Source: Seison nebaliae (lineage: Eukaryota). From it: a DNA stretch of 64,000 nt. Under the pieces are notes generated by a model. The model was not told the origin of the DNA. It worked only from the letters and a program-made list of their open reading frames with translations, and made no database searches. Made by a program: the position numbers and the translations under genes. The stretch lies in the NCBI GenBank assembly GCA_023231475.1, contig JALJEE010001494.1:1-64000 (forward strand), given 5' to 3'. The stretch's first letter is position 1, and the number at the start of each line of letters is the position of its first letter. Below are positions 1-64,000 of the stretch, in pieces.

Positions 1-151
1 AAAAATTTTTCAAATTTTTTTGCACTATCTTTAAGAGCTTGAATAGGGCTATTTTGCGATATCCACCTTTACGAAAGGTACTTCATAGGACAGAAGTTAT
101 GACCGGTTTTATAAAAACGTAAAAGTGTCCGATTACTTTAAGTTTCTACTG
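1..151. mobile_element. Possible right end of a Tc1/mariner-type DNA transposon or MITE, running off the window start
   Basis: Ends ...gtgtccgattactttaagtttctactg followed by TA (152-153). The reverse complement TA|CAGTAGAAACTTAAAGTAATCGGACAC resembles Tc1-like TIRs. The partner TIR is not in the window. Confidence 0.3.
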
Positions 152-627
152 TATATTAATTATATAAGATTATTGTCAGAATGTTGAATCTTCATAATTT
201 ATGTTAGAAAAAATGAGTTTGACACTTACGTTATAATTATATAATTAAAATTATAATACGTTATTCTTATTATCCTCATACTATCGGTACATTGAGGATG
301 AACGTAAAAGTTGAATTATGCACTAAATCTCAAGCTTGATATTTCATTAAAAAGTAAAAAAAATTCCATTATAGAGATGACGGATAGAAAAGAATTGAAT
401 TATTTTTGTAAGAAAATTTCTTTTAAAATTTAGAAAGAAAGGAGTTGTTTGAGCCAAATATTTTAAATATTAATTTTGCTGTATTATCCCTTTTAGTTTC
501 AAATGGAGAGTATGAATGAAGAATAGTTAATGATTATGAGACGGGAATATACGTCGAAGTACGAGTTGATCATTAGGAAATTTTTTGTTTGCGTTGGACA
601 TCTTTCTTTCAATTTATTCGATTGGCA

Positions 628-3465
628 ATGAACCAAGATGTAATCGAGATGTTGAGTGAGGTGGGAGAAGAGTCGAGAAATGATTCGAATAATCGACGAC
701 AGTCAATGATCGGTATCGATGAATTGTTGGAGTTGATGAAAGAGAAGTCGTTAGAACCATCGCAGAAAAGACGAAAGAAACCAACGAATAATTCGACCGT
801 CACAAAAATCAACTCTCAACCAGTCGATAATTTGGCTGGTGTTTTTCATTGTTTCATTTGTATGGAGATTTTGGTGGATGCTCATATCTGTCCAAGCTGC
901 TCCAAATTGTGTTGTTTCAGTTGTATTAAGCAATGGTTGACGTTAGAATCGAGTTGTCCTCATTGTCGTGCATATTTGATTATTGATGAATTCGTGAAAT
1001 GTCGATGGGCAGCAGATGTTACGAAAGAAATAAAATTGTTACAAAATTGCACGTCACAAGAAGAATGTGATGATGCCGATGATGAGAGAGAAGAAGATGA
1101 TGGAGATGAAGATGATAAAAGATCGGTGAATCATCCGACAGAAGAACGTTGTCACATTCATCCCGAATCATGTTTGACGGTTTTATGTTGTACGTGTATG
1201 AAAGCGATTTGTCATGAATGTGCATTGTTTGGAGAGGAACATCCCGATCATTATTTCAAACAATTGTCCGATGTTTATAAAAAGTGTGTGAAGGATATAC
1301 ATCAACATATCAAACCGTTAGAGATGAATATTGTAATGAAGAATTTGCATATTCAAGGTCTGAGTGAAACAGAAACCGATTTGTCATTAATGAAAATGGA
1401 ATATTCTTCACAATTGGAAGATGACGTAAATCATTTACGTGAAGAGATCGAACATGATTATAAAGAACGTGTTTCTGATTTGAGGAATTATATCGCCATG
1501 AAACGAGTAGAAATGGATAATTATTATAAAGCGAAATTCATCGGAGATATCGCTCTCTCAAAAATGACACGAACGGAATTATTGTCATATTATCGAATGA
1601 TCATTAATGTAATTGATAAACCGTCGGCGATTAAGGAAACGAAGAAAGCGAGAGATTTCCTCAATTGGTATCGTCCATCGAAAATCATTCCACAAATCGA
1701 AATGAAAACGTTGAAAATTAAAAAAGATTATGATATTTCTTTAAAGAGATGTACCTGGTTCGGTACCAGCACATTCGAAGTTGATGGAATTGTTTGGAAA
1801 TTGAAATGTCATATCAATTCGTTGGGATCTCATATTTCCGTTTATTTCCAATTGGTCAGTACTCCAAATAATAAAAGAATTGATGAAAATAATTATGAAT
1901 TATTTTTACAATTATATCGACCAACAACCAGCGATCATGATATGACGAATGATCAATTTACGAAACGATTCGCTCCCTCCTTTGAAATTGGAGAGCAGAA
2001 AGGATATGCTGAATTTATTTCTATGATAGAATTGATGAGTGGAAATTATTTCGATTCCAACAATTATTTCACATTGAAATTTGGTATTCGTGCAAAGAAT
2101 TATTATGTGAAATGTAAACAACAACAACTTTGTATAAATGAATTGATGAGTCGAAGTAAATTGTTCACAGAGATCTCTACCAATCAATTGACACGATCAC
2201 TATCGAACATAGAGAATAATGAGGAGAATAATCGATCATCATCTGAAAATTTACCAGTTCGAACGACATTGCGCGAAGAAGTGAATGACAATAATAATGC
2301 AAATTATCCGAAAATTGCACGAACATCATTTTCTGATACTTCCATTAATGTCAATAAATCATCAGATACGGTCATTGTTACTCCTCCTGCACTCTCACCA
2401 TTACCTATACCATCAACTAATTCGGAAATTGTTGAACCGAATGAACTGACGAACATTATAGGGAAAATGAGAATTCCTTCATCTCCCAAAATCATCACAC
2501 TTCCAGTAAAAGAAGAACAATCGAAAAATGAAATCGAAGTTAATGATTCGAACGAATATCAATGGTCTCAAGAACAACCGTTATCATTAGGATGGATTGA
2601 TTTATCAATCGATGATGAACAATTTCCAAGTGATACGAAAGATAAATCGACAAAATTTGAAAAAAAATCAGAAATCAGTTCAGGTTCCGATTTAGAGATA
2701 TTTATCGAGAAGATGAAAGCAAAATATCTTTCCACCACCTCGTTTACCACAACAACTACGTCAGATGATCAACGACTTTTATTCACATATGGTACGGCTT
2801 TAACGACCAGTAACTCTCAAACGAAATTGACGTCGTCATCAAATAGAAATTATTTCAATTCAACTTACGAGAATAATGATTTGATTCATGAGAATGAAAA
2901 AAGAAATTCTCTTGATGATCAAAATCTCAACAATACTAATAATAATAATAACAACAACAACAATAACGTCCATTCGTTGGATAATCGTTCGAAATGTTTA
3001 AATTTAACATCAGCAAATATCTCATTTAGTGATTGTTCCAGTTCCAATAATTCGACCATTTCTCTCAACAACGAAGAACAGAAGAATCGACTGGATGACA
3101 TTTCTCGATTGAAGCCAACGAGAAATTTAATAGATTCATATGCTAAACGACGACCACGATTCCATATCGCCAATAATAATAAGAAGAAAAAAAAAAAAGT
3201 TCTACTGTTAGAATTGGAAGTGTTAAGTGGATATGAGAATCATGGTGCTGAAATAGCACAGTCGGATAGTGAAGATAATTCAACGTCGTCCAATTCTTCC
3301 ACGAATGACAACGATATCAATGACGATTCATTTCATATGAGAGATGTATATAGCAGAAGTACAAGTGAAGACGACGAAGAAGAAGAAGAAGAAGATGACG
3401 ATGATGATGATGATGATGATGATGATGAAGACGACGAAGATGAAGAAGATAATCAGGAAGATTGA
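628..3465 (+). CDS. TRIM37: TRIM37-like E3 ubiquitin ligase (RING, B-box, coiled coil, MATH), apparently intronless
   Basis: RING VFHCFICMEILVDAHICPSCSKLCCFSCIKQWLT..CPHCRA closely resembles TRIM37. B-box CHIH..CCTCMKAICHECALFGEEHPDH. MATH domain (GIVWKLK..HISVYFQL..FAPSFEIGEQKGYAEFI). Low-complexity, acidic C-terminus. First ATG is at 628; the ORF track starts at a TTG at 589. Confidence 0.93.
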   Translation: MNQDVIEMLSEVGEESRNDSNNRRQSMIGIDELLELMKEKSLEPSQKRRKKPTNNSTVTKINSQPVDNLAGVFHCFICMEILVDAHICPSCSKLCCFSCIKQWLTLESSCPHCRAYLIIDEFVKCRWAADVTKEIKLLQNCTSQEECDDADDEREEDDGDEDDKRSVNHPTEERCHIHPESCLTVLCCTCMKAICHECALFGEEHPDHYFKQLSDVYKKCVKDIHQHIKPLEMNIVMKNLHIQGLSETETDLSLMKMEYSSQLEDDVNHLREEIEHDYKERVSDLRNYIAMKRVEMDNYYKAKFIGDIALSKMTRTELLSYYRMIINVIDKPSAIKETKKARDFLNWYRPSKIIPQIEMKTLKIKKDYDISLKRCTWFGTSTFEVDGIVWKLKCHINSLGSHISVYFQLVSTPNNKRIDENNYELFLQLYRPTTSDHDMTNDQFTKRFAPSFEIGEQKGYAEFISMIELMSGNYFDSNNYFTLKFGIRAKNYYVKCKQQQLCINELMSRSKLFTEISTNQLTRSLSNIENNEENNRSSSENLPVRTTLREEVNDNNNANYPKIARTSFSDTSINVNKSSDTVIVTPPALSPLPIPSTNSEIVEPNELTNIIGKMRIPSSPKIITLPVKEEQSKNEIEVNDSNEYQWSQEQPLSLGWIDLSIDDEQFPSDTKDKSTKFEKKSEISSGSDLEIFIEKMKAKYLSTTSFTTTTTSDDQRLLFTYGTALTTSNSQTKLTSSSNRNYFNSTYENNDLIHENEKRNSLDDQNLNNTNNNNNNNNNNVHSLDNRSKCLNLTSANISFSDCSSSNNSTISLNNEEQKNRLDDISRLKPTRNLIDSYAKRRPRFHIANNNKKKKKKVLLLELEVLSGYENHGAEIAQSDSEDNSTSSNSSTNDNDINDDSFHMRDVYSRSTSEDDEEEEEEDDDDDDDDDDDEDDEDEEDNQED

Positions 3466-3808
3466 CAATTTTCAAACCTCAATTTTTTCATTTCAGAACA
3501 TCACATTCTTTCATTGAAAAAATCATTCAAAATTTATTCATAAAATGAATAATCACATTCTCACCATTTTTCAGAACAATAATCTCATTATTTTACATTA
3601 TAATTCAATTCTTTCATTTTTTCTATTCATTGATTTAAATTAAACAGATCCGTTTCAATTTCTCATTATAATTTAACTTTCTTCCACATTTCCTACCAAA
3701 ATTAATTGTTTGAAGGAAAATTCAAATTCTCTTATTATTCGATTAACAATTGTAGAATATATTACAATAATAACAATTATAACAATTCTATAAATCTGAT
3801 AATTAATT

Positions 3809-6800
3809 TTATCGATTTCGATTCATTCTTGTACGAACGAATCCTCGCGGAGTTCTCGTCGGTCTCGAGCTTAATGTTTTGTTATCTCTTCCGGGGAAGG
3901 GTGCATGACCAGTTGCAACGTTAATCGTTTCAGAAACGGACGTTCCCAATTGTGGTCTACTACGATGATCGATCGATCCAGTACCAGGAGTACTTCGATT
4001 GATAACGGCGCCCGGATTCCGACTTTTCCATAATTGTGACGGTAATCTAGGAGAAGCTTGTGTCGATTCTATTAAATTTTAAATATTTGAATTAAATTCA
4101 GAAAATTAAATTTTTGTAACGATCGAAATTTGTCATAGTTTCCACCGTTTCAGGGATGTCGTGAACTAATCGTTTGTTTAATGACGTTCGAGCAAATTGC
4201 GGTGCATGAGTCGGTGGAATTGATTTCGGTCTCGTCATATTTCCTTGTGAAGGTTTTTCTGTTGGTGATGTTCTTGTTCTAGCAAATCTTGGATCTGTTC
4301 CTCCAGTGATGTGAGTTCGTTTTCCAGACGGAACGGTTCGTCTTCCTGGTATTGGTTGACTATCGACAAACGTATCTGCAGCGGTTCGGATAGTTTTCGG
4401 TTCTTCGAATGGTAATAATGACTCCGGAAGATGATCTTTTGTATCTCGTCGACCTTCTTTCGATTTCTTCTTCGATGTTACAAGAGATGTAGACGATTTT
4501 TTAGTTATAGCAGATGACGATTTCATAGGTGTATTAGACGGTTTTGATGTTGAACTTCGTTGTCCAGTTGGCGGCATTTGTTCACGAGATGTCGTTTTTA
4601 TCGGACTGAGACCGGTAGAACCTCCCGGAACCATTGTGGATGATCTGGTGGTGGATTCGTTTGGTTCAAATGTCGGTTCGTTCATTTCCATCGCTATATT
4701 GCCAGTGTTGGTTTCTGGTGGTTGTTCTGATGAGACACTCACTTGATCTTGAATACCACCACGAGAACTTGTATGAATAATGGCTTGGCTACTTTTCTTC
4801 GCTGTTGATAGGACCTTCGATTTACTTTCGGTTGGTTGCAATTGCCCTACTGATTCCGATTTGGCCATTGGACTTGCTGATTCCGATTGCGGCATTGGAG
4901 TTGGTGATTCAGATCTGAAGGTTGATCGATCTGTTACTGACATTGTGCTATCTTCTTCACAATTTCTTGGTAAGAATTGATATAACTTCTTCACTTCATT
5001 ATCAGTTAAATCGTAGAAATTCGGTTTGGAACTATAAAGGAATTCGGAACAAACCGTCTGTATGGTTCTTCCCGACGGTAATTTCATATTAGCATTCCAG
5101 GCTTGTAGGAAAGCTTCTTCATTCTGTTGTTCTAAATTGAGAAATATTAAATTTCTCAGTTTCGTCGCTGAATAAAATTCAAATTCACTTTCTTCTTGAT
5201 TCATCAAATGTCCGTAAATTTTCCGCAATTCTCCCAATTTCATCGAATTGATTCTCTTCCAAGACGATTTACCTATTTCTGCAATCTGCTGGGGACTGAC
5301 AAACAACTTGTCCACTTCTCCCACTGACACTCCACAAAGTTCGGCAAATCTACGTATTGGTGTTTCTCCTCTAGGCATTTCTTTTAAACGACACGAAAAT
5401 TCCGTCGCCATATTCGTAACCGATTCCTTCCTAATATTTTTCAATTCCTTTTTCAATACTGCCATCGATTCCAATACATCATCCGAATTTGACGACCATT
5501 CAAGTTCTTTATCTAAATCTATTTTGTACATTCGACTACCGATTCCGTCCGCTCGAATAGTTTCGATATAACAACCATGTTGATCGTTTCCCATTGATTG
5601 GATGAGTTCCATATTCTCATAAACTCCATCCGAAGAGATATGAGGTGCATTATCATCATCTAATGCAATTTTTACATATGCTGCTTTTCCTAAATTTTGA
5701 GGTCGGTTCACGTTTTCAGATTTAGCGACTGATTGATGGTGAGATGATTGAGCAATAGTTGGATGGTGGGATGATTTTCCGACCGTTTGATGGTGAGATG
5801 ATTGAGCGATAGTTGGATGATGAGATGATTTTGCAACAGTTTGACGGAGAGATGATTTGGCGACTATTTGACGGTGAGATGATTGTGCGACTGATTGATG
5901 GTGAGATGATGGAGAAATTGATTGATGATGAGACGATTCAGCAATTGACTGATGATGAGACGATTCAGCATTTGGTAGATGATGAGATGATTGATAATGA
6001 ACAGACTTATCAGGAGTTTGCTGATGCATCACCATTGATGATTGTGCTATCGGTTGTTCCGCTGTTGATGGTGGTATTGGGTCAGAATTATGGCTTCTGA
6101 TTGTTTGTGACGCTGCATCATGGGGTATGTTTGACAGTTCTACCGGTTGTTCACGTGGCAGAAATTTACATTCATCAAATCTGGGTTGTGATGGTGGAGG
6201 TTCAACGTTCTTTTTACGTGTAAATGACGTTTTCAATTTACACAATCCTCGTAAAATCGCTTCTTGATCGAACGTATATTGATAAATTTGATATACGAGA
6301 ATTGCGAAAAATGCCAGACACACATTCACCCACGAACAAATACGATAAAGGAAATAAAGTGGCATCAATATAGGAACGTAACTCTTAAAGGGGAAAACCC
6401 AAGTCCATAAAAAAGATCCCACAAAACCGGCCATACTAGCACCAGGTGTAAAAAAGGGAAAAGATCGGGAACCTTCGTCATCTGATTCTTCAGATTCGGA
6501 CGGACATTTTGGACGAGTGAAAAATGCCGAACAAGTATCTTTACTACTCTGAGTTCGACGACATGGCGTAGCTGAAGGAAATAAGGGATTACTTTCTCTT
6601 TTACAACTCTCGACAGTATTCCTCAATTGTTTCACTTCTTTCATTAACACCTCCAACGGAACATTATCTCTCAATCTGATATTCGATTGTTTACAAATAT
6701 TTGCAGACATATTCTTCTTCATCTCCGCACACGTACTGGGTGGTGTTACTTTTTCACTTAACGATTTTTCACTTTTCACTGTTGACGGTTTTTTTTCCAC

Positions 6801-7352
6801 TTCTGTTGATACGCAAGCGTCACGCGTTGTATCTTCCGATGCTCCACAATCAGTACATTCGTACTCCACTAAATCACCAGTACATTGGACATCTTCCAGT
6901 ATCAATCGATCCGGACAAGTTCCATCAGCAAAATAGCCTTGGAACATTGCCGAGAAAGTTTTATTTTGTTTCGTTTCACTCGATATATCAACATCTTTTT
7001 TCTTATCTTTAAATTTCGCATATCGAAACAAATCTTTTCTAAAACTATAAATGGGACCCAGACCTTCAGTTTCAGCTTCCTGACCGTTTCGATCTACAGA
7101 TGCATAATTATTATTGAAGTTCGACAGTGTGTACGGATCAATGTTATTATTAGTTCTATTTTTAACTCTTTGCTCATCTTGCTTTGTTTTATGACGACGA
7201 TATCTAGAAGTCGAATCATTTCTCTTTAACAATTTTACATTTGTCCCTTTAACTGCTCTACGATGTGACATAGCAGTTAACGACAACGAAGTGGAGTGGA
7301 ATAAAAAATACGAAATTCAAATTAAGAAAAAATAAAAGTATTTGGTTTTCAT
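3809..7352 (-). CDS. Orphan ~1100-aa protein with a hydrophobic (probably membrane) block, Ser/His/Gln repeats and an S/T/P-rich tail; two exons
   Basis: 1062-codon ORF. A 52-nt GTTACA...TAG intron (4120-4069) joins it in frame to a terminal exon ending TAA at 3809-3811. Start is either ATG 7271, or ATG 7352 if the in-frame TGA at 7317-7319 is bypassed or an error. No family recognised. Confidence 0.7.
5721..5995 (-). repeat. Coding tandem repeat, about 10 degenerate 27-bp units encoding SSHHQ(S/T)(I/V)A(Q/E/K)
   Basis: Translation SSHHLPNAE SSHHQSIAE SSHHQSISP SSHHQSVAQ SSHRQIVAK SSLRQTVAK SSHHPTIAQ SSHHQTVGK SSHHPTIAQ SSHHQSVAK. Confidence 0.85.
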
Positions 7353-8239
7353 TTGAACATCCACTCTTACATCGACTTCTATTTGATGTTTACTTCTATG
7401 ATTACTTCAATCTCTTCCACGCCTACCAAACTTTCGGAAATCCTCAAACTTAATTTCAAAAATTTCATTAAGATAAGTAGATAACACTTTAATTTCTCGT
7501 AATCATTATTTTGAGCCGAACTAAACAATTTATATAATGTTTTATGAACTACTCAAAGATTATATTTAGTAGGGTAGGAATTATACCTTGAAGAACTTTT
7601 ATCTTTTTCAGGAACTTTTAGAAAGGAGTTATCTTTTTTTCTTTTTAATTTACCTCGTGGGGATTCTATCAATATTTCATCCCTTATTTGATTTCTGAAA
7701 ATCTCATATTCTAAAGAAGAATGTCGTGATTTTTATTTTTCATTGCGCTACAGGGATTTGTACTTGATTCGGTGACGGTGATTACTAAACGGTGATTGCT
7801 CCTCTTTTACTTCAACCAATTTAGTTTTTTGCATTTTAAAGTAGTTTTGCAGAAAATAATATCATAAAAAAGTATATTTTCTGAAAGTATTTTTTCTCCT
7901 CTATCCAATACTGCCCATTCGTTACTAACGAATCGTTAGAAGATATTGTGAAGATATTTAGAATCACAGATCAAAAAAAATTCAAAAAAAAATTTTTTGT
8001 CTCTCTCTAAATTAAACTGCTTAAAGGGTTAAGGAATCTTCTTTTTTATAATTTGTATCCCTGGACGTTCGATATAAATAAAGATAATTTATGATCAAAA
8101 TTAAAAGGAAATGTATTAATTCAATTAAAAACTAACAGTAAGATAAACAAAAATTGAATAGGTGCAGGTTTTCTGAACAGGATCTTCATGAAGTTAGAAT
8201 AGTTTCGCTGTTGATGTTACCACCATTTAATGCGATTAA

Positions 8240-8680
8240 AGTACCATATCTTTATTAAAATGGTGATAGTTTAAACAGTTCCTAAAAATAAATTTGATAT
8301 TATTTTTACTTTCGTCTGGAGCTATTTCACCACCTTTTGCCTGTTTTATAATGTTCAAATAGTTTTGAAATAGGACGTTAAATTGAAATATGAAAAGTTA
8401 GATAAAATTTAACTTCTTTAATTTCACTTCTGTTTATATCTGATGAGAACTTTAAATTTATAATGAATGGAATTAATTTAATAAAAATTAATTAATAAAG
8501 GATGGTGGATTAAACAACTTGATTCTTTAACTATTTTTGTAAATTCATTAATATTGGTATATATTTCTAGCTTTAAAATTTGTAATATTTAATTTATGTA
8601 ACTGTCGATTTTCAAACGAAACATCAAGATAAGAAGGATGGAGATAGAGTTAAACATGTAATTATACACGTCATTTATGA
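8240..8680 (-). pseudogene. Diverged duplicate (copy A) of the segment at ~11760-12245; probable decayed gene fragment, cut off at the LINE insertion
   Basis: Shares a near-identical block (agttagataaaatttaacttctttaatttca..gtttatatctgatgagaactttaaatttataatgaat) and tacacgtcatttat with copy B. Similarity stops where RT sequence begins at ~8680. Confidence 0.5.
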
Positions 8681-9530
8681 TGATCAATGCGATCAACTCT
8701 TCAGGAAGTAACAAGGCCAACGACATAGACGGGATTTGTCCAAAACTCGTGCAATGTTGTGAAGAGAGACTGTCGCCGTTTCTTCTCGAAATCGTCAATC
8801 AAGCTTTCGACACAGGAGTGTTCCCCGTCGAATGGTTCCGCTTCAGAGCAATTCCATTGCTGAAGAAACCATCTAACGATACACACGAACTGAATTCTTA
8901 CCGTCCGATCTGCATTAGTCCATTCATGCTTCGTCTCATCGAGCGAATGGTACTCAACAGATACAGGACGAGTTTTTATTCCTCTCCTCATCAATTCCAG
9001 TACAGAGTTGCTGATCGCAGCGTCCATCCGATTCTTATCATATTCCACTCATTATTCTTCGAAGCTCGACCACAATACTCACAATTACACGCGTTGTTCC
9101 TCGATGCATCGAAAGCTTTCGATTCCACTGACGTGGTACCGGCTTTCTCCTCCATAGCAGCTAGGAACACACCGGATATAGTTTTGCGTTTTCTCCGTCA
9201 ATTATGTTTCTTTTCCACCGTGTCGCTATCATTCAATCATACTCTGGGAACTCCTTTCCTGGTCAACAATGGTGTCAGACAAGGTTCCATTCTGGGACCT
9301 ACCGAGACTACCGATCATATCCGAAATAAATTCGTCCGTGCATCATTCTCATTCGCAACACGATCGAAGTATTTTCCACTTCCAATCCGAATTCGTGTTT
9401 TCTCTTCACTTGTCCTCCCATTATATGGGAGTGCTGTTGGAATTGTCTCTTTTTGGGAATTTACAGATTTATTTATTTTTTTCTTTTCTCTCTTTCCTTC
9501 TTTAAATGAATAAATAAATAAATAAACATA
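8680..9530 (+). mobile_element. 5'-truncated, internally deleted non-LTR (LINE) retrotransposon RT fragment
   Basis: RT motifs YRPICIS, QFQYR, LFLDASKAFDS, GVRQGSILGP. The YADD region is missing (jump at 9300/9301). T-rich 3' region followed by a (TAAA)n tail at ~9509-9527. Confidence 0.88.
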
Positions 9531-9926
9531 AATTAAAAAGAAATTTAAAAATTATTATTAATAAATTTCTTGCTCATTCTAGCATTATGAAACCGTAATA
9601 TGAGACAGAATTCACATATTGATGATAATGCGACAAACTTTATTCAATAAACTTAAACGTCAATCACATTTTCATAACTTGATCCACAAAAAATATTACA
9701 TAAGGCAACTGTGTCTTATTAGATATTTGATAAATAATAGTGAGAAAATTTATCAATTTTACAAAATGAGATAAACTTATTTAAACATTCACTTTCGTTC
9801 ATTAATATAATATCAACAAAAATTAATTTTTTTATTCAATTTAAAAAAAATAGAATTTGTTTGATATTAAGCTTCGAAGATCTAAATAATAAAGTTTTTG
9901 ATTAAAAATATCATCAGAAGTGAAAG

Positions 9927-11282
9927 ATGTCGATGAAATTAACCGTGGCAATTTGCCAATTGAAATGTTTAAAGAATAAATGGAAGAACATAGAGAAGGT
10001 GACAGGAATGATCGGAAGAATCATGAAAGATAATTCTAAAGTCAAATTAATTTGTTTACCAGAGGCAGTTGATGTGTTTGATATTGAAAAGGAGAAATTG
10101 ATTAATGAGGCAATTAAATGGCCGTTCGATTTGAAAGAGAGAAATATGTTGACGGAATGTATGGAATTAGCGAAAAAGTATCAAGTGCAAATTTCAATTG
10201 GGAGTTGTCATGTCCATCGAAAAGAAGAGAAGAAAATTCGAAATACTCATATTCTTATAAATGATGATGGTGAAATAATCGATATGTATGATAAAATACA
10301 TCTCTTTCAAATCTGTCAGAAGAATGGAATTGAAATAAATGAAAATAATTGGACGATCAATGGAACAAAATTGAAATCATCAAAAATATCAAACGGTTTC
10401 ACTTTCGGATATGGAATTTGTTTCGATGTTCGATTTCCGTTAATGGCCGATCGTTTACGACGAGAGAGAAATGTTGATATTTTGACATATCCAAGTGCAT
10501 TTACCAGACGAACTGGTGAAGATCATTGGAATGTTTTATTGAGATGTCGAGCAATTGAAAATCAATGTTATGTTATAGCTGCAACACAATATAATCAAAA
10601 TTTAAATAGTACTTATGGTCATTCGATGGTAATTGATCCATGGGGTCGAATATTAATCGATTTGAAAAAAGAAGAAGATATTTATGGAATTTGTGAATTA
10701 GATAAAACTTTAATAGAAGAATTAAGAAATTCTCTACCAATTACTAATGTTCGAAATGAATTAAATGATTTTTATGATAACAAACCATCACTCATCAATC
10801 CGATAAATTGGGATACTAAACAAATATATTTTAGTTCAAAAATTTTAGTTCCATCAAATCAAATTTTTTGTAGAACAAAATTGTCTTTTGCTTTCGTTAA
10901 CATCCGTCCATTACTCCCTTATCATATTTTAATTTCTCCTTTAAGAAATGATGTGAAAAGATTCACCAATTTAACCAGTAAAGAAAATGAAGATATTTTC
11001 CAATTAAGTCAAATTATTTGTAAGAAATTCGAACAGAATTTACACAGTGATTCCTTCACCATCGCCATTCAAGATGGTGAAGCAGCTGGACAATCTGTAA
11101 GTCATGTCCATATTCATTTAATCCCTCGTATCTTCAATGATTTGGAGAACAATGATGATATTTATAAGGAATTGAATCGTGATATGGAAAGAAGTTTATC
11201 CGAAGAAAGAAATAATCGTTCTCTTGCAGAAATGGAGAATGAAGCAGTTTATTTGAGGAATATTATCTATGCACCACAATAA
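9927..11282 (+). CDS. NitFhit: NitFhit fusion protein (Nit1-type nitrilase-family amidase plus Fhit dinucleoside triphosphate hydrolase), intronless
   Basis: Nitrilase triad motifs CLPEA, YDKIHLF, GICFDVRFP; also YPSAFT and RAIENQCYVIAA. C-terminal HIT domain with AIQDGEAAGQSVSHVHIHLIPR and NDDIY. Confidence 0.95.
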   Translation: MSMKLTVAICQLKCLKNKWKNIEKVTGMIGRIMKDNSKVKLICLPEAVDVFDIEKEKLINEAIKWPFDLKERNMLTECMELAKKYQVQISIGSCHVHRKEEKKIRNTHILINDDGEIIDMYDKIHLFQICQKNGIEINENNWTINGTKLKSSKISNGFTFGYGICFDVRFPLMADRLRRERNVDILTYPSAFTRRTGEDHWNVLLRCRAIENQCYVIAATQYNQNLNSTYGHSMVIDPWGRILIDLKKEEDIYGICELDKTLIEELRNSLPITNVRNELNDFYDNKPSLINPINWDTKQIYFSSKILVPSNQIFCRTKLSFAFVNIRPLLPYHILISPLRNDVKRFTNLTSKENEDIFQLSQIICKKFEQNLHSDSFTIAIQDGEAAGQSVSHVHIHLIPRIFNDLENNDDIYKELNRDMERSLSEERNNRSLAEMENEAVYLRNIIYAPQ

Positions 11283-11419
11283 ATATTTCTTGTTTCTAAA
11301 ATTATATAATTTATTTTTTAAAAAAAATTTTACGATAATTAATTACGATAAGATTAATTTAAATTTGATATCAATAATATTTTTATTTTGTATAAATTGG
11401 AATTTAAATAGTTTGAACA

Positions 11420-12250
11420 TGTTATGTTCACTTTCAGAAGAACATGTCTCTCAACTGGTCGACATAATGTTTGGAGGTTGATAACTGGAAAACCTTCGGC
11501 GAATAATTGTTCCGATATCTCTGTCGAATCTTTTCCGATTCACTTTAATTTATACAACTATCGTTCCATTCGATCTCATGACGTCTCTCATGAATCAATT
11601 ATCGCATTAACCTCGTTCAGCATGCTCTACCGTCGTTCATTTCGAATCTTACCAACTACGTTAATTCGTCGTTGTTGCAAGACAATTTTTCTTCCTCTTC
11701 TTTCATCTTCAAAGTGATTCCAATCTTGAAGAAGCCGAACCTAGATTCCTCCTCATAAATTCGTACCAAATTCTTATCAAAACTGTAAAAAGTTCGTAAA
11801 AATAAATCACATATTTTTCTGATTTTCATTTTGACTTCTTCCATCACGTGTTTAATAGTGTTCAAATGTATATCTAACAATTGTAAGGATAGGAAATAAG
11901 TTTCGAAATAAGATCTCAAATAGAAGTATTAGAAGTTAGATAAAATTTAACTTCTTTAATTTCATTTCGGTTTATATCTGATGAGAACTTTAAATTTATA
12001 ATGAATAGAAATTATTTTTATTTAATAAAAATTAATTAGCAAAAATGGTGTAATAAATAACTTAACTACAACTAACTTAATTACATTGCACATCATATTT
12101 TCTACTATTTTTAGCTCATTATATATTTCTTTTTCTAAAATTTATAATATTTAATTCATGTCGATGTTCCAATAAAACATAAATATAAGAAAGGTGGAGA
12201 TAGAATTCTATTAACTAAGTCATAATACACGTCATTTATAATGACTCAAA
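11420..12250 (-). pseudogene. Decayed coding-like segment (copy B), paralogous to 8240-8680
   Basis: Minus-strand coding-like frame (YFETYFLSLQLLDIHLNTIKH..DLFLRTFYSFDKNLV) broken by several stops. Nucleotide similarity to copy A over ~11760-12245. Contains a putative GTT...AG micro-intron. Confidence 0.45.
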
Positions 12251-12558
12251 GTTATTTAATATCATCCTCTTTAACATCCATACGTAGATGTTTCGAAATA
12301 ATCATATGATTAATCCAAAATTTCATATTTGGAGATTGAAAGGAATAAGAAGATTTTCAAAATTCGTTTCAGAAACTTTAAAATTAAACCTACAAATATA
12401 ACATTAGTAAGTTAGACACATCATTAATTAAACATCAAAATGAAAATAACTACAATATACATTCACTGTTTTATTTTGATTGTCAATCATCCTCCTGTTA
12501 TCTTCCCTTCATTATGTAGATTAACATGCAGTTTTGCAGTTTAACGGTTTCTTCTATT

Positions 12559-14395
12559 AATTATTATTATTATTATTTATTGCTCACAAAAAGTGAAAAA
12601 AACTCCCATAAAATTCTGCAAGATAAAATAAAAAATGAGTTAAATTAAAGAAAAAAAAAACAGAAAAATAAAAATGAAAATAAAGGATTAAAAAAAGAAA
12701 GAAGAGAGAAAGATAAATCTACAGCACGAACACTCATGACGAAATATTAGATATATCTAATAATCATACAAAGTGTTCCCGTTCAGAAACTCCGATAACT
12801 CGCTAAACTTGTTTTGATCGAGCATATGTCGGGCATTGGAAAGATGAGGGAGGAGATTTGGTTGCAGAAGGTTGATTGATGAAAAATTGTAAATAAAGTT
12901 CTTAAATTCAGATGAAGTTGATGATGCCCGTATATCATATTAATCTCGAACATGACGCAAAATCGATCTGTCAGATTCCAACATTTCAACGATCAACGAA
13001 TCCATACCTTGAAACGAGGGATAAGCTGAAACCCCATCCAAAACTCCTAAGATTCTCTTTGCGAATATAATCGGAAAAGGAACAAGATCCGTAAGAGAAA
13101 ACAGAAATGCTCTATTGCAGCGACGGAAGCAACCGACGAAGCGACGAACGGCCCTTGAAAAACATCTGTCCATAGCTAAGAAAGAGCTTGATGAAGCGAC
13201 AAAAATAGAATGGAGTCCAAATAGCGGTTGAACTAACATGGTGAATAAATATATTTTTGTTCGAAGAGGAAAGAATTTGACACGATTGAGAAACGAGAAA
13301 TAAATTCGACAAAAAGAAGAAGGAATATTATCTAGAGAACTGGAAGAGAGTTTCCACGAGTCTGGATGGACACCGAGGAAACGAGTAGACGGAGATAATG
13401 TGATTGGAAGATTAATAATTCGACTCCCAGCCGTAGAAGGTGTTAGGTTCTTCGATTGATTCACCGATATACCTAAGTTACATAATGTCACCTTGGTGAA
13501 TGATAACACATCCAATAGACTCCGATTAGACGTGGAAAACAGTACGATGTCATCAGCGTAAGCATGTGCTGCTGGAATACGAGATGACATAAATAGAAAA
13601 ACGAGAATTGATTGAATCGACTGCCGAATCGAGAGCAAGACCGAACAGCCACGGTCCTAGTATCGAGCCTTGGCGAACACCTCGATGAACTTGGAAAAAA
13701 GCCGACTGCTGATTTTTGCCCAATACGGAACAGAATGATCGTGAACACAATGTTTTTATGAACGATAACATAGAGTGATGAACTTCACGGGATTGCAGAT
13801 AATTTAGTGCAGGAAGTACATCGATGGAATCGAACGCTCTTGATTCGTCGAGAAGCGAAATATGAAGAGGACGGTTCGTTGTCCTATGATAATAGATTAA
13901 GGATCTCACAATGGCCACGCAAGGATGCACCCCTCTGTTGTTTCTCCTATAAGCACATTGAACTGTGGAGAAATAAAATTCATATTGGAATCTTCTTATA
14001 ATCACACGTTCAAAAACACGAAGGAGGAACCAAGGAACACAGATGGGACGAAAGGAGCTAACCAGTGACGAATCCAACAGTTGATTCTTCAGGATTGGGA
14101 CAATCCTGAATTGGAACAGATCGTCCGGAAATTCATTCTTCGCCAGACAATTGTTAATGAGAGAAGAAATCTTTGGTAGAAGACTCTCGATCAACAATTG
14201 AGCCAGCATCGGACAAACGTTATCACAACCATGTGCAGTTGAGCTCTTTAGTGAAGTAATGGCAGATCTAATTTCATCATTTGAAAAAGAAAAGAGATAA
14301 ATGTTGGATTAATTAGAAGAAAAAGAAAGTAAGATGTCGGATGAATACATATAGGACGTATAATGTTCGACAAATTCCTGAATAGTTGGATTCGA
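12559..14395 (-). mobile_element. Non-LTR (LINE) retrotransposon RT region, frameshifted, with 3' UTR and (TAA)n tail
   Basis: Motifs FRPIC, LLDESRAFDS, GVRQGSILGP in ORF 13553-14209; YADDIVL and RFLGVH in another frame (12940-13638). On the minus strand a T-rich 3' UTR is followed by AATAAA and (TAA)n at 12559-12581. Homologous to the 8680-9530 copy. Confidence 0.9.
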
Positions 14396-15039
14396 ATTTA
14401 TTATTTATTTCAATTTTATAATTCAATTAATTTATATTCCTCATTTCTCCCTCCTAGTTCTCCCCACTTGATTATCGTTTTTTGCATCGATGTATTATAA
14501 AATCTGTTATTTCATATTTCACTTCCATTATGTTCAACCCACTTCAATAGTTCAATTTAAAATTCAAATAAGTTCATGATTATAATTTAGAATATCTAAC
14601 AGAATATCTTGTAAGAGTATCTTTTATTATCCTATAAATTCTGATAAGTTTCCTTCTATCTCATTGTACAGATATTTAAAAAAATACTGTGACCATCTTT
14701 GAGTTTCTGTTTATGGATCTTATATTGAATTCATAAATAGAGCTATACCGAAAAATAGTTGGAGAAAATATCGTGTGATGGAAAAAAAATTTCTTATGTA
14801 TTTCTATTTTTCAATTATAAACCTAAAAATTCTTTATTAACTCAACCTCTCAACCTTAATCGTAGATGCTTTATGATTCGATATCTTTTCGGAGTAAAGT
14901 TAACATTGTGAATCAGAAAAATTTTAGACTCATACTGTATTTTTCTAAAGCCAAAACTCGATAGTTTGTAAAATATTTCGATTGTTCCCATTAATGGGAA
15001 TCACATTCAGTAGTTGGGAATTATTCCTGAAAATCAACG

Positions 15040-15345
15040 GCATTGATTTGAATTATTCGACTGTTTTTTCCTTACCAATTTCGGGCCCATGGTTTGAGGC
15101 CCATTATCATTGGAGGGAGGAGAACGGTTGCTCATACTCACGTAATTACGATTAGCCGAGTTCCGTAGAACGAAATGTAGTGAGAGTGGAAGATGATCGG
15201 AGAGAGAAGAAGGAATAGAGTCATGTAATAGAGAACATCCTAGCAGAGAACAATAACAATAGAGAACATCGAATGAACAGGTGTTATGAGGAAGGAAAGG
15301 ACGATCGACACACTATGCTTGAGAAATAGACAAGAATTCCTCCAG
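15040..15345 (-). mobile_element. Remnant of a LINE apurinic-like endonuclease domain
   Basis: Minus-strand translation ..SSLSDHLPLSLHF.. (SDH at 15193-15201) matches the terminal APE-endonuclease motif. It lies upstream of, and on the same strand as, the RT at 12559-14395. Confidence 0.55.
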
Positions 15346-15449
15346 TCTATTTAGCGATTATTAACTTAAATTTAAAAATATTAAAAAAAAAAGAAATAAT
15401 TTAAATAGTCAATTACTCCACGAGAAGAAATGAGTAAAATTATAGTATA

Positions 15450-16554
15450 TTATGATTTGTCCTTTTTTAGACGAACTTGTTTCACCGTTTGATAGAGACC
15501 ATTGAATGGCAACGCTTTCAATATGAGCATGTCGATTTCTTGGAAACTTATCTTCAAATCTTTCAGATCAACAAAGAAAAATTTAATATTTTGAGCTTGA
15601 GGATAATTCCTTAAGAATAAATGATCCTTGTCAATTGTGAGACATGATAGTTGAAGGAAATCCACATTCTCGATATGATTAATGTCGCACAAGATTCTTC
15701 CTTCATTCGACAATCGAATTTGACAATTAATTTTAAATGTTTTCCGCTCTTTATTCTCACACTGAATTCGACGTTTGATGATTTTCATTTGTTCTTTCGT
15801 TAAATAGAATTGACGAACGACATTAATAATCTCTTCGAGATCCCAATGTTTCATAAAACATGAACAATTATCATGCACTAAATGTTTCGTATCATTCTTT
15901 TGTATTCGCTCCACAATCGCTTCACATTCTTCACAAAGTTGTTCGGTGATCATTCGATGGAATGCCGTCAATCTTCCACTACAATGTTGCAACATCGTTC
16001 CAGGTTGATGGTCGAGGAAACATAAATGTCCCAATTCGTGTAACAGAGCTGACCATTCGTTATTGATGGAATCAACCTTCTTTTGTAAGATGGCGCATTT
16101 TACTTTTTCTTAAAAATTTATTGGAATTTCCATATAATAAATATAATGAAAAATAATAATAAAAACCTTTCTTACATAAATAGTCCAATTCGTCTATGTT
16201 GCGCCAAGAATGGGGAGTTATCGAGAGGAAAATATATCGACCAATAGTCAGTGTGGCATTGTCGAAACTAATTAATGACGAATGAATAATGTAGACGTTA
16301 AAGAAGGTGGAATTTGGTTGTTTATTTCGATCGTGATCTCGGGCGAAATTCATCATTTGTGACGTCTTGCTAAATAGATATTTTGTGACAGTATTGGAAT
16401 ATTTTAATTTGATTGTGGGTAATACTCCTCCATTGAATCGGAAGACTTCTGCGAAATAATCGAACATTTTCGTCGCCATCGCTTCGACGAAACGTTTCGT
16501 ATATTCATCGCGATATGGAGAGATATATTTAATATGGATCACATCCATCGACAT
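15450..16554 (-). CDS. Putative zinc metallopeptidase (HExxHxxxxxH), possibly a divergent YIL108W/Metallopep-like protein; two exons
   Basis: A 58-nt GTTTTT...AAG intron (16166-16109) joins ORFs 16072-16554 and 15450-16034 in frame, giving WSALLHELGHLCFLDHQPGTML (motif at 16008-16040, candidate Met-turn). The family assignment rests on weak resemblance. Confidence 0.65.
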
Positions 16555-16907
16555 GATTCATCATCGATAAACTAAAACAAATCGAGATCTGATAAATTAA
16601 GAAGAATGTTTTTTTTTTGATAAATTAGAGAATTTGAAAGAGGAAATTGAAAGAGAGGAAGAAAATGGTAGGGAGAATGTGAGAGAAAGAGAGAGAGAGA
16701 GAGAGAGAGATTTTTCTACGCCAATTCGACTAAATCGATAACGAGAAAAGAAGTTACTTGTTATTAAAATATTGTTCGTTTGTGGAAGGGCAGGAGGGGG
16801 GAAGAAGGGAGGGCGTTAAGGAAGAAGTGGGGATCTTTGATCTCACATAAATAATATTTTTTTTCCCACAAATTTAACTAAAATCAGAAATTTCTTCTTC
16901 ATTCCAT

Positions 16908-18889
16908 TCAATTGGATGGTGGAATTGGATAAGTGAATCGCTGATTCATCAATTGACTAGATGTGTCGTCATAAGTTCCATAGACATCGGGAATACCAGT
17001 CTGGTAGTAACCAGAGGGCATGTTCGGAGGTAGTTGAGTGTAAACGTGTGAAGGATTAGGAGGTGGCACTTGTGTCTGTGGTTGTTGCAAAGTGACATGT
17101 GCATATTGCTGCGAATAATCATTAGGATAAATAGGATATTCATTCTTTTGTCGTAAATATGGATTATGAGTAAATTGTCCCATCGTCATTGTTGGTTGAG
17201 CTTGACCCAATTGTTGTTGTTGTTGTTGTTGTTGAAGTTGTTGATTAATTATTGGAGGAATGTTTTGAGATGGATGAGTCAAATTATTCGATTGAATTAA
17301 TCCATTTGAATTATTGGTTGGTTGAAGGAGATAACCGGTATACAATCCTCCATTTGAACCGATTTGTGAATAAGCACCTAATGCATCTCCATTTATTCCC
17401 AATTGATCATACGAATAAATTAATTGTGGCATTCCATTCTGGAAATTCTGTTCCATATATTCCGGTTGTTGTTGTTGTTGTTGTTGTTGATGTTGATGAT
17501 GATGATGATATATTTGTTGATCTTGTGATTGTTGATCAACAATCGGTAGATCATGTTGTTCCTGATGATAATCAGTTGGCGACGGTTCGATCTATTTGAT
17601 GAGAATTCATAAATTTTATAAAAATTTTAAATTTTAACTGATTTCGATTGATCGACAATTCCATTCTCTTTCACTTCCTCTTTATCAGACGATGACGATA
17701 CCTCTAAATTTCCCGTTTCTACAATTTTCATTTCCTTCTCACAATTCACTTCCAATTTGATATCTTCAATTTTCGTATCAACAATCTCAACCGCCGAATC
17801 CACCGGTTTATCCTCCGTCTGACCATTAACCTTCTCCTTTTGCATTCGATTCAATAATTCATTCCGTCTCGTTTGTTCTCGAATAAATTTTGAAGTATCT
17901 TCATCATTCGGTATATGTGTCGTGGCAATAGATCCAAAAGTTGACACATCTTTTTCTAAATCATCACCACAATAATTTCCACCATCATTCTCTATATCAA
18001 ATCACAAATTTCATTATCATCATCATCATCATCAAAGGATAAAATCGTTAAACTTTTATGAACATCAGATGCATCTGCAGTTCCTTCATCGTCACTTCCT
18101 TTTCTCCGTTTTTCAGCGATATCTCTCGCCACAGCTTGTGTATGTCTCAATTTCTCTTCGTCCACCACCGGCACAGGAACACTAAAAAATAAAGAATATT
18201 TTTGAAAGATTTTGAAGAAATAAAATAGAAACTTTGAATAAACTGAAAAAGCACAATCTTTTGAAGAAGAAATCTCTTCGGGAAGAGGTGGTCCCAATTC
18301 TTCTTCATTCAATTCTGTCATTTCTTCCATTTCCATCTGTCCAAAAATCATTTTATTTCAATCTCTTACGAACGTTAGAGAAAACTAACAGAAAATTTCA
18401 ATAAAGTTTTCTCTTCTAAACTTCGTTCGATCGGTCTATTCTGCTTAGTGATATCTTTATCAATAAAACAATTTCCTAGAAAAATAAATTGGAGAAATTG
18501 GTTGGAAATGGAAAAAAAACCGTTAGAAATATTCTTCGAATTCATTTCGCGTGGAATGTATTCGATCGAAGCAATTTGTTTCAAATCTATTTGTACTTGA
18601 TCCTTCTCCACTCTCTCTCCATCACTACTCGTCCAATTGGTGAACGTTAAACAATTCTAGAAGAAAATCGTTAGAAAACCGTTGGAGGAAAATCGAGAAC
18701 TTTCCGATTCTGAAATTTCATATTTCCATAATGCTTTTGCCCATCGATCGTCGTGATAATCGTCTTTCCGCCATCCTGAATATGACATGAGAATAACCAT
18801 CAAAAAAAAAAAGAAGGAAATCGAACAGGAAAATATTTTTCGAGAATGGCCAAGTTATCCTCAATTCCATGTCCATTTTCATAAACCAT
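16908..18889 (-). CDS. Ataxin-2/Pbp1-like protein (divergent LSm and LSmAD regions, Q/P-rich C-terminus); eight exons
   Basis: Exons 18889-18827, 18775-18701, 18656-18521, 18475-18390, 18336-18233, 18181-18054, 17991-17639, 17591-16908 splice into one open frame. Motifs FIDKDI, EEKTLLKF, FSVYS.VPV, QAVARDIAE and DDLEKDVSTFGSI resemble the ataxin-2 LSmAD region; polyQ tracts follow. The exon structure is better supported than the family call. Confidence 0.6.
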
Positions 18890-21800
18890 TCTCCCACAAA
18901 ACGAAGTCTCTTCAAATGCGAGTAATAAAAAAAACGTTCACAAGAATAAAATGTTAATGCAACGTTTCGATCTGTTATATAGCCGAATATGATCACTAAA
19001 AGTAAGCTATTGAATAACTTGATCCATCGAGAATGGCTTAATTTTTAAATTTTATTCTCTCACAAACCATTCATCATTTCAACACCAACATTTCTAATTG
19101 CATTTTTTAATTAAGAATATAACTGTACTGATTCATGACTACGGTACAAGTGACGACACCCCTAATTCCAAAGAGTTCAATTCTCATTTCAATTAAACCG
19201 TTGTTCTATAATTTTCATTCTTTTTTTGCACGAAATTTTTTTCATTAAAATTTCTAAAATTTTTTAAATGAAAATTTTCAACTTTATGTCATGAAATGAA
19301 ATTTATAATTTCTAATGCATAAAGGATTTTATTACCAGAAGTTTTTGTTCAAATTTAAAATATAAATAAAATTCTAGAAAATTAGAATAAACTGATTCTC
19401 ATATCATGAAACTCCAATAAGGTAGCGTTAATGATATATTATTGACATTAATAAATAATTTTATTAATTATAAAAAATTAGAGAATTTTGAATAACTGAA
19501 AATGTTTGAATTAGTAGTCTTTCAAAAAATTAATGCGAAAAAAAATATTTCCATTCCAAACTTGATTTATTTGAATGTCTATTATTGTTAAGCTTAATTT
19601 TTAAATTTGAATACTTCGGATATTAAATTAAAATATTGGATTTTGGGGTGAACATTGATCAGTGAAATATGTCCGATAATCTATTAATATATGGTGAAAG
19701 AAATGATCTATATTTATCAATAATTTCCTCGATAAATTTTCCTCCATAATTTCTTTGATCATCAACTATGTAGTACGTGGGTTGATGATTTGATTGAGAA
19801 GTAAACTAGTCTGAACTAAATCCATGTGATTATGGGGGAGTTATCAATAATCGATGGACACTCTATCCAATAGAGTAGAGATCACATCGTCCATTGACTA
19901 GGAGGAAAACTGAAAATTATTCAACTGTTTTTTTATTCAAAGAATTATTGAGGGGGCTTATGTGTGAGTAGGAGAATGAACGATCTCCACACACTCTCCT
20001 TCAATGGTTTGTAGTAATAGTAACGTAAGTTCCGACGAGTATTGCAATAGATGACATGCGTATGCGTTTATTCATGTCCGATATTACTCATAATCTCAAA
20101 GCAATATGTTGTAAGATTTTCCCAAATGAAATGTCAATTAATCATTTCACGAGACATATAATGATTGAGATTTTTTTCATTTCTATATCCACACAAATAC
20201 ATGAGGAGTGATGTATTGGGACTTATGAATTGCATGCATCTTCGCAATACACACTCCCATTTCATTTGAGCCCTCTCATGTGTATAAATTAATCAGTCAT
20301 ATAAATAGAAGTGGATAAATGAAAAGTTTAACAAAAAATTTTTACTTTCCTTCCCTAAAACTTTTATGTTTTCCTCTTTCCTCTTCTCTTATGATTTATG
20401 TGTGAAACGCACGTGATTATTTCAGGAGGATCTTCTAATTCCCCATTCTAAATATCACAGTTTCAACACTTGTCCAATAAATTATCTTATCTTAATTTTG
20501 TCCAAATAACATTTTTGTTCCGATGGAAATGTGAAGTAGCACTATCCCTATTTTCCACTCCCCTCCAATATATTCATATCACTTGTAAATGTAAATGACT
20601 ATTTAATGCTTCTCAATAAAATTTAATATTAATATTTATTGAATAAATTCAATCAATTCAAATAGAAAATTTGTTCTAATTTTATTTATGAAATTTTATA
20701 GTTTTCTTATATTTCTCCTCATTTCTCTAAAGCTTTCTTTTTATTCGATCAAATTCGTTCATAATTTACAATAGAGAATTATAAGAAAGTTTATGATGAT
20801 ATTTCAATGGAAAAGTTCGAGAAAATTTGTAGAAAATTTAAATTTTCGATAATTTCACTAAATGTTTCCAGAAAATCTAATAAATGTTCTCATTAATGGA
20901 ACTATTAATGGAAGAAGAAGAATAATGTGAGTTGGAGAACATACTCGAAGAAAGATGAATTTCCCATAAATTGGATTTTTATTTTTATTAAAAATATTTT
21001 TTATCCAAAATTAAATTTGACGTGGAGACGATGAGATGGGAAAATATTTGATGATTTTCTTGATTAGTGTGACGTTTAAATTGGAGATAAATTAAAGAGG
21101 AAAAGATAAGGAGATATAGGTCAATCGCTTCATATTTTTCAGTTTGAAGAAAGAATTAAGTAATTTACAATTGATTGAATTATGATTGAAGATGAATAGA
21201 AAATGGAGGAGAAATTGTTTTTGAAAATAAAATTTCTCGAGTAGAATAATTGGTATGTTGGGCATGGGATGAGGTGATGGAAATGATTGGTTCACAGGAC
21301 TTCAAATGGTTTTTGGAAGGAAATGAATATCGGGAGGTTGTGTTTATTTAATATGGTTCGTTTCCCTCATGTTGCAATAACATTCATAAACAAATATTGT
21401 TTTATCAACAATTCTTATTTGTTAGCGAAATGAGAAAGAAATTTTATGTTAGACGAGAAGACGAAGAAGAAATTAAAGGACGAGATGATTATCGGAAGAA
21501 TTCGAATGGGAGGAATGTGGATAAGCGCTCAAATGTCCCGATCTTTGTGGGGTGGATAAGAAATGAATTGGAGAGTATAATACACTTATCTCCGTCTAAT
21601 ATAATAGACATATATAATATATTATCATGTTCATCAAAAATACATATAGGATGTTATTGTTAGAAATTTATTGGTATGAACGACGTGATTGAAGGAAGAG
21701 ATGAATGGTTGATGTTTATGTGTATGTTAAGAAGTGTGTTGTTGTTATTAGTGTTCATACAGTTCAGATGAGGTGAAGAGGTCTCTATTGATTCAATAAA

Positions 21801-24800
21801 TGAATATTCATTCTCCAACAACGATGACGAATATGAAGAGAGAGAGAGAGAGAAAGAGAGAATATTGGAAAATAAGTGATTTGAATAAAAGAATTCATTT
21901 TCTTTGGAATTTCAATTGCTTTACAATTCTGTCATTTAATCTCTTCCATTTAAGAATATTCCAGACCGTTCTCTATGTGGACGGTGACTTCGTCCAATTC
22001 GTGTTAAAGAACCCCTAAAAAATTTCTAGTTAGTATCGAACCAAGTAATCAAATGAGTGACTTAGCTAGCAAATTGGGGAGTTAGCGAGCTAGCTAGATA
22101 AATAGAGATACTTCGCTAGCTAGAGTTGGTTGGTTGGTTGGTTGGTTAGATAGATAGATAGATTGAAGACAGGGCTGAATGTGTTGTTGTTAATTCTTTT
22201 TTTTATTTATAAAGAACAAACATTATTTCTACATGTGGATAGTTGGAGTATAGTCAATTATCATGATCTTTCGCCGTCATTTCAAATGGATTGTTCTATG
22301 GCGTTCTATGACATTTTCATCAAATGGACATTATGACAAGAAATATCATTAGAATTTTTATTATTCCCAAAAAATTTCCCAAACAGAAATTTCGAGATGA
22401 AACATAGATGAAATAGTTGAATTTTTTTAATGGATTGGAAATGATTCGGAGAAAAATGTTGTTTATCATCTTATTAATGAGATGAATTTCATGTTTATAT
22501 AGGAGAGTGGAAATTATGATTTACGATATTAAACACATTTACATTTCCCCTCACCTCCCCTCTCCTCCCAACCATCTTTCACCATTTCCTCTAACAAGAA
22601 ACCCAACTACATTTGTAAGAAACTTTTTAGTTTAATGCGATTAATTGTCGGAGGAACAAACTCTCATTAATCATGCTACCTCATATTCCAAAGACGAATA
22701 TTCCCAGTCCCAGAAATTTATCATATAATTTGTCATCGAACGAATTTTTAGGAAAAAACTACACCCAATTTTTTCTATGATCAAATAGAGATAATGTGAA
22801 ACTCACTCACTTCTCCCATTACCCTTCGATTGGTATGAGACGATCCCTACACGACAGCCACTACCATTTTTACTAGGGGAGTTAGAGGAAAATTGTTTCT
22901 ATTTAATTAATTATATGGGCTCTCCCCTTCACGTATCCTTCCCACCCAGAAGTCTCCTCTCATACATTCTCTATATGTGAAACACCACGAGGACAGTTTA
23001 GTTATTGGAACTTTTTCTTAAAACTTTTAAACATGGTAATGAAATGATTTTATGAATAGACTTCCATTAGAAATTTGGTATTGGGAAGATTGATGAATTA
23101 TGTCCAATTGTGAAAAGAAAATTTACAAGAGAAAAAATTGTCCCCATTCAAATTTCTTCTCTAAACAACTCCGATGTATATGTTCAAGTGGCGTGATTGA
23201 ACTGCGTATGAGAAATAATTGAGTTTAATGGAAATTATTATTTTCTTCATTCCATCCCAGCTTCCGTACACCATGTAGCACATATACGGAAATATGATAA
23301 CGTTAAAGAAACATGATTTCCTCAACGATTATGAACTTCGGTGGACGAATCAAATCGGAACAAAATAAATAGTAGGTGAACATGAAATGATGTCATAATC
23401 ACAACGAAATGGGGCCGTCCTCCAATTACCACTTAATTACCGTCGATCTCCCAATGAGAACGAGATATCATTAATTCTCGAATAGTTGACTAATCGATTG
23501 ATGATCCATGAGATGCGTCATAGTTATACTTGAAAAATTATTGCTTTTTAATAAACCATTAAAGAAAAAGATGAGATGTTTCGCTTCCCACACTTTCTCC
23601 CCCAACCAAACAACGGCTTACTATTTGGCGGACTAAATTACTAAATGGAGAAATTCGGAATGGGAAATTGAAATTGACTTTTTTACTGTCCTACTGCCCG
23701 GGCTCTCTATATCTGGCCATTGTGGTTATGTTGATATGCAATTTTATGAATTATTATGTATATCTCTTACGTAATCATACGAACGTTTATGTGTGTATGT
23801 GTGTGTGTGTGTGTGTATGGGAGGAGTGAATATATACATAAAATTTTTTTCTCCAATTAAACATTAAGTTTGTGTGTGTGTGTGTGTGTAGCACACAAAG
23901 TTCAAAATGAGAATCATATTAATTGAACATGAATAGGTATGTTATGAATAAGGAGCTTGATATAATTAAAAGGGAAGTAAAATGGGCGCCGTAGACCACT
24001 CCCTGGATGGAGTCGAACGAAGTTGAAGAACGTACATTAGTGTTCTGGGCAAGGAAAAGGAAAGGAAGGTCTCCTTCCACGTAAGAGATAATATACGCCC
24101 CGCCCAGTTCAATGAAGCGTTCGGTCATTTTAAAATGGTTTCTCCTTAAATACTTTCACACTTATTCAACTAAATGTCGGATATGATGTTGCATGTGCTT
24201 CACGTTCATCGTTCGAAGGGAACATCTTCTTCTCTCATAAGTATAGGAAGGAGGAACGATTGAAAAATAGTTCATCATTATCTATCGACTATCAGTCATT
24301 GTCCTTAGTAGTAGATCGTTACAGTTGTGCACATATTTCATTCGATGTCTAACCTGTCTATACGATTATGGGAACCCCCTTCACTTGGGAGTGGTGATGG
24401 AATTCTATAAATTGTCCATCATCATTTTCAAATTATTCTAATTCAATTTTCCCATTCACCTCTTCAATTTCCCTTTGCACTCACTCTCCAATTGTAGTTA
24501 ATGCTATTGAATGAAAATGAGGCAATTCATTCCTTGTTTTCAAGTACTAAAATAAGAATCGTTCCATATCTTTGCGTTTCCACAAGCTCTCATGAACACA
24601 TGAAATGCGCGTGCAATTTTTGAAAAAAGACATACATGTGACTCAGGAATGAAGTGAAATGTGATCGACTATTGCATGTATCTGATAACAAGTATTTATA
24701 ATAAAAGAAACTCAATTTCAATTTTTCCAATTCATAAACAACTTTCCCTTGAACAAATGAATTTTTAATTTTCTTCTGCTTGGAATATTTCCCTTAAACA

Positions 24801-25348
24801 TAATTCATTCTTTCTTTTCTGATTGAATTAAGAAGAGAAGTTCTCTATTTCATAGAATACTGCTTCTTTTATTTTTACTTTGAAAAAAAGCAACAGAAAA
24901 ACAAAGGAATTCGATTAAGCTCTTGACAAATAATTGACACGTGTATATAAAAAATACTCGTTTTGTGGTGACGAGAGAAATTTGTCATTTAGTGTAGGAT
25001 GACAAAGAATCTTCAACTGTTATATACGGATCAAGTAAGGATGAACGAATGTGCGTAACTGTGTTTGTGTGTGTGTGTGTGTGTGTACATGTTGAGAAGG
25101 AAAAAAATATGAATTAATTGGTTTAATGGGATATTAATTTAAAGGAGGAAAAAGTTGAGAAATAAAAAAATTTTGAAGATTTGTTTCGATTTTTTAATTA
25201 AATTAATTTTTAGTTTCAGTTGATTTTTTCTAACAAATTCAATCCATCGTTTCTATTTGTGCGCAATAGATATCTCCTTTCTCAGAGGATTGTTGGTGTA
25301 ACAACATACTCCAAACTGTCGTGTTAACTGATAAACGAAGTGGAACCG

Positions 25349-27364
25349 ATGAGTGACAACGCCATGAGGAAGCAAGAGGCAATCGAGCAACAAATGGAGG
25401 AAAGCCGAAGTGCCAGAAGACGATGTCGGAGACGTGTGGCTGAAGTGTGCAATCAATTCAGTGACATGTATTCTTATGATGAGTCGAAGTTGCTTGGTAA
25501 AGGTGCAGCTGGTTCCGTATATGAATGTGAATCGAATGTAACTCCGGGAACATTCGCAGTAAAAGTTATTGAGAAATGTGCGACGAATATTAAGAAAGCG
25601 GATGTGGTGAGAGAAGTGGAAGTGTATTTCAAAGTGAGAAATTGCAAGTTTATGTTATTCTTCTACGATTATTTCGAGGCACCAGATAAATATTATTTGG
25701 TATTCGAACGAATGACCGGTGGCAATCTTTCTTCGCAATTATTCAACTGTTTTCATCGTTACGCCTTAATCAGACGCATTATCATCGAATTATTATCGGG
25801 TCTCAGTTATCTTCATTCGATCGGAATCGCACATCGCGATGTAAAACCAGACAATGTGTTGTGTGGCGAATTAATCGTTCCGGTGAAATTGGGCGATTTC
25901 GGTCTGTCCTCCTCCGTTCAAACGGATGACGATGACGAATTGATTTTAACACCCGAATTAACATCTCCGGTGGGAACGCCAGAGTATATGTGTCCCGAGA
26001 TCAGTTCCATATTTCTAGAGCGAAGAGACGTGGAGAATTACACAAAGTCATGTGATGTGTGGAGTTTGGGTGTCATTTTTTACATGTTACTCTTCAATCG
26101 TCAAATGTTTATGGTGAATTGTGGTCGTGATGATTGCACTTGGAATGAAGTAGATGGTGATTGTAGCACATGTCTCACATTGCTCATGCGATCAATCATC
26201 GAAGATCACATCGATTTCATTCCGGATGAAGAATTATGTCCAACTAATGAAGCGATTGATTTATGTAAACAGATGTTGCAACGAGATCATCTTCAACGTA
26301 TAAGTGCAAATAATGGATTGAAACATAAATATATTTCTATGGAGATGGAAGATGAAGATTTACGTCAATTAGAATTGGAAGAACAATTGATGAATGAGAA
26401 AGGAATAAATCCATCCATCTGTACATCTATTGCAACGACAGCAACAATTGGCTCATCATCATCCAATACGATATCAAGTAAGAATAGTTCGAACTCCAGT
26501 AGCGATAGTAACAATATAACAGACAATAGTTTTTATAGTGAATGTGAAAGTTATTTGAGTAATGATAGCGCATGTCATCATAACAATCAAGAGAAGGAAG
26601 AAAATTTAATGGGGAATTGTACTGATAATGTTCATAAAATTCTTAAAGAACTTATTCATGATAAAATTAATGATAATTTTCAATTAACAAAAAATATTGA
26701 TATTAATGATATGTCATTAGTATCCGAATCATCAACTAATACTATTATACCCGAACAACAACAACAACAACATTATATACCGGTTCAAACACTTTTAAAT
26801 CATATTCCATTACCACCACGTGAAGTATATGCGAATGAGCAGATCGTTCCCACTCAACAAATCGAGGATAATCATCAATTGTTCTACATTCTTCCCAACG
26901 ATCAATCTGATTCCAATAGCGACGGGAAAGTTGATGAGAAAAAAGATGCAAACGATTTTAGTTATGGTCATTTCTCATCGTCGTTCGATGTGGAAGAATT
27001 GAAACGTCGATTAACTCGACTTCACGATGATCAGCAGCAACAACAACAACAATATCATCATTATTATGAAGAATCTGTTGGACCCATTTCTCCGACTACC
27101 AACATAAATCGTACTCCGTCCGATGAAGATGAAGGAATCGATGATGATCATCATTTACATACAGACCATATCGAGAATGACTTATTGAGAAGGGTGGCCG
27201 TCCTACCAACAAGTAATACAATTCAAATTAGTGCATCTTATCCTTCCCATCATCCCGATCATCATGATGAGGACGAATACGATTATTCCCGTCTATTTGG
27301 TGACAGTGTTCTAATGAATCAATATCTCGATACTGCAATGGATAGTCATGAAAAGTTGTCATAA
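25349..27364 (+). CDS. MKNK: MAP kinase-interacting kinase (MNK/MKNK family), intronless CDS
   Basis: Polybasic N-terminus then FSDMY. GKGAAGSV, FAVKVIEK, REVE, HRDVKPDN. Activation loop TPELTSPVGTPEYMCPE; YTKSCDVWSLGV; MNK-type Cys insert CGRDDCTW..GDCSTC. Confidence 0.88.
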   Translation: MSDNAMRKQEAIEQQMEESRSARRRCRRRVAEVCNQFSDMYSYDESKLLGKGAAGSVYECESNVTPGTFAVKVIEKCATNIKKADVVREVEVYFKVRNCKFMLFFYDYFEAPDKYYLVFERMTGGNLSSQLFNCFHRYALIRRIIIELLSGLSYLHSIGIAHRDVKPDNVLCGELIVPVKLGDFGLSSSVQTDDDDELILTPELTSPVGTPEYMCPEISSIFLERRDVENYTKSCDVWSLGVIFYMLLFNRQMFMVNCGRDDCTWNEVDGDCSTCLTLLMRSIIEDHIDFIPDEELCPTNEAIDLCKQMLQRDHLQRISANNGLKHKYISMEMEDEDLRQLELEEQLMNEKGINPSICTSIATTATIGSSSSNTISSKNSSNSSSDSNNITDNSFYSECESYLSNDSACHHNNQEKEENLMGNCTDNVHKILKELIHDKINDNFQLTKNIDINDMSLVSESSTNTIIPEQQQQQHYIPVQTLLNHIPLPPREVYANEQIVPTQQIEDNHQLFYILPNDQSDSNSDGKVDEKKDANDFSYGHFSSSFDVEELKRRLTRLHDDQQQQQQQYHHYYEESVGPISPTTNINRTPSDEDEGIDDDHHLHTDHIENDLLRRVAVLPTSNTIQISASYPSHHPDHHDEDEYDYSRLFGDSVLMNQYLDTAMDSHEKLS

Positions 27365-30037
27365 GATGGAATTTTTGGGGATGATGATAATTCTCCAACT
27401 AATCATCAAATGATTTATTATTTTCAATAAATTCATATATTCTACTCCTCCGTCTTCATTTTCTTTCCTTCTCTAATTCTCATCATTTCTGTTGTGCACG
27501 GCATACATTTTCATCATTTCACTTGAAACAATTCCTTCCAAAGAATTTCGAATTTAATTTTGGAAAAAACCGTCCGTTTCTTTTTCGATCATTACGGATA
27601 TATTATCATTATTATTATATGAAATATTTCTTCGATTTTAAACATCTTTCTGGAAAGAATTCTTTTATCCTCCTCCCTACACTATTTTCTTCCGACATTT
27701 CTCTCTCTCTCTCTCTCTCTCTATTTATTTCTCGATCATCTCTCTCTGTTTCTTTTTCTCTTTCTCTCTTTCTTCAATCTCGTTTATGGAACAATCATCA
27801 AAAAAAAAAAAAACAAAAACAAAAAGAAAATTTACAATATGTCCTGCCACCAAACTATGGAAAGAAGTGAAACAGAATTGACTCCGGATGAATTGGATGG
27901 AATCGCGAATTCCTTATTTTTCCATCAATTCACTTTCAATTCATCAACAAATTTGGGAAAAGTGCAAAACGTTTATTCACTAGTGAAATTTGAGAATAGA
28001 TTATCTGTCTCATATTCTGTTTTATCTGAGGCGAAAGAATTTCTATGAGAAATTCTCCTCTCGAATCAATTATTGATTCATTCATCGATATTTCTGTCAT
28101 GTAAAGAGTTTAAATAAAAAAAAAAACTAAATTTTTCATCTTCAAAGAAAATTTTCTTTTTCATTTCTTTTTTTAATTTATGAAATTTATTTTAATTATT
28201 TGTTATTTCTTCTTAAAATCATCTCTCCTCTCGAATCGATCGGTTATCATCCATCGCCATTCGGAGGATTCTCTCTATTTCTCTCATAATCTTATCGATT
28301 TCTCAATTTTTCCTTTCCGGTATTAATCTTCATTATTTTTTTTTCATTCCATCCAAATGGACCGAAGAACAACAATGCATTGAAAATTATTGGTGTAGAA
28401 TGATTTGCTGGATGATCTTCTACTAACTTCCAAATATCCCGGAAATGATAATGAAAGACCATTTCATACAATCCTTTTTTTTTTCAACGTAAGATTTTAT
28501 TTGTATAATAAAAATGTTATAATCTAAACTCTCTCGTACAATCAATCGAATGTATTCCACAAACACGAATATCATTTTATTTTATTCATCTTACATGTTA
28601 ATTACTGGAATCACTATTATTCTCTTCTCTTTCTTTTTGTTTGAAATTTATTGAAAATTCATCGAGTCAAATAAAAAAAAATTTATAGAATAATTTTTCT
28701 TTCCACCATTTGCCATTCTATGTTTATTTTAATTCCACAAAGTTCTTGTGATGAGATAGAAAATAAAAGAAAAAGTTTCAATGTTGAATTGTTTTTTTTG
28801 AAAAATCGTTACAATTACTCGAATTAATCATCATTAATTGACATTAATTGACGTTAAACTGAACACTGTCTCAATTATGTTGGAGGATGTGTTGATTCGT
28901 GAATAAAATTGATGATAATAATCGTATCTTTGAAATTGGATAGTATTTAGCTTCTTAATATTATTCTCCTTAATGTTTTTAGAAGAATTTAACGTTCGAA
29001 AATAAATTATCGTAATTTTTAAAGGTTATTTTGATTTATCGTATAAAAGTTTCTCTTATTATTGAAACGATTTTATCGGTAAAATACTTTTCATCATTCT
29101 ACCAAGCTACATTTGACTCACGGAAAAATTGTGTAATCTTATTCGACTTAACGAACTTGACCGGAAAGGAAAACTGTCAGAATTGCGTTCGAAATATCAT
29201 TCCGAAAGAAGAAAAGTTCAAATTTGAAGATGTCATATTTCTATCTCGACTAATTTATTAATATGAATTCGGGATTTAGTATTAGAATTGAGGAAAGAAT
29301 GATTTGACAGGTGATTATTATAAATGTTGAAAGTTGGTTCTCTTCTTTACAATACAATTTACGAATAAATTATATGTTCCATTGGTCTTCTGATATTAAG
29401 AGAAAGAGAAATATGATATTAAAACTCTTAAGCGTTATCCATTTGGAAATAATTAGGAAGTTTTACGCTGTTGCTTAATCGATCGAACAAATTTTAAGTA
29501 TTATTTACTTGAAGAAATATTTGAGAGACATTGCTAAGTCGTTTGAGGGAATGTATGAAGTAAGGATGGAATATGTGTTTGTAAATCAATAAAAGAAACC
29601 TGTCAGATTTATGGCAGTTTAACGATGGATACATATGCGGTCTATAATGAAGATATCATTAAAACTGTGAATTCATGAAATGAAATTTAATTTTAAATTG
29701 AATCAAAAGCGAAATGTTCGACGAAGCTTTTAAAGAGGAAGCCTCCAACCGAATATTATTATTGACAATTATTGGTACAGTAGCCACTGATGATGATGAT
29801 TCAACAAAATCATAAAATGGATAATAATTTCCTTTTTTGAATTATCATTTAATGAAATATGAAAATTGAAACGGAAGTAGTTTCTGATTGGATTTACCGT
29901 TTCGACGAGAATGTTCCACCATAAAAGAAACTGAAGAAAAAAATGGAAATAGTAAAAAATTAAATTTTCTCATTTTTATTTTTATTCAAACTTATTTATC
30001 ATTTGAGTTTGTCCTTCAAATATTCTTCGTTGGCTAA

Positions 30038-32631
30038 ATGGATATTGAACCTTTTGATTCGGATGACGATTCATCAGAAACGTTTCATTTTCATTCAACA
30101 ACTTTTTCTTTTTTACTTTCTTCTTATTTTGCACGTCACTTACACATTTATGTTCTACATTCACCCAATATGCGCCCAGTGTATAAGAATCTCTTTTTAC
30201 TTTTCTATTAGAACTCGCAATCTTTTATTTGGTTCGAATAAATTTAATAGAAATTTAAATTCACCAAACAATTGGGTTCCGTATATTGTTGTGAGTTTGG
30301 ATCACCATCATTCTGATACCGACCAATATATTGAAACGACCATTCCCGATCTCACAACGAACAACGACCGACATAAAATTCGACGTAATATAATTTTACA
30401 TGAAAACGGAACATCAATTTCAGCAAACGGACAAAATTCAGGTGTAATATTTTATTATTTTAAATTATCCGCTATTAATACTATTATTATTTGAAGGAAT
30501 GAATAGTGGGAAATTGAATGAAAATGACGAATCGAATTGTGTGGAGAAGTTGTCACCGACTGATTATGAGAATATAAAGAAATCGTCATTTGATCGATTT
30601 CGTTATGCTACTTCACATTTGTGGGAGATGCAAGATAAATCACATGAAGCATTAATTCCAATGAATAGTGGGAAAAAGTATCCAGGTTCAGCACATTTAA
30701 CAACTCTCTCAAAGAGTGAAAGGAAAGCGAGTAAGAGCGAAAGAAATGATGAATGTGTGAGACATTTATTAAAGTTGAATGAAACGATTGCTCAGTCCAA
30801 TTCTAATCAATTAACAAATAATAATTCTCCAAATAATTTGGAGTGGTCTTCTAAATTAAAATATTCTTCAACAATCATTTCATCTCTTTCAGCAACTACT
30901 ACTACTACTACTACTACTACTACGACCATTACTCTCGCAGAAAGTTTTAATACTACTCCTACTACTCCTACTACAAATATTTCAATTATCACTCCAACTA
31001 CTAATGCAATTAGTGTATGTAGCGCGGAAAGTTCGACTAAAATTATCGATGCCAATACAACAATGAGCATGATACCATTAGAGACGTCGAATAAATTTAA
31101 AAGTTTTTTTTCTAAAATAAAATTTAATTTTTTCATTCTCTTTCATCGAATAGATGTTGAAGAGAGTGAGAAAAGTTATACGATAAATGTACCCATCATT
31201 TCATGTGAAGCGACTTATTTGTATGAAATGGAATTGGAACGATTGGAAGGAAATGAAATATTCTACGAGTCGATTAAAGACACGTTAGAAGTGGAGGAGA
31301 TTGACGAAGAAACGAAATTGAAACAAATCGAACATTTCAATGAACGAATCAATTCAGAAACGACGAAATTCCGTCTTGGAGATTATGAATGGAATTCATT
31401 GAGAGATCAGCCAGTTTTATCGAAAGATCTCGAAAGATGTAACAAGATGAGAGATTTCCTTTCCAATAAAATTATCGATATGGAGAATCTAATCAAGTTT
31501 ACTTGGAATGGTATTCCTAAACCATTTCGTTGTTGCACATGGAAAATTTTGATGGTTCTCATTATCATCATTTTTTATAATTTATTATTCATTCTCTTTT
31601 ATCAGGATTATATGCCTGTCAATCATACGACACGCTTCAAAACTTTACGGAGAAAACGAGCACAATATTGGAATGAAGTTCAACGATATTTCGTTACGAG
31701 AGATAAAATGAACAAAGTCACATTCAATCAAGTTCAATTTGAATTTGTTGAGTTTGTTAATGAAGAAATTGTGTTTAGATTCATATCGATATTCTCCGCA
31801 TGAATCCCGGTATTACATTGTTCGCCCAGAAGCGTGTTCAACAAATATTTGAACGCGTCTTGTTCATCTGGTCGATCAGACGACCCGCTTCTGGTTACGT
31901 TCAAGGGATTAATGATGTTGTCACACCGTTTTTCGTCGTTTTTCTTTCGGAGTTCGCTCAAATGCATAATGTTGGAGAATTGTTGAAGTATAATGCAACC
32001 GCGTTGCCTCATTCTGTTTTGGCGGTGATAGAAGCTGATTGTTATTGGTGTGTTTCGTCCGTGTTGGATCGCATTCAGAATAATTACATTTTCAACTTAC
32101 CCGGTATTCAAGATAAGTTGCAGGATTTGGAGAATATCGTGAAGAAAGTGAACATGCAAATTCACGAACATCTCAAACATCACAAGATCAAATATCTCCA
32201 ATTTGCATTCCGTTGGATCAATAGTCTTCTCCTCCGAGAATTACCTTTACGTTGTGTCGTTCGTTTATGGGATACATATTTAGTTCGATTTTATTTTCAT
32301 TCAAATTTTCAAATTTTCAAATTTTATTCATTTTCTAGTCTCAAGATGAAAGTTTCCAAGAATTTCATCAATATGTTTGTGCAGTCTTCCTCAATCGATT
32401 CCATAAAGAAGTTCTTCGTGAAAATGATTTTCAAGTTTTCTTTCTTTCACACAACTTCTTTATTTATTATTTAAACATTTAAAGGATTTATTGATGTTGT
32501 TACAGAATTGTCCTACACATAAATGGAACGATGATGACGTCCGATTGTTGACGGCAGAAGCTTATCTCTATAAATTTCTTTATTCCGATGCTCCCGGTCA
32601 TGAATGTAAGCGAACGGTAAGTGAATATTAG
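30038..32631 (+). CDS. TBC1D22: TBC1 domain family member 22 (Gyp1-like Rab GAP); about eight exons
   Basis: Spliced product has WNGIP..R..TWKILM|DYMP, FNQ|IHIDILRMNP, RPASGYVQGINDVVTPF, IEADCYWC, YLQFAFRWINSLLLRELPLRCVVRLWDTYL. Introns 30082-30250 (or -30211), 30442-30496, 31103-31153, 31555-31605, 31732-31778, 32283-32338, 32435-32484. 5' exons are less certain. Confidence 0.92.
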
Positions 32632-32979
32632 ACGGTGATTATAATTCTCCTTCATATATATACATATATTTATATGATGTTCTCATCCGTAATCAATTAT
32701 ATCCTACTCTTCGATTTCCATATTGTTTTATTTCGAAAAAAAGATTAATTTAATTTGTTAATAAAAAATAGTTTTATCTGAACATTTCTTCCTTCTCAAC
32801 ATGCCACAATAACAAATGAATTGATGATAATGGTGAAATATATTGACATTCTTTTTATGAGATTAAAAATTATAGAGAAAGACTATTAATATTATATTAT
32901 ATATTATGTTAATTCTTTCGCTCTCTTTCAAAATTGAGAGGAATTTATAAAACATTATTGGAAAGATGAATCAATCGAA

Positions 32980-34098
32980 TCAGGACATATTAATTTGTTC
33001 GGCGTATAATATTCGATCTCGAATATCTGACCTCTTCAATTTGGCCGTAGATATGGTGAGAATAGAAGCTGGTGGCATTCTGAAATCAGATAGAGTTTGA
33101 TCGGAATTCATGTCTAGAATTCGATTGTTCGGACCAGCAATACTAAAATCATGACGAGAAGGATCTTTGAACATTCGATTGATCCAATCACCAATTTTTC
33201 TGATTGTCGTTTCCGCTTCGAAAATACCATCATAATAATGGAGGATGTTATCAAGGACGACTCGGACGCGAATGTATGCGATGGGATAATATCTGCGATT
33301 CGCTTCTTTCTCCTTTTCTCTCATATTCTTCGTTTTGAGACGACCCATTTCTTCAACAGCTTTTGCCCGAGTTTTTTGCTCACGAACGATTTCTTCGTAT
33401 GATAAATTGAAGAAGTCATCGCTTAGGTCTTCCTTACCAATTTGAGCTTTGGGTACATCATCTGCGGGTCTTAATTGAGTGTTATGATGAATTTGGAATT
33501 TTATGAGATAATTGTCATCATCCATGTAGCGAAGGAATTCTTTTAACGTTTCCACATTCATCGTATCATCTGTCATTCTCCAAACGACACCTTTATCGCC
33601 TTCGTGTAAACGGAATCCAGCCAACATCATCATGTTGTTGTGTTCGAGAAGTGGAATGACACTTTTCTTATATTGTTCATTTTCAAAACGAATTGTTCGA
33701 AATTTTTCTTCTTCGGGTTTCAGGAAGATATTTCGGAAATACTTTTTCATAATTTCTAAACCGGTCATAAACTTTAATTGATTCATCTCCTCATTAATTA
33801 AAGGATGATTCATTATCAACATTTTCAAATAGACACATTTCGGAGATGTGACATCATTATACTTTGTTTTCGTCAGATTCTTCAAATCGATTGCTAATTC
33901 TTTCTTCGGCTTAATAAGTTTAGGCAAGAGATTGCATGTGTATACGGGTTGGATACGAATCGTTTTCATTTTATTTCCATTAGGAGGAGGTTCGGCTCTT
34001 CGCATCTGATGACTACGATCGATACGTCCCAACTGTTGGCCTTTGCCCGAACCCATCTTCCCCTCTTTGATCTTAAGCAATTCCTTCAGTTTTTGCAT
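32980..34098 (-). CDS. UBXN6: UBX domain protein 6 (PUB plus UBX, p97/VCP cofactor)
   Basis: N-terminus MQKLKELLK..GKGQQLG. PUB domain KYFRNIFLKPEEEKFRTIRFEN..AGF. DDFFNLSYEEI.REQ..LKTKNMRE..Y.IAYIRVR precedes the UBX domain. Probable 61-nt 5'UTR intron at 34175-34115. Confidence 0.88.
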   Translation of the reverse strand: MQKLKELLKIKEGKMGSGKGQQLGRIDRSHQMRRAEPPPNGNKMKTIRIQPVYTCNLLPKLIKPKKELAIDLKNLTKTKYNDVTSPKCVYLKMLIMNHPLINEEMNQLKFMTGLEIMKKYFRNIFLKPEEEKFRTIRFENEQYKKSVIPLLEHNNMMMLAGFRLHEGDKGVVWRMTDDTMNVETLKEFLRYMDDDNYLIKFQIHHNTQLRPADDVPKAQIGKEDLSDDFFNLSYEEIVREQKTRAKAVEEMGRLKTKNMREKEKEANRRYYPIAYIRVRVVLDNILHYYDGIFEAETTIRKIGDWINRMFKDPSRHDFSIAGPNNRILDMNSDQTLSDFRMPPASILTISTAKLKRSDIRDRILYAEQINMS

Positions 34099-34819
34099 TC
34101 GGCTATACTTGATCCTGAATGGGAAAAGAAAAATTTTCAAAATGAAAAAATGAAAGTAAAAATGAAAAATGAAACTTTCTCTTTCAATACAAGAATAATT
34201 GTTTTAGCAAAATATCGTTTCACACCACTCACCACATACACTTCCAATACGATGATGAATAGGAGAAATAAGAAGAGTAAGATATCTGAAGAGAAGAGTG
34301 ACACTTCAACGATAAATCGATTGAAATCGTCACCGTCTACTTCAATATTATCGTTGAATAAAATGATGATGAAACGAGATTTGTCCGATCAATGCAAATG
34401 ACGACTAAAAGGAAAGATGAGAAAATATTAAAATAAAAGTGATTGTTGGAAAAGAAATGAAAGTTTACTCCCTATTTATATAATTCTCTTCGAATGCGTT
34501 TGGAAGGAATTTGTAAAAAATAAATGCGCGATCTCCGAATGGATTTAATTGTCTTCCTTATTTAGCCAGATAAGAAAACCGTTGAAGAAGAATAGTTGCG
34601 AAATAGAATGACACAAAAAAAAATTACATGGAAGTGGTTGGAGGCGAGAAAACAAAAGAAAAATGAACTTTAAGTCAACTGTCATTTGTCCATATGTCCA
34701 GAGAGCACTTCCGTCCAATTCGAAAATATATTCGAAAGTTAAGCATAATGTTAATGGGAAAAGTTATTTGTTTGTAAAAAAGACAATTTCAATTGTTTGT
34801 GAAGGAGATATTCAATGAA

Positions 34820-36888
34820 ATGGCAAATATATTTGTGGAGAATCATTTGAGTTTCGATGTAAAAATCGAATCGAGTAAAGAATGTCTCGATCCATCAAAT
34901 GCCAAGTATATAGCCTATGTCATTCATATAAGAGCGAGTAAGATTAGTTGGAAATGTTATAAGAGATATTCACAATTCCTCCAATTCAATGAATCATTGA
35001 AACATTTCGAATCGATTGACTCCATCAAATTATTCCCTTCAAAATTCTCATTCCGACTCAACGAGACTTCTTCTGAATTCATCGAGAAACGTTTGTTAGC
35101 ATTGGACAAATATTTATGTTCATTTACTAATGAATTACTAAATGCTTTGAATACTCATCTGACATCTAACACCACTCCTACCATTCCACATGACGATAAC
35201 AATCAACAAATACTCGTTTACTCCAAAGTCTTCTCATTATTATGTCAATTCCTTGATTTTCCTTTATACGTTTGACATCATCACTCTCAATCATCATTAT
35301 GGTTAATTATATTTTAGGAAATCAATTTTATTATTATGAAAATGTCAAACAACTTCTTCTCAAACGGTTAGTGTCACGTTTATTTCACGATAAATGACCT
35401 GATTGGAAAAAGGCGAAACGATAATTAAAGAAAATAATAATTCTTATGAATTCTCCGTTTTACAATTATTCGCGTTCAACGAAGCATTTATGAAGAATCG
35501 ATTGAAATTTCCTTGTTAGATGATTATTTATTGATTATTTCATTATTCATTTTAATTGATATTCTTAGATTGTCGATCAGATGAAGATATATCTCATTCC
35601 ATTGAAATGATGAAATTGTTGAAGAATGTGACGGTTCGTTTTCTTTTATATCAATAATTATTATTGGACAGATTATCGGTAGTAATGATCGATGGAAGGA
35701 ATCGAATATCATTCCAAATGATTTACCATTCTCATTATTGTCATTCACCAATATCGATCGACTTCAAGTTCTCTCATCTCTCTCAATTTTATCAATATTT
35801 CATGTTCAATTCAATTCGTATTCAGATACAGAACGTTAATATTGATGTCATATCTGGATTTGAGGAAGTGAAAAAATGTTTGAAAACTTTCTATTGTCAC
35901 AATTCCATCGATCGAATTATGGTTGCCCTTTTCCTTTAACTATTTCACCCAATTGCACGTTATCGTTCAGATGTTGTCGTTAAACGGTGTACGATTGAAG
36001 GATATAGAGATGGATAATGAACAGAAAAATTTTTGTACAAAAATCAAATTAAACGGTTGGGCACAATTGACGACGGTGGATTTGTCACATAATTCTCTGG
36101 AGAATTTAGATTATTCAATTGTTAGTTCGATTGAGAATTGAGACGAATTGAAATTTTTCTTTAAATTTTTCCTTCTCAGAAATTGATGTGTAATATCGAA
36201 TCATTCGATTTGAGTCATAATCAATTGGAGAATGTTCAATATTTGGATTTATTGAGTTCGTTATCGAGATTAAATTTAAGTTATAATAAATTCGTTCAAT
36301 TGCCCAATGATTTGTCGTCGAAATTGGGCAATATCAAAACACTCGATCTTTCTCATAATCAATTGAGGAACGTGAATGGATTAGGCACATTATACTCATT
36401 AGTCAATTTGTCGTTAATCGATAATTGTTTGAAAGAATTCGACGATATTGCTGATCTCGGATCATTACCATGTCTAGAAACTCTACAATTATATGGGAAT
36501 CCTCTACAGAAAATGATTGATTATCGAGCGAAAGTTTCTTCTTCATAATTTCCATTTGAATTTATTAATTATTTATTTTAATTATTAATTTAATTTATCT
36601 ATAATTTAAAGATTCTCTCCATCTTTAATGATCGAGCAGCGAATATCTGGTTAGATAACGTTCAAACGACAACACGCGAATTGGATATCGCAAATATTAT
36701 GATTGCTATTAAGAATGCAATGCAATTAGCTGATAAGTTAGTGAAGTCATCCTCCCTCCCACATCTGAACTAGTTGTTGAAAATTTGCAATTTTAATTAG
36801 TAAACCGATTAAACTGAATTTGAGTGGATCATACAATACGATGAATGATCGCTGTCTTATCAAACCGCCGAATAAAGAGTTTAACTAA
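34820..36888 (+). CDS. NISCH: Nischarin-like PX plus leucine-rich-repeat protein (short invertebrate-type form); about ten exons
   Basis: PX domain (YIAYVI..W...KRYSQF..F..FPSK..FIEKR..LDKYL), FLDFPLY|EIN, LRRs (VDLSHNSL, LDLSHNQL, LYGNP..DYRAK). Nine introns: 35270-35317, 35367-35412, 35515-35568, 35634-35671, 35768-35825, 35922-35970, 36121-36179, 36534-36611, 36737-36800 (the last is uncertain). Confidence 0.85.
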
Positions 36889-37542
36889 TAAATTATTTGA
36901 AAATACATATGTTGTTGAAATGAATGAAATTTTTATCAATATTCTTTTTTATTCGATTATCTTTTGTAATAAAATTTCTTATTCAAATACGAACGTTCGA
37001 AAATATTTAAGCAGTTAGCCAACTGATCATCCAACTAATCAATGTGAGTTGTTCCGATGTCTCTGTCATTTCATTTAATTGATTTTCTTTCATTTTATTC
37101 TCATGTTTCTTTTCTTGTCATTTTTACTTTGAACGAGGAAAGTTATTGAAGAATGATACGACAACAAAACGAGTATGAATGGCGTGATATGATAATAAAT
37201 TATTAAATTTTTTATGTTTCTCTTTTTTTTTTTCAACTTCTTCAAATTGATAACAACATCTCTTTATTCAAGTTTTAACACTTTCATCAAAACTCTCTTT
37301 CTGTTGGAGAGCGGAGTGAGAAAGAAATTATTCATCATAACATCATTTCAATAAACTAAATTCTACATGACCGTTGTCGAATTGTTTCGTTTCTTTAAAA
37401 GTGGCGCAAATTTATATTCTAAATTTAAATTCGATCAAATTTTTCATAATTTTACAAATTATATTCTTTCCATCGAATTAGAACACCTCCATTAGCTACT
37501 GTGTGAAATTGTTGTTTTTATTGTTTTTCTCTATCGTTCACA

Positions 37543-39115
37543 ATGAAGTTGATGAAAAATGATGATTGGAATCAACTCTCTTATTTATCGGGATTCGGTA
37601 ACGAATTCACATCCGAATGTATCGAAGGTGCAATACCAATCGAACAGAATTCACCACAAGTCTGTAAATTTGGATTATATGCTGAACAATTATCAGGAAC
37701 TGCTTTCACCATGGGAAGGAAGAGGAATTTCCGCTCTTGGCTCTACCGACGACTCCCATCGGTGAAACATGGTGAATATAAACCGTTGAGGAATTTGTTA
37801 TTACCTGCCAATTTCTCATCAAACTTTTCACCGAATCATCCCGAATGTTCCATTGATCCATCACCAATTAAATGGTCACCATTTCCCATACCAGATCATA
37901 AAGTCAACTTTGTGAAAGGATTGACAACAATTGGCGGTGCTGGTGATCCAACTATTCGACATGGATTAGCTATCCATATTTATGCATGTAACGAATCGAT
38001 GGGGTCGAAATTGACATTTAACAATTCCGATGGTGATTTTCTTATCGTACCACAGGAAGGTCGATTATTTATTCGAACGGAATTTGGTCGATTAATTGTC
38101 AAACCAAATGAGATTTGTGTCATTCAAGTTCATCTTTCAAATGATCAAAATGATTTTTAAATATTAATTTTCTAGTTGGGAATGAGATTTAGTGTTGACG
38201 TAGAAGGAAATAGTCGTGGATATATTTTAGAAGTGTTTGATGGTCATTTTACAATTCCAGATTTAGGACCGATCGGTTTTAATTAAATTTAATTAATAGA
38301 AAAATAATTTATTTAATTTGTGTTAGGTGCAAATGGTTTAGCGAATCCACGTCATTTCTTAAGTCCATCAGCATATGAAGAGGTGGGAGAAGCACATCAA
38401 TTAATCATCACTAAATATCAAGGAAGATTGTTCGAGTATGAACAGACTCATTCGTGTTTCGATGTGGTGGGATGGCATGGCAATTATGTGCCATACAAAT
38501 ATGATTTGTCGAAATTCATGGTAATCAATAGCGTATCATTTGATCATTGTGTTCGTCATCATTCATTCTAATTCCATTAATTTTCCTGTTTGTTTAGGAT
38601 CCGAGTATATTTACTGTTCTAACATGTCAGAGTAATACTGTGGGTACAGCGATCGCTGATTTCGTCATATTCCCTCCACGATGGGGTGTCTCTGAAAATA
38701 CATTTCGACCTCCTTATTATCATAGTTATTATTATCATTCTCCTTCAATTGTTAAAACTAAAGAAAATTTAAAGGAAATTGTATGTCGGAATTTATGGGA
38801 CTGATTTTCGGAGCATACGAAGCAAAACCAAATCAATTATTGCCGGGAGGAGGAACTCTCCATTCAATGGGCACTCCACATGGTCCTGATGCTGATTGTT
38901 TTAAGAAGGCGAGTAGCGACGAACTGAAACCGGAACGGGTGGCAGAAGATACTCAAGTTCATCATTTCTCTTCTCAATTCACATATACATTTCTCTTGTA
39001 GTCTTTCATGTTCGAATCATGTTTGAGTATCGTATTAACGAAGACTGCACGACTGATGGCTGATGAAACATATAGTTCTTGCTGGGATGCACTCCAGAGA
39101 TGGAAATGCGACTAG
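37543..39115 (+). CDS. HGD: Homogentisate 1,2-dioxygenase; six exons
   Basis: [94 protein letters not shown]. Introns 38128-38175, 38276-38326, 38551-38597, 38725-38774, 38957-39001. Confidence 0.97.
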
Positions 39116-40837
39116 ATGTAATTATCACCTTCCTACATAACGCTACGGCAACTTTATACTTTTCCTTTATGTTTCGGTGATTTTCTCCTCCATTCACCTT
39201 CAAATCATCCTTTAATCATTGAGAATTTCTCAGTCTCCTTTCCACATAACTTCAACACTAAATTATATGAATAAAATTACTTATTGGATAAAATGTCAAA
39301 CCTCTAAATTATTCATACTAAATTAGAAGATCTAATCCCACTAATTTAAAGTTCTCCTCTAAAAGTGCGAAAATCTATTCTTTTTTTCAATCCTGAAAAA
39401 CTCATCGATATTATAAAAATGGAATGGATTAATCACATTTGACAAACAATGAAGGAAAGTGAAATAAGGTCATTTAATGAGAAAAGATAAGTGGAAGATT
39501 TGACTTGAGGAACTTTGAAATTATGTTAATTGTTTATTTGGAGAAATGCACGGAATGTGCACACTTTACATTTTTGATCAGATTGCATTAGTTTTCGGAT
39601 TTCTCCTCTATTAAATTTCATCGAGTGCTAATGTCTGTGTCAATTGAAATTAGGAGTAGAATAATCGAACAGGAACTGACGAAAATAAGTTTTGATTGAT
39701 ATTAATAACGAAATTCGTTTTTACTGTTCAATTACTCGAAAAAGAATGTGCAATTCGTAGGGAATAGATGGAATTTGATTGTTTTGAGGAAGAAAGGAAT
39801 GGAAGGAAGTACGTCGTCATATATGTTACACAATGATGATCGTGATGATGATGACATAATGTTTTAAATTTTTAATTTGTAGGTAATGGACGAATCAATT
39901 ACACATTGATTAGATTCGTGTTAATCGTAAAATTGAAAACAAAAGAATAATTGGATCCTGCATGTAATTTGTTTAGTGGGGAACTGTAATTTCTCGTTCA
40001 ACAGTTCTTCTCCATTTCATTCAGTTGTGGTCTCTCTTTCTATATTGGGTGAAAAAATTTTCGTTCATTTCGAAGAATTGTGAAAAATGGAGGAAAATAT
40101 GATTTTTCTGCGCACCTTCAATATTGTCAGTGACGATAATAGAAATGGATAATAAGAATAGTAAAAGGAATAATAAGAATAATAATATTTGGGGAGAAGA
40201 AGAAAGAAGACGAAAAAGAAAAATAGAAAGAAAAGAATAATTACTAAAGAGAGTAATAGAGCAAGAACTGAGCACCAAAAACAGAGAGGAGATGAAGTGA
40301 AATAATATTTTTATATAAATTTCTTATTATTTGCAGTTTATTTCCAGTGAGTGATTCATAGAGTGTGATTCGTACGTAAAGAATTATTTCGGGAACTATC
40401 GTTATTTCTATTTGACATATGATAGGGACATTACTCGTTCTGCCACCATCGTTTGTTTCCATCTCTCGATCGAACTCCCATTTCACCATTCATTTCACCA
40501 TTACTCACTGACGATTCAACTATCGGCAATGCTTCTTCTCACGATGGAATTGCCATTCCTCTCAGTTTCAGAACCGATACAAATTGATTAATTCCAATTC
40601 TCTATCATTCTGTCTTCTTATCGTGATTCCGATTCAATGTCACTGTCGTATCAGTTGACAAATTTGAATTGCATGTAGTCTTAAGCGGAGAGATTAATTG
40701 TCGGGAAGGACTGGTCGATTGAATCAGATGGAAGAAATAGACGGGGAGTCATGTTAATGAAAAGCATTCAAAAATAGAAGAAAGGACTGATATGTATGAT
40801 AATGAAAAATGGGAGGAGAAATAAAGCAGATACAAAT

Positions 40838-40976
<139 letters not shown>

Positions 40977-43390
40977 ACGTGATTATGGTGATGGAATCGT
41001 ACTGGTAATATCAGACATTAGAGCGATAGTAGCAATATTTGCATTTATATCCATGCATTATAATTACACATATCACAAGTGGGGAGGAAAGATAGAACAG
41101 ATAGCTAGGAAGATAAATTAAGGATTGTCACATATATTATATGTGTGTGTATTTATAGAAAGGAACCTATTTGGTTATCATATTATGGAGCATCTACATA
41201 AGATTGTGTGCACATACACCACTAATAATAGTAGTAGTAATAGTAGTAGTAGTAGTAGTAGTAGTAGTATTGGTAAGACATAAAAAACGAATCTAAATGT
41301 AAATGCAATACAATGTACTGCCGGTGTATCGACTGCCATATGTGAACTGCATATAATGGGGAAACAGATTAAAATTTGCTACTGTTATATTCTCTCTCAT
41401 CTCCAGCAGCAATGCAGTTTACAGCAATTGTCATTCCTTGTTTTTTTTTCTTCCGTCTTTCGTCATCTTCGTAATTCAGCTTCGTCCCTATCATTACTAC
41501 TATACGTTTTCACGATAAGGATGTTCCTTCATTTTCCTTCTTATTAAAATTGTGGCATTCTGCTCACATATCGAATATTCCTTTCGATCACCAATCCAAC
41601 TCCAAATATATCGGACTGCATATCGACTTGATAAAGTGGGAAATATTCATCGATAAATTTATGCAATATCTTCCCACCGAGAAGTGAAGTCGATCGAGAA
41701 TATTTCCAACTCATCCCACTCACGCTATCATATGTCAAAAAGAAGAGACATTTCATTCTTTCTCCAAATTCGTCTCAATCTTCATATCGACACACATCTC
41801 ACCTTATGTCTCTTATTAGTCATCAGTACTTGTGATCAGTCAGAATTTGGATGTGCTCCACTTGATTAATTAAAGGAATATGATTTGGACTTTCTATCCA
41901 ATTATTTTCTTATTCGCCACTCCAAATGAATAGGCAGCTAAATTATCGATATCGAAATAGGAAACAATAAACTAGAAAGTAGAAGAAATGGCCGAAAGAA
42001 TGAAATTCGATGCAAATAAAATTTCTATCATAATCATCAGAAATGATTGGTGATGTCCATTTGAGGTGGAAGAGAAAGTTGGGTAAATACTTCGTCAAAC
42101 TTTCAGGAGTATCCACAATCAGTTCTAACTGAATGAGTGAAAATAATTTTTAATAATTTGATTGAAGAGATTTCGTAGGGGAGGAAGAAAGGTGGGAGAA
42201 GAGTAGGAATATGCATTTGGGATTTGACGAGAATTCGGCAGATAGATAGACAATAGGAATAATTTGAACGATTTCTCTCACTCTTCATATCCATCTCGTG
42301 AGTTTGCGCATAATATATATTCATGAAACATTGAAATTTATTTATGGAATACATACACGTCAACAGATAGATTACGTATATATGGAATGGTGACGATCAA
42401 TGAATACGGATATGGAAGAACAATAAGAAATAATAAAAAAAAACTTCTTTTTCAAAATTACTTCTCTTCTTCCTACGAATTAGTCTCGCGCACGACATAT
42501 AACCATTTGGGAAGTGTATTTGTTCGGTTCTGGATGAAATATTATGTTCCTTCATTATTATGTCAAATGTGGAAGACTCTCTTCACATCTTCCAACTTTT
42601 ATTGAGATTTACAAATGGAGAAGCGAAATTAAATCTTATCGATATTAGAGAGGATAAAAACGAACATTCGTGTTATTTGTTTTATCTTAATTCCACATAA
42701 GAAAATGAGATTAACTAAAATTAATTTGTCCAAAATAATTCCTTAAAATTTCTCTTCTTAAGAGGAGAAACGAAAAGATTTTTTTTTCTCAGATTTTTTT
42801 CAGACGAATGACAATTTTTGAAATTTTATTTGATATGGCATATAGGAAAGTAGAAAAATTCTCAAATAGTTTTCCTATTAAATACGTAAAAGAATTTCAT
42901 TTGAATTTTATTAATTAAAACGAATGAATGGAAATAGTTCGTGAAATGATTGAAATGCAAAAGCATGAAATATGTCATCCTCTTCTTTTGCCTAATCGCT
43001 CTCCAATTATGAGAAGTTTCCACTTCATTTAAAAGAAAATGTGAATTCACGAAAAGGAGAGCGGAATCGAGAAGTATAATTGGGAGAGAATCGGAAGATT
43101 AATTTTTATGATCTGAATGTGAATTTCTTTGTTTATTATATTAGTCGGAATGTTGTTCCAGTATCTATTATGTAAAGTTATTGTTGTTGTTGTTGTTTGA
43201 AGGTAAGATTTTGGATGGAACTAAAAATTCCATCAAACATTCTCTTTATTTTTACATTTGAAATTTGGAGAGATGAAACTATAAAAAAAAAGAAGAAAGA
43301 AAGAAAAGAAGAATTAGAATTATATAAATTTTACAATTGTATTATATTTCTTTTCACATAATTTTATTGTGCTAACTACATTTACGTAAT

Positions 43391-43702
43391 ATGACGATTT
43401 GTATTTGTGGAGATGTGGAGGAGAGAAATAATGAAGAATTTCTTATAGTTGGTTTGACATCTTTCGTTCTTGTTTCCTTTTTAGTAGTTTCCATATATTA
43501 TTCATTCTATTATTCTTATTGTTTCCAAAATGCTGCCAAATGCAATATAGATGCAGCAAATATTTCGAAATGGGAAAGAATGAAAGAAGCTGCAGAATAT
43601 AAGGTAACGATGATAATCGATTCGCTTTCTTTTTTCTCCCGCTCTACATTCTCGTCTCATGCACCAAATACATCTTTTCTTTTCGACAGTCAACATAACT
43701 AA
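43391..43702 (+). CDS. Possible small single-pass membrane protein
   Basis: ATG-initiated 103-codon ORF in AT-rich DNA with one hydrophobic segment (FLIVGLTSFVLVSFLVVSIYY). No family recognised; may be spurious or one exon of a larger gene. Confidence 0.25.
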   Translation: MTICICGDVEERNNEEFLIVGLTSFVLVSFLVVSIYYSFYYSYCFQNAAKCNIDAANISKWERMKEAAEYKVTMIIDSLSFFSRSTFSSHAPNTSFLFDSQHN

Positions 43703-44088
43703 TAGTTTGGTGGAGGAAAGTGTGATAGGTTATATGGAAATTGATTGATTCCTTCTCCCCAACATTAACAGTTAACTAAATCAATTTTAAGATACGTAAT
43801 TGCGAGAAAGAAAGAAAGAAAAAGGAATTTTCCCCTCCATTCCAATCGTTTGTCTCATTCATTTAACCTCCACAATATCATCATACTGATCGATCTGACT
43901 CATTTAATATTTCTGCTTTATTGATTTAACAGAAGGAAAGGAATTTTATTTGCATTCGAATGGATTTCATCCTGATCCAATCGACGAAATATTCACAAAT
44001 TATGAATCAGATACTTTCCTGAAAAAAAAAGTAAGTTTTCTTCTTCGAATTTTATCATGAAGAAATCTCATTGAGTTGACGAAAGAAT

Positions 44089-45643
44089 ATGTTCGATTCA
44101 TATGATCTTCAACATGTCATTCTGTCGAAGTTCGAGGGTGTATGGCGACAAACGACAGTCATTTCCAAAGTTGGAATGGATTGTTTCAACGGATTGGATG
44201 AGACGAGACTATTGAGATTAACAAGATCGTTAGTGAATAATCAGAATCATTTCTACAATAATCACACTACCACCACCACCACCACCATCAACCACAACAA
44301 GAACAATATGAGTTTAGAAGAAGAATTCTTCTCCAACATTCCTTCGTCGACAGATACATCCGAATATTTAATAGACGCAAGAAAATTGTATGCTATTTAT
44401 ACTCCCTGGCCATTATATATCGATTGTCTATTAAAATATATGTATCCCATCGTCATAGTTTCTAGCATCATTCTATCGTTGATCAATGTCTTTATATTGG
44501 CACAACCGATTATTCGTGTGGGACAAAATGCACGTTCATTCCTCTTCGCTACACTTTCCTGCGAGTCATTATTATTGTGCACCGCCTCAATTTTGTTATT
44601 GGACCAATATGTCGATCGATCGAAACATCATTCATCTTTCTTATCCTCTTCATCTACTTCATCTTCATCATCATCTGGATCACCTTCATCTTCACGATCA
44701 TCTCCATCACTTTCCACCGTCAATAAATTGAAATTCGACAATCGACTTCTCCTCTCACCACAATCCTCCTCATCATCCAACACTTCACAAACATCTACAT
44801 CTTCCTCGTCGATTGTCGCCTCTTCCCATTTCATGACAACAACATTACCGTCATCATCAACCGTCTTCAATATCAGTCGTAAACGGAATCGTCTAAATAA
44901 ACGGTTTTTAACCGATGACGTTTTCTTCACCGATTCCTTCAACAATTATCATTTATATCAATCCGACGATCAGGAAACATTGAACGCCGAATATCGTAAT
45001 TATTGGTTGAAGCAATCGTATTCATCGATGAACGATGATGACGAATTGAGACGATCTCATTTCTACATCGAAATTCTGCTTTACACACAACTCATCGCTA
45101 ATTATTTTCATTCGGTGCTGATAATATTAACATTATTCTACCTCATGTTCGCCGCCTTCGAACATACAATGACGTCATTGCAGTCAAACTGCTTATATGA
45201 ACGATATTTCTGTTCATCCATCCACATTCGAACAATTTCACTCATTCTCCCCATACTCATCAGTTTAACTTTACTTCCACAATTGTTCGCATATGAAATC
45301 ATTCCATATCATCAATTCGTGGAGAGGATCGTTAAGAAATATGAAATGATCGACGTCTCATCATACCAGATGAATGCCGACGACGCCCATGTACATCATT
45401 CCAATTTTTCAACTAATAAATCTTCAATTTTTCCTGATATCACCTCCGACAACGATAGTCATTTCACTCACACGTCAACAATCTCATCAAATTCTCAGAA
45501 TAAAACGAAAAATCAAAATCATCTCCATGAAGATAACGAAGCATTAAATATATTATTTTCACGATTTTATCTCCATTCCGATTTACTGATACCAAAATTC
45601 TCTTTGAAGAACGTTAACAATTCAAAAAACAATCCAAATCACA

Positions 45644-45683
<40 letters not shown>

Positions 45684-48600
45684 GTCATCACTATCATCGT
45701 CGTCGTCGTCGTCGTCGTCGTTGAAGAATCATCGGAAATTAAACTTCCCCACCATCAGCCACGATGAAAAGATGATGACATCTAATCGAGATTTTCATGA
45801 AAATTTCCATAATGATTACACTCCATTTCAAACCGTATCGAATCAAAATAACCATTTCAAAAGTAATCTTTCATTATTCTATGATGATTTCAATCCATCG
45901 AATGTCTATGATTATGACGACGAGAATTATGTGGGACAATATTTCTCGTTAATTCATCGACCATATTTTGATGAAGATAATGGTAAAATAAATCAGAATG
46001 ATGTTCATTCTTTCCAACAGTTGAATGAAGAAAAACGAAAAAAACGAGAAATTAAACGAGAAACGAAAAATGTCGAATCAGAACGACATCATCGAAACCG
46101 GCGAATGCTATCGGTGGAAGGAATCGATCGACTTAACAAGAAGAAGATTCCTAAAGAATTTTCAGGTGTTGTAGATCTTTATCCGAAATTGAGTGAGATT
46201 GAATATTTGAATAAAATCAATCAATTATTCGAGATGCCTTATTTCTGGTCCGCATCGAACATGTGGTTCCTCATGAACTCTTATTGGCTTCGTCTCATTT
46301 ATACGAGACATTTACAAAATCAATTCCTTATTTATTATCAAATGAAAGAGAATGAAAAGAAATTTATTAATCGTCCTTATTCCTCTCCCAACGACTATTT
46401 CGACAATGAACTTCATCATGATGATCATTTCAAATCGATTAATACCGAATTCAAACGATCATTTAATGAATCGAATGACAATTCGAATTTTTTACGATTT
46501 CTAAGTTCGAGTGAATCGTCCGCCGAATTTCAAGTGAAATCGAAATGTGAATTGATTTTGGAGAAGGTTTTCCTTCCACATCCGTTAGAGCCGGTCGTTG
46601 TCAAAAGAGATTTTGGTAAATCGTTTATTTATACCATCTTTTTCCATTGGTATTTCCATACATTAGATCTCTTCCTTCCACTCCCTTTAATTTCCGTTTT
46701 GTTTGCCGTTCTTCTCTATCAGTTGAAGAAGGAATTGACGTTGAGAATTCCATCGAAAAAATCGATTGAATTACAAGAAGCGGCGATGAAACAATCGAAA
46801 CGTTCAAGTACATTCCAATATGCGACTGATCATATTCGGAAGAATTTCCGAATAAAGAGGAGGAAGGAATCGATAAAAAAATCATTAATTCGACGAACGA
46901 ATAAATCGTCAGAATTGAATAATTCGAATGAAATCATTTCAAATAAAGAATATGAATCAAATAAATTCAATCCATTATTTGTTGAAGATATGCATCAATT
47001 ACAGAATGAAGATCCTTGTCGAATGGAGACATGTGTATGTCTAATGCCACCAAATGCTGGTTTGACTCAACCCAACACTCAATTATTGAAATTAGAAGAT
47101 CGTTCTCAAGTTCATTCAACGATGAATAAAGTTGAAGCATTGGGTCAGAAACGATTGAACAAAACGACATTTGTTGATCTCTTTCAAATAATTCCAACCA
47201 CATCAAACATCATAAGTACAACGGCAACCATACCAATTAGTACGATGATAGGAATGTCGAAATTGTCGGAGAATGTAAAACAGCCGAAAATCATCGTCAC
47301 CACAACGACAATTCCGTCGACGACGATGGGAAATGAGAAACTGGAAGATAATGTACCAGAAAAACCGTTTTATGATTTCGGATCAACATCTTCTGGAAAT
47401 AATGCCATTCCAACAATTGTTACATCGTCAGCTGAGTTCGTGGGGAAGAAATCTTCGATTTCCACTTCTTCTTATTTTAATCGAGATAATGTAATTTATC
47501 GGAGTCAAACTGAATATAATCGAGAATCAATCGAGAATCAATTACGAATGGAACTTTCTGCCACTATTCAACAACGGGAAGAAAAAAGACAACATAACAC
47601 AAATCGGTCATCGACATTACCAAATAATCGTAAATTGACGGATGAAGATGAAGGTAAACGATCATATCAATTGGCGTTACGTCAACGATATGTGGACGCT
47701 CAGAAGAAGAAGATGGGACGTACAAATCAATATGCGGATGAGAATGTTGATTTATATTCGAAAGAAGAACAACAACGTCGTCGTTATCAACATGGGAAGA
47801 AGAAGATGTGTTATCAGCAACGTAATTTGAAACATATCGTAGTGAAAAATGAGAAAGATGTGCACAAATATGAGATTGAAGATGTTTTCGGACAAATCCA
47901 TAAAATATCTTCTTTCTATTCTTGTAAATCGTCTTCTTATATATTATCGTCATCGTTAATGAGCGAATCATTAACATCATCAACTTTAAATACGAAACGT
48001 TCAAATTCGATTTCTTCATCAATTCGCGATTTGAATGAAATGCAGGAGATGAGCGGACCGTTGAACAAATCGAAAACGACCAATTTAAATGATCATCAAC
48101 CAACTGATGCACAACGATTACTCTCACGACATTATCATCAGCGCAAGTTAATGCTAATGGAACGGACACGATCAATTAATGAGAATAAAATACATTTACA
48201 ATCGGAAACCGTAACGAGACTGGATAGCAGGAAAGAAAAAGAATTAATTAATACGAATTTCATTAATGTTGTTACATCGTCAAAGAATGGTACATCTCCA
48301 ATATCGTGCTTGACGTCGATAACTCCAAATGAGAAATTTTCATCAATCGACGAGACTCCAATCTCTAAATTGTCAAATGCATCGAACGGTAAAACGAAAG
48401 ACGAACTTCCGATATCCATCTCATCAATAGAACACATATCTTCCTCAACTGTCTCATCTTCATCATCAACAACAACAACAATAACAACAACAGCATCATT
48501 AACAATTGGAACGACAACTCCAATAAGTACAACGACGACAACAACAACAACAACGGTCATAAAACCGATATATAATTCGGATGGCGAAGAAATTATGAAA

Positions 48601-50310
48601 CTGACGGGAACAACAGAAAGTGTTTCGATGGAAATTGAGAAAGAATTGGAAAAAGGAAATATTCCAGAGAGTACGGAGAAGAAATGTCCTGCATTACAAG
48701 CAGAACAACAAACATCAACAATGACACGAAGAGAGTCGTTAAGGAAAAGTAGAAAATTGAGAAAGATTCCAACGTTATTGGAAGATCTTGACGATGATAC
48801 GAACGTCATACAAGAAGATCAGAAGAAAATGTCAGACGAAGTAAATGAGACATCTCCAATCATCGAACGTCATCCATCTGTTAAGGATATCGTATGTAAT
48901 TTGGAGAAGATGAAAAATAATTCTGATCCAAAACAACCGGTCAAGATTTCCAAATCAAAATCCGTCATTAGCCCATCCTCCACAATCACCACCACCACCA
49001 CTAGTGGGGTTGTTCGAGCGGCGAAGAACGGTCGAAAGAAACCGATAAAAACGACAAATAAAACCACATCAACTGAAGAGAAAACGAAAAAGATGAAAAG
49101 AATCAAAGTGAAAACGATTGGGAAGAATAAGAATTCAGTGCCTAAAAACGAGATGTGTAAGGAGACGAGTGTGAAAGAATCTGAAGTATTAGAGATTAAT
49201 GAGAAAGCGAACGTTGATAGAGAAGTGTTCGCCTTCAATCCAATCGAAGTGACATATGGCCGAATTAATACACAGCCGGTTTATCATGACAACTATAATT
49301 ATGTTCCGCTCAGACGTAATCAAAGTGAGAGATTAAATCGTAGAATAGATTTGCTGAAAAATGGAATAAAATCAAAAGTTGTTGGACGAACAGTTCAGAA
49401 TTTCCATTCTCCACCATATCCCAATCATTGGAATAATTATCAGAATACCGAATCATCCCATATGATTCCCACTATAATTTCATCCATCGATTATAATAAA
49501 TCATGTCAATCGACAAACTATCATCATCATCATCATCAACAACAACAACGACAACAGTTTAATATACATCAACAACATCAACAACATCAACAACAACAGT
49601 TTAATTTACAACAAGAACAACAAAAACAGAATTCGTCAAAGAATAAATTGAAAGAGATTCCATTAACGAATGATGATAATCATGAACCAATCGATTCGAG
49701 TGGTGACGAACAAATATTTCCATTATCAATTCCCAGGCGGACGATTGAACAATGTCTGGAACGTCAGAATATGTCCAAACTTTACATAGCAATATTCATT
49801 CTTTACATTCTCCTCGTCCTTCCTTATATTTTGGCGCGTGTCTCACTCTTCATTCTGGTGAAGATTTACTTCTTTAGTACTATTCATTTCTTGCTGATTT
49901 ATAAATTATCTTTTTTCTTCTTCCTCCTTTTCATCTTCTCCAAATTCTTTCTACTCTGCATCTTTTCCAAAAATTACCGAAAATCTTTCAAACGAATTAT
50001 CTGCTTGCACTTCTTCTGTTTTCCCTCACTCTGTTGTCGAACGAACATTTTCAATTCCGATTCCGACAGTCATCATCGACGCGCCGGTCATCGAAGTCGA
50101 ACGAGAAGGAGAAGGAGAAGAAATCATTCCGATTTAGATGAAGACGACGAAGGAGATGGAGTAGATTATGATCACAACCATTCGTATGTTGCAGTCGATC
50201 GTTGTCAACGTCAAACGAAATTCAAACGAATCTCACACAGAAGCAATGATTATCAACACTCATCTATTGACTCTTCTTATTCCTCATCGATTAAAAGGAA
50301 ATGTTGTTAA
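44089..50310 (+). CDS. Giant single-exon class A-like (peptide-receptor-type) 7TM GPCR, 2073 aa
   Basis: Seven hydrophobic segments in GPCR order: TM1 ~44428 (YMYPIVIV), TM2 ~44539, TM3 ~45061-45165 ending FEH, TM4 ~45232 ending LPQLFAYE, TM5 ~46624 (HW..LFLPLPLI), TM6 ~49780 (ILLVLPY), TM7 ~49888. Helix 8-like SKNYRKSF and a Cys cluster follow. Confidence 0.75.
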
Positions 50311-53300
50311 ATATTTATCTATCATATCAATTCGTTTCTAATCCGATTCCTATTCATTCAATTTATCATATCATTCTTTCATGCATCTTTTCCAACTCTT
50401 CACATTCTTTCCATTTCGTCCCATCAAATTACTTCACTAATAAAATAATTCCATGTGAATCGACAATTCTAATGTTCCCCTCCCAATTAACTAAATGTTC
50501 ATTCCTCCACTTTTACAAATTCATTTCCTCATCATCAACAAATTTCAATTATTTCAAATTAATAAATTATCGAATTTCCCTATCGTATGACGTCAAACTT
50601 AGGTAATCCATTCAACTTATTCCAAGAGAACTATTAACTGCGACTTAAATTGAAGTTTTAATTCAATTTCAGTTGATAAACAACATTCATTTCTCATCAT
50701 TTACATCATTCCACTGATTGAATGAGAGAAATGGTCATTAACTAAAAAGGTGATTCCTTACAAAGTTACAATTGTCCGTTTAACAGTCCAAACTATAACG
50801 TAACAACATATGCATATAAATGTAGTTCACTCAATTTTACAGTTTGTCCTTTCAACCATTTCTTTCTTTTTAACATTTTTTAATTTTCTAGTTTTTTCAA
50901 AAAATATTCCTTCACATTTCATCGTTCTACTTATCGACATGATTCTTTTCATTTTCCTCTTCTACCCGAAACTTCTAGACGTCGAGCAGTAATTGAGCAA
51001 TTAAGTATTGGCGTGAAAGGTAGAAAAAAATAGAGTAGAGGAAGGAGAATAATTGTCAATATTTTTCGTCTAAAAAGGATTGGGAAGTAAATGAATGGGA
51101 AAATTGAAGAAGGCGAGAAGATTTTTGTGCATAAAATCTTTCGATTTCTTTCCCATTTTATCGATCGTTTTCTAATTTGACTGGTATTGCTTTGAATATA
51201 GAGAAATTTTCGAATAAAAAATATCACAATTTCTTTCTTTTGCTCATTTACTTTTCAAAAAATGTCGATTTAAGTATGGGAGGAGATGTGTAAAGATTCT
51301 ATTAAGAGGATAAAGGTAAATAAACAAAAGAATTTGTTTATTCTGATACGAAAAAAGGAAAAGTATTACGATATTATTGTGTTTCATTTTCTTCCATTTC
51401 ATTATCAGGCAGATGGAAGATGAAGGAAGAAGAAAAGAAATCAATTGGCAATTGAATCAATCAATTTTTTTTTGCCATTCCAACAGATATATACATATAG
51501 GTGTATCTTTTTTTCGAAGACTTCCATCGCATTGAAACTTTCTCGATTAATACTCGAGTTCCACTTTTCAAAGGAGGGGTCCAATATTTTATCGCGAAGT
51601 AGTTGCCAATAGATGAAGTGGTATGAAAACTACGAGAGAAATCGATAGCTATTCTTTCAACCGACGAGCTTCGATTTTCCTGTTGACTGTTAAAGAGACT
51701 TTGTTCTTTCATATAATATTAGACCTCCATTTTTTCCACCTCATATGCATTTTTATCTTTCAAAAAAAAATTCTTCCCATTTATCCTACTCCAATCTTCT
51801 CATCACCTTAAACACACACACGCACACATAAACAGATTTCTTGAAGTTCTTGCAATGGATAAGTGTCAGTTATGAGACGAACAGTAAGTATCATAGAAGT
51901 ATTATCTTTTTCTTTCTATAAACTTATTTGGAGAAGTGTTGAGAAATAGTTGAACATATATGGAGAAAGTAGTTGAATTAATCTCGTCCCTCATATCGAC
52001 AATCGCTTCAACTTAGTTCCTTTATTTGTTACGTGAATTTTCACATTACGTTCATGTTTTTGGAGCATTCAATAAAATGTTATATTAATGATATGCAACT
52101 TGTTCTTCCTGTATCAAATAACAACAGTCTTCTAATATGTGACAATTACCTTTGGGGAGGAGAAAATTCTTTAATATTTCTCAACATATTTCAAAATGCA
52201 CTGACATCTTTGAATGAATGAATAGTAAAAATGTTGAAGGTCTCTCTCGATTCATTTGGGATTAAAATAATAAATCTAATCCATTCTCATCATAAACACA
52301 AGAAATATATTTAGTTAATACGTTACGTTATTATACCATAGAAATCTTTTGGATATAAGAGAAATGAGTTAAATGATGTTTTATGTGAGTTCTTTTTTAA
52401 GCTTGAGAAATTTGAAAATGATTCGAATAAGTTGGACTGAGAAATTCCCAGTGAATGATTCATTCAGTTTTGGCTTTTTTATGTCGATTGATCCGATTAA
52501 TATGGAGTCTAGGGACAATTACATAAATCGACATTTTAAATTTAATTGTCTCTATTACTTCATCAATAATTAATGAGAGGAGTGATGTAATTTGAGAGTA
52601 AATGGCATTCATGTAGATTGATTGGAATTCGAAGTCATATTGGGGTTGATTGACCTGAAAAGTATTCCAAATTGAATGGAGTAACTTTTTGTTCGATTGT
52701 AAGAATTATGAGAGAAATATATTTCTTTTCTTCATATCAAAAAGAAGAAGATAATTATTAAAAATTGGCTGGTAGATTAGGTGGAAATGAATTTTCTTTT
52801 TCCAAAACTAACCGATGGTCGACGAGTATCGTGGATCTCTGATGTAGAGAGGACGAAGGAACGAAGAGACGATTCTGATAAAAGATTATCGTATCTTCTA
52901 ATCAGATAAAGAAAGAATTAATAAATAATCCTTCTTCTCTAAATAATTGCCATTAGTTGATTTGAGGGAGGAAGATGATATTTTCATGATCAAACCGAAT
53001 TTTCCTTTCCGCGAACTCGATAAAACGAGAGTAAAAATGAGATTGAATGGTTATACCAATAGCGTCAAACATTCTGATTAAGTAGCTGCTTAACAATCAA
53101 ATGAAACCTAATCGGATTACATCGTTATAATCAAATTTATGATATTTTATCATTTAACTGAGAAACCGATTTACTTGCAAAACACCTTCCACCCAATACG
53201 AGTAGAACTTCGACCGAATTTCCTTCTTATCTGACTCGACTCTCTTCCGAACTGATTAAGCTTAATGCGAGTTGTGAAGTAATCAAATAGAAATTTCATT

Positions 53301-56300
53301 TTGTTTCTTACGATTGAATTTAATCGTTGTCATATTCGGTGTGAATATGATGAGACTGGACACGAGGAAAGTTGTGAGAAGGAGAAGGGAATAAAGACGA
53401 AGGGGAAGACGATATCATCAAAACGAAATTGTTTAGACGAGAAATAATTAGTTTAATTCGGTATTAATGTGATGGATGGAAGAAAATAGATAAGTCATCT
53501 CAGCTGTAATCGAGCAAATGGTTATAATAGAATAAGATGGAGCAATATAATAATAAATGAAATTAGTATAAGGTGTAGGTGGGAGATAGATTGGAGTTTG
53601 GATAAGATGTTAAGGTTTGTTGGGAATGTTCATTGGAATCTCTCTCAAATAATTGATTAGTGATACGAAATAATAAGTGTGCACACATTCCACACATTCT
53701 TCCTTCATTGTCGAATTGACAGTGAGCATTAGATCTAGTCGTGAGTCCTTGGACTGCAGTTTCTCAAATAATTGATTGAGAAGTGAGAAAACTATTAGGG
53801 ATTTCTTTAATAATTTCTTCCTTCCTTCGCGTCTTCGTACAATAATATAATTAAGCGAACTATTATATGATAATGATGATGAAATGGGCGTACAATCCCT
53901 ACAATCGTATATCACATTTTACTTCATAATGATGGCAACTTGTTATATTCATATCAATTGAAACATAAACACATTCTTCTCTACTCTACCACATTACGAT
54001 GAACTACCCAATTCCTTTCCACTCTTCTTATTTACTTCCATCTTATTCCTTCTTTTCTTCATTATTCCCAATCATTCAATGGGACTACTTATCTTCCTCT
54101 GCACAATGCGAACGTTAGCGATGACAATTAGCAATTGATAGCCATGTCTTCTTAGCACAAAAATAATCTTCGACTTAACATTTCTTCTCTCAATTCTCTC
54201 ATTTAACTACCATATTAGGAGTATGATACTCCAACCATCCCTCTCACACTCCAGCTTATTCTCGACTCTATCACAATTCGCCAACCGTTTGAAGATGTTC
54301 TCTTAAAGAACAACTCGACAACAACCCCATCATTTATTCTCCATCACCAAATCTTCTTCCAAAGTCTCCTTACGAAATTTTCGTTCAAAACTGAAAGGAG
54401 AATGTCTTCCCATAATTCTCATTTCAATATTTGATCGAATCATGTTATTTATAATCATTAGTGAACTGTTAGTTTAAGTGAAATTTAAAATTTATTTAAC
54501 TATCATTCACTTGAGTCACGTGAAGTTCAGAGCGATGTTGAAGTACTTAATTTCTCAATTGTGAGCAGCATTTGTTTCTCGATAAATTACTTCGATAGAA
54601 TTTTTTGGTTCATTCCATCAAATTCTCACAAGACACAAATTATTTATAAGGAATTATCGAACATTATTTTTGTCAGTTTCTTCAAAATCTATTTCCTCAC
54701 AATATTGAACGATGGCAAATGGAGAGAAGACTATTAATCATATTCTCCTGACGTGTATTGTTCTACTATTGATTGAGAACCACAAAGTATGTGGTGTGTG
54801 ATTGAAGAAGGAGAAGATTTTGGAAGTTGAGAAGAAAGAAATTAGTCATAAAGTTGAATTGTAAATTGTAAATTTATTAATTTTCCGAAAAGTAATTTTA
54901 GAAGATACAAATCCTCTTCAAAACAATATCAGGTAAAGAAATCGATACGATTCGCAAGATGTCGCATTTGTAGTTTGTATAATGGAAAAGAATCGAAATA
55001 TGGAAAATAATTTGATGAACGAACGTGGAAACTTGGCGAAGGAGAGAAACGGAAAATAAAAAGTTTTAAATAAAATTGAGAGGCGTAAACATTGTCGATT
55101 AGAAGTTCTCTTATTTGATCCTGAGTTTCATCTCGCAATCTTTCTCTGATTTCTTCATTTTATATTGGAGAAAGGAAAAGATTGCATTGAATCAATTGAC
55201 TAAGGAGGTTCTCAAAATATCTCAAACATATATGTTAATGGAGAACCTTCAGTTATTTTTTTGAGGTATTTGATGAGACGTTAAAGTGGAAAATGTTTGT
55301 GAGGAAAATGAGAAATTCGTTTCATGTTAATGCATTCCATTTTTATCGGTTACTCGTGCGATGAGGCGGAATCGAATGAAATGCAACTCGACGTAATGGA
55401 TTAGAAAAGTAATTCCGATGGTTTCCACATCTCTAAATCCGTCATGTCATTTCTAATCGTTTCTCTTATGATCCCCTTTTAATGTAATCGAACACACAAT
55501 CAATATCTCATCTCATGCATGTTGATTCGACCAATTCGAATGGACGAGTCATTTCACCAATTTCATTTTGAGAAAAGGAAACATTGAAATTTGAAGAAAC
55601 ATTTGTTAAAATGAAATTAATTTTATTTTCTTCAATGGAATCGATGAAATTAAATGATTAATTAGATATATCGCTGACATCAATAAATCAAATTATTTTC
55701 CCATTCACTTTATAATTATTTTTGCTGTTTTTGTTGTTGTTCGTTCTTTATATAGTTCTATATTGATCTGGCGAGTTAAGACTTTAATTGATGGATGTAT
55801 AAATATTAAGAATGTAACGTAAATTATTTGAGATTTGTGCAAATCATTAGGAGAAAACATAGTAAGACAAATAAATGTTATTTAACATTTCTACAAATTG
55901 AACTTGATGACATTTGTTATGAACAGAATAGAGATTTATGCAAAAATAATTATCATATTCCTCTAAGATCATAAGTGATGAGAAATGGTTCGACATTTCC
56001 TTTTTCCCAATTTCTTCTCATTCCCATCATGTAAACAATTAAAATAATAAAACATCATCATCAATTGATGCACTTCAAATTTTTCACTCATTACTGAAAC
56101 GACTCAGGAAAACGTTCACCATCACCATCACAATTTAATTGAATTATGGAAACTCTTCAATTTTCATTTTGAACTATTAATGTTCTTTGGAAAAACTTCC
56201 TTGAAATTCTTTTGGAAGACATGAGCTGTTTTCACATAAATTTCTCCTGCTTTATTTTTTATTGTGTCGTTGAAAAATTTTGGTTTGGACGAAAGAATAG

Positions 56301-57754
56301 AAAATCATCGAATGTTATTTCAGACAATTGATAAAGAAAATTCCCACACAGAAATAGGTTTATTTTCCCGGAAATTTCTAGCAACCTTTCGAAAATAATT
56401 GTGATTGTTCTAAGTGTGTTTTTCCTTCAATGGAAAGAAAAAAAAAGTTGTTTTGGCAAATAAGAAAGGAGAATGTCCAGTTATCATAATCAATTGAGCC
56501 ATCTATAGTTTTGTGTGATTTGAGACGACGGAACTTGAATTAAATATGAAGAAAGTTTTTTGTTTAGTTTCATTAAGAGTTCGTCGAATTCCGTGAGAGA
56601 TTCCATTTCGTTCAATCAGATGAACGAAAGTTATGAATGTGAAGAGAGATATGAAAGATTGAAAAAGGCATGAGAAAATTGGTAGAATAGACGAAATTGA
56701 AATGAGATAAAATGACGATGACAAGGCAGAAAGAAATTAGAATAAAAAGGAAAATTACTTTTTTCAACAACACTTTCTGCCCAAATTCCTCAAATATTAA
56801 ACACAATTCGTATTCACTAATTATTCTATGTTCTTTTATTTCATTCAATGTTACTCGTCTAGGGAACACACATTCGTTAGCTGTCCTCTTGTCAGATGTC
56901 GACATCTTCATTCCTTTGTTTTCCTTTTGTTTCGTTTCCTTCGCCAGAATTCCTCCCTCAATTCATTTCTCATTTTCAATGAAATATTTAACAGATAATT
57001 ATAGTAATTCCTTCATCACATCTACTAGTTGTACGACGTCATTGGAATATGAGGAGAATGACGATAATAATACCATGATGAATACCGTCGTTTAGTGCAT
57101 AAATGTTTATTATCGTTCCGTTTCTTTTTTTATCGGGGAGGACACCAATAAGCTCAATGAACTGTTCCCTACTGAATATTTACGAGAGAATTCCATTTCC
57201 TATGGTCCTGTCGGATAATCGACGTAAAAATATGATACTTCTCCTCGAAAACGGCGACCACTTGACTTAACCGTCTTCATTGACGATGAATTAAGAGGGA
57301 ATTGTAATATTGGATAAGAGTCTCGGAAATAGAAATGATTCCTTCGGTTCAGCTTTAACATCTGGTTGACGTCAATGAAGTGGAGAAGACATGAGATAAT
57401 TTCTCTATAAACTGTGGTGATTGTCTAATCATATTTTCCATTAGTTTCATCTCTCCAGTCGAAACATAGCGTGCATTCCCCCTAAGACATGACGTAAATA
57501 TTTCATGTATTTCTCACAACGAAAACTTGTATTCGTCCCATGGTTGTGGAGTCGAAGTAATGCTGATTATGCTGATTACGACGTTCAGCAGATCCGGTTT
57601 TTAGATCTAATTGAAATGTCAAATAATATTAACATACTGATGAGGAGGGAAAAAGAGGAGGGAAGGAGAGATGAGGCAGAAGATGGAATGAAGGAGAAGA
57701 ATCAATATAATTATTGATCTCAGACAAAATAACTATGATGGAATAATAACTCTT

Positions 57755-58244
57755 GGGAAAATGACATTTGGTAGACGGGACTATTTGGTAGACCGATCTG
57801 TTGGGAGACGGACGTTTGGTAGACCGATCATTAGGTAGACTGCGTATAAAAATAGAGTTATATATATCTTTTTATTATTTTCTTTTTTCACTTTGAAATT
57901 ACACCAAATGTATGGGTTATCTAAAAAGATTTTTATTTTATTTTTTTTCTCTATTTTAAATTTCTTCAGAGCTCTTGTTCCGATAATAATACATCAAAAA
58001 TCATATTTTTTTTACACTATTGGATTCAGCTGGATGAAAAGATATATATTAAAAAATCGAGCAAAATTCATCAATTTTTATCCGAAAAACTAAGGGTTTT
58101 CCACGTGTTTAACGACTAAATACATTTTTGCTATAATTTTCAAAAAAAACATGGAACCCATATTTCAACCCTTCCGTTTCCCAAACGGTTGGTCTACCAA
58201 ACGTCCGTCTCCCAAATGATCGGTCTACCAAATGCCCTAGACTC
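57755..58244. mobile_element. 490-bp non-autonomous Mutator/Foldback-type MITE with TIRs built from ~15-bp tandem units
   Basis: Left arm tttggtagaccgatctgttgggagacggacgtttggtagacc is inverted at right as ggtctaccaaacgtccgtctcccaaatgatcggtctaccaaa. Flanks AATAACTCTT (57745-57754) and AATAACCCAT (58245-58254) form a degenerate 10-bp TSD. Confidence 0.85.
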
Positions 58245-61200
58245 AATAACCCATAACTTTCTATTAGATAAACGACGAATTACCATCCAATCATCCATTC
58301 TTTTTCATTAGTTTCTTTTCATAAAAAAATGTTAAATAAAATGTCAATACTTCAATTTCACGGATCTTCACGCAACTTTCACTTTTCGATCCGTTCGATT
58401 GTCGAAGAAAAATGGAGAAAAAACTGTGAATGATTTCAATTACAATTTCTCATCCGCTACAGTTACGTTGAATAATTCACCTAAACATAATTCTCAATTT
58501 ATAGTATAGTGTTGTGGGACGAATAATGTTTAATGAAAACTAGTGTTAACTAATCCCATCGAAAATCTTTCCCATGTTATTTATGAAGGGGGAATCGATA
58601 TAAGCGACGTACTTCACACGATTGTGCATGTATGTGTTTGTGTGTGGAAGGTACTAAAGACATGCAGCAGATGACTGAGAGACGATTAAGTATTTCGGAT
58701 GAAATTTGTATTTAAAAAAAATCATCACAAATCAACAACAATTCATTTGATTACATGAGATATGAAGGAGGAATTAAAGCGATTGCATAAAAACTCTTTC
58801 CACTTCGTAAGAAGAAGAAAAAGGAAAATTCTTCTTATTATCGATCGATTATCGAATGAGCAGTGCCTCAAATCGAGAAATTAAATGGATTATGTTCCGA
58901 TTCTTACAGATACATAATTGGCTAAGTGGAAGCATGATTATTATTGGAATTAATTGGTAAGTTATTGATATAAGTGGTTGGGAATGATTCGTTTTTTTTA
59001 TTTCCTTCACAACCTATTAATATGAAAAAAATTATTTTTTGATTCATCAATCACATCAGGAAAACTCTCTTTGATTACTGACGATCTTGTTAGATAATTG
59101 AGAAGAATACAGAAATAAATTAAGAGCGATAAATACAATTATTACGGAGTATATCCCTCCTATAATTCGAAAATTTAAGCAACAATTTTATTATAATTCG
59201 AGTAACAATTTCTTTGTTGTACCTTAAACAGGAATTTCTTTTTTCTTTCGTACTTCTCCAATTTCTTATCTTTACCGAATATTATTCGTCTCCTTCCAAT
59301 ATTCTCATTTAAAAGTTATTGGAAGAATTGACATTTCCTTAAACTGATACAATCAGTCATAAATACGATGTTCGTCCGTGATAAGTTCGACGAAAGAAGA
59401 TGAACCATCTCTCAAATTGGATAATGGAAAACGGATTTAGTTCATTCCGTTCTTAGTGTTCAAAGAAAATTTTCATTTTAAAAGTTGTCGGATATAAAGA
59501 ATAAAATTCTGGAAAGTACGACTATTTATTCAGACATTAATTACCGAGTAGATTATAGATGGAATTCTGTAAAAAAAAGAAATTGGCGAGATAATCTCAT
59601 CAGTATTTAGTTAATGTTAACTGTTTCTAACAAATGCATTAATGATTTTCCTCGACAGCAATTATTCATGTAATGTCTGTTTCTTCCGAGCGAATGTAAT
59701 TGATTAGGAGAACGATAGATAATTCATTTGATATTATCCTACTTGATTTGCCATCTTGACCAAATTGAGAAGTGTATGTAGTATCAGATCATAGTAAGGA
59801 GGAAAGGAGAATGCCAATGGTATTTAGATGAGATGAATCAGATGACAAATTAGAAGTAAAATTTGAGAAGATGAAAAGGAGAAAAAATCGAATGTTCATT
59901 ATCAAATTCTTTCGAATATTCAAGAATCAGATTATCAAAGATTAACATTCAATGAATTAAGAAGATATCTATTTGGAATTCTATCATTAATTGGAATCGA
60001 ATTACAATTTTCGTAGGAAGCAATTGAACATGATGATGATTATTATGAGGTGGAGAGATTAGATAGTAAATAAATTGTATAACGAGATTGTCGAAATGAA
60101 TTTCTTTAGATGATTTACTGTTCGTCAATCTAAGAAGAAGGACGGTACCGAATTTCTGAATTGACACGAGTGGAATTGATTGATCTGTAAGAAAATTATA
60201 TGTGAAAGTTTCGTTCGCCCATTGTGGAAGGTGAGAGATGAGATGTATAGAAATTTGGTTTAACAACGAATTACCTCGATAATGGAGACATATATAAATA
60301 TCGATAACGGACTGGAGAATACATGCGAACAGAAGTATCGATGTTGTCTAAGTAAAATCCTGTTGGAATGTGTGAATAGAATGGAATATAATTACACATA
60401 CAATTTTATCTTGAACAGATAGACGATTCGATGAATGAATGGATGGATGGATCATTATATTGCATATTATAATTTATTGATAAACTAATGATACGTATTG
60501 AAATAATATCATTCATTATCTAGTTAAAGTTTGTGCAGTGAATGTGCACAGAACATCTCTCCACATATGATGTATACGACAAATTTCACTTCCGTCTACA
60601 ATTATATTCTGAGTCATCTAATCAATTTGCTAACAGTCACTGATGATTATCATTACAATAGTGTAATAGTTCCATTCTCTTCCCTAAACTTTCATCACAA
60701 TCACATGTCCTCCATCGCTCCCTGATTCTTCCAAATTAATAATGATCATCATAATTATAATCGAGATGAAGATGATGGTGGTAGAATTAATGGTAATGGT
60801 GGTAAAACAAGCGGTGATAGTGAGAAAATTAGTGGTGGTGGTGGGAGAATTGATGGTGGTGATGACGAAATATTATTGATCATAAGAAACAATAATGAAA
60901 TGAATAAATAATTTTTAATGATCTTTCATGTTTCACATCGACAACATATTAATGTTTGCATAAAACATATATGTGCGAAACGAGAAACTTCTCAAACATT
61001 CTCTCTGAATTCTTCTTGTTCATGTGCAGATCGAATGCAGTGAGTGAATGGTAAGAAATAATGTAAGGATAATAACCATATCGATCGGATGATGATCAAT
61101 TTTATCTATTTGCCGTTGAACCTCATTCCAATAATTTAATGAGGTGATATGATCCTTCCATCAATTGGAGAGAATGTTTTTGTTGTTGTTATTCGCCTAG

Positions 61201-62261
61201 GTGATCAGAATGGTCGTTCCATCAAATAACTTTGACATTAATTCTCCATTCTACTTCATTGATCTCCTAATCAAATCTTTTCCTTTCCTCTTCACAATAA
61301 ACAGGAGACGTTATTTTAAATTTAAATTAATTTATGGGAAATTAATGAAAGTCGATCGCCACGTGTCTAGTCGTAGCAGGAATGATAGTTAGATAAGTGT
61401 CTATTGGAAAATAATTAGAATTTGGGTCTTGATAAATTATCACTAAGTTTTCTTTTTTAAACTTTAATTTTTTCATTTGAAGAACTGAATGGATGTAAGA
61501 TAATCATGAAATGTATTTAATGACACAATCGGTTGTATTGAATGAGAGTGATAAGAATCCAGGTGATGGTACATCGTTAAATAGAGATTCATTAGTTCAT
61601 ATTTGCAATAATCTGTGCGAAAATTCTTTTCAAATCGAAATCTACTACAAATTAGTTTATTCATGAAGATGCCGCTGTCGACGGAAATATGTATTCCTAG
61701 AAAATGGTAAGAAAGAATTAGGGAGAAAATGGAAAGATGAAATTGTTGAAGAAAATTAAAGAATAAAATGTAATAGGGAGAAAAAAGAGGGGGAAAAGGA
61801 GGAGAAAAAAAAGAGAATAAATGAATAAACGAGAAAATGTTGAAAGGTTTTCTTCTTATTGTCCTTATCAAATGAACATTATTTTCATTGTTATCCTTCT
61901 GATATTGTTTATTTTCTCCTTTTATGTTCCTTCATTCCTTTTCATCTTCTCCGTCTCATCTTATGGATTATAACAATGCACCGTTTCATTAAACGTTATT
62001 CTGATTAAATTTTCATTATCCATTTTCCCTACTTCCATCCCCCCAAATTTTATCAGTTACTGTACTTCGATCTAATCATTCTCATTATGTCATCATCTAT
62101 TTGATGATCTCTTATTATTTTCTTATCACTGATTTCTTCCCAATATCCTTTTTCACGATCTCCATTCGTCTCCAACATGATATTGTACGTGCATGCACGA
62201 AGTAGAAAAAAAGAAGATTAAATCTTCTTCTTCTTTTTTTCATCAAATCGTTGTTAGACGA

Positions 62262-62304
62262 GATGGATGGATGGATGGATGGATGGATGGATGGATGGAT
62301 GGAT
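62262..62304. repeat. (GGAT)n microsatellite
   Basis: About 10 GGAT units seen directly. Confidence 0.9.
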
Positions 62305-62617
62305 GAATGATATCAATGAGAGAACTATTACATTTTATGTTACTGATTTAAAGATTCTTCTCATCTATTATCTTACTTGAAATTTTTATGTCGTCATTCA
62401 TATGAAGTAGCAGCTAATTCCATTCTATTATTCAACTACTTCCTCCCGTCCCACTAGATAACTGAAGGTGTCATCTCATTACAATGACGACTTATGACTA
62501 GAGTAGATTGCATATATCAAACTTCATTTCTCTTCTGCTGCTATGACTTACTGATCAATCGACAATGCATTTCGTTGACGACATCCAAATGCTTCCTCTT
62601 CTAGTCAGCACTACACG

Positions 62618-64000
62618 ATGAGACCATGTCACATTGTGATTCCCTCTATAAGCATTTGGCGGCGAATTATGTCGATACATCTACTGTTTGCACTTTTTGC
62701 CGTCACAAATGCTTTCTCCAAAAACCGGATGTCGTCAACGGCATATGGCTACCGTCCTGGTGACATACTTCTTGGTGGCTTAGCTCCAGTTCATTTAAAA
62801 GTTTCTCTCCCTCCACTTTCGATTCTCTTAATAAATTGGTTCTCCAATTTCTATCATGTTTTAGAGCGAAGACGGAACGACTTGTGGCCGGTTGAATTTA
62901 GATCGTGGACTACAACGCGTCGAAGCAATGTTGTATTCAATCGATCGTATTAATCGAGAACCTGATACCAGATTGGATAATAACTTACGGTTTGGTATCA
63001 TGATTAAAGATACATGTTCGCGTGACAAATTTGCACGTCAACAATCGATGGAATTTGTTCGAAGACGAATTTCGCGAACGGATTGTTCGAAGAATAATCA
63101 GCCGAATGAATTACAATATATTCCGATTGTTGTCGGCGCCTCATATAGTGGCGTCAGTTCGGCCGTTGCCAATTTATTACAATTATTCGAAATATCATTA
63201 GTCAGCTACGCAAGTACGGGAGAGATTCTGAGTGATCGAGAAAACTTTGAATATTTTGCCCGAACCGTTCCATCTGATACTCAACAAATTGAAGCGATTG
63301 CTGATATTATTCAATATCTAAATTTTACTCATATATCCTATGTGGTTTCTGCTGGTGCTTATGGTCAATCAGCCACCAGAGTATTAAACGAAGCGATGAA
63401 GAAACGAGATGTTTGTGTCGCTGATAAATTGGTGATTGAGAATAAGCCTCAACAGAAACATTATGATAGTATTGCAACTCGATTGATCAAGAATGAAAAT
63501 TCAAATATTATCGTTCTATTTACTCGATCTGATGATACTACGGAATTGTTGAAAGCGATTAGTCATAGGAATAAAACTAATCGATTCCTTTTCATTGCCA
63601 GTGATGGTTGGGGTATGCAATCAAGTGTTGTAGCTCATAATCATGAGATTGCCAATGGTGCATTTACTCTAGAAATTAAATCGGTGAAAATGGATGAATT
63701 CCATCAATCTCTTCTCAATATCGGAAATAATGCCACCAGTTTTTATCATCGATCAAAAGCCAATCCTTGGCTTCGTGAATATTGGAAGGATCGATTCGGA
63801 TGTGAAATGAATCGACATTCAGTTCGATCTTCATTCTATGATTATAATTACTTCTCAAATGACAATAACGAAACATTTCGATTCTGCAACGACAAAGATC
63901 GATTGCCCAACGATTTGAAAATCGATTCGAAAGCACCATTCATTTATTATGCAGTGAAAGCGGCAGCTTTGGCTGTCAAAAGTGCATTGAGGCGTCTCGC
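62618..64000 (+). CDS. mGluR: Metabotropic glutamate receptor (class C GPCR), N-terminal Venus-flytrap domain, truncated by the window end
   Basis: Signal peptide and GDILLGGLAPVH, then a 64-nt GTTTCT...TAG intron (62801-62864). Exon 2 encodes GLQRVEAM, KDTCS, VVGASYSGVS..VANLLQLF, SYAST, YFARTVPSD, AYG, ASDGWG, NPWLREYW, DSKAPF. Alternative start ATG at 62669. Confidence 0.95.

Follow-up and report, generated by a model that had tools for sequence, protein, structure and literature searches.

Near-universal GTT intron starts in a 64-kb window of the Seison nebaliae genome and a candidate change in U1 snRNA

Introns of the window

The DNA analysed here, referred to as the window, is a single 64-kb stretch of the genome of Seison nebaliae, a tiny marine rotifer. 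Conserved genes within it include HGD, TBC1D22, nischarin and an mGluR gene, together with a UBXN6-like open reading frame (PUB domain) and a minus-strand gene with introns between 17592 and 18826, in which the removal of seven RNA gaps yields an open frame of 558 codons. The conserved genes can be rich in introns (five in HGD, 7-8 in TBC1D22 and nine in nischarin), and several neighbouring open reading frames are intronless. The 35 GT-AG introns come from both strands and from nine genes or transcripts; they are listed below with coordinates, strand, length, first six nucleotides and evidence. "RNA gap" denotes a gap in the alignment of a published Seison nebaliae RNA-seq transcript, "model" an NCBI model and "alignment" a donor-blind alignment to other species.

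4069..4120, minus: 52 nt, GTTACA; RNA gap
16109..16166, minus: 58 nt, GTTTTT; RNA gap
17592..17638, minus: 558-codon-frame gene, 47 nt, GTTAAA; RNA gap
17992..18053, minus: same gene, 62 nt, GTTTAA; RNA gap
18182..18232, minus: same gene, 51 nt, GTTTCT; RNA gap
18337..18389, minus: same gene, 53 nt, GTTAGT; RNA gap
18476..18520, minus: same gene, 45 nt, GTTTTT; RNA gap
18657..18700, minus: same gene, 44 nt, GTTCTC; RNA gap
18776..18826, minus: same gene, 51 nt, GTTCGA; RNA gap
30082..30211, plus: TBC1D22, 130 nt, GTTTCA; model P0121 only
30442..30496, plus: TBC1D22, 55 nt, exception CAG/GTGTAA (slash at the exon end); model only
30686..30892, plus: TBC1D22, 207 nt, GTTCAG, doubtful; model only
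31103..31153, plus: TBC1D22, 51 nt, GTTTTT; model only
31555..31605, plus: TBC1D22, 51 nt, GTTCTC, bdelloid-clade position GTA; model and alignment
31732..31778, plus: TBC1D22, 47 nt, GTTCAA, bdelloid-clade position GTA; model and alignment
32283..32338, plus: TBC1D22, 56 nt, GTTCGA, bdelloid-clade position GTA; model and alignment
32435..32484, plus: TBC1D22, 50 nt, GTTTTC, bdelloid-clade position GTA; model and alignment
34115..34175, minus: upstream of UBXN6-like frame, 61 nt, GTTTCA; RNA gap
34405..34468, minus: upstream of UBXN6-like frame, 64 nt, exception GTAAAC...TAG; RNA gap, one placement
35270..35317, plus: nischarin, 48 nt, GTTTGA; model P0241 and alignment
35367..35412, plus: nischarin, 46 nt, GTTAGT; model P0241 and alignment
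35515..35568, plus: nischarin, 54 nt, GTTAGA; model P0241 and alignment
35634..35671, plus: nischarin, 38 nt, GTTCGT; model P0241, aligner picked GTG at 35628
35768..35825, plus: nischarin, 58 nt, GTTCTC; model P0241 and alignment
35922..35970, plus: nischarin, 49 nt, GTTGCC; model P0241 and alignment
36121..36179, plus: nischarin, 59 nt, GTTAGT; model P0241 and alignment
36534..36611, plus: nischarin, 78 nt, GTTTCT; RNA gap, model and alignment
36737..36800, plus: nischarin, 64 nt, GTTAGT; model only
38128..38175, plus: HGD intron 1, 48 nt, GTTCAT; model P0001 and alignment
38276..38326, plus: HGD intron 2, 51 nt, GTTTTA; model P0001 and alignment
38551..38597, plus: HGD intron 3, 47 nt, GTTCGT; RNA gap, model and alignment
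38725..38774, plus: HGD intron 4, 50 nt, GTTATT; RNA gap, model and alignment
38957..39001, plus: HGD intron 5, 45 nt, GTTCAT; RNA gap, model and alignment
55768..55818, minus: transcript without long open reading frame, 51 nt, GTTACA; RNA gap
62801..62864, plus: mGluR, 64 nt, GTTTCT; manual

The NCBI models of Seison nebaliae match the window at 100% over three exons. The frame of TBC1D22 is open throughout the doubtful model intron at 30686..30892 and stop-free over 30499-31101. The manually placed mGluR intron has a downstream exon that matches mGluR3 (E 1e-22) and an upstream exon with a weak match to class C receptors (E 1.4). All 16 RNA-supported introns were given as deletions in the GMAP output; ten of these gaps have one possible placement and the remaining six have exactly one GT-AG placement. 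Contigs from four sequencing runs over 31100-39130 are DNA-like and have no intron-skipping joints, a result that weighs neither for nor against the introns; among them, low-depth diverged contigs cross two of the nischarin introns.

The GTT rule and the sequence background

The bias at the third intron base is real and strong in this window. More specifically, 33 of the 35 introns begin with GTT, one with GTG and one with GTA, and the +3 purine of the GTRAGT donor is thus replaced by T in all but two of them. The ends are otherwise those of U2-type introns: all 35 run from GT to AG, and 16 are visible as gaps in RNA-derived transcripts. GTT is found in 15 of these 16 gaps, and in 27 of the 28 introns whose limits are set by RNA or by a donor-blind comparison with other species (Wilson interval 82-99%). 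These counts describe this one 64-kb window.

An earlier sequence-only reading of this DNA had reported GTT at 31 of 32 introns, with G at +5 in 10 and at exon position -1 in 8 of them. The nine donors that it quoted are all in place, and the independently assembled set gives closely similar frequencies (33/35, 10/35 and 9/35, respectively). Its statement that no donor begins with GTA does not hold, as the GTAAAC donor at 34468 on the minus strand is spliced in one published transcript and retained in another. The single GTG that it placed at 30442 is present on the plus strand, but at an intron drawn by the NCBI model alone.

A pattern of this kind could arise with no special reader at all, if donors had decayed to a bare GT and the +3 T merely followed from T-rich, TpA-poor introns, from a local effect of the contig or from biased gene models. 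The intron bodies are indeed 44-47% T with TpA odds of 0.62-0.64, and the measurement comes from one 64-kb window. However, T follows GT at 38.5% of the GT sites of the window (n=5691) and at 21 of 40 intron-internal GT sites, such that the background yields at most about 52% GTT. The 27 of 28 observed differ from chance at p = 1e-10 for 38.5% and 3e-7 for 52%, and the 15 of 16 RNA-only donors at p = 5e-4 for 52%. Neighbouring positions remain at background, each RNA gap has one placement or one GT-AG placement, the rule spans both strands and nine genes or transcripts, and bdelloid-clade loci with the same TpA odds keep GTA (see below). An origin in composition or annotation is accordingly most improbable. 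The splicing machinery of Seison nebaliae is instead likely to read intron starts differently.

Comparison with the bdelloid clade

Comparison with relatives, which the sequence-only reading had put forward as a check, revealed a different donor in three bdelloid-clade loci: of 39 donors, 32 are GTA, six GTT and one GTG. The difference from Seison is large (Fisher p 7e-12, with the qualification that orthologous sites are not independent). These loci have TpA odds of 0.57-0.69, the same depletion as in Seison, and a similar GTN background. Pairwise calling gave 46 pairs, with many false in-exon calls; 16 pairs (31 donors) were retained by thresholds chosen after viewing the list, blind to the +3 base, and eight TBC1D22 donors were added. 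In the unfiltered calls T stands at +3 in 24 of 85.

The four intron positions shared in TBC1D22 (profile columns 211, 254, 420 and 452) are the most direct view of the change. All ten bdelloid-clade donors at these columns are GTA and all four Seison donors are GTT; two of the positions also occur in a distant eukaryote locus (L053), with GTG. As read from these alignments, ancient introns have been kept and their donors converted in place from GTA to GTT. The non-standard 5' splice-site code first proposed for this lineage from the bare sequence is thus supported by RNA gaps, donor-blind alignments, the bdelloid-clade contrast and the conversion at shared positions. In a TBC1D22 tree without monogonont or acanthocephalan rows, Seison falls beside a sponge on a branch of 1.21, a grouping that we take as a long-branch artefact.

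The donor beyond the third base

The remainder of the donor is weakly specified. G at +5 is enriched (10/35 against a 7.4% background, p 1.5e-4), as is usual in U2-type introns, and G at +6 occurs once in 35. The commonest hexamer is GTTAGT (four seen, 0.4 expected, p 5e-4), which differs from GTAAGT only at +3. Exons end in G in nine of 35 cases, and A is frequent at -1 (17/35, the commonest base there), -2 (19/35) and -3 (17/35). At +4, T (13/35) does not exceed background. A at +4 and T at +6 do not either, and a full U1 duplex is therefore not evident. T is enriched at +8 (22/35) and +9 (25/35, p 0.001) relative to the 44% of intron bodies; because positions +4 to +7 have no more T than the background, the +3 T is not merely the first base of a U tract.

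In TpA-depleted coding sequence, GTA is shunned more strongly than GTT (ratios of 0.76 and 0.91) but less strongly than CTA (0.66), and the shortage of GTA need not reflect selection against cryptic donors. At the 3' end the introns are T-rich from -11 to -4, and position -3 is T in 19, C in 10 and A in 6. Branch-point motifs did not exceed shuffled versions of the 35 introns, with YTRAY present in 16 against 14.5 expected. U12-type introns, whose donor motif is RTATCCTT, are absent from the set (0/35). An Introner origin was also rejected: among the matches listed, intron-intron similarity extends over just 12-18 nt of low complexity, and four intron positions are shared with bdelloid-clade loci, two of them with a distant eukaryote as well.

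Register and the reader of the third base

Canonical U1 barely tells the 35 donors (5.13 pairs on average) from 1059 exonic GT sites that are not used (4.80 pairs), with an AUC of 0.58. Shifted-register 5' splice sites, which are rare in human genes, were reportedly described by Roca and Krainer in 2009, and canonical U1 displaced one base downstream, or paired with +2 bulged, would bring U1 A7 opposite the +3 U. This arrangement predicts both the A at -1 and the T enrichment at +9, and with all positions counted the shifted AUC reaches 0.74, against 0.58 for canonical U1 in the normal register. Yet the G that it expects at +6 is seen in one donor of 35, A does not exceed background at +4, +5 or +8, and GTT is used both with and without G at the exon end. 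Since G lies at +5 (10/35) and not at +6 (1/35), the register is normal. Outside +1 to +3 the normal register with U1 A6 fits best (z 2.65), ahead of the bulged (0.91) and the shifted (0.27) arrangement of canonical U1. In the available portion of PMC9311317, shifted- and bulge-register sites share the GUU start with Seison but are a rare minority with the shifted G at +6, unlike the GTT majority with G at +5 seen here. We consider a shifted or bulged canonical U1 very unlikely.

Alternatively, canonical U1 may pair weakly and +3 U be selected later, at the U6/U5/PRP8 step, by wobbling with the G of the ACAGA box or by full pairing if the box has changed; loop I of U5 would meanwhile pair with the A-rich exon ends. 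The A excess at -2 and -3 fits such U5 pairing, and G at +5, the enriched intronic base besides +3 T, is read by U6. A +3 U can strengthen U6 ACAGA pairing, according to the part of Roy and Bowser available (10.1101/2022.06.08.495308), and donor changes at +4 in yeasts track U6-side factors and not snRNA sequence in the sections at hand of PMC10581693. Against this, bdelloid-clade loci keep GTA, presumably with an identical U6 box; U6 pairing looks weak, given no preference at +4 and G in just 10 of 35 at +5; and a wobble pair would seem to offer little to a rule followed by 94% of the introns. Selection at this later step is unlikely, though it deserves some weight.

A protein could also be the reader: a diverged U1-C, LUC7 or TIA-1/Nam8-like factor might recognise GUU and the downstream U-rich patch, or pseudouridine or m6A changes in a U1 of intact sequence might favour +3 U. 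The T enrichment at +8 and +9 suits such a factor, as TIA-1 brings U1 via U1-C to U-rich weak donors (PMC9311317, available text), and Seison proteins are fast-evolving, as the branch length in the TBC1D22 tree suggests. As far as the text at hand goes, U1-C is highly diverged in Entamoeba (10.1101/2022.06.08.495308) and the m6A pattern of U1 and U6 is altered in Fritillaria (PMC13326754). The background level of T from +4 to +7, however, means that the +3 T does not simply open a U tract. Taken together, these protein and modification variants are decidedly unlikely.

A changed U1 snRNA as the candidate cause

The cause of the GTT rule that we favour, with moderate confidence and by reasoning from donor sequence, would be a U1 snRNA with A and not U at position 6. 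A changed U1 5' end was one of three mechanisms offered by the sequence-only reading, beside altered U1/U6-associated factors and donor recognition largely independent of U1. The short AT-rich introns of Seison are probably of the ordinary U2 type, with definition across an intron length of 44-64 nt. A change of the U1 5' end from ACUUAC to ACUAAC would create a contiguous core of G+1:C8, U+2:A7 and U+3:A6, and these three pairs would carry weight given how weak the flanks are, with G at -1 in few donors and +4 A at background. The U-rich patch at +8/+9 may aid U1 recruitment in the manner of TIA-1. The change probably proceeded by degrees, starting in an ancestor in which a minority of GTT donors, such as the 6/39 of the bdelloid-clade loci, was already tolerated, and two U1 variants may have coexisted for a time.

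With A6 in U1 the AUC rises to 0.78, a gain that is circular in that any reader of +3 U would yield it. The +5 G, which is the main signal favouring A6 in the normal register, is also read by U6. Counting against a U1 route are the lack of an evident full U1 duplex at +4 and +6 and the one GTA donor spliced in RNA. The window itself returned no Rfam match at gathering score, with two sub-threshold snoRNA matches (E up to 1), and none of five U1-like 5' motifs was found in it.

Entamoeba is the closest precedent. In the available part of Roy and Bowser, the donors of all five species are GUUUGU and their U1 reads ACAAAC (10.1101/2022.06.08.495308). Entamoeba and Seison share a near-universal +3 U that canonical U1 cannot pair, together with GT-AG ends. 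However, in Entamoeba, a protist with few introns, the hexamer is strict (GUUUGU in 88-90%, +4 U and +5 G fixed), whereas in Seison, an animal whose intron-bearing conserved genes have 5-9 introns each and are thus far from intron poverty, +3 alone is fixed, +5 G reaches 29%, +4 has no preference for U or A and GTTTGT is absent (0/35). The same source, in the portion at hand, describes +4 donor shifts in Saccharomycotina, Giardia, Trichomonas, Thecamonas and Mamiellales as usually occurring without a U1 change. The Saccharomycotina A-to-U switches resemble Seison as a lineage-wide change at one donor position, but concern +4, which faces U6 m6A43, and are linked to METTL16 and SNRNP27K with invariant U1 and U6 sequences (PMC10581693, available text); Seison has changed at +3 and has no +4 preference.

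Among animals, Fritillaria borealis resembles Seison in that its splice-site code has been rewritten. The available text reports altered terminal dinucleotides and new intron classes, with U2AF duplication and snRNA m6A implicated, and two U1 versions with identical 5' ends, the change lying in modification and proteins (PMC13326754). Seison, in contrast, has kept GT-AG and converted old introns in place. That U1 was not the route in Fritillaria counts, like the +4 shifts above, against a U1 cause in Seison.

Implications

Few elements of eukaryotic gene expression are as conserved as the +3 purine and the 5' end of U1, and most reports of transformed donors concern intron-poor protists and yeasts. 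No account of a GTT donor rule in any animal was found in the literature searched, and a term search of the Pomphorhynchus genome paper and of a 2025 rotiferan-parasite paper for introns and splicing gave no mention. The chances seem about even that Seison, as the first such animal, has a rewritten U1 5' end (ACUAAC), nearly all of its ancient introns having been converted from GTA to GTT without intron poverty.

Roy and Bowser offer two models, one in which misfit introns are selectively lost and one in which co-evolution follows the loss of introns (10.1101/2022.06.08.495308); an animal that kept its ancient introns and changed their donors in place fits neither as written in the available text. 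If U1 does read ACUAAC, Seison would show that co-evolution of U1 and the donor code is possible in an animal whose genome is rich in introns. Seison donors may be mis-scored by splice models built on standard animals. Acanthocephalans, the parasitic sister group of Seison, can date the switch to GTT donors.

Splice donors of the window

The donor sites of Seison nebaliae, counted here within the 64-kb window, are strikingly uniform at the third intron base. Among 35 introns this base is T in 33, A in one, G in one and C in none, and in the set supported by RNA or homologs 27 of 28 donors are GTT (p 1e-10 against the window GTN background; 3e-7 against the 52% within introns), so that the near-obligate GTT donors of the sequence-only reading are borne out. 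T sits at background level between +4 and +7, with a rise at +8 and +9, which marks +3 as a specific position and not merely the first base of a run of T. The other positions are looser: +4 is A in 10, C in 11, G in 1 and T in 13; G occurs at +5 in 10/35 (background 7.4%, p 1.5e-4) and at +6 in 1/35; and exon position -1 is G in 9/35 and A in 17/35. The most frequent donor hexamer is GTTAGT (4 observed, 0.4 expected), introns have a median length of 51 nt, acceptors are TAG (19), CAG (10) and AAG (6), and no branch-point motif or consensus stood out in the 35 introns. The mGluR intron is a manual call, and UBXN6 and TRIM37 are presumptive gene names assigned from domain content. One TBC1D22 model intron (30686-30892, +, 207 nt), whose frame is open throughout, is doubtful and probably coding; once it is removed, +3 is T in 32/34.

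Three lines of evidence, each blind to +3, bear on the junctions. NCBI S. nebaliae models of HGD (P0001), TBC1D22 (P0121) and nischarin (P0241), each matching the window at 100% identity over one exon, were placed letter for letter and imply 5, 8 and 9 introns respectively, with 21 GTT donors and one GTG. Our own spliced aligner, with GT/GC...AG as its sole splice requirement and profiles built only from non-Seison homologs (60 HGD, 26 TBC1D22, 10 nischarin), called 17 introns, of which 16 are model introns, all GTT. Its 17th call places a GTG donor at 35628 where the nischarin model has GTT at 35634, the latter version aligning gap-free to nischarins; this junction was omitted from the well-supported set, which would read 27/29 GTT with the junction as called by the aligner.

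The third line is the available part of supplement 2 of PMC8351084, in which Trinity transcripts from STAR-mapped mRNA reads are GMAP-aligned to an S. nebaliae assembly, with at least 72 transcript rows for one contig on window coordinates. Among the rows listed are at least 16 distinct gaps in the window (44-78 nt); 10 of these 16 have a single possible placement and 6 exactly one GT-AG option. These published transcripts give GTT at 15 listed gaps and GTA at one. The exception, at 34468, contradicts the earlier claim that no donor begins GTA; one isoform splices this intron out and another retains it. For this window the +3 T rule is genuine. A 452-nt row (35359-35810) is unspliced over four nischarin donors, which are therefore without RNA support.

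Intron-retaining or unspliced rows are common (35359-35810, 4069-4120, 34405-34468) and could stem from pre-mRNA, carried-over DNA or splicing that is inefficient. All 16 RNA-supported introns (4069-55818) are recorded by GMAP as deletions rather than introns, as are, by eye, most 40-90 nt gaps among the rows listed, a pattern that low scores of these introns in standard splice models may explain. The NCBI model treats a perfect canonical CG/GTAAGT at 32617-32622 (+), in the last TBC1D22 coding exon, as exon sequence; the 40-65 nt interval downstream of it contains no AG, and none of the RNA rows listed covers it.

Other features of the window

Features of the window.
8662-9510, +, reverse-transcriptase fragment (Pfam RVT_1), covered by a transcript row
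9924-11279, +, ORF without introns for a NitFhit-type nitrilase-HIT fusion (Pfam CN_hydrolase, HIT)
12943-14308, -, reverse-transcriptase fragment split over two frames (Pfam RVT_1)
15.4-16.6 kb, -, expressed gene, ~348 codons, no Pfam match in exons scanned
16.9-19.0 kb, -, expressed gene, ~558 codons, no Pfam match in exons scanned
40838-40975, long (ATC)n microsatellite
44080-50307, +, 2076-codon single open frame, hydrophobic stretches near both ends, long low-complexity middle
55477-56250, -, spliced transcript with GTT intron 55768-55818, region without long ORF

Splicing the seven RNA gaps of the 16.9-19.0 kb gene yields a 558-codon open frame. The 55477-56250 transcript is either a non-coding RNA or remote UTR sequence. 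In three sequencing runs, low-depth contigs lying beneath the main ones (31100-39130) are ~80-90% identical to the window, and within coding sequence their mismatches are mainly spaced by three bases; this fits the second, diverged S. nebaliae lineage described in PMC8351084.

Comparison with bdelloid-clade loci

The epizoic rotifer Seison belongs to Gnathifera and Pararotatoria. Acanthocephala and Seisonidea group together with Bdelloidea as their sister (Mauer et al., PMC8351084, available part). A bdelloid TBC1D22 (P0175), used as query against metagenome contigs, gave 80 loci, 25 of them aligned. Three distinct genomic loci (L038, L059 and L011, the last with four near-identical copies) cluster with Didymodactylos in the TBC1D22 tree (support 100/100), as do two transcripts; they are called bdelloid-clade because the tree contained no monogonont. 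Their TBC-domain introns comprise 14 GTA and 3 GTT, the latter being one orthologous intron with GTTTGT (L011 10880, L038 11193, L059 459). Synteny of L011 and L038 extends over ~17 kb. With syntenic-neighbour introns (thresholds post hoc, blind to +3) the 39 donors are 32 GTA, 6 GTT and 1 GTG, so that the comparison sets a GTA majority against Seison GTT, and the +3 T rule is lineage-specific relative to these loci. GTG is almost missing there (1/39). Neutral or artefactual causes are most improbable: TpA depletion and GTN background are alike in the two, and base composition therefore does not explain the contrast.

Four TBC1D22 intron positions (profile columns 211, 254, 420, 452, all phase 0) are common to both, with GTA in 10/10 bdelloid-clade donors and GTT in 4/4 Seison donors; two of them are also intron positions in a distant eukaryote (L053), both with GTG. 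These common positions indicate that the introns are old and the donors altered in place. No repeat sequence is common to the Seison introns.

Mechanism

Intron +3 lies opposite U1 position 6 (sequence in the available part of PMC9311317). By canonical U1 pairing, Seison donors barely exceed unused exonic GT sites (AUC 0.58); of 12 one-base U1 variants, U-to-A at position 6 gains most (AUC 0.78), a circular measure. That canonical U1 acts in a shifted register is very unlikely, since at positions outside +1 to +3 the normal register scores z 2.65 against 0.27 for a +1 shift and 0.91 for a bulge. A U1 with A at position 6 is the proposed reader of +3 U, and we judge it just on the probable side, because canonical U1 would leave most Seison donors with a two-pair core and because Entamoeba, the one published lineage with dominant +3 U found, changed its U1 (Roy and Bowser, 10.1101/2022.06.08.495308, available part). 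Against it, the same source and PMC10581693, in the parts available, describe +4 donor switches usually without U1 change, and the animal precedent Fritillaria took a different route (PMC13326754, likewise in part). Selection of +3 U at the U6/U5 step is unlikely, and its reading by a protein or modification even less likely. The 64-kb window contains no U1 or U6 gene. As to exonic avoidance of donor-like triplets, the coding-sequence ratio is 0.76 for GTA and 0.91 for GTT, but lower again for CTA (0.66).

The literature searched, in which subscription journals are thinly covered, yielded no account of a GTT majority among the donors of Seison, rotifers or other animals; it included the available parts of PMC8351084 and PMC10125929, and term counts in PMC7310846, PMC12256650 and PMC11347168. 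The available text of PMC8351084 mentions introns twice, both times regarding gene span.

A6 alone (z 2.65) and an Entamoeba-like A5+A6 (z 2.52) are indistinguishable on the donor profile. Unlike Entamoeba, Seison exhibits neither a strict GUUUGU hexamer nor intron poverty. Its donors would nonetheless function like the transformed donor of Entamoeba, and a compensatory U1 is predicted in Seison.

Follow-up and report, generated by a model that had tools for sequence, protein, structure and literature searches.

Adhesion GPCRs and the glycoprotein-hormone/LGR receptors reach total lengths of 2000 residues, with their bulk placed in a folded N-terminal ectodomain, and invertebrate ICL3s of several hundred residues exist. 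Within class A, the ICL3 range is stated as 10-240 aa in the available part of a report in which long ICL3s gate G-protein selectivity (PMC10033409). According to the accessible portions of two other reports, the complement C3a receptor is a single-exon class A gene with a large ECL2 of about 172 aa (PMC7905230), and pieces of the M2 receptor comprising TM1-5 and TM6-7 reassemble into a functional receptor (PMC11093360). The nearest kin of the Srw receptors are peptide receptors, as given in the available sections of PMC3963977 and PMC4862687. In the mainly open-access literature no paper was found on a receptor with loops of the size described below, a weak negative, and the available parts of PMC9624432, PMC5773224, and PMC12256650 hold nothing on loop-size extremes.

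The locus considered here lies in a 64,000-nucleotide stretch of Seison nebaliae DNA (the window; contig JALJEE010001494.1, positions 1 to 64,000), in which a first-pass annotation had pointed to an intronless seven-helix receptor with three greatly expanded loops. The single 6.2-kb frame is borne out, with 2073 codons lacking an internal stop, the nearest 5' in-frame stop at 44077-44079, and 86-174 stops in each of the other five frames of the region. The description as intronless applies to the reading frame itself; on its 5' side, donor- and acceptor-like sites at 43604, 43689 and 44031 would allow a spliced leader or an additional 5' exon.

Features of the 2073-codon frame, with positions in the window
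Feature	Position	Strand	Basis or remarks
Single ORF, predicted seven-helix membrane protein, 2073 aa	44089..50310	+	ORF calling, hydropathy
N-terminus, aa 1-113, predicted extracellular	44089..44427	+	Sequons N58, N73; no hydrophobic leader
TM1, ICL1 (10 aa), TM2, aa 114-173	44428..44607	+	Hydropathy; weak prolactin-releasing peptide (PrRP) receptor alignment
ECL1, 152 aa, Ser-rich, predicted disordered	44608..45063	+	
TM3, ICL2 (21 aa), TM4, aa 326-402	45064..45294	+	Hydropathy
ECL2, 443 aa	45295..46623	+	Ser run from (CAT/TCG)n tract; Cys820
TM5, aa 846-880, FLPLP proline motif, basic C-flank	46624..46728	+	Hydropathy
ICL3, 1015 aa, predicted mostly disordered	46729..49773	+	Thr and Gln/His tracts
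TM6, short ECL3, TM7, aa 1896-1962	49774..49974	+	Hydropathy, 5-HT2B alignment
Helix-8-like FSKNYRKSFKRII, Cys cluster (C1972, C1977, C1982, C1983), basic/acidic tail ending CC	49975..50307	+	

The seven membrane segments first proposed are recovered by hydropathy as five separate peaks (aa 120-138, 152-170, 339-357, 383-401, and 858-876) and one continuous hydrophobic stretch (aa 1892-1963) with room for two helices, from which both TM6 and TM7 are read. The spacing is that of a class A GPCR, and ICL1, ICL2 and ECL3 are short links of class A size. Two, four and five K/R residues lie within the 12 residues after TM1, TM5 and TM7, respectively, and an N-out/C-in topology is predicted from just hydropathy and flank charges, the C-terminus being placed in the cytoplasm because five basic residues come after TM7. 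Sequons were dropped as topology evidence, since their frequency is not enriched.

The expectation that HMM searches would miss the protein was correct. Pfam returned no family for the whole protein and a GPCR family (7tm_1 included) in none of eight pieces at E<=10, and NCBIfam gave nothing relevant to it. Against 1.84 billion representatives of a protein collection, aa 100-900 had no match at E<=0.001, and two word-seeded searches of the collection also gave none; among the proteins of up to 3628 aa that were covered, neither a relative nor a gene model for the frame was found, unlike the proteins of two neighbouring genes, which are present. Because isolated helix pairs also fail Pfam, helix divergence accounts for as much of the miss as fragmentation does. 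With Atlas language-model features, the top clusters were 7tm_1/Srw at 0.90 (aa 1-2046) and 0.91 (aa 95-415, with an 87% Srw cluster ranked third at 0.90), scores that are marginal in that recognition was 2023 (<2300), 135-144 features were shared as against usually at least 170 for same-family matches, and shuffled proteins get to 0.9 in 4-10 of 100 cases. The best 10 family-bearing matches lay in the GPCR_A clan for each of the two queries, which overlap and are not independent.

When the PDB was searched with phmmer, the lone match of the TM1-2 piece was a peptide GPCR, the PrRP receptor, at its own TM1-2 (E 0.4), and three of the six matches of the TM6-7-H8 piece were class A GPCRs at their C-terminal helices (E 0.17-1), two others being insect Orco (E 0.6). 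The whole protein matched 5-HT2B best, at TM6-H8 (E 0.024), and no GPCR in the PDB was matched by the TM3-4 or the TM5 piece. Single-sequence AlphaFold2 models were of low confidence (aa 100-900, pLDDT 41 and pTM 0.27; aa 105-412, pLDDT 50 and pTM 0.26). With the shorter model, Foldseek found zero matches at E<=10 and VIA found generic long-helix matches (best Z 6.5) with no GPCR among the best 50, and folding the four helix blocks as individual chains gave a score of 0.08; none of these results speaks for or against a GPCR fold. The suggestion of a peptide-GPCR-like core is supported, as likely, by the nearest Atlas clusters and by the weak PDB matches on corresponding helices. That the protein is a GPCR is likely but short of proof, as Pfam, phmmer and fold searches yielded no significant match.

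Most class A signature residues are missing from the protein. As the first-pass annotation had it, TM3 closes with E358-H359-T360 where the spacing, judged by eye, puts the DRY motif, replacing R3.50 with His, and TM7 lacks NPxxY, the 5-HT2B alignment placing K1952-F-F-L-L1956 there with L1956 for Y7.53. On the weak PrRP receptor alignment, S130 and S160 occupy N1.50 and D2.50, adjoined by N133 and E159, and L2.46 is conserved as L156. A TM3-ECL2 disulfide was not found, as aa 164-368 are without any cysteine and hence none lies atop TM3; C820 sits in ECL2. Retained are the TM5 prolines P864/P866 (P5.50-like) and the TM6 proline P1912 (P6.50). TM4 ends in P-x-x-F, FSKNYRKSFKRII matches helix 8 of 5-HT2B in the alignment, and the tail cysteines C1972-C1983 are present.

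The three loops, put at first at about 150, 440 and 1000 aa, measure 152, 443 and 1015 aa from our own helix boundaries and make up 78% of the chain. Their description as rich in S/T/N/Q/H runs is apt for composition (38-51% S+T+N+Q+H) but overstated for runs, since homopolymers of at least 5 identical residues account for just 2.4-7.2% and low-complexity windows for 16-42%; most loop sequence is thus non-repetitive, and pure microsatellite is ruled out. Self-comparison and a search of the window gave no internal duplication and no copies elsewhere in the window, and Pfam gave no recognisable domain in ICL3. Fused domains, duplications or transposon pieces were rejected as sources, there being no self-match and no credible Pfam or PDB match. 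Similarly expanded paralogues, sought in contigs at 80% DNA likeness, did not materialise, with no long second copy among the pieces listed. Genome-wide protein bloating is not evident, as the lengths of neighbouring proteins are unremarkable, at 451 aa for NitFhit, 443 aa for the spliced dioxygenase, and 671 aa for the kinase, whose ten best relatives have 426-759 aa. Low-complexity tails were observed on the proteins of several neighbouring genes.

Within ECL2, there are eight sequons, not above composition-based expectation, and an aromatic-rich segment around aa 700-750. The candidate convertase motif R-x-K/R-R occurs twice, at aa 650 and aa 669 (2 versus 0.1 expected, P 0.003 in one of nine tests, with dibasic pairs enriched in ICL3 too), and is to be taken as a lead only. 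ICL3 contains 221 Ser/Thr residues and 55 arrestin-code-like matches, versus 30 in shuffles, an excess set aside as evidence because Ser/Thr cluster there.

The loops look coding, being stop-free, with coding-like codon use in a locus with short introns, and they are probably translated. Among seven sequencing runs listed, no RNA run contained the locus, and two small runs of another organism gave no match, which bears neither way on expression. At the non-coding stop rate, the chance of zero stops is 1e-4 for ECL1, 1e-12 for ECL2 and about 1e-28 for ICL3, and 200 shuffles of the ICL3 DNA gave stop-free runs of at most 120 codons. Codon scores are -0.10 to -0.14 in non-coding controls and +0.07 in held-out coding tails of low complexity; the in-frame score of ICL3 is +0.045, and those of ECL1 (-0.084) and ECL2 (-0.022) are intermediate, ECL1 scoring no better in frame than out of frame. 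As weak further evidence of coding, a low-depth divergent contig (depth 2.8) aligns to ICL3 without gaps over 190 nt with 29 differences. It is improbable that the product is instead an ordinary receptor of about 520 aa from which the loops are wholly or partly removed, always or in some transcripts, as introns or exitrons. The codon use of ECL1 is not clearly coding, and in-frame GT..AG pairs able to excise the loops nearly whole flank all three (two for ECL1, nine for ECL2, and two for ICL3, for instance 46740-49736 with a pyrimidine-rich acceptor), but chance alone is expected to give such pairs in 90-nt windows. Constitutive introns of 0.4-3 kb would moreover not remain stop-free, loop GC is coding-like at 34-39%, and the introns mapped in the window, five in all and each in the adjacent homogentisate dioxygenase gene, are 45-51 nt. 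Slighter still is the chance that the locus is degenerate or mis-assembled and yields no working product. Such decay would fit the missing gene model and the contigs from DNA runs that end at short repeats within the frame (45637-45734 and 49511-49601); against it, 6.2 kb are free of stops and frameshifts, with the TM1-4, TM5 and TM6-7 pieces in order and frame. Four DNA runs (at most two samples, one possibly the source of the window itself) list no base or indel difference across the frame at 95% likeness. Low-depth divergent contig sequence, which is weak evidence, has in the tail three synonymous third-position changes beside two amino-acid changes.

The protein is probably an orphan receptor of class A, strongly diverged and related to peptide and Srw receptors, with helices that would pack into one ordinary bundle. 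A GPCR-derived decoy, scavenger or scaffold, which no longer signals through G proteins and whose helices serve to anchor a cytoplasmic interaction platform of 1000 residues, is unlikely, even though none of N1.50, D2.50, R3.50, NPxxY and the cysteine of TM3 is kept and a 3-kb, Ser/Thr-rich loop is maintained open. The prolines of TM5 and TM6, the helix-8-like segment and the tail cysteines are retained, ICL3 is without domain or repeat, and a complete set of motifs is not needed for signalling by many invertebrate receptors of the Srw and chemosensory types. Motif loss may also reflect a fast-evolving genome, because the neighbouring kinase, too, shares only about 40% identity with the relatives it matches best. 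There is little likelihood of a different seven-helix protein, such as an insect-type OR/GR channel or an unrelated multipass protein resembling a GPCR by chance, for which the lack of any significant match to GPCR families and the weak Orco matches to TM6-7 could be cited. Orco-type channels have an N-in/C-out topology, opposite to the cytoplasmic C-terminus indicated here by basic flanks; every listed family-bearing Atlas row from both queries is in the GPCR_A clan, the GPCR matches cover the corresponding helices in their proper order, and Pfam gave no OR/GR/Orco family for the whole protein or the eight pieces.

For a diverged class A receptor, the loops would be mostly disordered and would have grown piecemeal from slippage tracts and unrelated sequence, without duplication; we propose that such growth is tolerated because the class A bundle needs no short links. 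ECL1 and ECL2 might form a glycosylated brush above the ligand pocket, and ICL3 might gate the G-protein cavity and supply kinase/arrestin sites, like long ICL3s elsewhere. With N1.50, D2.50, R3.50 and NPxxY replaced, the receptor would activate without its usual switches and may couple weakly or in an unusual way. A more radical and rather doubtful version has ECL2 cut by a convertase at the paired R-x-K/R-R motifs, giving a two-chain bundle with large extracellular tails, no G-protein switches and signalling through an ICL3 scaffold. It would be the first example of loop-expanded receptors that form a hidden class, passed over by gene and family annotation. If made as read, the protein is a natural test of the ICL3 gating model and of how far helices fold regardless of what links them. 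Should the loops be no more than tolerated bulk, it would be a curiosity with a lesson for annotation. Surveys of receptors in fast-evolving animal genomes can overlook genes outright, this frame being absent from Pfam and the protein collection while its neighbours are present.

Among known systems, the Srw/FMRFamide-receptor-like GPCRs of protostomes (PF10324, PF00001) supply the closest Atlas clusters, both for the full chain and for TM1-4, and the protein resembles them in helix spacing, the P-x-x-F end of TM4, the TM5 proline and the helix-8-like segment. It differs from them in the lack of a Pfam score, the joint enlargement of three loops and the change of R3.50 to His, and its 2073 aa compare with 409-587 aa in nine of the ten Atlas clusters listed (7tm_1/Srw), the tenth being 1078 aa. 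Muscarinic, adrenergic and other aminergic receptors share a long, low-complexity, Ser/Thr-rich TM5-TM6 loop, and TM6-7-H8 aligns weakly to 5-HT2B, but aminergic motifs are absent. Adhesion GPCRs and LGRs carry their bulk N-terminally, whereas this protein has an N-terminus of 113 aa and 78% of its length in loops where no domain is recognisable. In the complement C3a receptor, to which no sequence relationship was seen, ECL2 is the enlarged loop, whereas here ECL1 and ICL3 are enlarged too. Provided that the protein is produced in this form, its ICL3 would be about 4 times the stated upper range of 240 aa and its ECL2 about 2.6 times that of the C3a receptor, within one chain, extending the tolerance of the class A fold in a protein without the usual activation motifs.

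The open reading frame (ORF) of the giant-loop protein, at 44089-50310 on the forward strand, is a single frame of 2073 codons, with an in-frame stop three codons before the ATG and 86-174 stops in the five other frames across the same interval. A Kyte-Doolittle scan resolves five distinct peaks, plus a single hydrophobic stretch of 70 residues that fits two helices. By these helix boundaries, the short links are ICL1 (10 aa), ICL2 (21 aa) and ECL3 (a few residues), and the long predicted extracellular (ECL) and intracellular (ICL) loops are ECL1 (152 aa), ECL2 (443 aa) and ICL3 (1015 aa), together 78% of a chain that would be ~520 aa with normal loops. The feature is real, and the first-pass annotation described it correctly, its coordinates and loop sizes being borne out by the ORF and hydropathy analysis. 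Its description of the loops as rich in runs was overstated, as runs of at least five identical residues make up only 2.4-7.2% of them, a share close to that in eight other frames of the window (0-4.4%). The 5' flank (43391-44085, forward strand) carries donor- and acceptor-like sites at 43604, 43689 and 44031, as well as a 98-nt segment (43933-44030) open in the frame that would reach the ORF across a 55-nt intron. At 43391-43603 it also has a 71-codon frame that contains a hydrophobic segment and matches nothing in Pfam. Additional 5' exons or a spliced leader are possible.

At the local non-coding stop rate, the chance of a stop-free loop is 1e-4 for ECL1, 1e-12 for ECL2 and 1e-28 for ICL3, and 200 shufflings of the ICL3 DNA gave open stretches of at most 120 codons. 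The codon score of ICL3 is coding-like in its own frame only (+0.045, versus -0.09 and -0.04 in the others; controls: non-coding DNA -0.10 to -0.14, held-out low-complexity coding tails +0.07); that of ECL2 is intermediate, and the frames of ECL1 are not distinguishable. In-frame GT..AG pairs able to excise each loop are present (two for ECL1, nine for ECL2, two for ICL3), as is to be expected by chance. Given the stop-free odds, the codon scores and the tiny introns of a neighbouring gene, the three loops are very probably translated, and their removal by splicing, constitutive or conditional, is improbable. A dead or mis-assembled locus would be a highly improbable reading; contigs of the sequencing runs do end at two short repeats inside the ORF, and at 95% likeness no substitution or indel against it is listed for the four DNA runs, which derive from at most two samples. 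A low-depth contig of run X4 differs from 190 nt of ICL3 (aa 1225-1288) at 29 positions with zero gaps, and one of run X2 carries, in the tail, three third-position synonymous and two amino-acid changes, the latter common to another contig; single contigs of depth <5 may be errors, making this weak evidence. Such divergent contigs (~85% match; 47762-47951, 50159-50181 and 62513-62610; depth 2.8-4.4 versus 9-17) hint at a minor divergent haplotype or a relative within the samples.

No homology test of the protein is significant. Pfam gives no family for the whole protein and no GPCR family in any of eight pieces, phmmer of aa 100-900 gives no match among 1.84 billion representatives, and word-seeded searches of proteins of 1140-3628 aa and 30-1139 aa give none. 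In Atlas, which clusters proteins by language-model features, the nearest clusters are 7tm_1/Srw (whole protein 0.90; TM1-4 0.91) and all ten top family-bearing matches lie within the GPCR clan, with recognition (2023) and shared features (135-144) both below the usual values for true family members. Against the PDB, the sole match of the TM1-2 piece is the prolactin-releasing peptide receptor, at its own TM1-2 (E 0.4), and three of six rows for TM6-7 with the helix-8-like segment are GPCRs (5-HT2B, NMU1R and SSTR1), each matched in its C-terminal helices. The remaining rows are Orco (twice) and SecY, and TM3-4 and TM5 give no GPCR match. That the protein belongs to another seven-helix family is distinctly improbable. 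The point of the first-pass annotation that searches would overlook such a receptor is supported: in the protein collection, up to 3628 aa, no whole or partial model of the frame turned up, though the neighbouring NitFhit and kinase are entered there from a 120,889-nt contig. Isolated helix pairs also escape Pfam, so that helix divergence weighs as heavily here as fragmentation. The kinase domain is only ~40% identical to its best relatives, and the organism is therefore fast-evolving or poorly sampled.

Basic residues after TM1, TM5 and TM7 fit an N-out/C-in topology. In the conventional class A numbering, N1.50, D2.50, the TM3 cysteine, R3.50 and NPxxY are replaced; the TM5 and TM6 prolines, the helix-8-like segment and tail cysteines are present. 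Formal class A membership fails by profile and by motifs, so the protein is described by likeness and descent: class A ancestry is very likely, and it probably works like, and descends from, a peptide/Srw-type receptor. That it is a non-signalling scaffold or decoy is unlikely. The boldest reading, an unlikely one, is a cleaved, two-chain, scaffold-type receptor; it draws on the missing activation switches and on the R-x-K/R-R motifs of ECL2, at aa 650 and 669 (2 versus 0.1 expected, in one of nine tests).

From the observed frame, helix spacing, loop sizes, motif loss and coding-like loops we infer, with reasonable confidence, a class A-type bundle with tolerated disordered loops and gating by ICL3. 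The seven helices would insert and then pack into a single bundle whatever the link length; TM1-5 and TM6-7 of the M2 receptor are described as packing when expressed apart (PMC11093360). No domain (Pfam, PDB), repeat or duplicated segment was found in the loops, which are mostly predicted disordered and carry short trinucleotide tracts, fitting piecemeal growth in which length would be weakly constrained and frame preserved. ECL1 and ECL2 may form a glycosylated Ser/Thr-rich cover above the pocket. ICL3, with 221 Ser/Thr, would screen the G-protein cavity and bear sites for phosphorylation, taking further the gating role ascribed to ICL3s longer than about 45 residues (PMC10033409). Given the Srw/peptide-receptor affinity (PMC3963977, PMC4862687), the ligand would most plausibly be a neuropeptide or environmental cue.

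The window is AT-rich (GC 33%) and eukaryotic, with genes of animal type, including a NitFhit fusion, a MAP-kinase-interacting kinase, homogentisate dioxygenase (443 aa once its introns are removed) and a class C receptor fragment, which ~12 kb without a long ORF separates from the preceding clear gene. The 1057-aa orphan ORF has no credible Pfam match, and its exact sequence is absent from the protein collection. The reverse-transcriptase fragments on both sides of NitFhit are probably decayed retrotransposon copies, and the multi-copy element resembles a miniature inverted-repeat transposon. The microsatellite and the Ser-coding tract of ECL2 belong to one trinucleotide class.

Other features of the window
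Feature	Position	Strand	Details
Orphan ORF	4098-7271	-	1057 aa; hydrophobic segment at centre; 9-aa (27-nt) SSHHQ-type tandem repeats
RVT_1 reverse-transcriptase fragments	8677-9513; 12940-14209	+; -	E 1.5e-11, 3.6e-16, 1.2e-4
NitFhit (nitrilase-HIT fusion) gene	9927-11282	+	451 aa; one exon
Homogentisate dioxygenase gene	37543-39120	+	five introns of 45-51 nt, each starting GTT
(ATC)46 microsatellite	40838-40976		near-perfect; non-coding DNA
Short multi-copy element	57765-58250		~10x local depth; related 16/31-nt units at each end
Class C (metabotropic glutamate-like) receptor gene	62579-64000	+	5' start

Long loops are a known theme among class A receptors, as Atlas lists an arthropod class A cluster of 1078 aa and invertebrate class A ICL3s reach several hundred residues. 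Literature searches of limited coverage, a weak negative, turned up no receptor with three loops expanded together on such a scale. The giant-loop protein is probably an orphan receptor derived from class A, with loops of record scale, in a single instance. The ICL3 range in class A is put at 10-240 residues (PMC10033409), compared with 1015 here, and the ~172-residue ECL2 of C3aR, termed unusually large (PMC7905230), compares with one of 443 residues in the giant-loop protein, which adds an ECL1 of 152.
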